A stretch of 64,000 bases of DNA. It comes from Candidatus Bathyarchaeia archaeon (GTDB taxonomy: Archaea > Thermoproteota > Bathyarchaeia > Bathyarchaeales > Bathycorpusculaceae). A program made the translations under genes and the position numbers. The DNA lies in contig JBEKXL010000001.1 in assembly GCA_049512075.1 (NCBI GenBank), positions 64,001 to 128,000 of the forward strand, written 5' to 3'. Shown here piece by piece: positions 1-64,000 of this stretch. The notes beneath the pieces are model-generated. The model was not told where the DNA came from. It did not search any database and saw nothing but the letters and a program-made list of their open reading frames with translations. The stretch's first letter is position 1. The number at the start of each line of letters is the position of its first letter.

Positions 1-199
1 GGAACCTGTCCTGAAGATTCGTTTGCAAGCCAGCCTCGCGGGGGTAAGGGGTTATGTAAGGAGCTGCCAAGGCCAGAAATATGGCGGCTACAATTACAAC
101 CAGCCCTACTAGAGACAATGGGCTCCTGGAGAATCTGAACCATTTTCTCTTAAGATCGTACCTTTTGGCTATTATCCTGATGCGTTCCACTATTTGCAC
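1..199 (-). CDS. dppC: Peptide ABC transporter permease DppC/OppC, N-terminal part (runs off window)
   Basis: Manual translation from GTG at 199 (overlaps the dppB TAG): MQIVERIRIIAKRYDLKRKWFRFSRSPLSLVGLVVIVAAIFLALAAPYITPYP, a typical OppC N-terminus; follows dppB. Confidence 0.8.
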   Translation of the reverse strand, partial: MQIVERIRIIAKRYDLKRKWFRFSRSPLSLVGLVVIVAAIFLALAAPYITPYPREAGLQTNLQDRF

Positions 200-1224
200 T
201 ATTGGCCTCTCTCCATGAGCCTTATTCTCGGATCCAGATATGCGACGATAACGTCGACAACTATGTTTGCAACAGCGTACATGATCCCTATAATCAAAAC
301 AAGCGCGACTATGCCATTGAGATCTTTGTTTAACATAAACGTGAGACCAAGGTTGGCGAAGCCTGGCCAGTTAAAAACCTGTTCCACAAGAAAAGCGTTG
401 GCCATCAGCGCTGCTATGTCCAATCCCATAACCGTTACTGCCGGAATCAGGGACGGTTTAAGCAGGTATTTAAGTGTCACAGTTCTGTCAGGCAAGCCTT
501 GAGATTTTGCCATCGATATGTAGTCCTTATCTTTGTTTTCAACCATTCCAGATCTTATTATTCTGGCATCTTGGCACATAGCACCCATGCATAATGCCAA
601 GGCTGGCAAGACCATGTGCCACAAAGCGTTTGCGAGCACGTCAAACTTTCCAGCGATAAGGGAGTCAACCGTGACGGATCCAGTTATTGCGGGCGGACCA
701 GCGATTCCGGCAGAAAGCTCTCCAGTGGTCGGAAATAGTTTGAAGTACCAAGAGAACACAAGCTGAAGTATTATGGCCAAAACAAAGGCTGGAATCGATA
801 TGCCAATGTAGGAAACCACTCTAACCAAGTTATCAGGTGCCTTGTAGGAATATCTGCCGGCTATAATGCCTAGTATAAAGGACCCAGCTATTTGAAACAT
901 GGCTGCTAGGACAATCAGTTCGAGGCTCGCTGGAAGATACTGTATCACATCAGCAGTTATGTCGCGTTTGGTTGTAAGCGAATAGCCCAAGTCGCCATGT
1001 AGAACGTTGTCTAGCCATACAAAATACTGTGTGTACAAAGGCTTGTCCAATCCTAACTGTCTTCTGAGCTGATCTACGGCCCATTGGGGTGCATTGTTTC
1101 CCGCCGCGGCTCGCGCAGGGTCTCCCGGTAACACTCGGGCCAGGACGAAAACTAGTATTGACAGTCCGACCAAAGAGAAAACGATAAGACCCGTTCTTCT
1201 GAGTATGAATGTCGAAAGCCTCAT
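199..1224 (-). CDS. dppB: Peptide ABC transporter permease DppB/OppB
   Basis: PGDPA, LGLDKPLYTQY, GDLGYS, EAA-like loop (YISMAKSQGL), VEQVFNWPG, YLDPRIR; ATG at 1224. Confidence 0.92.
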   Translation of the reverse strand: MRLSTFILRRTGLIVFSLVGLSILVFVLARVLPGDPARAAAGNNAPQWAVDQLRRQLGLDKPLYTQYFVWLDNVLHGDLGYSLTTKRDITADVIQYLPASLELIVLAAMFQIAGSFILGIIAGRYSYKAPDNLVRVVSYIGISIPAFVLAIILQLVFSWYFKLFPTTGELSAGIAGPPAITGSVTVDSLIAGKFDVLANALWHMVLPALALCMGAMCQDARIIRSGMVENKDKDYISMAKSQGLPDRTVTLKYLLKPSLIPAVTVMGLDIAALMANAFLVEQVFNWPGFANLGLTFMLNKDLNGIVALVLIIGIMYAVANIVVDVIVAYLDPRIRLMERGQ

Positions 1225-1493
1225 TGTCTGTCGGCACACCTCGCTGTTAATACATGCTGCAAAAGACTTTAAAAAGGCTTATTGTATCGGATGAAACTTT
1301 CATTTATCTAACTCCGCGACTTTCATCCCCCTGAACATGCATGGATTGCAAAATCCTTTGCACAGAACCATAGACTGATGATTCTGCTGATGATTCTTTT
1401 CTGTGATACCAGTAGCGCAAGGAGAACAAGCTTTTAATAGTACATAGGAAAAAACAGTGTGAAAGAGTAAACATAAAACCGGAGGAAAAAAGT

Positions 1494-3224
1494 TTGAAGA
1501 TTTTCTTTGAAAGATCTGCAATTACAAAGATGCAAGCTGCAATCGTAGCAATCATCGTAATCGTTGCCGCTGTTATTGGCGCAGTCTACTACGTAACGCT
1601 TCCCGGCCCGAGCCCGTCGCCTTCCGCGTCGACTTCCCCATCCCCCTCGGCTTCCGCAAACGTCACTACCACAAGACTAGTGAGAAGAGGAGAATCATTT
1701 CCCTGTTACATTGACCCAGCGGTTGGTGCAGACTTCTGTAGCCAAGATGGCCAAACCAATCTTTACGACCCTCTTGTGTGGCCAGTTCCAGGAGGAGGCG
1801 TTATCCCGTGGATCGCTACCAGTTGGGCTGTCAGCACTGACAATCTGAATTACACGTTCACCATTAGGCAAGGCGTAACATTTCACGACGGCGGAACCTT
1901 GACGGCGAATGATGTCGCGTTCAGCATGCAAAGACTACTAACGGTAGGTCAAGGCTATTCGTGGATTTACACGGATTACATAAGCAACGTCACAGGCATT
2001 ACTGTGATCGATACGAACACGGTAATGTTCCATCTCAACAAGCCAGAAGGAGCTTTCCTCGATTCACTCGTTAGGCTGTACATAGTTGAAAAGGCAACTG
2101 TATTGGCAAACATCGTTACTCCTGGAACGTACGGCACTCTTGGAGATTATGGCACAACTTGGCTAGCAACACACGACGCAGGCTCTGGACCCTACAAGCT
2201 CAAAGCAATAAGCGTGAGTTCATACGTTTACATGACGCAGTTTTCTGGTTACTGGAACCCGCAAAGCGTTGACCCTCTAGCTCCTACCGAGGTAGATTTG
2301 GTGGCCACGGCGGCAAGTTCTGCAACAGAAAAGACTCTGATGCTGAACAAGCAGTTAGAAGTATCAGATGAGTGGCAGGGTGACTCATTCTTGACGCCAT
2401 TGAACACAACAGGCTATATCACGGCAGAGTCTCACGCAGATGCGGGCGAATACTACTACATGATGAACACTCAGAAAAAACCAACAGACGACGTCTACGT
2501 CAGGAAAGCTCTCGCGTACGCCTTTGACTATGTGACAACGATGACCATGATATATTCAAGGTTCCAACAGTCAGCATCATGTCTACCTATGGCCTTGCCA
2601 GGAGCTGTAAACGTCACCCCATATTATTACAACTTGACCCTAGCTGGAGAGATGCTTAAGCAATCTAAGTACTATCCGGACATCATCAATAACCCGCAAA
2701 ACTATCCGATTACGTTCCAGGTGATGAATGAGGTCCCAGAGAGAATGAGTGACGCATTGCACTTCGCTGAGACAGCCGCCATAATCGGGTTGAACGTCCA
2801 AGTAACCAGCATTCCTTGGGGTGAAATGGTTGGGGAAGTGGGTAATTACACCACAAGTCCCAACCTCCTGCCAATCGTTGTTGACCCTCTGTTCCTTGAC
2901 GCAGGCTCAATGCTCGCAGAGAGATATTCTATAGCATCTCAAGGATCGTTCGATAATTGTGTTTGGCTGAATAATGCGACGCTGGACGCAGAGATAGCGA
3001 ATGCTCAGGGAACCAACGACACAAGTTCAAGGCGCGTACAATACGGACACATTCAACAAGAAATAATGAATATATGCCCTGACATATGGGTCTATGACTT
3101 CAAGGTTGCAGAGGCAGTCCAAACCTACGTTTGGATACCACAAATGCATAACGCATCTTCGGTCATCGGCATCCAAGGCTACAACTGCAATTTCAAAACT
3201 TGGCAAGTCAGCCCCGCTACCTGA
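1494..3224 (+). CDS. dppA: Peptide ABC transporter substrate-binding protein (family 5)
   Basis: N-terminal TM helix, Pro/Ser linker, family-5 signature (IATSWAVS...YTFTIRQGVTFHDG...TANDVAFS), GSGPYKL, VRKALAYAFD. Confidence 0.9.
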   Translation: MKIFFERSAITKMQAAIVAIIVIVAAVIGAVYYVTLPGPSPSPSASTSPSPSASANVTTTRLVRRGESFPCYIDPAVGADFCSQDGQTNLYDPLVWPVPGGGVIPWIATSWAVSTDNLNYTFTIRQGVTFHDGGTLTANDVAFSMQRLLTVGQGYSWIYTDYISNVTGITVIDTNTVMFHLNKPEGAFLDSLVRLYIVEKATVLANIVTPGTYGTLGDYGTTWLATHDAGSGPYKLKAISVSSYVYMTQFSGYWNPQSVDPLAPTEVDLVATAASSATEKTLMLNKQLEVSDEWQGDSFLTPLNTTGYITAESHADAGEYYYMMNTQKKPTDDVYVRKALAYAFDYVTTMTMIYSRFQQSASCLPMALPGAVNVTPYYYNLTLAGEMLKQSKYYPDIINNPQNYPITFQVMNEVPERMSDALHFAETAAIIGLNVQVTSIPWGEMVGEVGNYTTSPNLLPIVVDPLFLDAGSMLAERYSIASQGSFDNCVWLNNATLDAEIANAQGTNDTSSRRVQYGHIQQEIMNICPDIWVYDFKVAEAVQTYVWIPQMHNASSVIGIQGYNCNFKTWQVSPAT

Positions 3225-3244
3225 TACGCCCGAAACAACTCCCT

Positions 3245-3255
3245 TCCTTTTTTTG
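3245..3255 (+). terminator. Oligo-T tract, candidate archaeal terminator of the binding-protein gene
   Basis: Run of T about 20 nt after the stop at 3224. Confidence 0.4.
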
Positions 3256-3385
3256 TAAAACAGCTTCATTCCTACTCTGCACACGTTATGAAATTGTATC
3301 CGCAGGCTTTCCGTCTTGCAAACGCAGAGAAATTTCAAAACACTTTTATTTCAAACAAATCTGTTTAAGATTCGAGGGAGAAACC

Positions 3386-4678
3386 ATAGATTTTTCTTTT
3401 CCTAGAGGCGACATTAGAGTCGTGCTTTATGTCCTGCTTTCTTCACTGGCTGCAAGAATCCTCCTATTTCCGGTACAGGGGTGTCTAGGCGACCTAGCAG
3501 CATTTGCATCGTGGTTCAACGCGGCTGCGGCACACGGACCACTCGTCTTCTATCAAGTTGTATACTGTGATTATCCCCCCTTCAACGTCTACATTTTTTG
3601 GCTTTTCGGCTCTTTCGCCAAACTGTTTTCGGTTTCTGCCTCACCAGCCCTAGTCTACATATTGAAGCTGCCTTCAACCCTTTTTGACACTGCAACAGCA
3701 GGTTTGATATTCGTCTTTCTTAGAAAAAGACTCAGCTTTAACTCCTCACTCTTGGCGACTTCCTTCTATGCGTTCAATCCTGCAATAATCTTCAACGGGT
3801 CAATCTGGGGGCAGTTCGACGCGATATACACGTTTTTTCTTGTAGCCTCACTCATACTCATTATCGACTCAAAACCAACGCTGTCAGCAGCGGCCTTCAC
3901 TGCCGCAGTACTGACCAAGCCGCAAAGTATCGCCTTGGCACCCTTGATAGTCTTTCTGTTAATAAAAAAGAAAAGCTGGAAGACTGTGGCGGCTTCTGTT
4001 GTTACATCAATAGCACTGATTTTCATGGTCTCGGTTCCCGTGAGCCTGAATAACCCAGCGAATTTCCTCGTGAGCATCTACCTTAAGGGCTACACGAGCT
4101 ATAGCGTCACTTCGGCGAACGCTTTCAACCTCTGGGCATTAGTCGGCCTTTGGAAGCCAGACGCCCAGACCTTTCTGTCGTTGGATCTTTTCAAGATAGG
4201 CTGGATCATGTTCGGTGCGCTGACGGTTTTTTCCTTGTTTTGCTTGTACAAGGCGTCTCACCGCGTGGAGAGGATTGGTCATACTTTTGAAGTCTCGGTG
4301 CTCTTCACTGCTTTTGTCCTCTTGTTCGGCTTCTTCATGCTTCCAACCAGGATTCATGAAAGATATTTATTCCCAGTCTTCAGCGTCCTAGCAATGATGC
4401 TACCCTTCGTAAAAGAGGCGAGACCACTCTACGGGATTTTGACTTTCACCTATTTTGCCAATTTGGCATATGTTCTTCCATTCCTCAATGCAGGCAACAG
4501 CCGCATACCTGACGGGGATCCTTTCATCTATGCCATAACTGCGATTAATCTGGCCGCTTTTGTTTACACGCTAACAGTAATCATCAGGAAGCCAAAGATA
4601 GTGAGCCCTCCGATTTCTAGCCAGGCATTCGAGAACGCAAAGCAATCAGTTGCGGGAGAATGTGGACCGCGATGCTGA
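3386..4678 (+). CDS. GT-C fold polyprenol-phosphate-sugar glycosyltransferase (mannosyltransferase-like)
   Basis: Multi-TM with DYPP, LKLPS, FNPA...WGQFD, TKPQ, NAFNLW, HERYLFP motifs. Start uncertain: ATA at 3386 after GAGGGAG, or GTG at 3422; the TTG at 3200 overlaps the upstream gene. Confidence 0.8.
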   Translation: MDFSFPRGDIRVVLYVLLSSLAARILLFPVQGCLGDLAAFASWFNAAAAHGPLVFYQVVYCDYPPFNVYIFWLFGSFAKLFSVSASPALVYILKLPSTLFDTATAGLIFVFLRKRLSFNSSLLATSFYAFNPAIIFNGSIWGQFDAIYTFFLVASLILIIDSKPTLSAAAFTAAVLTKPQSIALAPLIVFLLIKKKSWKTVAASVVTSIALIFMVSVPVSLNNPANFLVSIYLKGYTSYSVTSANAFNLWALVGLWKPDAQTFLSLDLFKIGWIMFGALTVFSLFCLYKASHRVERIGHTFEVSVLFTAFVLLFGFFMLPTRIHERYLFPVFSVLAMMLPFVKEARPLYGILTFTYFANLAYVLPFLNAGNSRIPDGDPFIYAITAINLAAFVYTLTVIIRKPKIVSPPISSQAFENAKQSVAGECGPRC

Positions 4679-6336
4679 TTGCCAAGCGCGACGTGGTCAC
4701 AATCGTCATGCTGACTCTTGCCTTCCTTGTGATAGCGACATGGGCTCTAGGTATGAATAATGTCCCAACCAGCACTTGGCAGTCTTACGGCATAGAAACC
4801 TTCTACGTCGATTTGGGAGAGGTGAAGAATGTGAGTTCGATATACCTCTTGCTAAAGCAGGGAAGCGTCAGCTTCGCGGTCTACACTGGCCAACCAGGAA
4901 ACTGGAAACTGAGGGCACAAACTTCGATGGAAAATTACTACTACCAGTGGGGACAGGTTCGCTTAGACGAGGAAACCCAATTCATAAGGTTCGCTTTCCA
5001 ACCTTCGGACGGCGAGATTGCAGAAATATCAGCCCTGGATGGAAACAACCAAAAAATCACTATCAAAGCGATACAGGGTGAAAACACTGACGACCTAGGA
5101 TTGGCAAAACTCATAGATGAGCAGGATAAGGTTGAATGCCCCCCGACGTATCAATCGGAAACCTTTTTCGACGAGATCTATTACGTGAGAACTGCTGAGG
5201 ACTACCTCAACTTCAGAGAACCCTATGAGTGGACGCAGCCTCCTCTTGGGAAGTTGATACTTGCGGCCGGTATCTCTTTCTTCGGCTACAGCCCTTTTGG
5301 CTGGCGGATCACGGGAGTCCTGTTCGCTGCGCTGATGATACCCATAATGTATATGCTTGGCAAGAAGATGTTTGGAACATGGATCGGCGCGTTCGCTCCG
5401 GCCTTTCTTCTTCTGTTTGACTTCATGCACTTCACTATGGCAAGAATCGCTACGATTGATACTTACCTGGTTTTCTTTTCACTGTTGTCGCAGCTTTTCT
5501 TCTTCATCTACGTCAAGAACGTGCTCAGCCAGGGATGGAAAACGTCAGTTTGGCCCCTCCTACTGTCAACCATCTTCTTCGCGCTCGCATTCTCAACAAA
5601 GTGGTACGCTTTGCCCGGGTTCTTGGGTCAAATGTTTATCCTCCTTTTTCTCAGACTTCGCGAACTCCCTGGGTCTAGAGGATTTGTTCAGAAAACTAGA
5701 GCCTTCTTCGGCCGCCCCTTTTTCATCTGCTTAGGCTTCTTGGCGATTGGAGTGATGGTATACGTACTCACCTACGTACCTTACATGATGGTCGGGCACA
5801 CGCTAGCGGACGTCTATCGAATGCAATGGTCTATGTACGATTATCACACGCAGCTTACGGCTACGCATCCATTTTCTTCTCCATGGTGGAGTTGGCCTTT
5901 GATAACAAGACCCGTCTGGCTCTACGTCGCAAACCTGCCTAGTGGCAACGTTTCAACGATTGCGGCGATGGGTAACCCGGCCGTGTGGTGGATCGGTTTT
6001 ACTTCAGTTATTTTGGCTGCTTGGGAAGGGCTTCGAACAAAAAACTATCTTTGCCTATTTGTTGTTACCATATTCCTCTTCCAGTGGATACCGTACGCCT
6101 TTATCTCCAGAGTTCTTTTCCTCTATGCCTTTTACTCCAACGTTCCCATCATGATTTTGGGGACTACTTATTTCATCAACAAGTCCTGGCGCACCCGACA
6201 GGGGAAGGTTTTCGTGCTGACTTATCTGATTGTCGTGGCAACTCTGTTTGCGATTTTCTACCCTGTCATTTCCGGAGTGCCAGCGCCAGATTACTGGAGA
6301 GAGGGGCTTAAGTGGTTGAGAAGCTGGGTGTTTTAA
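4672..6336 (+). CDS. Dolichyl-phosphate-mannose:protein O-mannosyltransferase-like (PMT/GT39)
   Basis: FFDEIYY (PMT DE motif), QPPLGK, PFGWR, RIATID, STKW, HPFSSPWWSWP, GNPAVWW. Confidence 0.85.
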   Translation: MLIAKRDVVTIVMLTLAFLVIATWALGMNNVPTSTWQSYGIETFYVDLGEVKNVSSIYLLLKQGSVSFAVYTGQPGNWKLRAQTSMENYYYQWGQVRLDEETQFIRFAFQPSDGEIAEISALDGNNQKITIKAIQGENTDDLGLAKLIDEQDKVECPPTYQSETFFDEIYYVRTAEDYLNFREPYEWTQPPLGKLILAAGISFFGYSPFGWRITGVLFAALMIPIMYMLGKKMFGTWIGAFAPAFLLLFDFMHFTMARIATIDTYLVFFSLLSQLFFFIYVKNVLSQGWKTSVWPLLLSTIFFALAFSTKWYALPGFLGQMFILLFLRLRELPGSRGFVQKTRAFFGRPFFICLGFLAIGVMVYVLTYVPYMMVGHTLADVYRMQWSMYDYHTQLTATHPFSSPWWSWPLITRPVWLYVANLPSGNVSTIAAMGNPAVWWIGFTSVILAAWEGLRTKNYLCLFVVTIFLFQWIPYAFISRVLFLYAFYSNVPIMILGTTYFINKSWRTRQGKVFVLTYLIVVATLFAIFYPVISGVPAPDYWREGLKWLRSWVF

Positions 6337-6339
6337 GAG

Positions 6340-7077
6340 ATGAAAACAAAGATGGAAGACAAAATCGAAGTTGAAGTCACATTAGTTTTCCCCGCTTACA
6401 ACGAGAGAAAAAACCTAAAGAATGCCGTTAGAAAAACAACTCGAGCTCTGGAAGAGATCACTAACTCGTATGAGATAATAATTGCCGAAGATGGAAGCAC
6501 TGACGGAACCGACAGAATCGCAGGCAGGCTTTCAAGTGAATACCAGTTCATAAGACACATTCACAGGGACAAGCGCCTGGGAAGAGGGCTGGCACTGAAG
6601 AACGCTTTTGCCGAATCTAACGGGAGAATCCTAGTTTACATGGATGTAGACTTGGCAACCAGCATTGAGCATTTGAGTGCACTAATAGAATCTGTCAGGG
6701 GCGGCTACGACTTTGCGACGGGTTCAAGGATGCTTCCTGAAAGCAAAGTGAAAAGAAGTCTGTCTAGGCAGGTTGCTTCGAAGTCTTACAACTCCTTGGT
6801 GAGATTGTTTCTGGGTTCTGGAATTTCAGATCACCAGTGCGGGTTCAAGGCGGCTAGAAGAGAGGCACTTCTAGAAATACTCGACGAGGTTAAAGCGACA
6901 CACTGGTTCTGGGATACTGAACTTCTAGTAAGGGCCTCGCGCAGAGGTTACAGAGTGAAAGAGATCCCCGTCGAGTGGACCCACGAGGGTGGGACGAAAG
7001 TAAGACTAATAAAAGACACCGTCCAGATGTGGGGCCAAGTGCTTAACCTCTGGTGGCAGCTGAGGAGTAGACAATAG
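6340..7077 (+). CDS. GT2 dolichol-phosphate hexosyltransferase (Dol-P-Man/Dol-P-Glc synthase)
   Basis: PAYNE, EDGSTDGT, YMDVD (DxD), GSR, DHQCGFKA, WFWDTELL, EIPVEW. Confidence 0.9.
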   Translation: MKTKMEDKIEVEVTLVFPAYNERKNLKNAVRKTTRALEEITNSYEIIIAEDGSTDGTDRIAGRLSSEYQFIRHIHRDKRLGRGLALKNAFAESNGRILVYMDVDLATSIEHLSALIESVRGGYDFATGSRMLPESKVKRSLSRQVASKSYNSLVRLFLGSGISDHQCGFKAARREALLEILDEVKATHWFWDTELLVRASRRGYRVKEIPVEWTHEGGTKVRLIKDTVQMWGQVLNLWWQLRSRQ

Positions 7078-7218
7078 CAAAGGCCGTTTGATTCCGTGAG
7101 TTGTAAGGCGTGTAACCTCCTATTTTTGTGATAAGTTCTACAGAAGTATCATGCGGTGGCGGAAGCTTCTCTTCCAGGATTCTGAATACTCTTGATAGGC
7201 AAAGCCTATGAACCTTGG

Positions 7219-8412
7219 TTATGAGCCGGTTTCTTTTAGCATCAAGCCGCAGACTGCTTCGACACCAGTAAAGATAGTGCACATGATGATGACTGGCGTG
7301 AAGGATCCCGTCGCCACGGACAAATAGCCCCCCAACCAAGGAGCTATCATGGCTCCTGCGTATCCTCCAACGAGTGTTAATCCGCCGGCCGTCGCCGAGT
7401 ATGACGCGCCCATGAGTTCAACCGGCATCGCCAGGATTATAGGCGCCATGCTTCCGATGAGAAATCCATAGACAATCGCTGAAATCCAAAGTGGAAGGCC
7501 TACGGTCGTTCCGGTGAAATACAAAGCGACTGCGGCAAGGATGGACGTTCCCCATATGAAGGGTTTCCTTATGCCAATGCGTGCAGATACCAGGGGTACG
7601 ATGAAACTGCCTGGAATCATAAACAACGTAATCATCGATGTTACCAGCCCCGCGGTGGTCAAATCCATTCCTTTCTGTGTTAGTATTGTTTGGAGAAATC
7701 CGAACAAGCCAATTTGGGGTGCGAGAAGAAATAGGCATGTAATCATTACCATCCACATTTGCTTGCTTCTAAGCACGACTGAAAGAGATTTCTTGAAAGG
7801 AACCCCCTGCCCCTCGCCAGAAGGCACATTCTTATCTGTCTTCAAGACAGGTCTTTCTCTTGCTAGCGATATCCACACCAGAGTCATCGCCAAAGCAAGA
7901 ATGCCAACTGTGATGAAAACGCCTTGAGAAGATCCAGTGAGGGGCAGCAGCACGGCTGGAGTCAGTATGAACGAGGATGCCATGCCGACCTCCATACCCG
8001 TGAACATGACCCCGCTGGCCAATGCGTATTGTTTGTACGGGAACCATAAACCTGTTACCTTGGGCATGTTGGGGTAGGCAACAGCGTAGCCTGCTCCGCA
8101 CAAGAACATTGTGGTAGCTAGCATAGGGAAATTCGTTGCAAACCCCCTCAAAAGCCCAAAGACACCCATGATTAGTCCTCCTACTAGGACTGTTCGCCTA
8201 ACGCCGAATCGGTCTGCAAAAAGGCCTCCTGGAATGCAGAGTATTACCAAGGCTAATGGGACTAGCGCTACCAGAAACCCGAATTCTGCATAGGTTATGC
8301 CTAGCTTTGCCTCCATTGGCGTCACGCAGAACCAGGACAATCCGAGAGAGAACATCATCAGCCACGTTACGGCAACCATGACCCAACGATAGGACGAAGC
8401 TTCTTCATTCAC
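7219..8412 (-). CDS. MFS transporter (CynX/NimT-like)
   Basis: About 12 TM segments, motif A GLFADRFGVRR; likely GTG start at 8412 after GGAGG. Confidence 0.85.
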   Translation of the reverse strand: MNEEASSYRWVMVAVTWLMMFSLGLSWFCVTPMEAKLGITYAEFGFLVALVPLALVILCIPGGLFADRFGVRRTVLVGGLIMGVFGLLRGFATNFPMLATTMFLCGAGYAVAYPNMPKVTGLWFPYKQYALASGVMFTGMEVGMASSFILTPAVLLPLTGSSQGVFITVGILALAMTLVWISLARERPVLKTDKNVPSGEGQGVPFKKSLSVVLRSKQMWMVMITCLFLLAPQIGLFGFLQTILTQKGMDLTTAGLVTSMITLFMIPGSFIVPLVSARIGIRKPFIWGTSILAAVALYFTGTTVGLPLWISAIVYGFLIGSMAPIILAMPVELMGASYSATAGGLTLVGGYAGAMIAPWLGGYLSVATGSFTPVIIMCTIFTGVEAVCGLMLKETGS

Positions 8413-8665
8413 GTTGTAGCCTCCTGTATGCATCATCATGCGTGTCCCATAATAGTTTTTGCTTTGATACATTATTTCGTCTCACGCTGAACATTAGAGC
8501 AGACATTGCACATAAGCTGTCTTTTTGAAACATGGCTCTACACAAGGCGCAAACCTGATAAATCTCTGCAGAGTCCTGCAGTGATCGCTGTACATACGCT
8601 TCGCAATTCCTTTATATAGGGAGAACCCACGAAAATAGTTCAAAGAATTCGCTGGGTTGTTGCGT

Positions 8666-9613
8666 ATGGTTAAGTTTGGCATACATTTGCCCCAGATAGG
8701 TGTCGATTATGGCACCTTCAAAAATGTCGCTTTGACGTGTGAACGTGTCGGGTTTCAAACTGTTTGGGTGACCGATCATCTCCTGCCTATCGAAGGCTCC
8801 GCGCAAGAGTCTTATTTTGAGTGTTGGACAACTCTTTCGGCGTTGGCAGAAGCAACCAACACTGTGAGGATTGGCACCATGGTTCTCTGCAACCTGTATC
8901 GGTATCCTCCGATTTTGGCCAAAATGGCTTCGACCTTGGACGTGATAAGCCATGGCAGGCTTGATTTCGGTTTAGGAGCGGGCTGGTTCAAACCTGAGTC
9001 CGACGCCTTTGGCGTGCCATTTCCAAAAGCTTCTGTCCGGATAGAGATGCTCAATGAAGCCTTGGAAGTGCTTGAAAAGATGTGGACAGAGAACAAACCA
9101 GTGTTCAAGGGCAAGTACTACGGCATAAACGAGGCGTTGTGTAACCCAAAGCCAGTCCAGAAGCCTCATCCGCCAATCTGGATAGGCACGCAAACAGGAG
9201 GCAAACTCATGTACCGGACCGTCGCGAAACACGCTGACGGATGGGCTGTCGGAGCGTGGTATTTGCCGTCAGTCGATGAGTACAAACAGATGGCGAACCA
9301 AGTTAAACTCTACTTTTCAGAGGTCGGCAGAGATTTTGGACGTTTAGAGAAGGGTTTGGGAGTGGTGTGCATCTTAGCTGAGAACAAAACGGTTCTTGAT
9401 GAAAAGATCAAGAAGTATAGACCTGCGGAAAGCCCCCTCGATGAGTACGGTGCAACGAAAATGCAAATACGCGGAACACCAGACGTTTGCGTAGATATCT
9501 TAAAAACGTACGTCGATGCAGGGATAGATCATTTCATGATGGTATTTCCAGACGGAACAGACCTTAAAACGATACGGCTCTTTGGGGAACAAGTCATACC
9601 ATTTGTCAAATAG
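8666..9613 (+). CDS. LLM-class flavin/F420-dependent oxidoreductase
   Basis: GFQTVWVTDH, ECWTTLSALA, RYPPILAKMASTLDVISHGR, GLGAGW, PKPVQKPHPPIWIG. Confidence 0.9.
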   Translation: MVKFGIHLPQIGVDYGTFKNVALTCERVGFQTVWVTDHLLPIEGSAQESYFECWTTLSALAEATNTVRIGTMVLCNLYRYPPILAKMASTLDVISHGRLDFGLGAGWFKPESDAFGVPFPKASVRIEMLNEALEVLEKMWTENKPVFKGKYYGINEALCNPKPVQKPHPPIWIGTQTGGKLMYRTVAKHADGWAVGAWYLPSVDEYKQMANQVKLYFSEVGRDFGRLEKGLGVVCILAENKTVLDEKIKKYRPAESPLDEYGATKMQIRGTPDVCVDILKTYVDAGIDHFMMVFPDGTDLKTIRLFGEQVIPFVK

Positions 9614-9780
9614 CCTGCGTTAGATTCAAGCTTTGATCAGAAAGAGCGTACTCTAAAGTCATAAGTCAAGATTTGCTTTGCGCCGAGAGGCAGGTAAGTA
9701 GTTTGGAAAAGTACACAGAAAGAAAAAGGGTGGAAAGGATTCTTGAATTTTGGCAATCTCTTTTTTGAGCCATTGGCTGT

Positions 9781-10836
9781 CTAGGATTTGCCGAGTTTCT
9801 TTGCTAGCTTAGCAAGCTCAGGGACTGTCTGCTCACCTTTGTCCCATACCTGTTTTCCGTCGAGCCACACAGACGTGTTCATGCAGATTCCGTCGGTGTG
9901 TGAAGGTGCCGAGATTGGTTTTCCGCCCGTCAGTATCTGGCCTACATAGCCGATTCCCCATTCGCTGACTCCCCAGACTCTCTCGTCCTCTAAGACGTTT
10001 CCCGTGAGTTTAGCGCCTGGATTGCAGCCGTAGCAAACGTGAGCCATGCTGCGCATCAGTGGATGGTTGAAACTCTTGAGCCAAGCATCGAAAACCATGG
10101 CATCTTGGCCACCGTCGATTTTATGTATCTTTCCTTCTTTGACGTGCAGCTTCACTGGTGACTTGCACAAGCCTAGCGGCGGGTTTATTGAACCATCGAA
10201 AACAATCGTGCCGTTTATCGACTCGAAAACGGGCGACCAGCCTATCTGACCTCCAAGCATGTGGGAACCAGGAGTATCAGCGTACCCTGTCTCAAGTGTT
10301 ATCGGTCTCCTGCGGTCGTTGTCGAATTCAACATCGGTTCCTGATGGCGTCGTCATTTTGACGTGTTTAGCAGCTTTAGTCATTTCCACCAGTTTTTCTT
10401 CATAGGCGGCTAGGGTTTTTACATCGACTCTGGCGATTGTTCTAACCATCATGTCCACGTTCATTCCGACGTAGCATGCATGTCTGAGCTTCTTGTTTGC
10501 TTCCATGGCGTTTGCGTATGGCGTTGAGTAGAAAATCCACTCATTGTTGAATTCGCACCAAGCGTCAGCGCACTTCAGAACTGCTTCAATCGCTTCTGCG
10601 GGCAAATCGGCGTCTGCGGCTTTGCCAACTCCTCGGGGTGAGGCGTTCCAAATTACTAGAGGCTTCGCTCCGATGGTAAAGGCAGCTGCAGCTGTGGCGT
10701 CGACGACGCGAGGATCGGATTCTGTGTCTGCAGAAACGACGAAAGTCTCTCCTGGTTTCAGTTTGAACCATTCTGAAACGAGCCTGTGTGCGGCTTTAGC
10801 TAACTCGTATTCGTAGTATTGAGGCATTCTTGTCAC
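9781..10836 (-). CDS. M29-fold metalloenzyme (aminopeptidase T / NicX-like)
   Basis: GTDVEF, NGTIVFDGS, AHVCYGCNPGA, GNVLEDER, SHTDG, SVWLDG match the M29 fold. Confidence 0.75.
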   Translation of the reverse strand: MTRMPQYYEYELAKAAHRLVSEWFKLKPGETFVVSADTESDPRVVDATAAAAFTIGAKPLVIWNASPRGVGKAADADLPAEAIEAVLKCADAWCEFNNEWIFYSTPYANAMEANKKLRHACYVGMNVDMMVRTIARVDVKTLAAYEEKLVEMTKAAKHVKMTTPSGTDVEFDNDRRRPITLETGYADTPGSHMLGGQIGWSPVFESINGTIVFDGSINPPLGLCKSPVKLHVKEGKIHKIDGGQDAMVFDAWLKSFNHPLMRSMAHVCYGCNPGAKLTGNVLEDERVWGVSEWGIGYVGQILTGGKPISAPSHTDGICMNTSVWLDGKQVWDKGEQTVPELAKLAKKLGKS

Positions 10837-10861
10837 TTCCAGAAAAAAGCTATCTTTGTCG

Positions 10862-10895
10862 TTCAGCTTATAAAACTTCTCAAAAACCTTTTAGG
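10862..10895. promoter_or_regulatory. Divergent promoter region with TATA-like boxes (TTATAAAA; TTTTA)
   Basis: AT boxes between the divergent M29 gene and the nitroreductase operon. Confidence 0.4.
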
Positions 10896-10942
10896 CGCGC
10901 AAGCGACTCATCCTATCGCTATCTCTGAAAAAGAGGAATAAT

Positions 10943-11485
10943 ATGGATGTCTTTGAGACTATAAAGGGACGCAGAAGCGTCAGGAAATTCAAGTCGAAGG
11001 CAGTTGAGAGAGAGTTGACTGAGAAATTGCTGACCGCAGCTTGTTGGGCACCTTCAGGCGGGAATATTCAACCGTGGAAATTCATAGTGGTGGAAGATCG
11101 TACGACTCTTGAGATGGTTCGCAAGATCTCTCCGGGATATTTCGGCGAGACTCCTCTAGCGATACTTGTTTGCGCTGACAAGATGAGGGCATACAAAGTT
11201 GGCGGCGCGATGGGACGGGATTACCTTTCAATCGCGGATTGCGCAATGGCTACTGAAAACATTGTCCTGGCAGCGTACGCGCTGGGATTAGGAACATGCA
11301 TTGTCAAATCTTTCTCGCATGCGGCAATGAAGGAAATTCTTGAAATTCCGGAAGGCATCGAACCGGAGCTTCTGGTTGTGGTCGGATACCCTGACGCGCC
11401 TCCAGCTCCTCCACGTCGAATTCCTCTGAAAGAGAATACGTATCTCAACAAGTTCGGTCAGAGTTTTCAGCCTGCGGGGGCATAG
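10943..11485 (+). CDS. Nitroreductase-family protein, AlbA (cyclodipeptide oxidase subunit A)-like
   Basis: RRSVRKF, APSGGNIQPW, ISPG, ENIVLAAYALGLGTC, IPEGIEP; directly followed by a DUF6092 gene. Confidence 0.85.
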   Translation: MDVFETIKGRRSVRKFKSKAVERELTEKLLTAACWAPSGGNIQPWKFIVVEDRTTLEMVRKISPGYFGETPLAILVCADKMRAYKVGGAMGRDYLSIADCAMATENIVLAAYALGLGTCIVKSFSHAAMKEILEIPEGIEPELLVVVGYPDAPPAPPRRIPLKENTYLNKFGQSFQPAGA

Positions 11486-11487
11486 AT

Positions 11488-11814
11488 GTGACTAAGGCTA
11501 GAAACACGGGTAACGAATATCTTTTTGAACTCGCACTCTTTCTGGCTACGAGTGCACGGAACTGTATTGACGAACCGCCGCTTTATGGGCCTTTCCGGCT
11601 GCTGGACGCAATTAGCAGACTCGCAGACCTTCCAGAGCATGCCGAGGGTTTGGATGAGGATCCATTTCTCAAAGAGGCCAAGGCCTTCGTGGATGAGAAG
11701 AAGTTTCTTGTAACGACCGACGTGGGAGGGTTTACACGGGCTGCCGACGAACTGGTGGAGAGGTTTGCAAAAGAGCTCAAAAGAAGATCCGCAGAGAACA
11801 GAAGCAAGGAATAG
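11488..11814 (+). CDS. DUF6092 protein, AlbB (cyclodipeptide oxidase subunit B)-like
   Basis: 108-aa helical protein with SAR...DEPPLYGPFRLLDAISRL motif; starts 2 nt after the nitroreductase stop. Confidence 0.75.
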   Translation: MTKARNTGNEYLFELALFLATSARNCIDEPPLYGPFRLLDAISRLADLPEHAEGLDEDPFLKEAKAFVDEKKFLVTTDVGGFTRAADELVERFAKELKRRSAENRSKE

Positions 11815-11903
11815 ACAGGCTCTACGCACACGGAATTGTTCAGCGTGGCATTTGGCCCGATTTGTGCTTGGCGCACGCACGTTGATTCTCGAGGTTGGTT
11901 CCG

Positions 11904-12920
11904 ATGAAGCTTTCTAACCTCCTTACAATCGTTGACCTCCACACAGCAGGTGAGCCGTTCAGAATAGTGACAAGCGGATTTCCTACAATTCGTGGCAAAA
12001 CAATGAAGGAAAAAAACGCCTATGCAGAAAAGAACCTTGAAGATATGCGAAGAATGGTTCTCTATGAACCCCGAGGACGCAGTACAATGTGCGGAGCGTT
12101 CCTCTTGGAGCCTACAGTTGCAGAGGCGGATGCGGGGGTCATATTCATGGAACCAATAGGCCTCGTCCCGATGTGCGGACACGGATCGATTGCGATAGCC
12201 AAATACTTGGTTGAAACTGGACGAGTGAAAGTAACGGAACCCGTAACCAAAATCAAACTAGACACTCATGCAGGACTGGTCAGCCTATCAGTGAGCGTCA
12301 AAGATGGAAAGGTCGGAGAGATAACACTGAGAAATGTCGAATCTTTCTCCTACCTTCGCGACGCCATGGTCCGCACTGAAAGATTCGGAAAAGTCAAGGT
12401 TGACATTGCCTACGGTGGCAGCTTATACGCGATAGTTTCAGCCAAAGATGTCGGACTTGAGATTGTTCCTGATGAAGCTGGAAAACTGCTTGAATACGGT
12501 GAAATCCTCAGGAAATCGATACAAGAACAGATAGAGATGAAGCATCCCAAGGACGCCAGTCTAGTGAAGGTTCTGTACGTTCAGTTCACTGGGCCTCCGA
12601 CGCATCCGAAAGCGGACATGAAGAATGTCGTTGTCGTGGCACCTACAGGCCTAGATCGTTCGCCATGCGGCACCGGAACGTCTGCAAGAATGGCAGACCT
12701 CTTCGCCAAGGGAAAGATGAAAGTTGGAGATGAGCTCGTGCATGAAAGCCTCATCGGCACGTTGTTTCGAGGCAGAATAGTCGGCGAAACCAGCGTGGGG
12801 GAATACCCCGCGATAATTCCAGAAGTCGCGGGCAACGCATACATAACAGGTTTTCAACAACTCGTGGCCGAGCCGGACGATCCTTTGAAAAAAGGCTTCT
12901 TACTATCGGAAACTTCGTAG
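11904..12920 (+). CDS. Proline racemase / hydroxyproline 2-epimerase family
   Basis: DLHTAGEPFR, EPRG, MCGHG and DRSPCGTGTSA (Cys/Cys catalytic pair). Confidence 0.93.
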   Translation: MKLSNLLTIVDLHTAGEPFRIVTSGFPTIRGKTMKEKNAYAEKNLEDMRRMVLYEPRGRSTMCGAFLLEPTVAEADAGVIFMEPIGLVPMCGHGSIAIAKYLVETGRVKVTEPVTKIKLDTHAGLVSLSVSVKDGKVGEITLRNVESFSYLRDAMVRTERFGKVKVDIAYGGSLYAIVSAKDVGLEIVPDEAGKLLEYGEILRKSIQEQIEMKHPKDASLVKVLYVQFTGPPTHPKADMKNVVVVAPTGLDRSPCGTGTSARMADLFAKGKMKVGDELVHESLIGTLFRGRIVGETSVGEYPAIIPEVAGNAYITGFQQLVAEPDDPLKKGFLLSETS

Positions 12921-13011
12921 CCTTGAACATTCTGATTCCCAGGATCGACACCGACCAAGGTTAAGTAGTGCCGATGGCTAGATTAATGTGAGTCTACGAG
13001 GTTGAGGGAAC

Positions 13012-14241
13012 ACGTTTCTTACGCGTGAGGAAGAGGCGATGCTTGATGGCGAGTATGGAGAAGGGTACGAAATCGCCATGTCCGTTCTGGTCAAACTTGG
13101 AGACATCTATGGCGCTGACAGGATGCTGAAGGTCGAAAACGTCCATATTGACGGTGCCGCCTACGGCTGGATCAATGATTCTGGCTTGGAGCTGATTGGG
13201 AAATTGGCCAGCTCAGGAGCGCGTTTTCGGGTTCCAGCGACGCTGAACCCTTCTTCAATCGACTTTGACATGTGGCAAGAGCTAAAGATACCTTCTCACG
13301 TTGCAAGGAAACAGTTGAGGCTGGCCAAGGCCCTGAAGAGAATGGGCGGAACACCAACATGGACTTGTGCTCCGTATCAATACGGTGCAGATCTCAGGTT
13401 TGGCCAGAAGGTGGCTTGGGGAGAATCCAACGCCGTCGGTTTTGCAAACACTGTCGTCGGCGCAAGAACTGAGAGATTGGGAGATCTTGCTGACGTCTGT
13501 GCTGCGGTTGCCGGAGAGTACCCAAATTTTGGGCTGTACCTGGACGAGAACAGGCGAGGACAGGTACTCTTCGAGCCTGACAGACTTGACGTGGATGCCT
13601 TCGATTCTACAGACTATGGCGTCCTAGGTTTCTTCGTTGGATCCATCGCTAAAGCAAGGGTTCCAGTGGTTTCAGGAATGCCAGAAAAAGCGACAACCGA
13701 CCAGTTGAAGTCGTTTTGTGCAGCTGCCGCAGTTGGCGGTTCAGTGGCTCTGTGTCACCTGTGCGGGATCACGCCTTGGGCAAAGACAGTGGCAGAGGCG
13801 TTTCGCGGTTCGAAACCTGAAGAAAAAATAATCATCGAGGCTGGCGAGCTTGATCAAGCAAGACAGAAGCTAAGCACTGCCAATGAGGAGCCGCCTGAAG
13901 TTATCTGCATCGGATGTCCGCACTGCTCAGTTCAGGAACTCGTGAAGGTCGCGCGCCTTATTAAGGGCAGGAGAGTGGAAGACAGCGTGAGGTTCCTGGT
14001 TTTCACGAGCAGAGCGGCAAAGACGTTAGCAAGTGAAATGGGGGCGGTTGAGACAATCGAGTCGTCTGGGGGTAGAGTGATTGCTGACACATGCTGGAAC
14101 TTCATTCCCTCTAAAGCTGAGACCTTGATGACTGACTCTGTGAAAATGGCCTGGACGTCGCTGGGCAAATTCACAAACGTTGCACTTGGCAGTATAGAAA
14201 AGTGCGTCGATGTTGCGGCCGGAACAATGCCTAGAGGATGA
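13012..14241 (+). CDS. Aconitase X catalytic (large) subunit; probable cis-3-hydroxy-L-proline dehydratase type
   Basis: Fe-S ligand motifs TWTCAPY, GCPH, ADTC; WGESNA; HIDG. The family N-terminus (xFLTREEEAMLDGEYG) starts at ACG 13012. Confidence 0.88.
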   Translation, partial: TFLTREEEAMLDGEYGEGYEIAMSVLVKLGDIYGADRMLKVENVHIDGAAYGWINDSGLELIGKLASSGARFRVPATLNPSSIDFDMWQELKIPSHVARKQLRLAKALKRMGGTPTWTCAPYQYGADLRFGQKVAWGESNAVGFANTVVGARTERLGDLADVCAAVAGEYPNFGLYLDENRRGQVLFEPDRLDVDAFDSTDYGVLGFFVGSIAKARVPVVSGMPEKATTDQLKSFCAAAAVGGSVALCHLCGITPWAKTVAEAFRGSKPEEKIIIEAGELDQARQKLSTANEEPPEVICIGCPHCSVQELVKVARLIKGRRVEDSVRFLVFTSRAAKTLASEMGAVETIESSGGRVIADTCWNFIPSKAETLMTDSVKMAWTSLGKFTNVALGSIEKCVDVAAGTMPRG

Positions 14242-14711
14242 TCCGCGTGGGAAAAATCGTGATAAGATGCGTCCCGGTGTCGAAAGGCGTTTCAGAAGGA
14301 GAAGCTCTGGTAACGAGCCAGCCGATGTGTTTGTACGACTCGTTGGATCCTAAGTCTGGCCGCATCGTGAACAAGAGACATGAGCTGTATGGAGAATGTG
14401 TTTCTGGGAGAATTCTCTTCTTTCCCTACGGAATCGGCTCAAGCACGAGCGCCGCCACGATTCTTGAGGCCTCAAGATGTAAAAAAGCTCCAAACGCTAT
14501 AGTTAACCTAGAAACCGAGCCGATAATAGCTGTTGGCGCATTGTTGGCCGAGAGGCTTTATGGAAGGATAATTCCGATTGTTCACAGGCCAGAAATAGAC
14601 CCGGCAGAAGTGATTAAGCATCATTCTGTGAGAGTTAACGCCGACGTGGGCCTGATTGAAGTATTAGGACATGGTCGAGATGCAGCGCACGTTAAAGCGA
14701 ATAATGCATGA
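14238..14711 (+). CDS. Aconitase X swivelling (small) subunit (DUF126)
   Basis: GEALVT, DPKSG...HELYGECVSGRILFFPYGIGSS, AP.AI; ATGA overlap with the large subunit. Confidence 0.88.
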   Translation: MIRVGKIVIRCVPVSKGVSEGEALVTSQPMCLYDSLDPKSGRIVNKRHELYGECVSGRILFFPYGIGSSTSAATILEASRCKKAPNAIVNLETEPIIAVGALLAERLYGRIIPIVHRPEIDPAEVIKHHSVRVNADVGLIEVLGHGRDAAHVKANNA

Positions 14712-14783
14712 AATTGCAAAATCGGCGCACAACGTTTTTAAGAACTCTCGAGCTAGGTTTAATTAACAGGCGTTCTGGAAAAG

Positions 14784-15701
14784 GTGGAAAAGACCATCCA
14801 AAAAGGCATTGTTTTTGAAGTAAAAAGGTATGCCACGGACGATGGACCAGGCATACGTACGACCGTATTCTTCAAGGGATGCCCTCTGCGTTGCTGGTGG
14901 TGCCACAACCCCGAGGGCAAAAATTCGAAACCCGAGTTGATGTACAAACGGAACAGATGCAAAGGCTCGGGCGAATGTGTAAAAAACTGTCCAAAGAATG
15001 CAATCTCGAAAGGCGCTCAGTACGTGTCCATCAACAGAAAACTCTGCAACTTATGTGGAAAGTGTGCCCTAGCCTGTCCAAGCGATGCTCTAGTGCTAGT
15101 CGGCAGAGCAGCAAGAGCGGATGAGATGCTGAAGGAGATAGAAAAGGACGTGACCTTTTATGATGAGTCCGGCGGAGGCGTCACGTTCTCTGGTGGGGAA
15201 CCCCTCATGCAACCCGATTTCTTGGAAGCTCTACTTGAAGGTTGTAAGGAGAGAAACATTCGCACAGCCTTGGACACGTGTGGATATGCACCATGCGAAA
15301 CGGTGGATAGAATAAAGGACAAAGTTGATCTCTTTTTGTATGACATCAAGAGCATGGACGACCGGACGCATAGAAAGTACACGGGAGTGTCAAACAAACT
15401 CATCATTCAGAATTTCAAGAGATTAGCAGAGAATGGAAGCAGCATTTCGGTTCGCTTCCCCGTCATTCCGGGCGTCAACGACAACGCGGAAAACGTCACC
15501 AGGACAGGCGAGTTTGCACTTTCACTTGGCGTGAAGCAGGTGTGTCTTCTTCCTTATCACAGAGCAGGGATTGAAAAGTACAGAAGCCTGGACAAGACTT
15601 ACAGACTCGAGCATCTTCAATCTCCCTCAGACGAAAAAATGCAAATGATCAAGGAAAAACTTATCACACTCGGGTTAGACGTGAGAATAGGAGGAGGGTA
15701 A
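14784..15701 (+). CDS. Glycyl-radical enzyme activase (radical SAM with ferredoxin-like insert)
   Basis: DGPGIRTTVFFKGCPLRCWWCHNPE, two Cys-rich ferredoxin-like motifs, GGVTFSGGEP, LLPYH. Confidence 0.95.
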   Translation: MEKTIQKGIVFEVKRYATDDGPGIRTTVFFKGCPLRCWWCHNPEGKNSKPELMYKRNRCKGSGECVKNCPKNAISKGAQYVSINRKLCNLCGKCALACPSDALVLVGRAARADEMLKEIEKDVTFYDESGGGVTFSGGEPLMQPDFLEALLEGCKERNIRTALDTCGYAPCETVDRIKDKVDLFLYDIKSMDDRTHRKYTGVSNKLIIQNFKRLAENGSSISVRFPVIPGVNDNAENVTRTGEFALSLGVKQVCLLPYHRAGIEKYRSLDKTYRLEHLQSPSDEKMQMIKEKLITLGLDVRIGGG

Positions 15702-15702
15702 G

Positions 15703-18069
15703 ATGAAAGACAGGATTAGAAAGCTGAGAGAACGCAGCGTCAGCACTAAACCGTACATCACGCCGGAAAGGGCCGTTCTAATAACGGAGTTTTGCGCTGG
15801 CGAAGGGGCTAGTCAGTCAGCATCTACACCCGTGAAAAGAGCCCTTGCCCTGAAGTACTTGCTTGAACACAAGCAGATATTCATCGATGACGGTGAGCTC
15901 ATCGTTGGCGAGAGAGGACCTGCTCCGAAGGCCGTTCCCACTTACCCGGAGATATGTTGCCACAGCCTTCAAGATCTTGAAATTCTTAATTCGAGGAAGA
16001 AAACACCCTTTGCGGTGGATAAAGAAACGAGGAAAATATACGAAGACAATATCATACCTTTCTGGAAGGGTAAATCAATAAGGGAAATGATTTTTGGTCA
16101 AATGTCCAAAGAGTGGAAGCTCGCCTACGAAGCAGGAGTGTTCACAGAGTTTCTGGAGCAGAGAGCCCCAGGTCACACGGTTCTCGACGACAAAATCTAC
16201 CGGAAAGGCATGCTTGACTTCAAAAAGGACATTAAGAAGAGCATGCGAAGCCTCGATTTTCTGAATGATCCTGAAGCACTCAAGAAGATGGAAGAACTCA
16301 AGGCCATGGAAATCGCTGCAGACGCCTTGATCCGCTACGCCGAGCGACACGCCGGGAAGGCCAGAGAGATGGCAAAGAAGGAGAAAGACCCGACGAGAAG
16401 AAAAGAGCTTGAAAAGATAGCGGATGTCTGCTCTCACGTTCCGGCTAACGCGCCTCGCGACTTCTGGGAGGCTCTGCAGTACTATTGGTTTGTTCATCTA
16501 GGAGTCATATCGGAACTCAACCCGTGGGATTCATTCAACCCTGGCAGGCTTGATCAGCACCTGTATCCGTTCTACAAACGGGGCTTGGAGCAAGGCACGT
16601 TAACGAAAGAAGAAGCCAAAGAGCTTCTGGAATTGTTCTGGATAAAATTCAACAATCAACCGGCGCCGCCCAAGGTCGGCGTTACAGCGGAGGAGAGCAG
16701 CACCTACAATGATTTTGCTCTGATAAACGCGGGCGGCGTGAAAGCCGACGGCTCGGACGGCGTGAACGAGCTCTCGTACCTGATACTGGACGTTGTGGAG
16801 GAAATGAGGCTGATCCAGCCTGGCTCCATGGTTCAGATCAGCAAGAAAACTCCTGACAGTTTTGTGAAGAAGGCCGTGGAGGTCATAAGAGAAGGCTTCG
16901 GACAGCCCTCAGTCTTCAACACGGACGCAATAATTCAAGAACTCCTGCGGCAGGGAAAATCGATAGAGGACGCGAGAAACGGAGGAGCGAGCGGATGTGT
17001 GGAGGCGGGGGCTTTTGGAAAAGAAAGCTACATCCTCACTGGATACTTCAACCTCACTAAAATCTTAGAGATCGTCTTGAACAACGGTGTAGACCCAAGG
17101 ACGAAAAGAAAGATTGGCCTTGAAACCGGGGACCCTTCAGACTTCAGTTCTTTCGATGAACTCATCAACGCGTATGAGAAGCAACTAAACTACTTTGTCG
17201 ACGTCAAAATCAAGGGTAACAACATAATTGAGAGGCTGTACGCCGAGCATCTTCCAACGCCCTTCCTGTCACTCCTAATAAGCGATTGCGTGCAGAAAGG
17301 AAAAGACTACAGCGATGGCGGCGCCAGGTATAACACCAACTACATCCAGGGCGTAGGACTCGGAACGATAACTGATTCTTTGACAGCGATTAAACACAAG
17401 GTCTTTGACGAGAAAAACGTTAGGATGAAAGAGCTAGTCAATGCATTGCATGCCAACTTTGATGCGAACGAGAACCTTCGCCAAGTGCTTTTGAATAAGA
17501 CGCCTAAGTACGGCAACGACGACGATTATGCGGATGACATCATGAGAACTGTCTTTGAGATTTACTATCGTGCAGTGGATGGGAGGCCGAACACCAAGGG
17601 AGGCTATCACAGGATAAATCTTCTGCCGACCACGGTTCACGTTTACTTCGGGAAAGTGTTAGGCGCAACACCTGATGGGAGAAAAGCAGGTGAACCCGTT
17701 TCTGAGGGTGTGTCACCCGTCCAAGGAGCAGACAGGAAAGGTCCCACGGCAGTGATAAAGTCGGTTTCTAAGATAGATCATGTCAGAACAGGCGGGACTC
17801 TTCTCAACCAGAAATTTGCGCCAGAGCTGTTGGAAGACGAGCAGGGTATGGACAAGCTGGGCCACCTTATACGCACGTACTTCAAGCTTGACGGTCACCA
17901 CATCCAGTTTAACGTCATAAACGCGGAGACCTTGCGAGACGCACAGAAACATCCCGAGAAATACACGGATCTCCTAGTGAGAGTTGCAGGGTACAGCGAC
18001 TACTTCGTTGATTTGAGCACTGAACTTCAGAATGAGATTATTAAGAGAACGGAGCACAAATCGTTCTGA
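15703..18069 (+). CDS. hypD: trans-4-hydroxy-L-proline dehydratase (glycyl-radical enzyme)
   Basis: PTYPEICCH, TEFLEQRAPGHT, NPWDSF, ESSTYNDF, SGCVE, TGYFN, LLPTT, RVAGYS: HypD-type active-site segments as I recall them. Confidence 0.9.
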   Translation: MKDRIRKLRERSVSTKPYITPERAVLITEFCAGEGASQSASTPVKRALALKYLLEHKQIFIDDGELIVGERGPAPKAVPTYPEICCHSLQDLEILNSRKKTPFAVDKETRKIYEDNIIPFWKGKSIREMIFGQMSKEWKLAYEAGVFTEFLEQRAPGHTVLDDKIYRKGMLDFKKDIKKSMRSLDFLNDPEALKKMEELKAMEIAADALIRYAERHAGKAREMAKKEKDPTRRKELEKIADVCSHVPANAPRDFWEALQYYWFVHLGVISELNPWDSFNPGRLDQHLYPFYKRGLEQGTLTKEEAKELLELFWIKFNNQPAPPKVGVTAEESSTYNDFALINAGGVKADGSDGVNELSYLILDVVEEMRLIQPGSMVQISKKTPDSFVKKAVEVIREGFGQPSVFNTDAIIQELLRQGKSIEDARNGGASGCVEAGAFGKESYILTGYFNLTKILEIVLNNGVDPRTKRKIGLETGDPSDFSSFDELINAYEKQLNYFVDVKIKGNNIIERLYAEHLPTPFLSLLISDCVQKGKDYSDGGARYNTNYIQGVGLGTITDSLTAIKHKVFDEKNVRMKELVNALHANFDANENLRQVLLNKTPKYGNDDDYADDIMRTVFEIYYRAVDGRPNTKGGYHRINLLPTTVHVYFGKVLGATPDGRKAGEPVSEGVSPVQGADRKGPTAVIKSVSKIDHVRTGGTLLNQKFAPELLEDEQGMDKLGHLIRTYFKLDGHHIQFNVINAETLRDAQKHPEKYTDLLVRVAGYSDYFVDLSTELQNEIIKRTEHKSF

Positions 18070-18109
18070 ACGGCAAGCCCAGAACGGCGCTAGCTAGATT
18101 GACAAGCGG

Positions 18110-19093
18110 CTAAATCTCGATTTCTTTTCCGATTCCTTCTTTCTTTGCTTTATCATATGCCAGTTTTGCTACGGCGGCATCTTCGAGGGCTAAGCCCACG
18201 GCTTTCCAACACGTTATTTCGGAGTCAGACATTCTTCCAGGTTTTTCGCCGCCGACTATTTCTTGAAGTTCAGCGTAGATATCATCCTGTGAAATTATTC
18301 CCTTCTTTATTGGGACAATAAGGTCTCCAGTTTCAGCAAGTGCGCCCTCTTTGGTGTCGACGACGATTTTTGCTTTCTTGACGGTTTTATCGTCCAGTTC
18401 TCCTCCCTCAGGTCCGACTACTCCGATGGAGTTTATGTGCGCACCCATCTTTATCCAATCTCCGTCCAACACTGCAACCTTCGACGTTGTGGCTAAAACT
18501 ATTACATCGGAGTTTTCAACGCACTGTTTGCTGGTTTGCACAGGCTTAACTGTTAGGCTCAGTTCTCGTGAGACACTTTCGGCAAATTCCTCCGCCCTCT
18601 TAGGTAAAATGTCGTACACCTTTATTCTTTGAATGTTTTCAAGAACCTCGCACAGCCCCCGAACCTGAGCTCTTGCCTGACCGCCAGTACCTATGACACC
18701 GATTAAGCTGGAGTCTTTTCGTGCAAGGTACTTGGTGGCAACCGCGCTTGCGGCACCCGTCCTAGTGGCGGTAATATACGCTCCATCCATCAGAGAAAGC
18801 AGTTTGCCGTTTTCTGGATGGTTCAAGAGAATTGAGGCTAGTATCGTTGGTAAACCATGCTTCAGGTTCCCCTCGTACTGAGTGACTATCTTGATTGCTA
18901 AGGATCCCGTGCGACTGAGGTATGCGGGCATATAATAAACGAAGCCTTCATGTTTGTCGACGCTGATGATCACGCGCTTCGGAACTACCGCCTTTCCTTC
19001 GTACAACTCGAGGAAGGCTTTCTCTACCACTTGGATAGCTTCCCTCATGCTGACCAAGGATTCAACATCGCTTCTGCTAAGAAACAGGACCAT
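18110..19093 (-). CDS. Ornithine cyclodeaminase/mu-crystallin family protein (candidate pyrroline-2-carboxylate reductase)
   Basis: MPAY, IKIV, GLPT, ITATRTGAASAVAT, GTGGQA, GAHINSIG, KAVGLALED. Confidence 0.88.
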   Translation of the reverse strand: MVLFLSRSDVESLVSMREAIQVVEKAFLELYEGKAVVPKRVIISVDKHEGFVYYMPAYLSRTGSLAIKIVTQYEGNLKHGLPTILASILLNHPENGKLLSLMDGAYITATRTGAASAVATKYLARKDSSLIGVIGTGGQARAQVRGLCEVLENIQRIKVYDILPKRAEEFAESVSRELSLTVKPVQTSKQCVENSDVIVLATTSKVAVLDGDWIKMGAHINSIGVVGPEGGELDDKTVKKAKIVVDTKEGALAETGDLIVPIKKGIISQDDIYAELQEIVGGEKPGRMSDSEITCWKAVGLALEDAAVAKLAYDKAKKEGIGKEIEI

Positions 19094-19212
19094 TTTACTT
19101 GCCTCAAACCTAAGGCATAACCTCCTCACTTAACTTTTCTCTCTTCCTCAAAGCTAGAAAAACAAACGCATTGGCGTCTAGAGCTTAAATCGCGCCGTGG
19201 AAAACATGGGCA

Positions 19213-20088
19213 TTAAGCGGATTGTGGGCTGGGGCAGGAGCGGTTTGTAGCAAGATTGGTTAAGTATACGCCTCCAAGGGTGAGCCCTGAGCCCAGAAGT
19301 AATTCGAGGTTGAAGGGCTCTTTGAGAAATATCCATCCGAATAGGAGGGCGACTGCGGGAACGAGCAGGGCGGAGCTTGAAAGAGTTGTTGCTTCTTCAT
19401 CTCTTAGCAGATGAAGCCAGAGTATGTTGCCGATACCCAACGCGCCCGCAGCTGAAAAGAGAATTAGTGCAGCGTACTGCGGACTCATAGGAAACGCAAG
19501 ACTGTTCATACCTAAACTTAGAGTGATGAAGAGAACTGAACCGATGGCCAATTGCAGGAAGACTCCTATGAAAGGATCTGCGTGACATAGAAACTTCTTA
19601 TAGTAGACAACCGAGATTCCCCAGAAGAGAGCAGATAAGATCAGGATTAGAGTTGACCCGAGAGTGAAAGAGCCTGTTTTGTTGAGGAAGAGGATGGCGA
19701 CTCCGGTGAACCCTATGGCAGCTCCTAGTATCTTGCTGGCTGTGATTTTCTCTTTTAGGAATGGTGCTGCTAGGCACAGGACGAAGAGTGGTTGAGTGTA
19801 AAGGATTACCGCACTGATGCCTGAGCTCCCGCCAGCAAGCCCGAAGATCTGTCCTGCGTTTACCGCGGTATAGATGAGACCGTAGACTGTCAGTCCGCCC
19901 AGAGTTCCCAGATCTCGGGGCAATCTCTTGCGGAGTATGAGAAAAACTGGAAGGAGAACAGCAACGGAAATCACGAATCGGTGCAGAAGCAGCGTTGAAG
20001 GCGAAACGGAATTCAAAGCTATCTTCATCACAGAATAGTTCGATCCCCAAAGAACGACTAAAGCTATGAAAAGCGGCACGTTATGCAA
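19213..20088 (-). CDS. EamA/DMT family transporter
   Basis: LWGSNY, RF, YTQPLFV, FLKEK duplicated EamA pattern; TTG start at 20088. Confidence 0.87.
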   Translation of the reverse strand: MHNVPLFIALVVLWGSNYSVMKIALNSVSPSTLLLHRFVISVAVLLPVFLILRKRLPRDLGTLGGLTVYGLIYTAVNAGQIFGLAGGSSGISAVILYTQPLFVLCLAAPFLKEKITASKILGAAIGFTGVAILFLNKTGSFTLGSTLILILSALFWGISVVYYKKFLCHADPFIGVFLQLAIGSVLFITLSLGMNSLAFPMSPQYAALILFSAAGALGIGNILWLHLLRDEEATTLSSSALLVPAVALLFGWIFLKEPFNLELLLGSGLTLGGVYLTNLATNRSCPSPQSA

Positions 20089-20316
20089 CTTCAGACAGCC
20101 TTGCCTCCCAGCACGGATGTCTTCTAAAATGCACTGTAATATAAAAATCACATGGCAAAGTCCATCGTGGCACAATTCTGGATTCAGCGCGTTACAAAGA
20201 TATTGACGCGCAGTTACAAGCTCAGGTCTGAACTGATTCTTCTCAATTGGAGAAGGATGTGATTACGAGTTCAAATTCCGATGAAATCGTTATTTGTGCG
20301 ACAGAAGAGGGCACTC

Positions 20317-20682
20317 TCAGTCCGTTCTCTTTTGTTTCTTTTTGTAGCGTCTTCGTATTTTTTCTGCAAGCTTGCCGTCCTCCACTATTAAGGCACCCTG
20401 ATAGCCACAGTTAAGGCATTTCCAGATGGAAGGGCGATAGAAGATGAGAAAGTTGATGTTGGTGGAACCGCATTTTGGACAGAACTTTATTCTGCTCATG
20501 ATTTCTTCTTGTTCTTTTAATTTAACTACAGACTTTTTGAGGCTCCACTTCTCTTTCAATATGTTGCCGAACTCGGTGAAATTTAACCCTTTAGCTTCCT
20601 CCCCACACAGCGGACAATGCTGCCCCCGCTCGAGCTGCTTATCATACACACACTTAGGATTTGGGCAAGTCCATGATGGCAT
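20317..20682 (-). CDS. Small protein with two zinc-ribbon motifs
   Basis: CPNPKC...CPLC and CPKCGS...CLNCGY. Confidence 0.65.
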   Translation of the reverse strand: MPSWTCPNPKCVYDKQLERGQHCPLCGEEAKGLNFTEFGNILKEKWSLKKSVVKLKEQEEIMSRIKFCPKCGSTNINFLIFYRPSIWKCLNCGYQGALIVEDGKLAEKIRRRYKKKQKRTD

Positions 20683-20728
20683 GCTAGCGCCTCATCAAAG
20701 ACAGACCGATCATGAAAGATAAAACTTT

Positions 20729-21080
20729 TTATGGGATCAACGCACGCGCTTTCCGACAGAACAAGCCGAGCGCTGTCATCAATGCTTTACCTGTGTCTCG
20801 TTTGGCGTAGTGCGTGAAAGTGAATTTGAGTTCTTCCAAGACCTGCTGGTCAGTCCACTGTTCGAAGAAGCGTCGGCTGAAACATGTGTCATATTTCCAG
20901 CCGTGTTTGGCGTTCGCCTGCAATTTCGTCATTCTGAGCATCAACCTGCTCAGGCGACAGTTGCAGCACGTGTCGGCCCACCAAAGCTCGCCGCCGAGTA
21001 AGTGTTTTGCTGTCCATGTGGTGTGGTAGAGGAAGTCGTTGACAACTTCGAGAAACTCGTCCTGCGTCGGCGCGCACGAT
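20729..21080 (-). pseudogene. Degraded C-terminal half of an aminoglycoside 6-adenylyltransferase (AadK/AadE-like)
   Basis: PTQDEFLEVVNDFLYH..WTAKHL..GELWWA...HGWKYDT...RFFEQW; N-terminal nucleotidyltransferase half absent. The 5' boundary is approximate. Confidence 0.65.
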
Positions 21081-21149
21081 AATCGCGTGGGCTCGGACAA
21101 AAGCTTTATAGACTCTTGATTGGCGTTGGAGTCACCGCCGGGAAAAGCA

Positions 21150-22442
21150 ATGGCTGAGTATGATGTTGTCATCGTGGGGAGTGGAATTCTTGGCTTGTCG
21201 ACCGCTTACCACATAAAGAATGCGCATCCTAAAGCGGAGATCTTGGTTATAGACAAGTTGAGGTCTGCTGGTCAGGGCAACACAGCTCGGAGCGCGGCTG
21301 CTTTCCGCTGCATATTCTCGTCACGAACAAACTATGCTCTTGCTGATTCCTCCGTCGAATTCTACAGGCATTTGCAGGAAGATTTGAGCGTGGATCTCAA
21401 GCTGCAATGGCTGGGTTATCTTTGGCTCATGACCGAAGAAGACTACAGGGAGATTCCTCCAATTTTCAGGGATTTGGCCATCAAGCGCGATCTGAAATAC
21501 ATTGAGTACGAAGGCAAAGAACTGGCCCAGAGATTGTGCGTGCGGATAGACCTGAAAAAAGACGAAGAAGCACAGTCGATGGGTTTGGAGAATATTTTCG
21601 GAGGCATCCTAATCCCCAAAGCGGGCGTCATAAACGATGTCAGCTCCTTGGCCAACTTCTATGAAACCGAGTTCTTAAGACTCGGCGGGAAAATCCAGTA
21701 CGGAGTAGAGGCCAAGAGCTTGGTCGCTGAACCTCGCCAACCTTTGGGCATTCCGGGTGAACCCTATTTTTGGCAGACCGCAAGGGTCGCAGGGGTAAGC
21801 ACTGATAAAGGTGTTATCAGGGCAAAAAAGACCATTTGGGCGGCTGGCGCTTGGGCATCACATATCTTGGATCGCGTGGGGATTGAGTGTTACATTAAGC
21901 CGAAGAAAAGACAGTTCTTCGCCATATCGGCCAAGAGCGGTGGCCTGCAAGAACTGTTGTTCACTAAGGGGTTTAATCTAGTTGGCTGTTTGCCCTTCAC
22001 CATTCTGCCAAGGCTCAGAGTGTACATTCGGCCATTTTCCAAAGAAGGAACCTATTGGGTTGGCTACGCTGACGATTTCCCGAGAGCCTTCAAACTTGAG
22101 GAAGACCCGCAGCCTGAAAAAAGTTTCTATGAATATGGCATTTATCAAGTCCTGACGAAATACTTTCCACAGTTTAAGAATGTCCGTGCATCTTCTGCTT
22201 TTGCAGGCTTGTACGAAGTCAACACCCTTGACGGCCACCCAGTGATTTTTGAAGAGAATGATTTGATGGTGGTGGGCGGCGCCAGTGGAAGCGGAATCAC
22301 AAAAGCAGACGCTATAGGAAGAATCGCTGAAGCCTTATACAGTTACAAAGAGTATGCATGTTTTTACGGTGACAAGAAGTTCAAAGTCAGTGACCTAGGC
22401 CTCGAAAAAAGATATGTGGAGCCCGAGAAACTAGTACTCTAG
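21150..22442 (+). CDS. FAD-dependent oxidoreductase resembling homodimeric dye-linked L-proline dehydrogenase
   Basis: GxGxxG, RSAAAFR..FSS, LGIPGEPYFWQ, KPKKR, LEEDPQPE, SGSGITKAD, C-terminal EKLVL; same layout as I recall for the Aeropyrum pernix enzyme. Confidence 0.8.
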   Translation: MAEYDVVIVGSGILGLSTAYHIKNAHPKAEILVIDKLRSAGQGNTARSAAAFRCIFSSRTNYALADSSVEFYRHLQEDLSVDLKLQWLGYLWLMTEEDYREIPPIFRDLAIKRDLKYIEYEGKELAQRLCVRIDLKKDEEAQSMGLENIFGGILIPKAGVINDVSSLANFYETEFLRLGGKIQYGVEAKSLVAEPRQPLGIPGEPYFWQTARVAGVSTDKGVIRAKKTIWAAGAWASHILDRVGIECYIKPKKRQFFAISAKSGGLQELLFTKGFNLVGCLPFTILPRLRVYIRPFSKEGTYWVGYADDFPRAFKLEEDPQPEKSFYEYGIYQVLTKYFPQFKNVRASSAFAGLYEVNTLDGHPVIFEENDLMVVGGASGSGITKADAIGRIAEALYSYKEYACFYGDKKFKVSDLGLEKRYVEPEKLVL

Positions 22443-22494
22443 CGCGAGAGTGCGCTTCATGCAACACGAACAAGGATGGAAAAAAGGGAAAAAG

Positions 22495-23631
22495 ATGAAA
22501 ACAAACAAACCAACCACTTATTTTTGGTCAGGAAACGAGGCTTGCGTTGAGGCGGCGATAATTGCCGGATGCCGATTCTTCGCGGGTTACCCGATATCGC
22601 CTTCGAACGAGATACCCGAAGGCCTTTCAGAACGCTTGCCAAAAGTTGATGGAATATTCATGCAGATGGAAGACGAGCTGGCTTCCATAGGCGCGGTTAT
22701 GGGTGCAAGCTGGGCGGGAAAAAAGGCCATGACCGCTACTTCGGGGCCCGGTTTCAGCCTCATGCAGGAAACCATAGGCTGGGGATTCATGACTGAAACA
22801 CCCTGCGTAATAGTTGACGTTCAAAGAGTGGGACCGGGCACGGGACAAGCAACCAAATGTGCACAGGGAGACGTTATGCAGGCACGCTGGGGAACGCACG
22901 GCGACTACGCGGCCGTTGCACTGTCGCCGAACTCGGTTCAGGAAATGTTTGAGCTCACGATAAGAGCCTTCAACCTAGCTGAAAAGTATCGCACGCCGGT
23001 CATTCTTCTGGCAGACGAGACCATAGCCCACGTCAGAGAACAGATAATGGTTCCGCTACTGAAGAGCATAGATATTGTCAATCGCAAAAAACCAGAGATA
23101 GGAGAAACAGAGTTCTTCGGTCTGGAGGAAGTCGCACCGATGCCAGCCGTGGGCGAAGGCTTCAACGTGGCCGTGACGGCTTCAACGCACGACGAACGTG
23201 GAGTCCGATTCACCCAGGACGCCGCGGTGCATAGAAGGATGCTGGAGAGCCTTAACGCAAAGATAGACAATCACGCGGACGACATTGTGGAGGTGGAGAG
23301 CCACAATGTTGACGACTGCAGGGTAGGCATAGTCTCCTTCGGCTGCACGTCCCGTGCGGTCTACGAGGCTGTTGAAAGGGCAGAAGCGTTGGGAATCAAA
23401 ACGGGCTACGTCCGCCTGAAAACGCTGTGGCCTTTCCCAGACAAAGCCGTCCGAAGGCTAGCCAAATCTGCTGAGAGAATTATCGTTCCAGAAATGAACC
23501 TGGGACAAGTTGCCAGAGAAGTTCAGAGAGTAGCAGGCAAAACGGAAATTGTGAAGTTGAACAAGATCGGAGGGGGCGAGCTTATCACGCCTGAGGAAGT
23601 ATTTGACAAAATCGTTGGAGGAGGAAAATGA
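22495..23631 (+). CDS. korA: 2-oxoacid:ferredoxin oxidoreductase alpha subunit
   Basis: GNEA, FFAGYPISPS, QMEDE, TATSGPGFSLMQE, QRVGPGTG. Confidence 0.92.
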   Translation: MKTNKPTTYFWSGNEACVEAAIIAGCRFFAGYPISPSNEIPEGLSERLPKVDGIFMQMEDELASIGAVMGASWAGKKAMTATSGPGFSLMQETIGWGFMTETPCVIVDVQRVGPGTGQATKCAQGDVMQARWGTHGDYAAVALSPNSVQEMFELTIRAFNLAEKYRTPVILLADETIAHVREQIMVPLLKSIDIVNRKKPEIGETEFFGLEEVAPMPAVGEGFNVAVTASTHDERGVRFTQDAAVHRRMLESLNAKIDNHADDIVEVESHNVDDCRVGIVSFGCTSRAVYEAVERAEALGIKTGYVRLKTLWPFPDKAVRRLAKSAERIIVPEMNLGQVAREVQRVAGKTEIVKLNKIGGGELITPEEVFDKIVGGGK

Positions 23632-23632
23632 A

Positions 23633-24466
23633 ATGTCTGGGGTGTTCTCGTCTCGCAAGTACATGAGGGATTTGAAGCTGCCGTTCTGTCCGGGCTGCGG
23701 GTTGTTTTCGCTCGGCGACGCTTTCCTGAGGGCTGTGCATGAGCTGGGCCATGAAGACTTGAGCGGGTTTTGTTTCGCCAGTGGAATAGGCTGTTCTTCT
23801 TGGATTCCTTCGCCGTATTTTCTCGCAGATTCAGTTCACACCCTTCACGGCAGAAGTATACCAGTTGCGACAAGCATCAAGCTCGTGCGTCCGGACCTAA
23901 GCGTAGTCGTGTTCGGCGGGGACGGAGACATCGTGGGCATCGGATTGAGCCACTTTGTACACGCTGCGAGACGCAACACGGACATACTCGTCATAATGGG
24001 CAACAACATGGTTTACGGCATGACAGGCGGGCAAGTAGCGCCTACAACACCGTTCAAGACTAGGACAACAACCACTCCCTACGGAAGCTTTGAACACCCA
24101 TTGGATGCTGCAAGACTCGCAGTCGGCGCTGGAGCAGCATATTCTGCGCGTTGGACTACTGCACACTTGAAAGAATTGAAAGAATCAATCAAGAGCGCGC
24201 TCCAGATGCCGGGCTTCAAGTTCATCGAGGTTGTAACTCACTGTTATACAGCGTACGGCAGAAGAGCCGGCTTCAAGGACACAGGAGAGATGCTAAAGTA
24301 CTACAGAGAAAACGCTGTCGCAGCACAGCAGGCTGAGAAAATGAGCGAAGAAGAGCTTGAGGGGAAAATAGTTATCGGAGAATTCGTGCGGAGAAAGCGT
24401 CCGACACTCGTGGAGACGGTTTACGCCATGATTGAGGGGGCAAAGGCAAGTGGCGAACAAGACTGA
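23633..24466 (+). CDS. korB: 2-oxoacid:ferredoxin oxidoreductase beta subunit
   Basis: FCPGCG, SGIGCS, HTLHGR, GGDGD, NNMVYGMTGGQ (TPP motif). Confidence 0.93.
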   Translation: MSGVFSSRKYMRDLKLPFCPGCGLFSLGDAFLRAVHELGHEDLSGFCFASGIGCSSWIPSPYFLADSVHTLHGRSIPVATSIKLVRPDLSVVVFGGDGDIVGIGLSHFVHAARRNTDILVIMGNNMVYGMTGGQVAPTTPFKTRTTTTPYGSFEHPLDAARLAVGAGAAYSARWTTAHLKELKESIKSALQMPGFKFIEVVTHCYTAYGRRAGFKDTGEMLKYYRENAVAAQQAEKMSEEELEGKIVIGEFVRRKRPTLVETVYAMIEGAKASGEQD

Positions 24467-24983
24467 AATAAGATTCGGGGGCAGCGGCGGACAGGGCGTT
24501 GTGTTAGCCGCGCAGATCCTTGGAAAAGCCGCGGTTCTGGATGGAAGGAACGCTTTGCAAACACAAGCCTACGGAGCCGAGTCCAGAGGAAGCATGGCCA
24601 GGAGCGAAGTCATCATATCAGACGGCAAAATAGGCTTCCCAGCCGTTAGAAAATGCGACATACTCGTAGCCATGAACCAAGAATCTCTCAACGCGCTAAT
24701 CAAGGATGTGAAAGAAAACGGAATGCTCATGGTGGACAGCACTAACGTAACAGACATACCTCAAACAAAAGTTCAAGTCCACAGGATTGCAATCACGGAA
24801 ACTGCCAAGAAAGCATTTGGGGAAGCATTCTATGCAAACATGATTATGCTTGGAGCCTTCACAAAAATAGCCAACCTCGTGAGCAGAGAAGCGATGGAAA
24901 AGACAATCAGAGAAAACGTTTCGAATAAAACCATTGAAAACAACATCAAAGCCTTCCAGAAAGGCCTAGAACTAAACCATTAA
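24450..24983 (+). CDS. 2-oxoacid:ferredoxin oxidoreductase gamma subunit
   Basis: EIRFGGSGGQG, QTQAYGAESRG, ANMIMLGA, NIKAFQKG. Confidence 0.9.
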   Translation: MANKTEIRFGGSGGQGVVLAAQILGKAAVLDGRNALQTQAYGAESRGSMARSEVIISDGKIGFPAVRKCDILVAMNQESLNALIKDVKENGMLMVDSTNVTDIPQTKVQVHRIAITETAKKAFGEAFYANMIMLGAFTKIANLVSREAMEKTIRENVSNKTIENNIKAFQKGLELNH

Positions 24984-25072
24984 AGATCGAAGACTCCTCG
25001 CAGAAGAATTGAGACACATAAAGAAAACTCGCTACACCGTGGCATCTGCGCGCGCCTTGCAAGAAGCGCGTT

Positions 25073-25252
25073 CTAGATTCTCAGAAACGCAGTTTTCCAT
25101 GTTGCCGATGACGTGAGCAGGCGGCGCGCGCGCTTTTCCGGCGACAGTTTTTTAGGCCCAAAATATGCGTCGACGATGCTGATCCCCGTGACTTTCTTCG
25201 TGAAATTGCCGATTTGCATGAGCAGTTTCAAGTAATCTTCGCCCAAAGCCAT
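25073..25252 (-). pseudogene. Truncated N-terminus of a hypothetical protein
   Basis: Manual translation MALGEDYLKLLMQIGNFTKKVTGISIVDAYFGPKKLSPEK looks protein-like, then meets a (GC)5 tract and stops at 59 aa. Confidence 0.4.
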
Positions 25253-25353
25253 GACGTTGCCTCAAGCAGGTCGATTGCCTAGGTGAATATAAAACAGTTT
25301 AGCGGACTCGCACAATGTTTTTATCCTTCCAAAAAAGTAGTAACGCGAGGTTT

Positions 25354-26352
25354 ATGTCAGACATAATCACTGTCAACAACCTTGTCATGGTGTACTCCGA
25401 CGGGACAAAGGCTGTTGACAATATTTCCTTCAACGTTAAGGAAGGCGAATTCTTCGGGTTTCTGGGTCCCAACGGAGCCGGAAAAAGCACAACGATCAAG
25501 ATTCTTACAACGCTCCTGAGAAAAACATCCGGTTCGGCCATCGTGGCAGGCCATGACCTTGACAAGGAGTCCGAGGAGATTCGAAAGCTCATCGGCGTGC
25601 AGAGCCAAGACACAGCTGTCGACGGAGACCTCACCGGCAGGGAGAATCTAATGCTTCAAGGTCATTTTCAACAGTTGCCCAGCCCCGAACTTAAGCAACG
25701 CGTGAACGAACTCTTGAAACTCGTGGAACTCGAAGACGCCGCGGACAAGCGTGCAAGAAACTATTCAGGCGGCATGAAGAAGAGGCTTGACCTCGCTACG
25801 GCCCTCGTCCACAGGCCGAGGTTGCTCTTCCTGGATGAGCCGACGACGGGCCTAGATCCTCAATCGCGCGCCGCGATATGGGCTTACCTTGAGAAGCTAA
25901 ACAAGAAAGAAGGCACCACCATATTTTTGACGACACAATACATGGAAGAGGCCGATAAACTCTGTCGGCAACTATCGATAATCGATTTCGGAAAGATAGT
26001 CGCCAGCGGGTCTCCAGCTGAGCTTAAACGCCAGGTCGGAGCCGACTCCATTAAACTATCACTTGAGAATTGTGCTAGGGATAAACCGAGCGCAAAGGAT
26101 ATCGTTAGCAGCCTTGAAGGCGTGACAAACGTGATCGATTCTGATGAGTGCTTGACCGTGTACGCGAAGAACGCGGGACTCATCATCGCCGACATCGTTA
26201 GAGCGTTTGACAGCAGAGGCATTCGGCTATCATCGGTCAGCTTTTCGTCGCCGACTCTTGATGACATCTTTCTGCAACACACGGGAAGGAGAATAAGGGC
26301 TGAGGAGCTTGTCAAGACCCCAAGCGCCATGCTTGGCGGAAGGAGGCGATAG
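25354..26352 (+). CDS. ABC-2 exporter ATPase (DrrA-like)
   Basis: GPNGAGKST, YSGGMKKR, LFLDEPTTGLDP, TLDDIF. Confidence 0.93.
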   Translation: MSDIITVNNLVMVYSDGTKAVDNISFNVKEGEFFGFLGPNGAGKSTTIKILTTLLRKTSGSAIVAGHDLDKESEEIRKLIGVQSQDTAVDGDLTGRENLMLQGHFQQLPSPELKQRVNELLKLVELEDAADKRARNYSGGMKKRLDLATALVHRPRLLFLDEPTTGLDPQSRAAIWAYLEKLNKKEGTTIFLTTQYMEEADKLCRQLSIIDFGKIVASGSPAELKRQVGADSIKLSLENCARDKPSAKDIVSSLEGVTNVIDSDECLTVYAKNAGLIIADIVRAFDSRGIRLSSVSFSSPTLDDIFLQHTGRRIRAEELVKTPSAMLGGRRR

Positions 26353-26355
26353 AAT

Positions 26356-27135
26356 ACGACTCTTTTCTCTGACACCAGATACCTCTTCGTTAGGTACTTG
26401 AAGAAACTCGTCAGAAACCCCATTCTGCTCTTCTTCTCGCTCTTTCAACCCATAATATTCCTGCTCCTTTTCACGCAGTTGTTCTCGAAGTTCTCTTCCT
26501 TGCCGGGGTTTCTCCAAGCCACTGGCGCCAGCAGCTATCTTGAGTTCGCCACTGCCGGCATCCTCCTCCAAAACGCTTTCGGCAGTGCCTTGCAATCGGG
26601 AACATCAATAGTGCTTGATCTGGATACGGGATATTTGCAGAAAATGCTCGTGACGCCAGTCAGCAGATATGCGATATTGCTGGGAAGATTGACTAGTGAC
26701 GCTTTCAGAGTCGTGGTTCAGTCGACAATCATCCTGGTGCTTGCCTATGCCTTGGGCGCCACAGTATCAACAGGGATTGTGGGAATACTGCTCATGCTTT
26801 TCACTGTAGCCTTCTTCGGCCTCGCTTGGTCTGGAATTTCCCTGGCCATAGGGTTGAAGACAAGATCCTCTGAGACAGTGTTTGCGATAGGCGGATTCAT
26901 TACTTTTCCGTTGCTGTTCTTGAGCACGGCTCTGACTCCGAGGGTCTTTATGCCCGATTGGATATTGGACGTCTCGAACTTCAACCCCATAAGCTACACC
27001 GTGGACGCGGCCCGGGCGCTCATGGTCACTGGATACGATTGGGGCACGGTGCTCAAAGCGTTCGGCGTGATTGGGCTTATCGCAGCTGTCACTTTAGGAG
27101 CGACGCTGTACCAGTTCAGGAAGGTAGTTAGCTAG
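26356..27135 (+). CDS. ABC-2 exporter permease (DrrB-like)
   Basis: FQPIIFLLLF, LVTPVSR, FLSTA, MPDW, NPISY; N-terminus xTLFSDTRYLFVRYLKK starts at ACG 26356. Confidence 0.9.
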   Translation, partial: TTLFSDTRYLFVRYLKKLVRNPILLFFSLFQPIIFLLLFTQLFSKFSSLPGFLQATGASSYLEFATAGILLQNAFGSALQSGTSIVLDLDTGYLQKMLVTPVSRYAILLGRLTSDAFRVVVQSTIILVLAYALGATVSTGIVGILLMLFTVAFFGLAWSGISLAIGLKTRSSETVFAIGGFITFPLLFLSTALTPRVFMPDWILDVSNFNPISYTVDAARALMVTGYDWGTVLKAFGVIGLIAAVTLGATLYQFRKVVS

Positions 27136-27937
27136 TTGAGAAGCGCGATTGAGATTTTTGGAATCTAACGGCGTGAAAATTTGGTTTTGCCCCGTGTGGT
27201 TTTCCCACATAGCTACTATGCGTAGAGAAAAACAGAGATGGATTACGCGTCCCCTGTGATCAGGAGCTGAAGTGAATTGGATTTGCTTGCCCGCGCAAGA
27301 CTTTGAGATATTCTATAGAGTTGAAGAAAACTGGTTCGGTACGCGAGGGGTTTTGAATACCATGAAACAGGATAAGTGCATGCTTGCAAATGCAAGTGAA
27401 CAAATTTGGCTGGCTTTAAATAGTTGAATCTCACTAAGTTAATTATGGGGAACATTGTTGGAAATACAACATCGTTGCTTCAACGAGTTCCCACATCAAT
27501 GCACAGAATGTCCAAAATACAGCGAATCACTTGCCGATCCAACTTTGCAACTCGCCCTGCTGACAGGTATTGGCGGCCTACCATACCCACGGCAATACAG
27601 AAGAAGGGTTACCAAAGAATGCAAACTATATCACAAGCGCAAAGTCGAATATTCAGATTAATGAAAAATCTCCCATAAACGACAATTGCGGGGAATCTGC
27701 GTTATTTCCCATTTTTGTCCGAGTGTTTTTTTTTCTTCTTTTTAACATTCTTCTTTTTCTCGATAGGGTGCGTATAGCGCGCGCAGGAGTGACAGAAATC
27801 GGGCCGAATAGCGGTAAGAAAAGCTCAGTTTGAGGTTTTCTGGAAACCGACGGAGTGGTCGAAGTGCTTTCAGCATTACCGCGTGCTATGACGTGTGTCG
27901 GATGAGTGGAAGCACTTGTTTGCAGAAGTGTAGGGTG

Positions 27938-28612
27938 TTAGTCTTCTGCTTTTAACCTGCCATCCTGCATGGTGTACACCTTGTCTGTGACGTCGATTAT
28001 TTTTTCGTCGTGTGTTGCGACGACCACCATGGTCTTCTCAATTTCGTTCACGTCCTGAAGTAGAATGATTATTTCCCTGGCCGTCCTCGAGTCTAGCTCT
28101 CCTGTAGGCTCGTCGGCGACTATTACCTCCGGGTTGTTTGCGAGAGCCCTCGCGATAGCCACCCGCTGCATCTCACCCATGCTCAACTGTTTCGGCCTGT
28201 GATCACGCCTGTTTGAAAGCCCTAGTCTCTCAAGAAGCTTCAGCGCCTTCTCCTCTTGCACTTCCTGAGACTTATTGGCCAGTGACATGGGCAGCTCAAC
28301 GTTCTCCAGTGCGGTCAGCGTGGGAAAAAGGTTGAAGGTTTGAAATATGAAGCCCATGCGCGTGTTACGGATCCTTCTGCGTTCGCGACCGGACAGCTGC
28401 GAAGCATCAGCATCGTCGACGAAGATGTTTCCCGAGGTCGGATAATCATTCAATCCCATCAGGTTGAGCAGTGTCGATTTGCCTGACCCTGAGGGGCCGA
28501 TGACAGCGAAGAGTTTTGGCTCTTTGAGCTCTAGGTTGACCGCTTTGACGGCTGCTATTTCTGATGAACCCACCCGGAACGTTCTTGTCAGGTTCACTGT
28601 TCGGATATTCAT
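27938..28612 (-). CDS. ABC transporter ATPase (LolD/MacB-type)
   Basis: GPSGSGKST, GFIFQTFNL, LSMGEMQRVAIARAL, ADEPTGELD, THD. Confidence 0.93.
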   Translation of the reverse strand: MNIRTVNLTRTFRVGSSEIAAVKAVNLELKEPKLFAVIGPSGSGKSTLLNLMGLNDYPTSGNIFVDDADASQLSGRERRRIRNTRMGFIFQTFNLFPTLTALENVELPMSLANKSQEVQEEKALKLLERLGLSNRRDHRPKQLSMGEMQRVAIARALANNPEVIVADEPTGELDSRTAREIIILLQDVNEIEKTMVVVATHDEKIIDVTDKVYTMQDGRLKAED

Positions 28613-29790
28613 CAGTATTCAGCTCTTAAGACTTCAGCTATGTGCATCCTCATAGCGTTTACCGCAGGGATTATTCCGCCGAGGCAGCAGATGCCCACGA
28701 TGGCCGTGAACATTTCCAGCATGTAGACTGGCGGAACGATTTCCAGCACGCTGGGAAAGAACAGGGTCACAGGAATGCTAGTGTAGAAACTTGCTAACAT
28801 GAGGGCTGTCAGCGAGCCGAAGGCTACCCCGATTATGCCGCCGAGGACACCTATGAGGAGGGTCTCGATGACTACTACTCTGAATATATAGCTCATCGGC
28901 GCTCCAATCGCGTCCAATGTTGCGAAGTCACGACGCCTCTCTGACACGCTCATGACAGTGACTGTCATGACGAGTATCAGGCTCATGACAAAGACTACCG
29001 CTTCAATGCCTAATGTCCAAGTCTGCACCTGATCTAGGACGGGTTGGACGATGTCGTTTCTTTCAGTTTCTGTCAAGGCGCTGACGTAGCCTATTCGCTG
29101 CTTTATGGCCGTGGTCAGGTTTTGCTGTGCTATGTTTTGAAGCGGTTTTACCGCGATTATGTTTACGCTCTGCGGATAATTGTAGATGGTCTGCGCCAGT
29201 GTGAGGGGCATGACTAGGCAGCGGTTCAGCAAGGCCATTTTCGTGTCGAAGACGCCTGAAACATGCAGGGTGTAGCCGTTTACTCGGATGTCTATGCCCA
29301 CGGTCCAGTTGTACTGGTCAGCGATAGAGGCGCCTGCAACGATTTCGTTGCTCGAATCATTTGCTGGAAAATGGCCACTCGGCCTCAGTGGTATGGGTCC
29401 GAGGACGAGCCCCCAATCGTCAACTGGTATGCCCATCGTGAAGTTCACTGGGACTGCCTGAACCATTCCCTGTGATCCGACAGACGTAACGAAGAGGACC
29501 GGAGTCACAGTGGCCACCCCTGAGATGTTCACTAGTTCTTTCACTGTGGAATCTTCAGGCAGCATACCCCCGCTGATAGGTATTGCCTGAACTACAATGG
29601 CGTCCTTGCTTACCACGGTTACTTGACCGTTGAAGAGCACGTTCATTTCCCGTATCACCGTTGCATACCGCATGGTGGTGGCGCCGACGGCGATGACGAA
29701 AGTTGCTGCGATTGCCACTCCCAGAATGCACAGGAATGTTCTGATTTTTCTGCGGAAAAGGTTTCTGAAGCAGAATGTCAGCAGTCGCGT
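28612..29790 (-). CDS. FtsX/MacB-type ABC permease
   Basis: MSVSERRRDF...AIGA, PA..A...LRAE; the family N-terminus (RNLFRRKIRTFLCILGVAI) lies upstream of the GTG and starts at ACG 29790. Confidence 0.88.
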   Translation of the reverse strand, partial: TRLLTFCFRNLFRRKIRTFLCILGVAIAATFVIAVGATTMRYATVIREMNVLFNGQVTVVSKDAIVVQAIPISGGMLPEDSTVKELVNISGVATVTPVLFVTSVGSQGMVQAVPVNFTMGIPVDDWGLVLGPIPLRPSGHFPANDSSNEIVAGASIADQYNWTVGIDIRVNGYTLHVSGVFDTKMALLNRCLVMPLTLAQTIYNYPQSVNIIAVKPLQNIAQQNLTTAIKQRIGYVSALTETERNDIVQPVLDQVQTWTLGIEAVVFVMSLILVMTVTVMSVSERRRDFATLDAIGAPMSYIFRVVVIETLLIGVLGGIIGVAFGSLTALMLASFYTSIPVTLFFPSVLEIVPPVYMLEMFTAIVGICCLGGIIPAVNAMRMHIAEVLRAEY

Positions 29791-29888
29791 TCGCGATCCC
29801 TCTTGGCGCTTAGTCTTACGTGAAAACTATTTAAGCATTGGCAACCTATGATCATAAGGGCAGTGTCAATTCTTACGGAGAAAGGAAG

Positions 29889-32800
29889 ATGAAAACTACG
29901 AGACTTTTAAGTCTGTCCGTAGCATTTCTCCTGTTGGTTTCACCTTTCATGACTATGAGCAGACCCTACGTGACCGCTCAAACACCTGGAGCGACTTTGA
30001 CCGGCAACATTCTTGATCATGGTGCAGACGCCAACGGCAACGGCCTATACGATTATTTGGAAGTCGATGTGGAAGTCAATGTAACCGTCGCAGGAAACTT
30101 TATGTTATCAACCGGCACGCTTATGGATCAGTTCGGCAACATTATCCCTGTCTCTAACAATAGTCAAGGCTTCCTCAACGCGGGCATTCAATATTTGAAC
30201 GTATCCTTGTTCGGGCCTACGATTTTCAGCTATCAACTGAACCCTGAGAAAATCTATGAGATTTCTCTTTACACCGAAAACTACACATGGCAAGGCATTT
30301 ACAATGTGACCTTGTCGCGGATTTACAACTATACTGAATTTGATTCTCGTGCATTCTGGACTGGAAAGGTTTCGGATCGAGGTGTTGACACTGACGGTGA
30401 CGGGCTGTTCAACTATCTTGAAGTCGGAATAGAATTCAATGTCACAGAAGCGGGACAATATATGTTAGATGCCGCGGGGTTGATGGAGAAAAACGGATTC
30501 ATGATGAACTATTTGTATGAGTCCCACTATGAAACGAAAACCTTCAGCCCGGGCATTTACACGTTCGACATGAATTTCTCAGGTTCACAAATCGCTTCTG
30601 AACGTATCAACCCGACGCATGTAAATTACTTGAGCATATACGATCTGACAAACATTGTTGTGCTGAGTCAGCTTGATTCTGCCCCTCTTTCAAAGAGATA
30701 TGACTACACGCTTTTCAATGCGCCTTCAAGAGATATTCAAGTCAACTTCCAAGTCTACCCAAACGCCACGATTGCGGTGGCCGGGGCGCTCAATTATACA
30801 CACATGTATCCAGAGAACACTTACTATCCTGAAATGAATGCTTCAGTGGGTTTTTCAACAAATGGAAACATGACGACTGAGACTTCCAACGGCACTTTCT
30901 TCTTTCCCGAAGACACCTACAAAGGCTACAACACGATCGAAGCCCATTCACTCTTTACCTATAAGAACGGGTTTGAGAACAACACCATCACTGCTTCAGC
31001 AATATTGCCTCCGGAAGAAACACAGTTTTATCCGTACAATGCGACTGATGTAGGCCTCAACGCCTCATACGCCGGCGGCTTTTTCGACGTGGCCATCAAC
31101 GGGCAGACGGTAATACCCACGCCCGCCTACAGTGCTGCGTACAGCACTCTTTTTCCGTTTAACATGTCAGACGCCACCGTGCGCGCAGAATTCGACGGGA
31201 CGACATTGCAGGGAAACATCACATTCCACGTGATTCCAGGTTTCCCGCTCACCGACGTAACGGTTTACTTCAGCGGCAACAGAAGCAGCCTCAACCTAAT
31301 GGGTAACGTAAACGTCACGTACTCGAACTATGGCGACTTTCAGGTAAATCAAACAACGCTTGACCAGAAACTCGCTGACTTGAGTGCCAACTTCACTGGA
31401 GGGGGGCCAAGCTCGCTTTACAACGAGAGTGGGGGTTGCCTAGAATGCACTAATCTGAACGTCACGAAGACGCCATGGTCAGGGTCGACGTTGGGCGCAG
31501 ACGTCATGTACAGTGCCACGGTCGTCGGCAATTTCACAGGGGCCTTGGCTCGTATGATGTTTCCGGCGGGATCTCCGGATGATCAGGTGCAGCAGTTTGC
31601 ATACGCATCCTTGGAGTCGGCGGGTTCCTCGGTCAAAAACGCGTCCTTGGTACTCAGTTACTATCATGAAACAGGCTTAGCACAAATAGACTTGCATTTG
31701 ACCTGCGACGTGCAGGGCCTGTGCAGCAGCCTCCTCTTGCTGGCGCCGCCAGCGATACCATCTTACTGGTCCTCAGAGGAGAAGCAAATCGAAGCTTTGT
31801 TCAAGGTTGCAAACGCGACATCCTATGCGTTGACAGGCGCAGGCGTGAAAGCCTCATATTCGAGCGCTGAGAGAAAAACGACTCTTGACGCCTGGCTCAG
31901 GGGCAACGATAGACAGCTTAAGAACGACCTCATTCCAGTTCTGCCTGACTTAGTACCACCGAACATGCACGACCTCATCGCATCTTACTTCAACACTACC
32001 TATGGCACCGTGAACTCTTCGGTAACGACTTTTGATATGGTGAACGGAACCGCAACTTTTGCTTCACAAGTGAACCTTCAGGGCGATTTCGAGGCTGAGC
32101 TGAACCTTGAAAAAGCTCTTCTAATAGCATCCTTCAACGCGACGCTTCCGTCATCGTTACCTCCCACATGGGAGCTGAGCGTTCTTAACGAGACCGACAT
32201 AAACATCAACAACTTCGAAGCAGAGCTTCAGTCGGGACGAGACTGGATGTACGCGAACTTCAGCGGCCTGATTCTCAAACCTCAACCCGACGATATCAGC
32301 GCGATAACGTTTAGACTCAAGAATTGGTTGAACATGACAAACAGTCCCAACGCGCCACCGCAGGACTTCGACAAATTCAGCATCACGATAACTGGGGCGT
32401 CGAGTGAAAACCAGACGGTCCTGCTATCACAGCAGCCTAACCTGCCTTCACCCGATCAGCTCTCCCCTGACGGCAGAAGCATGGTCTGGAACAATGCCTC
32501 TCTCAGCAGCCTACAGGACGTGACTTTTCTCATAGCTTACCAGAGTCGAATCAATTACGCGGGAGGAAGCTATGATGTTCCAATATTCACGAACTCCACG
32601 GTAACGGCCTTTGCCTTCGATCCAAATGCCAAGCAAATAGCCTTCAACGTCACGGGACCGCCGGGCACTGGCTTCAGCAACGTGACCATCCCTAAAGCGC
32701 TGCTCAACGCGAGCGCACTCAGTGATTGGACTGTGACGTTTGACGGACAAAACTTGACTCCGCAACAGTTTAATATAACACAAAACGCCGAGTACGTGTT

Positions 32801-33017
32801 CGTGTACCTGAACTACACACATTCAGCGCACGTGATAACAATCAGGGGCACTCAGCTCGTCCCGGAGTTTCAACCCGACATCCTGCCAGTAGCCCTCGCA
32901 ATCCTGCTCATCATCGTAGCCATAGTAGCCGTGAGACAGAGAAGAAAACTCGAGCCCGTGAAAACCAGGTTCCTTCGGACTGTGGCACGCCTTAGGTCCC
33001 CTCAGAAACCAAGCTGA
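29889..33017 (+). CDS. Large secreted surface glycoprotein with PEF-CTERM-like C-terminal sorting signal
   Basis: Signal peptide, two DxG.DxxGxGL(Y/F)xYLEV repeats, many N-x-S/T sequons, C-terminal VPEF + TM helix + basic tail. Confidence 0.75.
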   Translation: MKTTRLLSLSVAFLLLVSPFMTMSRPYVTAQTPGATLTGNILDHGADANGNGLYDYLEVDVEVNVTVAGNFMLSTGTLMDQFGNIIPVSNNSQGFLNAGIQYLNVSLFGPTIFSYQLNPEKIYEISLYTENYTWQGIYNVTLSRIYNYTEFDSRAFWTGKVSDRGVDTDGDGLFNYLEVGIEFNVTEAGQYMLDAAGLMEKNGFMMNYLYESHYETKTFSPGIYTFDMNFSGSQIASERINPTHVNYLSIYDLTNIVVLSQLDSAPLSKRYDYTLFNAPSRDIQVNFQVYPNATIAVAGALNYTHMYPENTYYPEMNASVGFSTNGNMTTETSNGTFFFPEDTYKGYNTIEAHSLFTYKNGFENNTITASAILPPEETQFYPYNATDVGLNASYAGGFFDVAINGQTVIPTPAYSAAYSTLFPFNMSDATVRAEFDGTTLQGNITFHVIPGFPLTDVTVYFSGNRSSLNLMGNVNVTYSNYGDFQVNQTTLDQKLADLSANFTGGGPSSLYNESGGCLECTNLNVTKTPWSGSTLGADVMYSATVVGNFTGALARMMFPAGSPDDQVQQFAYASLESAGSSVKNASLVLSYYHETGLAQIDLHLTCDVQGLCSSLLLLAPPAIPSYWSSEEKQIEALFKVANATSYALTGAGVKASYSSAERKTTLDAWLRGNDRQLKNDLIPVLPDLVPPNMHDLIASYFNTTYGTVNSSVTTFDMVNGTATFASQVNLQGDFEAELNLEKALLIASFNATLPSSLPPTWELSVLNETDININNFEAELQSGRDWMYANFSGLILKPQPDDISAITFRLKNWLNMTNSPNAPPQDFDKFSITITGASSENQTVLLSQQPNLPSPDQLSPDGRSMVWNNASLSSLQDVTFLIAYQSRINYAGGSYDVPIFTNSTVTAFAFDPNAKQIAFNVTGPPGTGFSNVTIPKALLNASALSDWTVTFDGQNLTPQQFNITQNAEYVFVYLNYTHSAHVITIRGTQLVPEFQPDILPVALAILLIIVAIVAVRQRRKLEPVKTRFLRTVARLRSPQKPS

Positions 33018-33145
33018 GCGCGCGCGCCACATCCCCATCCGAACCCAAGCGCCTCATCCCCACCACTTTTTTCCCCACTCCGCCACCTTTTTGTATTGCA
33101 CGCGCTACTTGTACAGGCATCAGTCAAACCGGAAAAGGCGTCTCC

Positions 33146-34255
33146 ATGAAGTACGAAATCAAATGCTCAGCATGCAACAAGCCTTCTTCCAATTTGCTTG
33201 CGTTCAAATGTCCGTCATGCGGCCATCCGTTGGACGTTCAACTGGATTTCAATTTTGAACCTGACAAGATACGCACTAGTAACTACAGCGTCTGGAGATA
33301 CGAACAATTTTTCCCTTACGCTCAAGAGAAGAAAATCGTAACTCTTTCAGAAGGTTGGACCCCGTTGGTCAAGTTATCAGACAATGCGTACGTGAAGCTT
33401 GAAAGTGCGAATCCTACTGGTTCTTTCAAGGACAGGGGCTCAACTGTTCTGGTTTCCGCCTTGCGCGACCTCATAGAAGAGGCGGGCGGTTACATTTCTG
33501 AAGATTCTTCGGGCAACGCTGGAGCTTCGATGGCCGCCTACGCTGCCCGTGCAGGCTTGAAGGCTAGGATCTACGTTCCGGAGACTGTTGCGGGTCCAAA
33601 GTTCAATCAAATCCAGTTTTACGGGGCGCAGGTCACGAAGGTTTCGGGCAGCCGCAGCAGAGTCGCGGAAGAAGCCCAGAGTGTGGAGAAGGGAAAATTC
33701 TATGTTGGCCACATACTTCATCCGCTCTTCAGAGACGGAATAAGAAGCCTTGCATACGAAATATTCGAACAGTTCGGATGGAATGTTCCTGAACGCATCT
33801 ACCTACCCGTTTCGGCCGGGACTCTGCTATTGGGCTTGATAAGCGGTTTCAAGCACCTGTCAGATTCAGGGGGCATAGAAGCCTTTCCGAGGACTGTAGC
33901 TTGCCAAACACGGCAGATCTCACCGCTCTACCACCGATTCAAAGGCTTGAAGTATGATCCGCCAGAAAAGGTGACATCCATCGCCGATGCGTTGGTAAGC
34001 ACAAAACCTCCGCTGCTAGATCTTATGGTCAAGGGTTTGAAGGAGGTTAAGGGCGACGCGGTTATGGTTGATGAGGAGGAGATAATGGAGGCGTTCTTGG
34101 AGCTGGCGAGGAGGGGTTTCTTTGTTGAGCCGAGCTCAGCTGTTGCCTACGCTGGTTACAAGAAGCAACTGGCGAACAATGAAGTGTCACGGGAAAGCAG
34201 AGTTGTGATAGTCCTGACTGGGAACGGTTTGAAAACGGCGATTAAGCCAAACTGA
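33146..34255 (+). CDS. thrC: Threonine synthase
   Basis: N-terminal Zn ribbon, EGWTPL, NPTGSFKDRG (PLP Lys), SSGNAG, VEPSSA, LTGNGLK. Confidence 0.88.
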   Translation: MKYEIKCSACNKPSSNLLAFKCPSCGHPLDVQLDFNFEPDKIRTSNYSVWRYEQFFPYAQEKKIVTLSEGWTPLVKLSDNAYVKLESANPTGSFKDRGSTVLVSALRDLIEEAGGYISEDSSGNAGASMAAYAARAGLKARIYVPETVAGPKFNQIQFYGAQVTKVSGSRSRVAEEAQSVEKGKFYVGHILHPLFRDGIRSLAYEIFEQFGWNVPERIYLPVSAGTLLLGLISGFKHLSDSGGIEAFPRTVACQTRQISPLYHRFKGLKYDPPEKVTSIADALVSTKPPLLDLMVKGLKEVKGDAVMVDEEEIMEAFLELARRGFFVEPSSAVAYAGYKKQLANNEVSRESRVVIVLTGNGLKTAIKPN

Positions 34256-34309
34256 CACTGGGCCTCATGGGTTAATGCTTGAAAATCTTGTTTTCGGCTG
34301 ATTTTTTTA

Positions 34310-34323
34310 GAAAAACTTATATG
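34310..34323 (+). promoter_or_regulatory. BRE/TATA promoter of the thermosome gene
   Basis: GAAAAAC-TTATAT about 45-55 nt upstream of the start; GAGGAGG RBS follows. Confidence 0.5.
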
Positions 34324-34367
34324 TTGAAGCTGTTTCTGTTTGTGACGCATTGAGGAGGTTATAGGAT

Positions 34368-36038
34368 TTGTCATCACAACAATCAGCTGGCGGTGTTCCA
34401 GTTTTAGTGCTGAAAGAAGGTTCAAACCGCTCAAGAGGAAAGGAAGCGCAGAACTCAAACATAGAAGCAGCAAAAATCGTTGCTGAAGTAATCAAGAGCT
34501 CTCTCGGACCTAAGGGCATGGACAAAATGCTTGTCGACAGTTTCGGCGACGTGACGATAACGAGTGACGGGCGCACAATCTTGGATGAGATGGACATTCA
34601 GCATCCAGCAGCGAAGATGATGGTGGAAGTTGCTAAGACACAGGACAACGAAGCTGGAGACGGAACGACAACGGCCGTGATAATATCCGGTGAGCTTCTG
34701 AACAGGGCTCAGGAACTGATTGAGAAAAGCGTTCATCCCACGATAATAATCGACGGATACAGGAAAGCTTCAGAAAAAGCATTGGAAATCCTAGAGAAAA
34801 TCGCGATACCGGTAGACCTGAACTCTCAGGATTACTTGAAGAAGGCTGCAATGACTTCGATGGCCAGCAAACTGGTCGCCGAACACAAGGAATACCTGGC
34901 AGACTTGGCTGTAAAATCGATTCTTGCGGTTGCGGAGAAGGAAGGCGAGAAGTACAAGGCAGACGTGGACGATGTCAAGGTTGAGAAGAAACCCGGCGAA
35001 TCCGTGAGGGACACGAAGCTCATCCAGGGCATAGTATTGGACAAGGACGTCGCGCATTCTGGGATGCCTAAACGCGTGGAGAAGGCAAAGATTCTGTTGT
35101 TGGATGCGGTGCTTGAGATTGAAAAAACCGAGTTCGACGCAAAGATTAACATCGAAAGCCCTGAGCAGATGGAGGCGTTCATAAAACAGGAAGAAGACAT
35201 GCTGCGCGACATGGTTGACAAGGTCGTCAAGACGGGCGCAAACGTCGTTCTCACCGAGAAAGGCATCGACGACATGGTCCAGCATTTCATGGCGAGAAAA
35301 GGAATCCTTGCGGTTAGACGAAACAAGAAGTCAGACATGGAGAAACTTGCAAAGGCCACTGGAGGAAAAATAGTTTCAAACCTGGATTCCATGACTTCGG
35401 AGGATTTGGGTTACGCGGCTCTTGTGGAAGAACGGAAGATAGGCGACGATAAGATGACTTTCATAGAAGGGTGCAAGCACCCGAAGGCCGTCACGATTCT
35501 CATCAGAGGCGGAACACAGCGCATAGTCGACGAAGCTGAAAGATCATTGCACGACGCGTTGTGCGTGGTCAGAGACATAGTTCAGGAACCCAAAGTGCTT
35601 GCCGGCGGCGGCGCGTCTGAACTGGAAGTTTCCCGCGGACTGAAAAAGTATGCTGAGACGCTTCCGGGAAGGGAGCAGCTGGCAGTCGTAGCTTTTGCAG
35701 AGGCTCTTGAAGCGATTCCGACGACACTGACAGAAAACGCTGGTCTGGACCCGATTGACATACTCTCGGATCTAAGGTCAAGACACGAGAAAGGCGAAGT
35801 GTGGGCTGGAATAGAAGTTAACACTGGAAAAACTCAGGACATGAGCAAAGCCGGAGTTATTGAACCCATTTCCGTCAAGAAACAGATAATCAAATCGGCC
35901 ACTGAAGCCTCGACGATGCTGTTGAAAATCGACGATGTGATTGCTTCCGGAAAGATGAGAACTCCTCCAGGACCCCCAGGAGGCGGCGGCCCACCAGGCG
36001 GGATGGGCGGCGGTTACCCTAGTATGGGGGAGTACTAG
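34368..36038 (+). CDS. Thermosome (group II chaperonin) subunit
   Basis: [30 protein letters not shown], Gly/Pro/Met tail. Confidence 0.97.
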
Positions 36039-36042
36039 AACT

Positions 36043-36300
36043 ACGTCAGAGAAAAAGAAAATCACGATTGGACCGCCAAAAATCACCCGGTTTGAAAAGG
36101 CAAGGATAGTGGGGGCTAGAGCCCTTCAGATATCCATGGGAGCCCCCATACTTGTCGACGTGTCAGAAGGCTTCACAGGACCTATAGACATAGCGTTAAA
36201 AGAGTTCGCAGCCGACATACTGCCCATAACCGTTAGAAGGACATTGCCAGACGGTAGCTTCCAAGACATTCCCTTGAAATGGCTTCTCGCGGAGCACTAA
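36043..36300 (+). CDS. rpoK: DNA-directed RNA polymerase subunit Rpo6 (K)
   Basis: [26 protein letters not shown]...[10 protein letters not shown]; part of the core motif lies upstream of the first canonical start (GTG 36109), so ACG 36043 is proposed. Confidence 0.92.
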
Positions 36301-36788
36301 ACGCTCCCCTTTTTTAGTTTCTGCAGACTCTGTGCTGAGAGTCTTAGCGTTTCTCTGATTTTCGTCCAGTGTGCGCCTTGCCAGTAGACTTGGCCGCACT
36401 TAGGGCATTCCCAGAACTCGGTGTAATGTTCAAGAGTGTTTTTCTCAACTCGGCCTGCCACTTTTTCTATTGGAACGGGCTTGACTTGAGTGTTGCACTT
36501 TGGGCATCTGGACGTTGCCATGTCTATTTCAAAGCTGATGCCGAATCTTGTGGCGAGCTCGGCCAGTCTCTCCTGTTCTGTTTGTCCTTCAACGTAGAAG
36601 GCTTCGACTTCTTTGGCGACGGCATGCTGGTAGAGTGCGAAATCTCTTGTGAGCAGGATCCTGTGCTCTTTCTTGGCGATTGTTAACAGTTCAGAGTCAT
36701 CCATGCTGTTCGAGTATTCTACGTCGTGTCCCATCATTCGAAGCCAGCGAGCCAGTTTGCCGAGCATTCCGTCGATGACAAACTTCAA
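36297..36788 (-). CDS. Mut7-C RNase domain protein
   Basis: [45 protein letters not shown]. Confidence 0.9.
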
Positions 36789-36792
36789 GAGG

Positions 36793-38133
36793 CTACTCTC
36801 TCCGGATTATTCTTCCGCTTCCAGCTTTCGCCACTATCTCGCCGTCATCCATGACCAGTTGACCCGCAACGATGGTTTTAACTGGTTTTCCCTGAACCTC
36901 GCGGCCTTCGAAGGGTGAGAACTTTGCTTTTGAATGGAACTTTGACGCGTCAATCTTGTATTTTCTGTTGAGATCCACGACTGTCAGGTCAGCGTCGTTT
37001 CCTTCTTTCAAACGGCCCTTGTTTTTCAGCTTGAAGATCTCCGCGGGGTTTTCAGACATCAGTCTAACCACGTCGCCGATTGATATTCGACCGCGCCGAA
37101 CTTCAGTGAGCAGAAGCGGAAGCGTCGTCTCTAAGCCGGGTATTCCGACTTTCACGTCCCAAACAGACTCTGCTTCCTTTTCTTTCAGAGTGTGCGGCGC
37201 ATGATCAGAGCCTATAACGTCAACCCAACCGTTCTTGACAGCCTCCCACAAACCGTCAACGTCACGCCTATCACGCAAAGGTGGCATAGTCAAGGCCAAA
37301 CTTCCAATTCGTTTCAAATCCCTAACGGACAGGAACAGGTGATGAGGCGTTGCTTCACACGTTACCTGCAGTTCGGACTTCTTGGCTTCGATTATTTTCG
37401 TCATCCCTGCTTCTGTGCTCACGTGACAAAAATGCAGATGCATGCCAGTTTGCTTTGCTAGTTTCAGCAAACGTTCGATAGCCTTCACTTCGACGTCTTC
37501 AGAGTGTGCCTTCAAAAAAGCGTTTATGTCATTTCGACCGATGCTCTTGAACTTGTCTTCATTTCTTTTCAAAGTCTGCTCATCTTCAGCGTGAGTAGCC
37601 GTTAGAATCCCTAAGCTGCCCGCAACCTTGAACGCTTCCATAATAGCTTGGTCGTTGCGAATGTCCAGCCCGCCGACTTGTTCAGCCATGTAAAGTTTGA
37701 AGCCGACTGCGCCCTCTCTCACAATTGCTTGGATTTCCGACTTGTCTTTTGGAAATTCAGAATAGAATCCTACGTTCACCAAAACTTTCCTTTCAGCAAG
37801 TCCCATTCTGTTTCTCAGAGTTTCAACACTCATGGTCACTGGGTTGTTGTTGGGCATGTCAAGAGCTGTTGTCATCCCGCCAGCCGCTGCAGCTGCCGTG
37901 CCGCTATAGAAATCTTCCTTGTAAGCCTTTTCCTCATCTCGAAGGTGCACGTGCACGTCTATCAGACCCGGCAACACAAGGAGATTCTTCAAATCGAGCC
38001 TTACGTCTGACTTAGGCATGTTGGTTTCCCTGCCTATTTTGAGAATCCTGCTATCGTCGATTGCCACGCTGCAATCTACTATTGCCAGGTTCATGTAGGC
38101 CTTCGTGTTCACCAAGACCACGTCCGCGATCAA
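36793..38133 (-). CDS. pyrC: Dihydroorotase
   Basis: DVHVHLR, AAAAGG, DMPN, CEATPHHL, PPLR, SDHAPH, SKAKFSPF. Confidence 0.9.
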   Translation of the reverse strand: MIADVVLVNTKAYMNLAIVDCSVAIDDSRILKIGRETNMPKSDVRLDLKNLLVLPGLIDVHVHLRDEEKAYKEDFYSGTAAAAAGGMTTALDMPNNNPVTMSVETLRNRMGLAERKVLVNVGFYSEFPKDKSEIQAIVREGAVGFKLYMAEQVGGLDIRNDQAIMEAFKVAGSLGILTATHAEDEQTLKRNEDKFKSIGRNDINAFLKAHSEDVEVKAIERLLKLAKQTGMHLHFCHVSTEAGMTKIIEAKKSELQVTCEATPHHLFLSVRDLKRIGSLALTMPPLRDRRDVDGLWEAVKNGWVDVIGSDHAPHTLKEKEAESVWDVKVGIPGLETTLPLLLTEVRRGRISIGDVVRLMSENPAEIFKLKNKGRLKEGNDADLTVVDLNRKYKIDASKFHSKAKFSPFEGREVQGKPVKTIVAGQLVMDDGEIVAKAGSGRIIRRE

Positions 38134-38290
38134 ACTGCTATCGCCTCTCTCACTTCAATAACGTCCAGCAACGCGTTAAAAGTTTGCTTGTCAACTGCCG
38201 TCATGTTCAATTCGTATCAGTTTGGCCACGACTCAACGCGCGCGCTAAAATCGAAAACGCGCGAAATAAGATTGCGCACGGGCGAGATTT

Positions 38291-40351
38291 TCAAAGCCTG
38301 CGAGGGGAGTGCCAAAAACTCTCCATTTTTTCACTACAATCAGATGGATTTCGCACGGTTATCATCTCTTTTTGATAGTAGCTTGGAAGTTGTCGTTTGA
38401 TGTGAGGCTGGGTGACGCGTTCGTCCAGCATCGCTATACATCCTCTGTCTTCTGCTGACCTGTGAACGCGCCCACAAGCCTGAACAAGTCGCAGTATGGC
38501 TGGAGCGAAATAGGCGTAGGTTCTCCCTTTCCCCGGAAACTGCTGTTCAAGATAATCGATGAGCGATTCTTCATAGGCATTCCATGTTGCCAACGGTAAT
38601 CCCATAGCCACGACGCACTTGAGGATGTTTCCGGGGTAGTCCATTCCTTCACTCAGTTTGGCCCCCATGACTCCATAAAGAATGTTGTTGGACGAGCTTC
38701 TCAGCTTCTCAATCACCTCATCTCTTCTCGTGTTCTGCTCTTCCATAATCGTCCTTCTATTTGTCTTAATCAACCTTGCAACTTCATGCATCAGCCCGTA
38801 GCTCGTGAAGAAAACCGCCAAATTGCCTGGAGTAGCCCGCGCAATGGCTTCAACGTAGCTCTTCCATTTTTCAAGCATCACGTCCGTTCTCTTCTTAAAC
38901 TCTGATGACACATCCTCAGCTGCCAGTATGAGCCTGTTCTCCCGCGGAAAGGGAGAGTCAAACTCTTTCAGACAAACATTGCCTGAACTAGAAAGCATCA
39001 GATCTCTGTAAACGGTTAGCGGAGACAGAAAACCGCTCATGAGAATGGCTCCTCTTGCTTCTCTCAGAACTGGATCGACAATTTCTCTTCCGTCGAGGCT
39101 TCTGACCTCCAACGCAACCCGACTATTCCGATCTCTTTCAATCAGATGCACATATTTTGATCCAACATTGCTGAAAAAACTCTCCATGAACGTGCCGATT
39201 CGATAGTTGTAGCTCGAAATCCTATCGGAACCAGACTCAAGCCTCTTCTTTTTTACATATTCCCCATATTCCTGAAGGAGGCCCGCAACTTCAGGACCCG
39301 ACGCACCATTGTTAGCTACAAATATATCGCTGAGTTCTTGAGGGTTAAGCAGCCTTAAATCATTAGCCTTCAAATTGGATTGCGCACGTTGAAAAACCTC
39401 TTTCCTGAAAACCCGCAGATGCTCTTTGACTGACCCAGACGATTCATGTTCGAAAGTCTCAGTTTCTTTCAAGGCTCTTTCAACCGTGCCCTCCGTCAAC
39501 TGGTCGGAAAGCAATTCTCTGGCGAAGGTTGGCAGGTTGTGAGCCTCATCAACGATTAAGAAGACTTTAGAAAGGCCGACTCCGAAGCTCTTCAGTATCG
39601 ATTCCCTAATCGCGGGATCGAAGGCGTAATGATACGTTCCCAGAAAGATATTGGCCTTGGGCAGAACCCTCTTCAAGGCTTCATAGACGCAGAATCCTCT
39701 TCTGGACATGAACTCGACCGACTCTTCAGGCGTAAGAATTCTTCGCGCACAATCCAGAGCCAAATCCTCCGCCTCCCTTCTCCCTCTCAGAATGCTCATG
39801 TAGAATTTGCAGTAAGGCTTGGCGGAAGATTCGCAGTTCTCCTTCAGTCTCTTGCATTCTTCGAAAAAGTCAAAATAGGACAGATCACCCCTTGTCTTCA
39901 ACGGACACATGTCTTGTTTGCTGAAGAAGGAAATGCAGTAAAGATCTCTCGAGAGTGCCCTCAGCTCCTTGAGGTATATGTGCAGTTGGCTTCTGGTTCT
40001 GAAACAGATCATCAGTCTGTTTTCTCCGAGCTCAGGCAAAATCGCAAGCAGTGATGCAAGGGATTTGCCGATTCCACAAGGGGCGCTTCCAACAAAAATC
40101 TCTCTGCTTTTGACGGCTTTTGCGGCCTCTTGAATGAACTCCGTCTGACTGTTTCGCATTTCATAGTTTTCAGGAAGCATGCCGCTCTTCGGAATCTTGG
40201 GCTTCACACTGTAGCCACTTCTTCTGGGAAGACTCGAAGCCTTACTCTTGGGCATCAAGAATGTCCCACAGTCGCTACAAAACCGATTATTCTCGTACTC
40301 TTCCGAAGAGTATATCTTGCCGCAGGTGCGGCAGGCATAAGTCTGAGGCAA
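38291..40351 (-). CDS. XPD/Rad3/DinG-family Fe-S DNA helicase with N-terminal Zn ribbon
   Basis: APCGIGKS, Fe-S cysteines, IVDEAHN, FFTSY, SEGMD, QACGRVHRSAEDRG. Confidence 0.9.
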   Translation of the reverse strand: MPQTYACRTCGKIYSSEEYENNRFCSDCGTFLMPKSKASSLPRRSGYSVKPKIPKSGMLPENYEMRNSQTEFIQEAAKAVKSREIFVGSAPCGIGKSLASLLAILPELGENRLMICFRTRSQLHIYLKELRALSRDLYCISFFSKQDMCPLKTRGDLSYFDFFEECKRLKENCESSAKPYCKFYMSILRGRREAEDLALDCARRILTPEESVEFMSRRGFCVYEALKRVLPKANIFLGTYHYAFDPAIRESILKSFGVGLSKVFLIVDEAHNLPTFARELLSDQLTEGTVERALKETETFEHESSGSVKEHLRVFRKEVFQRAQSNLKANDLRLLNPQELSDIFVANNGASGPEVAGLLQEYGEYVKKKRLESGSDRISSYNYRIGTFMESFFSNVGSKYVHLIERDRNSRVALEVRSLDGREIVDPVLREARGAILMSGFLSPLTVYRDLMLSSSGNVCLKEFDSPFPRENRLILAAEDVSSEFKKRTDVMLEKWKSYVEAIARATPGNLAVFFTSYGLMHEVARLIKTNRRTIMEEQNTRRDEVIEKLRSSSNNILYGVMGAKLSEGMDYPGNILKCVVAMGLPLATWNAYEESLIDYLEQQFPGKGRTYAYFAPAILRLVQACGRVHRSAEDRGCIAMLDERVTQPHIKRQLPSYYQKEMITVRNPSDCSEKMESFWHSPRRL

Positions 40352-40873
40352 CTATTTCACGACAACACATACTTCAAATTGTCAACTTATACCTTGTTGG
40401 CATCTCAGATAGCCGAATGCATGATCCATGACGCCCGACTTAACGCGTGAGGGTATAAGGAGTGTTTTGAGTTAGAGGCGCTAGCGCGCACTACCGCACA
40501 CCCAAACCCAACAAATCATATTTAACTGCAATAGAAATAGACTTTATACTATATGTTATTGGTATTTTATCTAGGTATGTTCTAAGGGGTACATCACAGA
40601 AAAAGAGGGGAAGGAATGGCTAGTCATTGTCAACTAGCTATCAGCATTATGTCGAAACCGTAGAACAGAAAAACACGGAATAAGAGGTCATTTCTCTTAA
40701 TTCTTCCTTTTTACAGAACACCATAAGATTGCAATTATAGAGAAAACAAAACTGAATGAAACATCAACAAGTGTAAGCGCGCGCGCTGACACTCAAACAT
40801 CGAATTCAGGAACACGCATGAGAGCTAAGCCAAGAGGACTTCCATGGTCTTTTGCGTGTCTGGTGGGCAGAGG

Positions 40874-41431
40874 TTATTCGTAGAATATCAGTTGCTGTTC
40901 CTCGAGTATCACGTGAAGCTTGTGCACGGCGTCATGGACGTCCTGTTCTCTTCTGGCTCCGGTGCAGACAAGGTTCCCGCTCGCAAACAGCAGTATGACC
41001 ACTTTGGGCTCGTCCATCCTGTAGATCAAGCCTGGAAACTGCTCCGGCTCATACATCGTTTTTCCAAGTGTGGAAACTGCTTCCAAATCTATCTTTCCGC
41101 CTAGGCTTGCAGAAGCAACGATGTTCACAACCTTCAAGTCCGGCTTGCTGATGATGATTATTCCGCCCTTTTTCAGTTCTTTGACAACTGTCATAACAGC
41201 CCTGCGGGATTCCTTCTCCGATTTTGCCCCTGTGCAAACCATTTTACCAGAGCTAAAAATCAGCGTAGCCGTCTTCGGCCTCTTCAGCCTAAACACCAAG
41301 CCCGGAAACTGCTCCGGCCGATACTCCACCCCAGGATAACCCTTCACGACAGCGTTCAAGTCAACTTTCTGATTCAGAGTAGCAGACGCAACGACATTCT
41401 GAATATTAACGACAGCCTTGCTCTTCGGCAT
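40874..41431 (-). CDS. tbp: TATA-box-binding protein
   Basis: Two TBP repeats: IQNVVAS...YRPEQFPGL...IFSSGKMVCTGAK and NIVAS...YEPEQFPGL...LFASG.LVCTGA. Confidence 0.97.
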   Translation of the reverse strand: MPKSKAVVNIQNVVASATLNQKVDLNAVVKGYPGVEYRPEQFPGLVFRLKRPKTATLIFSSGKMVCTGAKSEKESRRAVMTVVKELKKGGIIIISKPDLKVVNIVASASLGGKIDLEAVSTLGKTMYEPEQFPGLIYRMDEPKVVILLFASGNLVCTGARREQDVHDAVHKLHVILEEQQLIFYE

Positions 41432-41686
41432 AAAACACAACTTCTTATAGTGAAGTGTTTGAACACCTATTATAAAGCCTTAGATTCAGTAGGTGGAGAC
41501 TTCTCCCTGGAAACCACAGTATTAAGCGCGCGCCGCGTGGAAAACATCAAGAAAACTACTAAAATTTGCCTGAATCAGTTTTGCTTTTTACTGAAATTCT
41601 AGCGAGATACCCGAGAACCCGAATGTCACCGTACGAGTGAACCCTGCCAGGATTCGCGTAATCCACACTTGTTTCGCAGGGTCTTC

Positions 41687-41974
41687 CTACTCTTTCGCAA
41701 GGGTTATTTCCACGGTTGAAACCATTCTCGCTCTGTTTTCTCCTTCTCTCGGTGGCATTTCCTCTGTTCCTATGGAGATTTTGCTTACTTTTAGGTCCTT
41801 TAGGAAGCGCCTTCTGGTTATTTCAGCCGCGTCAACAGCTGTGGCAATTGCTCGGCCTCTGGCCTTCAAGGTTATTTCTTTAGCATTGCTCGCGGATAGG
41901 CTTGTAATAATCGCCAGAACATAGTCCATTGGTGTTTTGCTTCCTATGAAAACGATTCCCGATTTTTCCGACAT
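41687..41974 (-). CDS. albA: Chromatin protein Alba
   Basis: VFIGSK.PMDYVLA, LKARGRAI..AVD.AE, VSTVEI.L. The symbol is unrelated to cyclodipeptide oxidase AlbA. Confidence 0.95.
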   Translation of the reverse strand: MSEKSGIVFIGSKTPMDYVLAIITSLSASNAKEITLKARGRAIATAVDAAEITRRRFLKDLKVSKISIGTEEMPPREGENRARMVSTVEITLAKE

Positions 41975-42479
41975 TTTCCATCACTCTTTTCATCATAGAT
42001 TGTAACGTTGCCGTGTTCTTCTCGTCCTTCAACAACAAAACGCTACTGCCCTATACTACGCATACTTCCTTATAAACCAATTAAACAAAAGAGCATCGTG
42101 AGAGTATTTTCGCGCTTTTGGGTGAGGAGATAGCCTTCCAGTGGGGCTGGGTGAAATCTCAAGCTGAAGAGAAGCGCGCGCTTCTGATGAACCATTTTGG
42201 CGACAGCCTGTAACTTATGAACCGAATGACAACCCAAAAAACTTGAAGGTTTACGAACCGAAATAGCAGCGCGCGCAAATTCTACTGCATCATCGAAAGC
42301 GCCAGTCAAACCGACATAGACGTGGACGTCTCTCTGCACGTCAAAAAAACCTAACGCCAACCCAGCCTCTTCCTACATCAACACGCGCAAAACAAGTAAA
42401 CGTTAATAGAGAAAGATAAAACCAGAAAATACAACTAAAACCCACCTAAAGGAATATCTGAGCATTGCAGAGGGCTAAG

Positions 42480-42758
42480 ATGAACCATCCCTGCATTGAA
42501 ACAGACAAGAAGATCTGCGGCGGCTTCCCGGTGATAAAGGGAACCAGAACGAGAGTCGTCAGCATAGCAATTGAATACGAATACATCAACCGTACACACG
42601 GCGAAATAATCAGCGCACGTCCCCACCTCAAGCTGGGACAAGTACACGACGCCATATCCTACTACTACGAAAACCGAAACGAACTGGACGAAAAGATAGA
42701 CAAGGACGAGCAATTCATCCAAGAACTTTCAAAGACCCTAGGAACGGATGGAAATTAA
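42480..42758 (+). CDS. DUF433 antitoxin-like protein
   Basis: ICGGFPVIKGTR, PHLKLGQVHDAISYYYEN. Confidence 0.85.
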   Translation: MNHPCIETDKKICGGFPVIKGTRTRVVSIAIEYEYINRTHGEIISARPHLKLGQVHDAISYYYENRNELDEKIDKDEQFIQELSKTLGTDGN

Positions 42759-42857
42759 CCAAGCGCATCCCAACCAAAGCGTGCGCCGAGAAAAGTGGCA
42801 CCGAAATGTAAGAAAGTATAGATAAAAGTAATACAAGTTTACTAAGTGGTAACCAAA

Positions 42858-43109
42858 ATGCCCACAAAGAACGTTGGCCCAAAAGGACAAGTTGTGATTC
42901 CTAAACGCATAAGAAATGCCCTAGGTCTAAAGCCAGGTGTCGACGTGACCATAGAACTCAGAGGAGACGAAATAGTGATAAGCAAACCAAAAATTGAAGG
43001 CAGCTACACCGAGTACTATACTTCCACACAGTCTGCAAAGCTAAAGGAGCCGGCGGATATCAAAAAGATAATAACCGAAGAGGTAACCCAGAGACATGCC
43101 CTACATTGA
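42858..43109 (+). CDS. AbrB/MazE/SpoVT-family antitoxin (VapB-like)
   Basis: VGPKGQVVIPKRIRNALGLKPG. Confidence 0.9.
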   Translation: MPTKNVGPKGQVVIPKRIRNALGLKPGVDVTIELRGDEIVISKPKIEGSYTEYYTSTQSAKLKEPADIKKIITEEVTQRHALH

Positions 43110-43504
43110 TTCCAACGTGTTTATATACCCCGCCATATACCAAACAGAATCGCAACAAAAGGCAAAAAAAGCCAAAGAAATACTCCTAAAGATAGAAAAA
43201 GGAGATATCAGCACACACGTCAACGCTGACATGGGATGAAGTCGTATGGGTTGTCGGCAAGCTATTAAGCAGAGATGACGGAATAAACTAGGGCAAAAAA
43301 CTACTCGGCTTCCCAAACCTGGAAGTCATAAACGTAGACGAAGGGATACTGACCCTAGCCCAAAACCTATTAAACAAATACAAGCTCAGCCCGCGCGATT
43401 CCATACACGCAGCCTCGGCAGTCAGCAGAAAGATAAAAGCAGTTATCAGCGACGACAAAGACTTTGACCAAGTCAAAGAAATAACTAGAGCTCCGCTAGG
43501 ATAA
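43096..43504 (+). pseudogene. vapC: VapC PIN-domain toxin, frameshifted and with an in-frame stop
   Basis: MPYIDSNVF... then a frameshift near 43210 into TSTLTWDEVVW, TAG at 43289-43291, then LSPRDSIHAASA...ISDDKDFD. Confidence 0.85.
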
Positions 43505-43783
43505 CACCCACGCGCGCTTCCCTCCAGTGCCAGAGTCGCCATCAAACAAAGGTTTCTCCCAGCAAACTGTTCAGACTTGCCTACCTAAAACCGCACACGC
43601 AGACACAACAAATCAGATTTGCTCCGAATGGAGGGGCCTACACCCATTGCACGCACACACAAACTACAGAACGACGTTGCCATACCAGAAAACTCGACAC
43701 GAAACATGACCCCTTGCAAAATCATCTAGGTCATATCGGGGACCCGGGGTAGGCCGTGAGAGCGCAAGCAATTCTAGGATGGT

Positions 43784-44692
43784 TTATACGATTATTTTGA
43801 AGAAGTCTCTTTCCGTTATAATGCCCACAAGCTTCTCATTCTTCACGACGGGCATAGCGCCTATGTTCTTCTCCCGCATAACCTTCGCCGCCTGCCCCAC
43901 ATCCACATCTGGCTCAATCGTCGTCACCGCCTTTGAAGCTATCTCCAAAGCAGGATTATTCAACACTTGGATAATCGTTCCAGACCGCAAATACGCAAAC
44001 GCCTCCCCACACCCGAAGAACCGAATAATATCCATAGCCGTAATTATGCCCACAATCTTCCCATCCGACACAATCGGCAGCCTCCTGAAACCCTCCGTAG
44101 CCATCGTCTTCTCCGCCTCGAAAATCGTCGTCTTCGGCAAAGCGGTTATCACCTTCTCCGACATAAGCTGAGACACTTTCACGCCGCTTGTCCTGTCAGC
44201 GAAAAGGTTTGCAATGTCCCTTTCAGTGATTATCGCCTTCACGCTGCCTTTTTCGTCGACAACGGGCAGACCGCCCAGGTTCGACTCCTTCATCTTTCCT
44301 ATCGCTTCACTTATCTTCGCAGACGTCTTCACCGATACAACGTTCTGCGTCATCACCAGCTTTATCGGCTCGTTAATCGCCTTGAAAAAGTTGCCACCAA
44401 ACCTCTGCCGAACCATCTCAAACTTCTCGCCCCCGCCCAAATAGTCAACCACGTCCGTAGCAGTCACTATCCCTTCCAGATGCTTGGTTCCAGCGTTGAC
44501 GATGGGCAACCGACGAAAACCCTTGTCCGCCATCAAGTGGATGGCATCGTAAATCGGCGTGGTCGGAGCCACCATGACAACTGGACTCTTCGCTACGGTC
44601 AAGATTTCGCCGTCACGCTTCTTCGCCCCGTGAACTTTTAAGTCAACGGGACCCCTTCCCCTGATTCTTCTCCTGAAACCTTCTTTGCTCAA
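43784..44692 (-). CDS. CBS-domain protein (four CBS domains)
   Basis: Repeated GFRRLPIV / GIITxxD CBS motifs. Confidence 0.9.
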   Translation of the reverse strand: MSKEGFRRRIRGRGPVDLKVHGAKKRDGEILTVAKSPVVMVAPTTPIYDAIHLMADKGFRRLPIVNAGTKHLEGIVTATDVVDYLGGGEKFEMVRQRFGGNFFKAINEPIKLVMTQNVVSVKTSAKISEAIGKMKESNLGGLPVVDEKGSVKAIITERDIANLFADRTSGVKVSQLMSEKVITALPKTTIFEAEKTMATEGFRRLPIVSDGKIVGIITAMDIIRFFGCGEAFAYLRSGTIIQVLNNPALEIASKAVTTIEPDVDVGQAAKVMREKNIGAMPVVKNEKLVGIITERDFFKIIV

Positions 44693-44702
44693 CTGTTTTC
44701 CC

Positions 44703-45497
44703 TCACTTCACGGTCAGCCTAACAATGTCTTCGCGGTCAACTATGCCGATGAGCCTGCCGCCTTTGTCCTTAACCGGAACCCTGCCTATGTCCTTTGAAA
44801 CCATGACCTTGGCAACTCTTATCGCCTTTACCGAAGGCTCCACGGCCACGACCTCCGTCTTCATCACAGAAGAGATTTTGGGCGAACCGCGAATCTTTTG
44901 AGACTCAAACGTCGGCAGATAGGCGCCGCTCTGCAGCAGATCCTTGTGCGTCACGATGCCTACAAGTTTACCGTTCTTAACCACTGGAAGGCCGGCGAAA
45001 CGCCTCTCCTGCATCAGACGCCAAATGTGTTCAACCTCGTCATCCGGCGAACACGTCACAACGTCCTTGGTCATTATTTCCGAGACGTCTTTCGCGAATT
45101 TTTCTGGGTTTGTTTCGATTTGCTGTTCTATGAACGTTTCCAGTCCTAAGACTCCTTGGTAGGTTCCGTCTTGAGGCGACGTGACAACTGGCGCGCACCA
45201 CACGTCCACTTTGAGCATGGTTTTAACGGTTGACGTCACGTCATCGTCGACCGTTGCAACGTGCTTTGCAGGGGTCATTATACCCTTGACAAGAATCGAA
45301 GATTTGGATGACGATATGGCCATAACGTCGCGTCTGGACACTTTTCCTAGAAGCTTTTTGTTCCCGTCCGTTACGGGCAGAATCCTGAGGTTGAAGTCCC
45401 GTATCATTGCACGGGCTTTTGTGGCGAGCTCATCCAAGTAAATGGAAGGGTGTTTTCCATCCATGATTTCTTTGACACGCAAGCGAGCCCCTCTCAC
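44703..45497 (-). CDS. CBS-domain protein (four CBS domains)
   Basis: LPV...G.V...D CBS repeats; overlaps the neighbouring gene. Confidence 0.9.
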   Translation of the reverse strand: MRGARLRVKEIMDGKHPSIYLDELATKARAMIRDFNLRILPVTDGNKKLLGKVSRRDVMAISSSKSSILVKGIMTPAKHVATVDDDVTSTVKTMLKVDVWCAPVVTSPQDGTYQGVLGLETFIEQQIETNPEKFAKDVSEIMTKDVVTCSPDDEVEHIWRLMQERRFAGLPVVKNGKLVGIVTHKDLLQSGAYLPTFESQKIRGSPKISSVMKTEVVAVEPSVKAIRVAKVMVSKDIGRVPVKDKGGRLIGIVDREDIVRLTVK

Positions 45498-46081
45498 TCT
45501 TCGGTTTCTTCCAGTTCAACCCTGCAGTCTTCACAGTGGTATTCGCCGTTGACTTCTGTCAGGGTGTCAGACCAGACGCCGCAGTGGTCGCAGTACCCTG
45601 CCAGCGGGGCCGGTTCGTCGTGTTCCTCTTCAGCCATGTTTTCGCCTTCAATCATGGCTTTTTCCTGGATTATTTCGAGGAGTTCAGGCATGACGCCAAG
45701 GACGTCTTTGCTCGAGATTATGCCGACGAGCCGTCCCTTGTACACGACGCCCAGCCTTCCTATGTTCAACCTGCTCATCCTTCGGGCAGTCTCCGTGATC
45801 GTAGCGTCCGGCTCTATCGTGATAAGCGGCGACGTCATGACTTCCTCGGCTTTAAGCGCGTCTGGTTTGGCGTTCTTGGCCAGCACTCTCAGGACGAGGT
45901 CTCTTTCGGTTATTACGCCGATTGGTTTTTCCTCTTTAGTCGTCACTATTATGCAGCCCACATCGTGCTTGTCCATAAGCTCCGCAACACGGTTCGCCAG
46001 CGCGTTTTCCTCCACAGTAATGACTGGGCTACTCATGACATCCTTGACCAGCATCTTAGGCCTTAACCCCAAATCAGACAT
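45494..46081 (-). CDS. CBS-pair protein with C-terminal zinc finger
   Basis: CBS pair followed by GYCDHCG...CEDC. Confidence 0.88.
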   Translation of the reverse strand: MSDLGLRPKMLVKDVMSSPVITVEENALANRVAELMDKHDVGCIIVTTKEEKPIGVITERDLVLRVLAKNAKPDALKAEEVMTSPLITIEPDATITETARRMSRLNIGRLGVVYKGRLVGIISSKDVLGVMPELLEIIQEKAMIEGENMAEEEHDEPAPLAGYCDHCGVWSDTLTEVNGEYHCEDCRVELEETEE

Positions 46082-46255
46082 TTTGTTCAGCCACACCAAC
46101 TCGTGCTTCGAAACGCTTTGACTTTACTCAACTGAAAAGATACGCTGTAATTTAAGACTTGCTAACGCAGGATAAGGAACCGATTGAAACCCTTTTTTGC
46201 CATGCGCCAAGTTTTATATGCCTCCACTTATAGAGACAGTTCCCCGAAGAGAGGA

Positions 46256-47161
46256 ATGCCCATGCTGAGGACTAACGTTGACAAGTTGGTGAGGCTTTCT
46301 GTATTCGGAGAGGCCGCCAGCCCAGTTTTCGGGAGAGGTGTTTACAGGATTTCAGCGCAAGGCAACCCTATGGTTTTGCCGGGCGTGGGCGGTATCACTT
46401 ACAACGTCAGGGTTGGCGATCCAGCTTGCGGCTGGGAGGCTGATCACGTGGAGCCAGGCGTGAGTGTCGAGAACAAGGAGAATGACGTGCGGTTTGGGCA
46501 GGGCGCGAACGCCGCGTTCAACGTACTTTCATGCGTCGGAAACGAGGCTGTCGTAGTTACTGGCGAGGCAAAAGGCGCGAAGGGCGTTGTCACGGGCAAA
46601 CACGGCGGAATAGAGCACGTTCTGGTGGACGTTCAGCCCGAGGTCATGGAGAAACTCATGCTCGGCGACAAGTTCCTAGTGAAAGCCTTCGGCGTGGGCT
46701 TGAAGCTTCTGGATTGTCCAGACATAATCGTCATGAACATAGACCCACGATTTCTTGAAGCGCTCAATCCAAAGGCGAAGGGTGACAAACTGGAGGTACC
46801 CGTGACACATGTAGTTCCCGCGGCCATCATGGGTTCAGGACTCGGCTCAGACAACACGTATTCGGGAGATTATGACATCCAACTCTTCGACGAGAAAGCA
46901 AGAAAGCAATACAAACTTGACAGTCTGAGGCTCGGCGACCTAGTCGCCATAACCGATGCGGACCACTCGTTCGGAAGGATTTACAGGCAGGGCGCGATTT
47001 CAGTAGGCATCGTCGTACACACGAACTGCGTGTCAGCAGGCCACGGGCCGGGAGTAACAACTCTGTTCACATCTCGCACTGGAAAAATCACCCCGAAGAT
47101 AGACGCGAAAGCAAACATTGCGACCATCCTGAAGCTGAGAAACACCAAGCCAAAGCGTTGA
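46256..47161 (+). CDS. DUF4438 family protein
   Basis: LPGVGGITYNVRVGD, DHVEPGVS, CVGNEA, VTGKHGG, GDYDI, GHGPG. Confidence 0.8.
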   Translation: MPMLRTNVDKLVRLSVFGEAASPVFGRGVYRISAQGNPMVLPGVGGITYNVRVGDPACGWEADHVEPGVSVENKENDVRFGQGANAAFNVLSCVGNEAVVVTGEAKGAKGVVTGKHGGIEHVLVDVQPEVMEKLMLGDKFLVKAFGVGLKLLDCPDIIVMNIDPRFLEALNPKAKGDKLEVPVTHVVPAAIMGSGLGSDNTYSGDYDIQLFDEKARKQYKLDSLRLGDLVAITDADHSFGRIYRQGAISVGIVVHTNCVSAGHGPGVTTLFTSRTGKITPKIDAKANIATILKLRNTKPKR

Positions 47162-47698
47162 ACAGGCACGCTAAGGTTCCAGCCCCTGCCTGCGAGTGCT
47201 TAATTCTTAAATAAGACTTAGCGCGCTGAAGCCTACAATAGGAGTTGCATCAAGCATGTAACTACTAGCAGGTGTGCTCGCACGTATAGATTGGAGCTCG
47301 AAGTCGTTTAGGCCATGCAAAAATGTGCCGCAAACTACGCGCGCGGCAACGAACATAAGGCTCACGGGCGGCGAATACGCGCGAACCTATACATTCGCGC
47401 CTGAGTTGGAAGGAAAATATAACGTTGAAGTAACCTTCGCCTATGATTCCACCGTAGACACCTTTAACGGACAATCGTAAATAGTTGCCTAGAAACTCCG
47501 CGGGCGCTAGGGCTAGTGTTCACAATTAACGTGAAGATCTTAAATGGAGTGCCAATACTAGGCATTGCAAGCTCAATTCTCCCTTTCTTCATTGCGCAGG
47601 ATTTCGATGAAAAACAAGTGAGCGGCACCAGCGTGAGAATAGATATATAAACCTACATGTTCATTTGTGTGTTGAAGGATGATTTAGGAGTAATCAGG

Positions 47699-47995
47699 TT
47701 GCCTTTTAAGCGTAAGAGCCGTGGTAGATCTAAAGGTGGCAAAGGCAGTAGCGGTTCTATTCAGTGTGCCAGTTGCGGAGCTATGGTGCCGCGGGATAAG
47801 GCCAAGAAGGTTACTAAGAGGCTTTCTTTCGTCGATTATGCCTTGGCCAAGGAGCTTCGGCAGAAGGGCACGTACATTGCCGTGCCATCCGACACGAAGT
47901 ACTACTGCGTTTCATGCGCGGTCCATCGAGGAGTAGTGAAGGTTAGAGCTGAGAGCGAGCGTCACATGCGCACGCGACCGGGAAGAAGATACTGA
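47699..47995 (+). CDS. rps26e: 30S ribosomal protein S26e
   Basis: PFKRKSRGR, QCASCG..VPRDKAKK, YCVSCAVHRGVVKVR; TTG start after AGGAG. Confidence 0.95.
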   Translation: MPFKRKSRGRSKGGKGSSGSIQCASCGAMVPRDKAKKVTKRLSFVDYALAKELRQKGTYIAVPSDTKYYCVSCAVHRGVVKVRAESERHMRTRPGRRY

Positions 47996-47998
47996 AGT

Positions 47999-48610
47999 TC
48001 AGACAGTTTCCTTTTTCTTTGATTTTCCGTGAACGTACAGGCCTCTCTGCAAGACCGTCAAGTTTGAGAGTATTGCAAGCAGGATGACACCGACGTTCAT
48101 CACCGTCGTCGGCTGCCAAAAAACTGCTATCAGGGTTGCCACGAGCAGTATGATCATGCGCTCCGCTCTCTCTGCCAGGCCGACTGACTCCATTTTGATT
48201 CCAGCCGCTTCTGCCCTTGCACGACTGTAACTCACGAGGAGGGAACCGACTGTCGCGATCAAGCCCCACAGAACGTTGCACAGGCCCCCCACGATTATAC
48301 CGAAGTAAACTGCGGCGTCAGCGTACCTGTCTAGCACAGAATCCAAAAAACCGCCCAAAACCGTTGCCTGCCCGTACAGCCTCGCGACTATTCCGTCCAA
48401 CGCGTCGCAGAAACCTGAGAGCAAGAGCAGAACAAACGCGAGCAGAAGAAAAAACGTGCGGTTCTGCCATTCTGCATAAGCGAAGGCTGATAGAAAAGCC
48501 AATAGCATGCCTGTGCCGGTTATCATGTTAGGCGTCAAGCCTATTCTGTGAGCCGCTCTTGCCTCAGCTGCAAGCGCCTGCTGGACCTTCTGCTTCAGTC
48601 TCGTGAGCAT
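47999..48610 (-). CDS. pgsA: CDP-alcohol phosphatidyltransferase (archaetidylinositol-phosphate synthase-like)
   Basis: TPN, DALDG.VAR...G.FLDSVLDRYAD, SYSRARAE, ERAER. Confidence 0.9.
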   Translation of the reverse strand: MLTRLKQKVQQALAAEARAAHRIGLTPNMITGTGMLLAFLSAFAYAEWQNRTFFLLLAFVLLLLSGFCDALDGIVARLYGQATVLGGFLDSVLDRYADAAVYFGIIVGGLCNVLWGLIATVGSLLVSYSRARAEAAGIKMESVGLAERAERMIILLVATLIAVFWQPTTVMNVGVILLAILSNLTVLQRGLYVHGKSKKKETV

Positions 48611-48683
48611 TTACGGTTGCTTCTCCAGCAATTCTTAATTAAGCTTGGATATGTAAAGAGCTTGAGTTAAAAGGTGTTTGGAG

Positions 48684-48977
48684 ATGATTAACGTCACTAC
48701 TGTTAAGGTTGACGGCAAAGCTTGTCTGGGCTTGAGAGTCGATTTGCCCGAGAGCCCACCCCTGCTTCTTATGGTCGCGGACAAAGGCTTCGTGATGTGC
48801 GGCTTCCTAAACATTGACGCAGCTGAAAAACTGGGCGTGGCGGCAGCCATGGTCAGCGGAGTGAAAACCTTCGAAGACGTACTCAACGCACAAGTCAAGG
48901 CTACAACGACCAAAGCGAAAAACTCGGGCGTCGATGCCGGGATGAAAGGATCTGAAGCCTTGAAGCACATGTCCTAG
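48684..48977 (+). CDS. YunC/DUF1805 family protein
   Basis: GFVMCGFLNI.AAEKLG.AAA.VSGVKTFED.L, GM.G.EAL. Confidence 0.85.
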   Translation: MINVTTVKVDGKACLGLRVDLPESPPLLLMVADKGFVMCGFLNIDAAEKLGVAAAMVSGVKTFEDVLNAQVKATTTKAKNSGVDAGMKGSEALKHMS

Positions 48978-49118
48978 AACCTGGCCTTCAGCAGCTTTAC
49001 TGCGCATGAGAGGGCAACTCCCTATTTCGGGTTCTTGCGAGCATTTCAAGGCTCTCAGTGCGCGTGTGTTATGTTCTTATAGGTGCGAACTAGTCTGTAG
49101 CCTACTGGGTGTTAGGAG

Positions 49119-50090
49119 TTGGCGGGGCTTCTTGATCCTCTGGAAGTGAAGGGGCTGACTCTTAGGAATCGCATAGTTATGCCTCCCATGCAGACAGGTC
49201 GGGCCACGGTTAAAGGCGCGGTCACGGATAGGCTAATTGGCTTTTACGTGAGGCGTTCGGCGGCCTTGGGCTTGTTGATCGTTGAGCACGCATACGTTTC
49301 TCCGGGTGGAAAGTTGAGTCCAAAGCAGCTGGGGATCTATGATGACGAGTTGATCGGCGGGTTGGAGAAGCTTGCGGGCAGCGTTCACGCGCTAGGCACT
49401 CCTGTTGTCGTGCAGATTACGCATGCTGGAGGAGTTGGGAACAGCAAAGTCATAGGCGGGGAGCCTGCCGGTCCTTCTGCAACTGGGAAAGCTCGTGAGT
49501 TGGCCAGAAGCGAGATTGAAGCTCTGGTTAAAGAGTTTGCCGTGGCCGCCGAACGTGCGGTTAAAGCGGGTTTTGACGGGGTTGAGCTTCACGGTGCGCA
49601 TGGTTTCCTGCTTAACCAGTTCTTTTCGCCTTTGCTTAACAAGCGTGAGGACGAGTATGGCGGTTCCTTGGAGAACAGGATGCGTTTCCCCCTCATGGTT
49701 GTCGAGAAGGTCCGTGAAAGTGTCAGGGGGAGGCTTCTGCTTTACCGGTTAGGCTCGGACGATTTGGCCACAAACGGCACGCACGTAGAGGACTCGGCTG
49801 CTTTTGCTGCGAAGCTCGAGCAGTGCGGTGTTGACGTTGTTGACGTGTCGGGCGGCTTGTGCGGAAGCGAGCCTAAACAGCTTCGAGGCGTCAAAGGTTA
49901 CTTTGTTCCTCAAGCTTATGAGATAAAGAAGGCTGTTAAGGTCCCCGTTATCGGTGTTGGGGGAATCACTGAGGCTGAGTACGCTGATAGGCTGATTCGA
50001 GACGGAAAGGTTGACCTGGTGGCCGTGGGCAGAGCGCTCTGGAAGGATCCGAAATGGGCCGAAAAAGCCGTTGAAGCACTGAAAGCCTGA
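49119..50090 (+). CDS. NADH:flavin oxidoreductase (old yellow enzyme family)
   Basis: LRNRIVMPPM, AGFDGVELHGAHGFLLNQF, REDEYGGSLENRMRF, DLVAVGRA. Confidence 0.92.
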   Translation: MAGLLDPLEVKGLTLRNRIVMPPMQTGRATVKGAVTDRLIGFYVRRSAALGLLIVEHAYVSPGGKLSPKQLGIYDDELIGGLEKLAGSVHALGTPVVVQITHAGGVGNSKVIGGEPAGPSATGKARELARSEIEALVKEFAVAAERAVKAGFDGVELHGAHGFLLNQFFSPLLNKREDEYGGSLENRMRFPLMVVEKVRESVRGRLLLYRLGSDDLATNGTHVEDSAAFAAKLEQCGVDVVDVSGGLCGSEPKQLRGVKGYFVPQAYEIKKAVKVPVIGVGGITEAEYADRLIRDGKVDLVAVGRALWKDPKWAEKAVEALKA

Positions 50091-50307
50091 CGACCTTGCA
50101 GAGTATTCATCGAGATTCTAATGATGTTGCCGCGCTATTGCGCCTGCTATCAGCAGTCACTTGTTTACCGAAAGGTCATATTTCACGTTTTTCAGTATCG
50201 GGTCATAGAAGAAAGCTCTACCTCAATTGTTGCAGTTATTGACGCGCGGTAATAAGAGAATAGAAAAAAGGGGTCTGCCAGTGACGTCTCCGCTGTGGTG
50301 GGCGTTG

Positions 50308-51447
50308 CTACTGTCTGTCTTTTGGTTCCTGTCTTTTGATTCTCGCCGCGACCGCTAGGCTCAGAGCCGCCACTGCAAGCGCCGCAAAGGCTACGATGGT
50401 TGGAGGCAACGCGCTTCCAGTGAAGAGGCCCGACTCGGTGGACGATGTTGGTTGAGGGTTCGCTGGTGTTGTTGAGGTTGGATTCGTTGGGGCCTGGTAG
50501 TTCTTTAACAGTGGGTTTCCTTGTTGTTGCTGGTACACTGTGGCTGGGATTGAGCTGGAGCTGGAGGACGCGGTCGCTTCGCCTCCTATTGTTGACGTTG
50601 TTTGGACTCCGTACGGCATCACCCAGTAGTTAGGCTGCTGAACATGCAAAGTTATCAAGGCACTGGTCTGGGGAGGAACTATCAGCGTTGAACCCGCCAG
50701 TCCGACGTACGTTGGCTGCCAGTAGACGGTCACGTTCACCTCTTCACCTGCGACGATGACCTGAACCGTTGTCTGGTCTTTCGGCATGTTCACGGGTATC
50801 CAGCTCCAAGCGTCGACCTGAACAGGTGCCTGAGGCGTCACAAGGGTAGCCATGCCATCAGCTTGTGTGGTATTCCACATTATGGCGTTGCTTTCATAAC
50901 CCCAATAGTACCAAGATCCTACGACTGATGCAGAGACGGAAGCGCCCTCAGCGGCGGTTCCGTTGGCGTAGACAACTTTGATCGTGAGTATGGTTGTGGG
51001 GAAGGATGTAACGTTCTGTGTCGAGATTGTGAAGGTTGCCGAACCAGAGACCTGCTGCACCGAGTAACCGTACTCTGCCACTGGCGCTTCGTAGTAGGGC
51101 ATCGCCAGGTTGCCTTGAGCAACATTGGCACCTACCATTGGCGAAGGTGAATAATAGATCTGATTGCTCGATTGATCGGCTGTGGCTGTGAATATATACT
51201 CTCCGTTTGGAAGCTCGAAGGAGGCCGCTGGATACTGAGTTTGAGAAGAAGCAACCATGTAACCGCTCATGTTAAAGGCGGAGACGGTGAAGTAGTCGGG
51301 AAGGCTGCTGACGGTCTGGACGAAAACCTGCACGTTATTGTACGAAGCTGCGCTGGCGAACGACAGTGAGCTGAAACCCAACGCGACGGTAAAACCTAGT
51401 ATGGCAGTTAGTGCGAAAATCAGAGACTTAGTCTTTGCCTTATTCAT
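50308..51447 (-). CDS. Secreted, C-terminally membrane-anchored hypothetical protein
   Basis: Signal peptide, beta-rich body, Pro/Thr/Ser linker, C-terminal TM helix with basic tail. Confidence 0.7.
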   Translation of the reverse strand: MNKAKTKSLIFALTAILGFTVALGFSSLSFASAASYNNVQVFVQTVSSLPDYFTVSAFNMSGYMVASSQTQYPAASFELPNGEYIFTATADQSSNQIYYSPSPMVGANVAQGNLAMPYYEAPVAEYGYSVQQVSGSATFTISTQNVTSFPTTILTIKVVYANGTAAEGASVSASVVGSWYYWGYESNAIMWNTTQADGMATLVTPQAPVQVDAWSWIPVNMPKDQTTVQVIVAGEEVNVTVYWQPTYVGLAGSTLIVPPQTSALITLHVQQPNYWVMPYGVQTTSTIGGEATASSSSSSIPATVYQQQQGNPLLKNYQAPTNPTSTTPANPQPTSSTESGLFTGSALPPTIVAFAALAVAALSLAVAARIKRQEPKDRQ

Positions 51448-51868
51448 ATAATTCTACTCCACTACTCCTAGCCTGAATCCGCTAGTTAAGCCTAGTTGTT
51501 AGTACAGCACCGTTCCAGATGTTGGTACAACATCATTGAACCTCCTAGAACGTTGGCGAATAGCATGCGTGATATAACTTGATCCCCCATAACAGACAAC
51601 CTGATAAAAAGCTCCTCTTTCCTTTTTTGCGTTCATTTCCAAGAAAGATACACACTTCTTTCTCGCTCGGCTACGCGCTTCGTCAGGAATGACTAGCGCA
51701 TTTTCTCTTACCACCGTAGCACTCCAACCGTTAAAACTTCGGATTTTGATGAAAACACAGAAGAGTTTGTAGAACTCTTGAATTTAGCACAAGAACTCCC
51801 GCGTCTCCATGGCTGTGAGGTTTATAAGAACCGAAATCGAGAGGAACCTATGTCAAGAGAGTGTTGCC

Positions 51869-52471
51869 TTGTCCAAGAAAGAACTGGACGTTGTGGCCTC
51901 AGAGGTCAGAGTTTGCACGAAGTGTCCGCTCTGGAAGTCCCGCAAGAACGCGGTTCCTGGCGTTGGAAACCCTGAAACCCGAACAATGCTCATCGGAGAA
52001 GCCCCAGGCAGGTCAGAAGACGTCAAGGGTGAACCCTTCGTGGGGACGGCGGGCAAACTCCTCGACACACTCCTGTCACAAATCGGCCTTTCAAGAGAAC
52101 AAGTCTTCATAACAAACGTCGTGAAGTGCAGGCCGCCCGGAAACCGTCAGCCCAAGCCCCTGGAAATCGAAACCTGCACGCCATACCTGAACAGACAAAT
52201 ACTAATCATTCAGCCAGAGTTCATCGTCACGCTCGGCAGCCACTCCACAGCCTACGTTTTCTCAAAAACAACGCTGCCCTTCAGTAGCATAACACAAGTC
52301 CGCGGAAAGCCGCATAAAGCAACCATTCTAGGCGTGCCGCGGACAATCTTTCCAACATATCATCCAGCATCAGCCCTCTACAACCAAGAACACAAGAAAA
52401 TACTGGAACAAGATTTTCAACTGTTGAAAACTGAGCTGCGAAAAACTCACTCAAACCTTAGCGATCGTTAA
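51869..52471 (+). CDS. Uracil-DNA glycosylase family 4
   Basis: CTKCPL, IGEAPG..ED..GEPFVG.AG, TNVVKCRPP.NR, TYHPAS. Confidence 0.94.
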   Translation: MSKKELDVVASEVRVCTKCPLWKSRKNAVPGVGNPETRTMLIGEAPGRSEDVKGEPFVGTAGKLLDTLLSQIGLSREQVFITNVVKCRPPGNRQPKPLEIETCTPYLNRQILIIQPEFIVTLGSHSTAYVFSKTTLPFSSITQVRGKPHKATILGVPRTIFPTYHPASALYNQEHKKILEQDFQLLKTELRKTHSNLSDR

Positions 52472-52647
52472 CCTGTCAAAGTTTGACGTACCACCGACCT
52501 CTGTAACGTCTGCGCGGACGCAAATTCTCGACATAGCCGAATCTGATGCATAATACTCAAATGCCCAAGGGCGTTGCCCTCGCTGCAGCTTCCCAGTCTC
52601 ACGCAAAAGCGCGCTAGCAGCGCTGGAAAATTCACCAACGCACGCCG

Positions 52648-53418
52648 TTATGCGCTCACCTGCGGCGGCGGTTGAACAGGTCTGCCCAGTTTCTTGCGAA
52701 GCGCAATACGATACAGTTTTCTCAAGGATTTCACAAGCCGCTCGAGGCTGGGCAAGCCAGAGTATATTATGGGAATGCGATCATACTCCGCCAATCGTAT
52801 CGAGTACTCGTCCGGCTGAGCACCGTGAAAGACGACCACACGCGGTTTCAAGTTGCTTATACGCACGATAAGCATGGGAGGTATGCCGTCTTCTATGTTC
52901 GTGAATATCAACGCACGCTCGGTCGTCGCCCCGAAAACCTGCGAAAACTCCGAGCCCGAAAGTGTTTCCACGGCCCTCTTGCTGTCGACGACGGTGTAAC
53001 CGTTAACCTCCTTAACATAAGCGTCCAGACACGCGACTGTTTTGCCTTCTATGGCTTTGCAGAGATACTCCACCCTGACAGGTATTGGGAACTCGCGGAG
53101 GTCCACGATGGCGTTGCTCGGTGAACTCGTGAGCTTGGCGAACTCATGGATGAAACGGCCGCCCCTCTCCTCGTCGATTTTGAGCAGAGCCCACACGAAC
53201 CTGCGCACGAACTTTGTGCCGGGACTCGGCCGCCTGCCGCTTTCATAATCGCTAATCACCGATGACGAAACCAACATCTTGTCCGAAAGCCTCATCTGCG
53301 AAACAGCGAAAAGCTCACGCCACTTCCTCATAGTCGCCCATGGCTTGCTCGAGAGAATTATCTCCCCCGCAATCCTCCTCGCCAGAACGGAATCACGAAG
53401 ACTCGGAGACGCGGCCAT
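52648..53418 (-). CDS. Archaeal HTH transcriptional regulator (COG1709-like)
   Basis: RIAGEIILS, RKWRELF, SVISDYESGRR.SPG..FV, GYTVVDS, G.TTERALIFT. Confidence 0.85.
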   Translation of the reverse strand: MAASPSLRDSVLARRIAGEIILSSKPWATMRKWRELFAVSQMRLSDKMLVSSSVISDYESGRRPSPGTKFVRRFVWALLKIDEERGGRFIHEFAKLTSSPSNAIVDLREFPIPVRVEYLCKAIEGKTVACLDAYVKEVNGYTVVDSKRAVETLSGSEFSQVFGATTERALIFTNIEDGIPPMLIVRISNLKPRVVVFHGAQPDEYSIRLAEYDRIPIIYSGLPSLERLVKSLRKLYRIALRKKLGRPVQPPPQVSA

Positions 53419-53491
53419 CAGAGCTCGACCCTTCCAACTCAGCACGTTTCCGTAAGAATAACGTGCCCTATAAAAACCTATGCACGCACCG

Positions 53492-53679
53492 TAGCGCGCA
53501 TGCGTGTTCCTAAAATGGTGAAAAATGGTTTTAATTCCGTTTCTGCATGCTTCTGCAGGTTCGAGGGGACGAGACAGTGTGAAGAATTCAAGAGCAGATG
53601 CTAAGCCTAAAACTTCCCAAAATCACAAAGGACGAATAAAAACCATTTAAAACCAATTTAGGAACAAGCATGCGCGCTA
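53492..53679. repeat. 188-bp segment bounded by ~48-bp imperfect inverted repeats (MITE-like element or invertible switch)
   Basis: Left TAGCGCGCATGCGTGTTCCTAAAATGGTGAAAAATGGTTTTAATTCCGT (53492-53540); reverse complement of right arm (53632-53679) TAGCGCGCATGCTTGTTCCTAAATTGGTTTTAAATGGTTTTTATTCGT. Confidence 0.85.
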
Positions 53680-53883
53680 AACCTATGGGATTATCTCGCA
53701 ACCGTTTATAGTGGCGATGTCACCCGCGCATCCTCCTCTTTTTTCTCTTTGTTCAATTTTTCAACGTCGAGTTCTCAATTTTGCCCTGTTTCTGACATTT
53801 GACTTGTCTCAACTTCGCCGATTCTTCTTCTGGTATTACACGAGGCGCTCGCTGTTCTCAGACGCAAAGCAGAAGGCGACCGC

Positions 53884-54621
53884 ATGACGCGGGTCAGGAA
53901 CAGCTCTTTTAGGGAACGCCGCGAAACAGTCATAGGAGATACCGAACTGAGCAAAGCATTGGAACAAGCTAATGCCATAGATAACGAGTATTTCCGGCTG
54001 CGAGCTCTCGCCGTTCTCTCTTTGTTGCGGCTTTCTGGAAAGCGGAGAACTGAAATCTCTTGGGTCCAGCTTGAAAACTTCAAAGCGGAAAACGATTTGT
54101 TGACTGTCACGTTTACGCTGGAAAAGAAGAAGCGGAAACACAAGAAATGCCCAAACTGCAACACCAAAAACTCGAGCACCGCCTCTTTCTGCAAGAACTG
54201 TGGTTCAGATACCTCAAGGATTCCCGTTGCCTTCACATCCAAACAAGCCAAAGCGCTCAAGGCTTTTCCACTCACGGACCCATTAACCCAGAATATCCTG
54301 AAATATCTAAGCTATCTGCACTCCCTAAAACCTTTTCCCAAGTTCTGGTTGCCTTCAGGCAAAAACGTGTTCGGAAACTACATCATCATTCCAAATCAGC
54401 ATTTGAGCGACCGGGAAGTCTTCAACATAGTGAGAGATTCAAGCGAAACTATATGGCCGCACTTGTTCCGTGAGACTGTTGCCAGTGACATAGTCAAACA
54501 AGATAACAGTATAATAGCAGCCTTCAAGGTTCAAAAACGGTTGGATCTCGAAGACATGAGAACCGGCTTCAATTATATGCAGAGGTTCGCGAAGGATATT
54601 ATCAATCGCGAAACAAGATAA
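53884..54621 (+). CDS. Small tyrosine recombinase (catalytic domain only) with inserted zinc ribbon
   Basis: Box I LLRLSGKRRTEI, box II WPHLFRET (HxxR), candidate nucleophile in TGFNY; CPNC...CKNC insert. Confidence 0.75.
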   Translation: MTRVRNSSFRERRETVIGDTELSKALEQANAIDNEYFRLRALAVLSLLRLSGKRRTEISWVQLENFKAENDLLTVTFTLEKKKRKHKKCPNCNTKNSSTASFCKNCGSDTSRIPVAFTSKQAKALKAFPLTDPLTQNILKYLSYLHSLKPFPKFWLPSGKNVFGNYIIIPNQHLSDREVFNIVRDSSETIWPHLFRETVASDIVKQDNSIIAAFKVQKRLDLEDMRTGFNYMQRFAKDIINRETR

Positions 54622-54667
54622 CCCTATAACGACGATATCTCCCGCAACTCCCTTTTTCCAATGAACT

Positions 54668-57600
54668 CTATTTCCCAAGCGGAAGGTCGAGCTTGGTTTC
54701 TTCGATTTTCACGCTAGAGTCCTGCATGGCTACCACCTTTTCAAGATAATGCAGAAGTGGTTGTCTAGTTATCACAGGCATCTTCTGATTCTTCAGTGTT
54801 GAAACTAGGACTCGAATCAACCTATGTGCGGCGACAGCGTCTCCACCAGAGGGTAATGAGTCTATGAGATATTCCCACGCTAGTGCTTCTTCCTGACTTC
54901 CACACTTCTCCATCTCCCGGATAATCCAATCGACGTCTTCTGTGTTGAGCTTTGAAAACCTTAGCATTCTGATTCCAGCGATCCTCATTTTCGGATTTGT
55001 CTCAATCAGTCGCTTCATCGTGACTTGCCCAACAGTCAAATGAACACTAGCGAGCACCGAAAAGATATCTTGTTGGGATTTGGCTAATGCGCTGATGATC
55101 TTGACCGCTCCCAGAATCGTATTTGAATCGCCATACGTGTAATCACAATTAACGATTTCCTCAATAAGTGGGAGATAATCGAGTCCGGCTTGAGGAACTG
55201 GTAACTCGATTTCAGCTCTACCTATTGTTTCCAAGATCAACTGCGTCTTCTCCCGCACTGATCTGTTCTCTCTTTTGAGCATCATGAACAAGAAGATGAG
55301 GATATGGATTTGAGTTTGGACATCTTGAACACGAATCGATGCTATTGACTCTATCATCTTGTTCAGCAATTGAGAGATTTGTCTATCTGTCTCCCATCGT
55401 TCGTACAGGAGGCTCTTGGTGAGTGCGAAGGCTTCTGAACAATTCTTCGCCTCCACAATCTGTTTTTCTATCGTGCGAAGGATTTTTAGAACATTTTTTC
55501 CCTCAAGTACTCCAGCGTGCGTTTTGGACATGATTCGTGCTGCTTCAACTGGCTTTGCTCTCGAGAGCTCAGTAACCCAGCGAATGATATCATTGGTATC
55601 TTGTAACGAGGTGCATCTCTCGAGTCTAGCGAGAAAAGTCAGCAAGAACGGTTTCACGTTAGATATGCGTCTTGTCCAATCCAGTATGAAATCCGCAGCC
55701 CAACTCGCGTCTTTGTTTGATTGCTTGAAGAATTCAGCAAAGCTAGGGAGCAGTTTATACGAGTCAGGAAGCGACGTCAGGGTTAGAACCCACAAACACA
55801 CTCGCAAGTCAAGCAGGACATCTTGTTGATTGATAACAGAAGAGATAGTTGCGATTTTGGTGTTCATTCTGGACAACGTCTTCTCGATCACAGGGTTGTT
55901 CTGATAGCGTTCCTGAAATGGCTCACTTGATTGTCCAGAAGTCATCATTGAGTTGACAGTGTTTAGGATAAGAGCAAAAGATCTCAGCAAAGATAATGCT
56001 GTCCACATCTGCTCCTTCCTGGTGCCCAAGATGATGGAAATGCCTTCAGGGTGGCGGGTGCCATCGCCTAGGGTAACAGACCAGCGGAAGAAACTCGAGA
56101 ACACAATGTGAAGCAGGGCTTCTATCTGCTGATCGCTAATGATGGATTGCAAAAGGCAGGATTTCATGTATTCTGGGTCATCGAAACAGTATCTCGCGAA
56201 GATTTGGGCGAAAGCCATGGGAGTAAGTTTTGGCACTATTTTTGGAAGCCGTTGAGAGAGCCATGGAGGTGGTGCCCTGAATTGCAGGCATTTTTCAACT
56301 GCCCATATTGCCTGCTGCAAATCCTCTGATTGAAGGCTAGAATCTAGTCTGTCAAGTAGTTCATCATTAATATGCGCAGCAAGGAAGTACATGTCCATAA
56401 CTGATTCTAATGAGGCGGGCTGTGCTTTGAGTAGTTTTTCTTTGAGTACTGGTTGAAGATGATCGATTATATCTTCAGCTGGGAGTTTCTGAATGGCGCT
56501 GATCGTGCCATATCTAGCGATGCTGAAGTCATCATCTAGTATTGACATGCAGAATTCGATCATAGTTCTCTGAAGGTTACGGTTAGGGCCAAAGCTGCGA
56601 TCAGCTGCCAGTTCCAGTCCCAAACGTGCACCTCTGCGCAGAAAACAGTCAGGAGGATGTCTATCTATATTCCTACAGACCTCAATGATGTTTGCTGCTT
56701 CGCCACTATATAGACGCCCTACTCGTCCTGCAAAGAACAACGCTACGTTATGCCAGTAGGGCAAAGGGGCTATCGCTTCGAAACGTTCAAATCGTTGCGT
56801 ACTGTCTTCGGCCGTGTCAGTCAAGTGACCGGCCGCGAAAAATTCTTGAAGAGATCTGAGTTCAAAACCAAAAAACCCTGGTTCCATTTCCACAATTAGC
56901 ACAAGCCTCTCCCTAGCCTCGCTTACTATTTGTTCCAGAATAGGATCGAGTTTACTTTGAGCAGAGAATGGGTCCTTGGACTTCAGATAAAGGAGAACTT
57001 GGTTCTTGAATTCTTTTTCGTTCAGAGCTGCCCGGATGTTCTGATTGCCTGTGGCTCTGCTTTGCATGATGTATCCCAAGTACCTGTGCAGGCCAAAAAG
57101 CAGTTGCTTCTCGGTCTGGATAATCCATTTTGCCTTGGCTTTCTCTCTTTTGTATATTACTTCAAGATACTCATCAAAGAGAGCCTCTCGCTGCCTAGGA
57201 GGTGTTCCTCCAGACAGAATAATCAAAATCAGTATCGTTACTTGGAGTGGCGTATTCATTAGAAACTGAATCCGAGGGTCATCTAGGCATTCCTCGATAG
57301 TTTTTTCTAGCATCTTTGCCTTTTCTTCCTCTAGGAGTTTAGCAGTCACCCATCGCTGAGTGTATTCGACGGCTCTTGCCCTGCTTATGTTTGCCAAATG
57401 AACGTGCAGGAATTCGGTCGGATCGAAATAACCAGAGTAGCCTGTCGGCCGTGACGTTCCTAGCACTTGAATATCTGCCTTCAAAGCTTGTTCAGAACGC
57501 GACAGGAACTCCTTGATTCGGTCAAGAATTCTTGTTCGTAATTGGCGATCTGTGACTTCATCAAGTCCATCAAGAATCAGAAGACATGGATTTGTCTTCA

Positions 57601-58849
57601 GGATTGTCTGTACATCCTGTCCGGTAACTTCTCTTCCTGTCCTTTCGGTAATTTTGTGGGCCAGGTAAAACTCAAAGGCATCTTGTTCTTTGTCGACCAA
57701 GTCCATTATCCATTGGGCATATTCTCTCAAGATGACGCGAAATGGTACCCTCACGACGAGTGGTGTTAGTTTCGGGTCTTTTTGAATGCGACCTTGTTCA
57801 CCCAGCAACGTTGCTCGGTGGATTTGTGCGAGATATTGCCCTAAAGTTGACTTGCCTTGTCCAGGGCCACCAAGCAAAACGATCTTCTTCTTTTTTTCTG
57901 AAAGTATTATTTCCATAGCTGAAAGCGCTCTCATGGGCTCAGATACAATTCTGGGTAACTCCCAGATTATTGGGAAATTTCTGGTTTTCTGGACCGTGAT
58001 AATCGACCATAATGGTTCCAGGGTCTTTGCCTTTTCCATGAGTTCTTTCCTCGACCAGAGGATTTCACCCTTGACCAGTTGATCTATGTCTGAAAACAGG
58101 ACGTTTTTGGAGTCGAAGTCGCTTGAAATAACGTCAAGGTCGATGAAGACTTTCTGCAGAAGCAATCTTTCCTCTCCCACTTCTCCAGCTTGATCTAACT
58201 GGGTATACTGTTCCCGATATAGACATGTGCTAATGTATAGTCTGATCACATCAGCAAGTTGGTTTGGCGCGGTGGTGCCTCCCCGCATTAATTGTCCAAT
58301 CAAATCCCCTGGCGTTATGAACTGCAGGTATGAACATCTAATTTCAGGATAAAATTCAAGAAAGCGGTAGATTTCGTCCGCACCCCAAACATGGATGTTT
58401 GAAGGAACATGGTAAACTCCTTGGCGAAGTCCCCGAAATCTGGAAATAACTTGCTCAATTAGATCATGGGTTCCCCGTTCTGATACAGATGATAGAGGAA
58501 CATTCGTGATGAGTATGTAATTGTCGCATTTTCGCTTGTATTTTATGACAATCTTGTTCAACTCATGTGCTAGATCGGCAAGCACTTTGTTCCGCGCTTC
58601 TTTGCCCGTTACTAGTCGTGTGTTGTGAAACTTCACTTGGAATATCCAGTTGCCATCCCATTGTTCATATGCAGATGGATACGGAGCCCTTCCGCGAAAA
58701 GTGGCTTCCCTTCCACCGTCAGGCCCTTCTCCAAACGTGGTCGTCCCATTGCCTATTATTCCCTTCAGCAGACTCTGACACATCCGCTCGAATTCCTTCT
58801 CGCCTAGACCGTCAAGATCGTATGTTGGCATTGATGCCCCCAGTTTCAA
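54668..58849 (-). CDS. NACHT/STAND NTPase with N-terminal Mrr-like PD-(D/E)xK nuclease domain (Avs/NLR-like defence protein)
   Basis: EFERMC...GPDGGRE...FQVKF; Walker A GGPGQGKST; Walker B LILDGLDE; TPLQ; F..RSLQEFFAA; long helical C-terminus. Confidence 0.85.
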   Translation of the reverse strand: MKLGASMPTYDLDGLGEKEFERMCQSLLKGIIGNGTTTFGEGPDGGREATFRGRAPYPSAYEQWDGNWIFQVKFHNTRLVTGKEARNKVLADLAHELNKIVIKYKRKCDNYILITNVPLSSVSERGTHDLIEQVISRFRGLRQGVYHVPSNIHVWGADEIYRFLEFYPEIRCSYLQFITPGDLIGQLMRGGTTAPNQLADVIRLYISTCLYREQYTQLDQAGEVGEERLLLQKVFIDLDVISSDFDSKNVLFSDIDQLVKGEILWSRKELMEKAKTLEPLWSIITVQKTRNFPIIWELPRIVSEPMRALSAMEIILSEKKKKIVLLGGPGQGKSTLGQYLAQIHRATLLGEQGRIQKDPKLTPLVVRVPFRVILREYAQWIMDLVDKEQDAFEFYLAHKITERTGREVTGQDVQTILKTNPCLLILDGLDEVTDRQLRTRILDRIKEFLSRSEQALKADIQVLGTSRPTGYSGYFDPTEFLHVHLANISRARAVEYTQRWVTAKLLEEEKAKMLEKTIEECLDDPRIQFLMNTPLQVTILILIILSGGTPPRQREALFDEYLEVIYKREKAKAKWIIQTEKQLLFGLHRYLGYIMQSRATGNQNIRAALNEKEFKNQVLLYLKSKDPFSAQSKLDPILEQIVSEARERLVLIVEMEPGFFGFELRSLQEFFAAGHLTDTAEDSTQRFERFEAIAPLPYWHNVALFFAGRVGRLYSGEAANIIEVCRNIDRHPPDCFLRRGARLGLELAADRSFGPNRNLQRTMIEFCMSILDDDFSIARYGTISAIQKLPAEDIIDHLQPVLKEKLLKAQPASLESVMDMYFLAAHINDELLDRLDSSLQSEDLQQAIWAVEKCLQFRAPPPWLSQRLPKIVPKLTPMAFAQIFARYCFDDPEYMKSCLLQSIISDQQIEALLHIVFSSFFRWSVTLGDGTRHPEGISIILGTRKEQMWTALSLLRSFALILNTVNSMMTSGQSSEPFQERYQNNPVIEKTLSRMNTKIATISSVINQQDVLLDLRVCLWVLTLTSLPDSYKLLPSFAEFFKQSNKDASWAADFILDWTRRISNVKPFLLTFLARLERCTSLQDTNDIIRWVTELSRAKPVEAARIMSKTHAGVLEGKNVLKILRTIEKQIVEAKNCSEAFALTKSLLYERWETDRQISQLLNKMIESIASIRVQDVQTQIHILIFLFMMLKRENRSVREKTQLILETIGRAEIELPVPQAGLDYLPLIEEIVNCDYTYGDSNTILGAVKIISALAKSQQDIFSVLASVHLTVGQVTMKRLIETNPKMRIAGIRMLRFSKLNTEDVDWIIREMEKCGSQEEALAWEYLIDSLPSGGDAVAAHRLIRVLVSTLKNQKMPVITRQPLLHYLEKVVAMQDSSVKIEETKLDLPLGK

Positions 58850-59534
58850 TACTCCCAGTTTGTTCTTAGATTTTTCTGTGGAATAATTAGCAATGACGGA
58901 GGAGTCCCATCATACACAATGAAAAGGTTCTTGGATTCGAAAGCATAGTGTATTCCCTTCATCCCGTTCTTAGTTTGCTTCTCAGTTTTTCAGACACGAA
59001 AGCTTTGTGGGGCAAGGTCATTCATCGCTGCTTACGTTGTTTTCGCCGTGCCTTCTGGGGGGCTAAGTTACTGAACCGAGAACCTGATGGTTCTCTTGGT
59101 CATCATTGACCTGCGAATGTGTTTGAAAGAACGGCGTGCACTAAGTCCTTCCAAAAGCGTGCGCATGCGCCACGGCAATTCTGGCCCAAACATAGCACAT
59201 TTCCTATTATCCTATTTTAGGAAATCAGAACATCAGTACTAGAAAAGAAGCTCAATTCTTTCCTGTTTTGTTCCTCATTTAATTAAAGTTACAATGAGAG
59301 AATTGTGACTCTTGAGATGAAGTATTATCGAGAGAGACAGCGTTGTAGGCGAAGATATTGCAGGTTGAATTTTAAACGGCGCGGGCGCTGTGGCTGAACC
59401 TTTCCGTGTCGACATTGACAGATTCAACAGAAGCTAAAACGATCCATCCAAGGCTGCAAGCCTGAAAAAGCCGGGGCTATGGGTAGTGTTGTCCGTATTG
59501 ATGGGCCAGTATGACAAGGTCTGAGAGGCGCGTG

Positions 59535-60425
59535 CTAAATAAGGAATATCATGAAGATTCCCGCAACGATCATCATTGAACCCAGGGCGATCTTGGCGTT
59601 AACCTTCTCATGCAGCAGCAGAACTCCCGCAAGAGTGGAAAAGAGAGGCGTCGCCGACGATATGGGAACAGCCCGTGACTGTGGAGTGTCTATGAAACTG
59701 TAGTTAAGGAGAAACCAGCCTAATCCGAGCGCCACGATTCCGCCGACAATCAGCGTAATCACGGTTCTTTTCCTCATCTTCAAAAAACCTAAACTCCTGT
59801 CCAGAAGCGGAGCAGACACCGCTAAGGAAATCGCGATCGTGAAAACTCTAACAGCGTTGATGGCGAACGCATCGTCCAAATTCGGCGTCTCTTTCACGGC
59901 CAGACCCATCATCGCTATACTCACAGACCACAACAAAGCCGTTCCGAGAGCCACAGCCAAGCCCTTACCCAACACCTTCCTCTGTACACCCGCTTCTCCT
60001 TTTTGTTCCAAGCTCAGCAGCCACACTCCTAAAACTATTACAACAGCCCCAAGAGCCACCGACCACGTGACAGGTTCGCCAGCGAAAAGGGCAACCCATA
60101 GAAGGTTGAAAAGCGGATACGTACACGTCACGGGCACCGCCCTTGCAACGCCAATCATTCTCAGGCTAACCATGTACAGAGTATCGCCCAAACCTAGGCC
60201 GATTACACCGCTAACACCAGCAAGAACAACGACGCTCATAGGCAGCCTGGTCAGAACTCCAATCAACCCTGCAGCAACTAAGAAGACAAGCAACACGACG
60301 CTGGTAAGCGTCAAACGAACGATGTTGGCCGAAACAGGCTTTGTCTCCATCAACGCTTTTCTGTAAAGCAGAGCCGATACCGTCCAACTGACAGCCGCTC
60401 CCAGAGCCGCAAACTCGCCCATCAT
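59535..60425 (-). CDS. EamA/DMT family transporter
   Basis: About 10 TM segments; GLGLGD, YPLF, PLFS..LLHEK. Confidence 0.87.
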   Translation of the reverse strand: MMGEFAALGAAVSWTVSALLYRKALMETKPVSANIVRLTLTSVVLLVFLVAAGLIGVLTRLPMSVVVLAGVSGVIGLGLGDTLYMVSLRMIGVARAVPVTCTYPLFNLLWVALFAGEPVTWSVALGAVVIVLGVWLLSLEQKGEAGVQRKVLGKGLAVALGTALLWSVSIAMMGLAVKETPNLDDAFAINAVRVFTIAISLAVSAPLLDRSLGFLKMRKRTVITLIVGGIVALGLGWFLLNYSFIDTPQSRAVPISSATPLFSTLAGVLLLHEKVNAKIALGSMMIVAGIFMIFLI

Positions 60426-60507
60426 TTTCCATAGCCTTTAGGCAAGACTCTGGTTGAAGCTGTTAAATAGCTAACGCCCAGAATAAGCTTGAACGGTGCT
60501 TGCATCA

Positions 60508-61189
60508 ATGCAAACAGACGTAGCCTGGAGTGCCGATGTCCTTGCCAGCTTTCCAGAACTCGCCATATGCATCGGAACAATCACCGGAATCCACAATCAG
60601 AAAGAGAATGACAGGCTGCGCCAGCTCAAGAAAACATTGTACGAAGAAGCCAAGGCCAAATACAGCGTTGAAGGACAACCCGACAGTCAGAGCCTACAGA
60701 GACTTCTACTGGAAGCTGGACATCGACCCTACGAAAACGAGGCCCTCAGGCGAGGCCCTGCTACGCAGGGTTCTCAACGGAAACGAGTTGCCAAACATAT
60801 CCACGGCAGTCGACGCCTACAATCTGGCCTCAATGCAAACAGTAATTCCCATCAGCGGTTTCGACATATACCGGCTGAACCCACCGTTTCACATACGTTT
60901 CGCAGAGAACGAGGCAGTCACGGGAATCGGAATGGACAAACCCATGCAGCTCACAGAGAAAATGCTCATCCTAACCGACGAAGAACAGGTCCTCTGCGTC
61001 TACCCCTACCGCGATTCTGACCAAACGAAGATCACTTTGTTGACGCAGAAAGCAGTAATAATTGGATATGGAGCCCCAAGAATAGGTCAAGAACGACTCA
61101 TGGCAGCCGTCGAAAGAGCACTCGAGTACATTGAACGCGTTTCCGGCGGAGAAATCGAAACGATAAAGGCTTTTGGAAGATGCACCTAG
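60508..61189 (+). pseudogene. Stand-alone B3/B4 (PheRS-beta editing domain-like) protein, frameshifted near 60670
   Basis: N-terminus in one frame (FPELAICIG...AKYSVE), core in another (LKDNPTVRAYRDFYWKLDIDPTKTRPSGEALLRR...VDAYNLAS...YPYRDS). Confidence 0.8.
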
Positions 61190-61284
61190 TTCCTGGTGGG
61201 CACTAGTTTGGTCGCTAATTATTGAGCAAGCGCTAAGCAGTCACGCGCGCCAGCCTGTTACTAAATCGCTCGATCGATCGATGC

Positions 61285-61593
61285 GGTAAGAAAATCGCTG
61301 AGTCTGCCTACGTTTCTCAAGAGCAGTTGAGAGACGTTTACCTGAAAGCCATGCCCGGCATAGTCGTTAACGGAGCCAACAAGAACCACGCCAAGTTGGA
61401 TGAGTTGGAAGAGCAGAACAGGAAGCTTCAGGAACAGATAGGCATGTTATGGCAGACGCTAGACTCAACAATGAAAGCCTTAGAAGAGAAAGACGAGAAA
61501 CGCAAAGCAAAGATGGACGAGATACGGAAAGTCATAATGCGTGAGCGAGCACGTCGACCTAAACTAGCAAACAGTGTGTCCGAAAGCAGATGA
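61285..61593 (+). pseudogene. Possible C-terminal remnant of an archaeal integrase
   Basis: Reads GKKIAESAYVSQEQLRDVYLKAMP then a coiled coil, resembling the tail after the catalytic Tyr; no upstream body. Confidence 0.4.
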
Positions 61594-61653
61594 AAGGAAG
61601 TAAAAGCAGGAGATTCAGAACAAACTTATTAGAAGAAAGAACGGATACTCAGA

Positions 61654-62427
61654 ATGGTTTCATCAATGAGAACCAGCTCGACCATTCTAGGAAGTATCGA
61701 GGCTAACCTGAAACACGAGTTTGAAAGAATACGGAATCTAAACTACAACCAAAACACGAAAGGCTATAGCTACGAGAAAATCCTGAAGGAGTTTTATACC
61801 CAGTATCTGGGAGGCATTTTCGATTTCTATACGAGAGTTCCTCTCATAGATGCGGGACTTGAATATGAAACGATATTCGCGCCTGGGGAAAACGAGTTTG
61901 ATGTGGTCGCAACATACAGAAATGCAATGCCTAGAATGGTCCTTGAGGTTCAAGGGACTTCATTTATTCCTTATGATGCAACTGCCTTTATCACAGAAGT
62001 CAAGCAAACACTCACCAAATCAAGTCTGAAAGAGGACTTGGAAAAACTAGGAAAACTGTCTAAGATGAAGCTTGGAGGAAACGTACATCTTCCTAATGTC
62101 GCAACCCCATATTCCATTGGCAGACCTATCAGAATTCTATTGTATTACCAGAGGGAAATAGACGAGGGTGTTCTTTGGAAAATGCTGGAAGAATCGAAGG
62201 ACGTTTGCGATTTTCTTGTTATGTTCGACCAGAACAAAGCTTTTCTAAACGGTAACCTCCCAATCACAAAGAGAATAGTTGCCGACCTGAAACAAACCGA
62301 AGGGCGCTCAGCTGTGGACCAGAGTTATCCTCTATTGAAACTAATGTATTTTCTGACTTTGTCAGTAGAATATCCCATGGTAGTTAATGCGTGGGGTGTG
62401 TTTGAGAACCTCTTCAGTCGTAAATAG
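61654..62427 (+). CDS. NucC/DUF6602-like PD-(D/E)xK endonuclease
   Basis: KG...E.IL.EF...YL, EFDVV, FIPYDA..FITEVKQTLTK...L...LEK. Confidence 0.65.
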   Translation: MVSSMRTSSTILGSIEANLKHEFERIRNLNYNQNTKGYSYEKILKEFYTQYLGGIFDFYTRVPLIDAGLEYETIFAPGENEFDVVATYRNAMPRMVLEVQGTSFIPYDATAFITEVKQTLTKSSLKEDLEKLGKLSKMKLGGNVHLPNVATPYSIGRPIRILLYYQREIDEGVLWKMLEESKDVCDFLVMFDQNKAFLNGNLPITKRIVADLKQTEGRSAVDQSYPLLKLMYFLTLSVEYPMVVNAWGVFENLFSRK

Positions 62428-62612
62428 AAAGCTGCTTCATAAACTATGATTTAACTAAATGAGGTAGGCCAGCGCCAGCGACCTAAAAAGGAAACTTGAC
62501 ACTAAAATTGACGGATAGTCGGTTAGTCGCTACGCTGCCGTTTGGGAAGTGCATAGTGAGTAACGATTGAGAACATTCTCCAACCTTTGTCCTGCGTATT
62601 CTGCAACTTGAA

Positions 62613-63323
62613 TTATAGCTTTGGTCCTGCAATGAAACGACTTATTGCAAGTAGTGAAACTCCAACGGAAATCAGTATTAGAAATGCAATAAATTGCCAG
62701 CCGAAGATGTTTGAAGGAGTTGTCATGGTAGGGAGAAAAATGAGAACACCGAGAATCACAAACGAAACTCCTAACTGAATCGTCCAATAGACCGTCCTTT
62801 CATGTCTATTTATTGCCTTAATTTCATCAACACCTACTATTCGAGCACGTATCGCTGTTGTCTGAGGGTAACTTCCTGTCAATATCTTCATGTCTATCCT
62901 GTCTCCATGATTCATAAGAACCGGAGTAAGGCTCACTAATTGCTTTTCAATTCTGAATTTCGGTTCGAGGCACCTCCTGGATGGTTTGGCGATTTCTGCT
63001 GAAAGTATTTCGACATCGGTTCCGAAATCCAGTTCAATCGGCTTTTCGTAGTCCTTAGGTTTTATCGGTTCATTGCCTGAACACAAAAGCGTAATGGTGT
63101 TGAGATATATTTGCCTGACCTCTTTTTCGTTGAAGAATATTTTCAGCTTCTTTTTCACTGTTTCCTCCACTTTTGGCAGTACAGCAGTGCAGGACGTCAA
63201 GAAAGATAGGCCTTTACGTCGCCGACCTTTGAACCATAGAACGACTGTAATTATTATCGCTGCGACAGGTATCAAGACAGAAATAAGAGCTTGCCAAAAT
63301 TGGTTGCCTATGTTCTCGGCCAT
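62613..63323 (-). CDS. Hypothetical membrane protein (one N-terminal and two C-terminal TM helices)
   Basis: 236-aa ORF with hydrophobic ends and a soluble middle (SGNEPI...DY..PI). Confidence 0.65.
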   Translation of the reverse strand: MAENIGNQFWQALISVLIPVAAIIITVVLWFKGRRRKGLSFLTSCTAVLPKVEETVKKKLKIFFNEKEVRQIYLNTITLLCSGNEPIKPKDYEKPIELDFGTDVEILSAEIAKPSRRCLEPKFRIEKQLVSLTPVLMNHGDRIDMKILTGSYPQTTAIRARIVGVDEIKAINRHERTVYWTIQLGVSFVILGVLIFLPTMTTPSNIFGWQFIAFLILISVGVSLLAISRFIAGPKL

Positions 63324-63784
63324 GATTTCTCCGTTTTAACAACAGGTTGTTTTCTGTCTTATAATACTTGTGCGCGCTTTGGGGTCAGCTCTTGTAAAAG
63401 AGCTTTTAATTTGAACTAGCACATTATTGGATATGGCAAGCGTGCGCGCGCTTCCTCTTTATTCCTCAAACATTGCAGCGGAATCGATCGATCGAACAAC
63501 GTCAAAATCATGGCGTAAAAATGGCATTGCCGTTTGAAGCAGTGACCGACATCGAACTGTAAAAATCTTAAAGAGTTGAAACCAAAAAAGCGTCTTGCTT
63601 CGTCAGGTTCCCGCCAACTTTGTGCTTTTGTACTCTTTCCGTTCGAACCTCCGACCGTGTTCCCATCATTTTCCAATGCAGCGGACTTCGAGCGTCTTCG
63701 ACCGTTTTGATGGGAACTTCCCATGTAGCTGACTTTCGGATTTGCGCCTCGGATTGCCCATCAACATCGGAAAGCAGGCGTAAA

Positions 63785-64000
63785 TCACGGAGCTTGTTCC
63801 TCAAATTTCCATTTTTGCGCTAGGAATAATACTACTGCCGTCAGGAACATTTGGAATCCTAGAAGCACCGTGAGGGTTTTTTCCTTGGTAAGTATATTCC
63901 AGAACCAATCGCCAGCAATGGCGTACTCAGCAGCAATCAGACCAGGCCCAGTAAATAATGGGATGACGTAGGAAACCATTTTTCTAGCAGCATTTCCCAA
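63785..64000 (-). CDS. C-terminal part of a hypothetical membrane protein (runs off window)
   Basis: Open frame to the window edge with two hydrophobic segments. Confidence 0.35.
   Translation of the reverse strand: MGNAARKMVSYVIPLFTGPGLIAAEYAIAGDWFWNILTKEKTLTVLLGFQMFLTAVVLFLAQKWKFEEQAP

Follow-up and report, generated by a model that had tools for sequence, protein, structure and literature searches.

Rare non-canonical start codons occur in bacteria, e.g., the AUU start of infC, and in plant organelles ACG start codons are edited to AUG. The start set of NCBI translation table 11 allows CTG, ATT, ATC and ATA, which covers the CTG, ATC and ATA starts described below, but ACG is absent from it. 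In passages of the review by Asano (2014; PMC4705826), ACG is counted among the strongest non-AUG codons of yeast, and the starts of archaea are given as only AUG, GUG and UUG. Literature searches turned up no account of archaeal ACG starts.

The four genes considered here lie in a window of 64,000 nucleotides (the whole stretch of DNA that was analysed) from a Bathyarchaeia metagenome-assembled genome (MAG) that is 99.8% complete. They encode AcnX, an ABC-2 permease, an FtsX/MacB-type permease and Rpo6 (rpoK), and all four very probably have ACG, not ATG, as their start codon. ACG starts are a trait of this order of Bathyarchaeia and not an accident of one genome. These conclusions are based on where the codons lie, on how they are conserved and alternate with canonical starts, and on the accompanying Shine-Dalgarno (SD) motifs.

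As in eukaryotic near-cognate initiation by Met-tRNAi, a codon one base away from AUG would initiate, ACG and CUG are favoured beyond GUG and UUG, and the factor set (aIF1, aIF1A and aIF2) is of the eukaryotic type. However, the mRNAs considered here are SD-led and often polycistronic, their odd codons are conserved across the order, and the odd codon is the sole start of essential single-product genes, whereas in eukaryotes such codons give rise to uORFs or extended isoforms. The rare bacterial starts offer a parallel in that selection appears to keep a weak codon on particular genes, but no autoregulatory loop is evident here, and the gene for aIF1 itself apparently starts with ATG. What is shared with plant organelle editing is an ACG in the DNA where the family has Met; the ATC and ATA starts found here, in contrast, are not made canonical by a C-to-U change.

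Start regions of the four genes

The positions of the four ACG codons in the first-pass annotation were all correct when read directly in the sequence. Its description of the surroundings was borne out as well: in all four genes the family N-terminus lies 5´ of the first ATG, GTG or TTG in a frame closed by an in-frame stop, and an SD-like core is found 3–10 nt 5´ of each ACG, where a motif resembling a ribosome binding site had been noted. Between the 5´ stop and the family N-terminus none of the four frames holds a canonical codon (ATG, GTG or TTG), and in profile searches the family profiles begin at or before the ACG and 5´ of the first canonical codon in all four. The central proposal, that translation initiates at ACG instead of the downstream canonical codons, is supported for all four genes by alignments of orthologues, in which the ACG is aligned with the initiator Met of the family and canonical codons occupy that column in other genomes.

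Read from its ACG, the gene for AcnX (aconitase X / cis-3-hydroxy-L-proline dehydratase-like; Pfam AcnX) occupies positions 13012–14241 of the forward strand and starts 91 nt from the preceding gene. The SD-like GAGGG (13004–13008, forward strand) is located 3 nt before the ACG and is overlapped by the in-frame stop TGA 13003–13005; the frame reads TGA, GGG AAC and ACG 13012 in succession. ATG 13039–13041 on the same strand, 9 codons 3´ of the ACG, is the first canonical codon in the frame. In the family N-terminus, M-x-L-T-x-E-E-x-x-M-L, it corresponds to the second of the conserved Met residues. Positions 3–400 of the 400 in the Pfam profile align, starting two residues after the ACG, and profile position 1 is thus the ACG codon itself. 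Among 29 loci with an N-terminal match, the start column is ATG in 24, GTG in one and ACG in four; ACG is present in the orthologue of G003 and also in paralogues in G022 and G028.

The ABC-2 (DrrB-like) permease extends from ACG 26356 to 27135 on the forward strand and matches the ABC2_membrane and drrB profiles. Its SD motif, AGGAGG (26341–26346, forward strand), is found 9 nt before the ACG, inside the 3´ end of the gene for the upstream DrrA-like ABC ATPase, and the stop of that gene (TAG 26350–26352) precedes the ACG by 3 nt. The first canonical codon, TTG 26398, is 14 codons 3´ of the ACG; the match to ABC2_membrane begins 7 residues, and that to drrB 2 residues, 5´ of this TTG. Seven orthologues could be compared, with ACG in three (G000, G002 and G021) and ATG in four (G004, G040, G003 and G020).

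The FtsX/MacB-type ABC permease (MacB_PCD profile) is encoded on the minus strand at 28612–29790, as the first gene of its unit and divergent from its neighbour. The SD-like GAGGGA (29797–29802, minus strand) lies 6 nt before the ACG (29790–29788), with the in-frame stop TAG 29829–29827 (minus strand) 5´ of it. GTG 29718, the first canonical codon, falls within the first membrane helix and lies 7 residues past the start of the MacB_PCD profile. The start column holds ACG in 10 of 14 orthologues, ATG in three and GTG in one. In some of these a canonical codon occurs within two codons of the ACG (upstream in G003, downstream in G022 and G005), and the ACG therefore need not be the start there.

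The rpoK gene runs from ACG 36043 to 36300 on the forward strand (85 codons; NCBIfam RpoK, Pfam Rpb6). The preceding gene, at 34368–36038 on the same strand, encodes the highly expressed thermosome (Cpn60_TCP1; Pfam E = 5e-194), and its stop, TAG 36036–36038, lies 4 nt 5´ of the ACG. The SD-like GGGGAG (36027–36032, forward strand), 10 nt before the ACG, is contained within the last codons of the thermosome gene (M G E Y stop), and the rpoK frame is closed by TGA 35956, 29 codons 5´ of the ACG and likewise within the end of that gene. As previously remarked, a start at the first canonical codon, GTG 36109, would deprive Rpo6 of TRFEKARI, and both the NCBIfam and the Pfam match include residues that such a start would remove.

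Across 30 genomes of the order, which represent 12 families, the start column of rpoK reads ACG in 28. One of the two other genomes has ATG; the second, the sole genome with ACC in the column, has GTG three codons 5´. Of 80 additional Bathyarchaeia loci, 69 have ACG (67 by an automatic rule), five ATG and five CTG, with one unclear case. As the relatives are not independent samples, fewer independent events lie behind these and the other ACG counts than the figures suggest. The column is never ACA, ACC or ACT unless another start adjoins. As a control, the conserved internal Thr of TRFE is spelled ACC in 11 cases, ACT in 10, ACG in six and ACA in three, and this use of four codons beside a start column dominated by ACG indicates that the ACG is constrained as a codon and not as Thr. 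The codon after the start encodes Ser or Pro in all synonymous variants (for Ser, TCA 8, TCT 6, TCC 4 and TCG 3), a spread implying that this second codon is translated. Synteny with the thermosome gene is kept in the relatives, with its stop mostly one codon before the ACG; in most of the loci a stop in frame with the ACG is found at this distance. Outside the order to which the genome belongs, the rpoK N-termini diverge, and several have canonical codons.

Odd starts elsewhere in the genome

Unusual start codons are not confined to the window. A conserved GGAGGA precedes the start of HflX, which is ACG in 22 of 23 genomes; in the single genome with ACA a CTG is found immediately 5´. The profile of DnaG begins 18 residues 5´ of the first canonical codon, and an ACG is located behind GGAGGTG. 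CTG starts occur in this genome at Rpo7 and others; the CTG of Rpo7 is position 1 of the NCBIfam profile, and among 23 genomes the column is CTG in eight, TTG in nine, ATG in five and GTG in one. One further family (n = 22) has ATG in 12 genomes, TTG in three, GTG in two, ATC in three (G000, G003 and G001), ACG in one and ATA in one (G025); the third ATC, in G001, comes from manual re-reading of the locus, where the automatic tally had read TCC, out of frame. A fifth candidate within the window is an ATA at 3386–3388 (forward strand) behind GAGGGAG. This ATA is kept in G003; in either genome a GTG lies 12 codons 3´ of it, and the N-terminus is not covered by any family profile.

The first-pass annotation had set its four genes against 55 in the window. 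A crude gene model of our own also gave 55 genes, but the resulting rate is too high for the genome as a whole. Nine clear odd starts, and up to 14, were found among 682 orthologue pairs, from which we estimate that non-canonical starts are present on roughly 1–2% of genes, not 7%; this figure stems from hand curation, automatic genome-wide tabulations being noisy.

The combination of ACG and an SD motif is more than chance. Where an ACG lies 5´ of the first canonical start, an SD core precedes it in 51 of 321 cases genome-wide, versus a background of 9.7% (p = 3.6e-4). When only sites with an SD and a distance of at least five codons to the first canonical start were counted, ACG occurred 31 times versus 19 for ACA, 17 for ACC and 19 for ACT; in a coding-like context the same counts were 19 versus seven, six and seven, respectively. 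All nine starts found by orthology alone have an SD core 4–11 nt 5´, and at first canonical codons the frequency of the core is 20–32%.

Initiation machinery and alternative explanations

The genome has a single initiator tRNA; its anticodon is CAT, the G-C anticodon stem is intact, and a BLAST search of the genome with this tRNA gave no second copy. Its aIF1 is ordinary, with approximately 60% identity to M. jannaschii aIF1 as read off the alignment. Relaxed start selection, attributed in the first-pass annotation to an altered factor or initiator tRNA, is the best fit of the three mechanisms it offered, CTG, ATC and ATA being found in start columns as well; the alteration itself was not seen in aIF1 or the initiator tRNA. 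Both being ordinary, nothing found accounts for the tolerance of ACG in this lineage.

The sequence evidence makes it likely that at the ACG starts the ordinary initiator tRNA initiates on a near-cognate codon with the assistance of an SD motif. The Met-tRNA with anticodon CAU would read ACG despite a central C·A mismatch, and strong SD pairing a few bases 5´ would hold the 30S subunit on the site and thereby enable initiation. The start set of the order would then comprise AUG, GUG and UUG together with ACG, CUG and occasionally AUC or AUA. We infer Met-tRNAi as the reader and Met as the first residue.

A different possibility, raised as a speculation in the first-pass annotation, is that C-to-U editing of the mRNA converts ACG to AUG and CUG to UUG before translation, as at plant organelle starts. 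ACG and CTG, the two commonest odd codons, are each one C-to-U step from a canonical start, and strict conservation of ACG is equally expected from editing. No edited RNA was seen, but RNA contigs cover neither 26356 nor 29790, and those spanning 36043–36045 (X18 record 8 and X19 record 15) have two differences each, at positions that are not listed. Editing is nevertheless disfavoured by the ATC and ATA starts in a column that is ATG in 12 relatives, which C-to-U changes cannot repair. No match to the DYW-type deaminase PF14432 was found in the genome, nor in any control genome, and the only CDA-fold deaminase gene found is generic. We know of no C-to-U mRNA editing described in archaea, and consider this explanation very unlikely. 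If true, site-specific editing of Rpo6, Rpo7, DnaG and HflX would be the first known example of mRNA editing in an archaeon, with the expression of these genes hinging on the editing level, while the rare ATC and ATA starts would require a second explanation. Termination-reinitiation, by which a ribosome ending the upstream gene restarts on whatever codon adjoins the stop, would suit rpoK and the ABC-2 permease with their closely preceding thermosome and ATPase stops, as well as the arrangement of rpoK in the relatives. It is at odds with the distance of AcnX from the preceding gene, with the FtsX-type gene at the head of a divergent unit and with the presence of an SD motif at every site. As the only mechanism it is highly improbable; coupling may be an added factor at two of the four genes but cannot be the general mechanism.

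Translation from the first downstream ATG, GTG or TTG would yield shorter proteins, with the upstream similarity being an untranslated leader. This requires no unusual biology, and the loss would be modest for AcnX and the ABC-2 permease (9 and 14 codons). Elsewhere, however, the loss would comprise TRFEKARI of Rpo6, half of the first membrane helix of the FtsX-type permease, 18 profile positions of DnaG and 85 residues of Rpo7. Moreover, the stretch from the ACG to the canonical codon displays synonymous variation with conservation of the amino acids, and orthologues have ATG exactly at the ACG column, leaving the downstream starts exceedingly doubtful. Could a dedicated second initiator tRNA, e.g. 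with anticodon CGU, or an elongator Thr-tRNA(CGU) giving an N-terminal Thr be responsible? A tRNA-Thr(CGU) is present on C32, and the set of tRNAs detected in the MAG is incomplete (ARAGORN, with introns allowed, gave 43 and Rfam 36). However, the BLAST search revealed no further initiator-like gene, and one extra tRNA would leave the CTG, ATC and ATA starts unexplained, which makes such a tRNA extremely unlikely. The MAG origin of the genome is all that speaks for assembly or consensus errors in place of ATG. In an independent DNA run, X3, whose sample is not one of the two flagged as possible sources, contigs (records 27, 28 and 32; approximately 94-fold word depth) cover 26356, 29790 and 36043 with no other letters. 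The same bases recur in dozens of independently assembled genomes, and with the rpoK columns of the relatives and run X3 a consensus error is refuted.

Possible attenuation and gene annotation

If ACG is read by the ordinary initiator tRNA with the help of the SD motif, selection would maintain the weak starts, and their most probable role is that of built-in translational attenuators. Translational down-tuning, also put forward in the first-pass annotation, is plausible, and attenuation is the purpose that we infer. Several of the genes with weak starts may be needed in small or tightly set amounts, i.e. those for Rpo6, Rpo7, DnaG, HflX and the membrane permeases. That genes for RNA polymerase subunits, for primase and for a ribosome-rescue GTPase have such starts suggests a group in which output is dependent on initiation fidelity. 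With ACG and CUG on essential genes, conserved to the depth of the order, and eukaryotic-type factors operating on SD-led mRNAs, these archaea would constitute a natural system for the study of start-codon stringency.

There are also consequences for annotation. Because ACG is not in table 11, standard gene callers cannot place ACG starts and must truncate or shift the genes. The N-termini would be missing from DnaG, HflX, Rpo7 and the permeases. The misannotation spans a widespread uncultured archaeal lineage and affects marker genes used for phylogeny and completeness. In this genome, for example, Rpo6 would be predicted either with 63 residues, lacking its conserved core, or with 79 residues when started from an ATC.

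Start codons of four genes in the window

The ACG codons proposed as starts of four genes lie exactly at the positions and in the context that the first-pass annotation gave, as read from the sequence. In AcnX (plus strand), an in-frame TGA at 13003 is followed after two codons by ACG 13012, and the first canonical codon (ATG, GTG or TTG) is ATG 13039. In the ABC-2 permease gene (plus strand), AGGAGG is followed by TAG 26350, where a DrrA-like ABC ATPase gene ends, and after one more codon by ACG 26356; TTG 26398 is the earliest canonical codon. The FtsX/MacB-type permease gene (minus strand) has TAG 29829, GAGGGA and ACG 29790, and its first canonical codon, GTG 29718, lies within the first membrane helix. 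In rpoK (Rpo6, plus strand), the frame is closed by TGA 35956, GGGGAG precedes ACG 36043, and a start at the first canonical codon, GTG 36109, would remove TRFEKARI. In each of the four genes the family profile match extends 5´ of the first canonical codon, and the ACG of AcnX is profile position 1. Eight other window genes with long stretches ahead of the first canonical codon were tested, and none has a family domain upstream of it. The fifth codon proposed, ATA 3386, stands as a candidate start. The bases were checked against an independent DNA sample, the contigs of run X3, which show no difference at 26356, 29790 and 36043 at ~94-fold word depth; 13012 lies beyond the stretch compared.

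Orthologue alignment of all four genes supports initiation at ACG as the main interpretation, in line with the original proposal. Of 41 genomes from the order, 39 gave an rpoK match. In the 30 loci read, the start column, i.e. the alignment position of the family's initiator Met, holds ACG in 28, ATG in one (genome G020) and ACC solely in G033, where a GTG is found three codons upstream. The stop of the thermosome gene lies in frame one codon ahead of the ACG in most of these loci, which leaves no room there for an upstream start. Reading of 80 further loci gave 69 ACG (67 by a mechanical rule), five ATG, one unclear case and five CTG, the latter all with GTG nine codons upstream; of the best 80 rpoK relatives that the genome collection contains, nearly all are labelled as Candidatus Bathyarchaeia or Bathyarchaeota MAGs. 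At class level, outside the order itself, the N-termini are too divergent for placing the start column. As a control within the gene, the conserved Thr of TRFE is encoded in the 30 genomes by ACC (11), ACT (10), ACG (6) and ACA (3), and the codon next to the ACG specifies Ser, for which all four TCN are used, or Pro. This variation argues that the codon after ACG is translated, and that ACG is kept as a codon and not as threonine. We rejected ATC 36061, which NCBI translation table 11 would permit as the rpoK start: its column holds codons for Ile, Val or Leu, depending on the genome, and represents an internal residue.

For AcnX, 29 of 30 loci read had an N-terminal match, and the column of the Met that opens M-[YFH]-L-T-x-E-E reads ATG in 24, GTG in one and ACG in four; the last are the orthologous genes of G000 (the host genome) and G003 plus one paralogue each from G022 and G028. 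The ABC-2 permease column reads ATG in four and ACG in three of seven orthologues. Among 14 orthologues of the FtsX-type permease, ACG occurs in ten, ATG in three and GTG in one; three of the ten with ACG also have a TTG at most two codons away.

Several minor observations concern the window. The thermosome and rpoK genes (34368-36043 in the window) are neighbours throughout the order. In many relatives (loci L004, L006, L009, L011-L015, L020 and L027) they share a frame, with one TAG and one codon between them, giving open frames of ~640 aa that contain just this one TAG; the two genes of G000 are in different frames. AcnX stands between a proline-racemase-like gene and an AcnX swivel subunit gene (11895-14711), an arrangement that looks like a hydroxyproline catabolic cluster, and G000 holds three AcnX paralogues. 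Just past the ABC-2 permease gene, 247 nt (27141-27389) are skipped in one X3 contig (depth 240 of 324), which marks a deletion variant within the population. An open frame at 52648-53622 (minus strand) runs 59 codons ahead of its first canonical codon, GTG 53445, and has only a weak HTH match, well downstream.

Probable near-cognate start codons elsewhere in the genome

The window (G000:C1:64001-128000) belongs to a genome of 2.73 Mb in 86 contigs that is 99.8% complete. We set its gene models against 1.2 Mb from each of two other genomes, G003 of the same genus and G012 of the same family (the latter with 682 pairs, median 70% identity). Automatic tabulation of the codon aligned with the partner's start was too noisy, because BLAST alignments extend into the purine-rich Shine-Dalgarno-like (SD) motif and the true start often differs from the first canonical codon. 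It was replaced by hand curation of pairs in which similarity reaches upstream of the first canonical codon. Such similarity says little for G003, a genome so close that leaders are conserved as DNA. Curation left nine clear odd starts, and up to 14 with ambiguous cases, i.e. 1.3-2% of pairs. The earlier count of about four in 55 genes thus stands for the window, a rich sample, but not as a genome-wide rate. The clear cases are ACG in HflX, a YbdK-like ligase, rpoK and one further gene, CTG in Rpo7, a MinD/ParA-like ATPase and two further genes, and ATC in one gene.

The start regions were compared as 66-72-nt pieces in 19-20 further genomes. The HflX column reads ACG in 22 of 23, always with GGAGGA upstream; in the sole orthologue with ACA (L392, G009:C2:4053-4118) the codon just before it is CTG, as though the start had shifted by a single codon. 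Rpo7 (rpoE; G000:C2:4321-4938, plus strand, outside the window) starts with CTG in G000 and in seven of 22 relatives, the 23 columns together reading TTG 9, CTG 8, ATG 5 and GTG 1. This CTG is position 1 of the NCBIfam profile, and in G000 no canonical codon follows until 84 codons later, at codon 85 of the open frame. In a family of unknown function (n=22), the column reads ATG 12, TTG 3, ATC 3, GTG 2, ACG 1 and ATA 1, and ATC, ACG and ATG all occur inside one genus; the third ATC (G001) comes from manual re-reading of a locus that the automatic tally had out of frame.

The association of ACG with the SD motif exceeds chance. Across 2,298 gene models, 51 of the 321 ACG cases ahead of the first canonical codon have an SD core 4-10 nt upstream, compared with a background of 9.7% (p = 3.6e-4), and ACG is the top codon in this respect, purine-rich AAA aside. 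With an SD and at least five codons to the first canonical codon, ACG was found 31 times versus 19 for ACA, 17 for ACC and 19 for ACT; in coding-like context the figures are 19 versus 7, 6 and 7, and CTG gave 11 versus 5, 2 and 8. Usage of the Thr codons is nearly even. These figures put the excess at no fewer than about a dozen starts for ACG and half a dozen for CTG. A screen of G000 based on the SD motif brought in DnaG, with ACG after GGAGGTG and a profile match that begins 18 residues ahead of the first canonical codon. It also yielded likely CTG starts in genes for a glycosyltransferase, a PIN protein and a secreted protein, and one further CTG that corresponds to ATG in G003.

Two candidates were rejected. 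In g823 (GalT-like), an ATG 15 codons downstream accounts for the gene, and g281 (aldehyde dehydrogenase) resembles a frameshift more than an odd start. An aldehyde dehydrogenase frame at G000:C23:12884-14362 (minus strand) runs for 79 codons with no canonical start, and 7 nt ahead of its opening an SD and ATG occur in another frame that closes after four codons; possible readings are a +1 frameshift, an indel error and a pseudogene.

Initiation mechanism and the question of RNA editing

All nine odd starts found by orthology have a strong SD upstream. The use of several near-cognate codons in this setting points to a general tolerance in SD-positioned initiation rather than to a device specific for ACG. 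An altered aIF1 or initiator tRNA had been suggested as a possible cause, but both are present and look ordinary, and no cause of the tolerance was found there. The one initiator tRNA (C1:200381-200480) has a CAT anticodon and an A1 end and contains an intron; its anticodon stem keeps the usual three G-C pairs, and BLAST found no second copy in G000. aIF1 carries the zinc knuckle and aligns full-length to the solved Methanocaldococcus jannaschii and Pyrococcus proteins. The 16S 3´ end, sought for reading the anti-SD, was not found in the MAG. rpoK and the ABC-2 permease gene start 3-4 nt past the preceding gene's stop, where termination-reinitiation may aid initiation; AcnX and the FtsX-type gene do not start directly behind a preceding stop. 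The purpose of the odd starts is likely a low, fixed output.

GUG and UUG starts are permitted in archaea and bacteria, and ACG is among the best non-AUG codons in yeast, as mentioned by Asano (2014; PMC4705826). NCBI table 11 lists TTG, CTG, ATT, ATC, ATA, ATG and GTG as starts, and ACG is absent. A full-text literature search returned no report of ACG starts in archaea or of odd starts in Bathyarchaeia. Near-cognate initiation is already known; what the alignments support here is its conserved use on core genes throughout a lineage, an order of archaea, ACG being the most striking member of the set.

C-to-U editing, which would make the ACG and CTG starts canonical, deserves a test, as each of these codons is one such step short of a canonical start. 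Against it, C-to-U changes would not account for the ATC and ATA found in start columns, and only one, generic, deaminase gene was found, with no match to a DYW deaminase in the genome in a search that lacked a positive control. RNA evidence comes from Logan contigs, three metatranscriptome runs holding small parts of the stretch. Two RNA contigs span the rpoK ACG with two differences each, at unlisted positions, and none spans 26356 or 29790 (13012 is outside the stretch). Contigs from the RNA libraries of two runs lack 9 nt of the glycine-rich thermosome tail at 36013; the two contigs spanning rpoK come from a close strain, and the 9-nt deletion is a strain variant.
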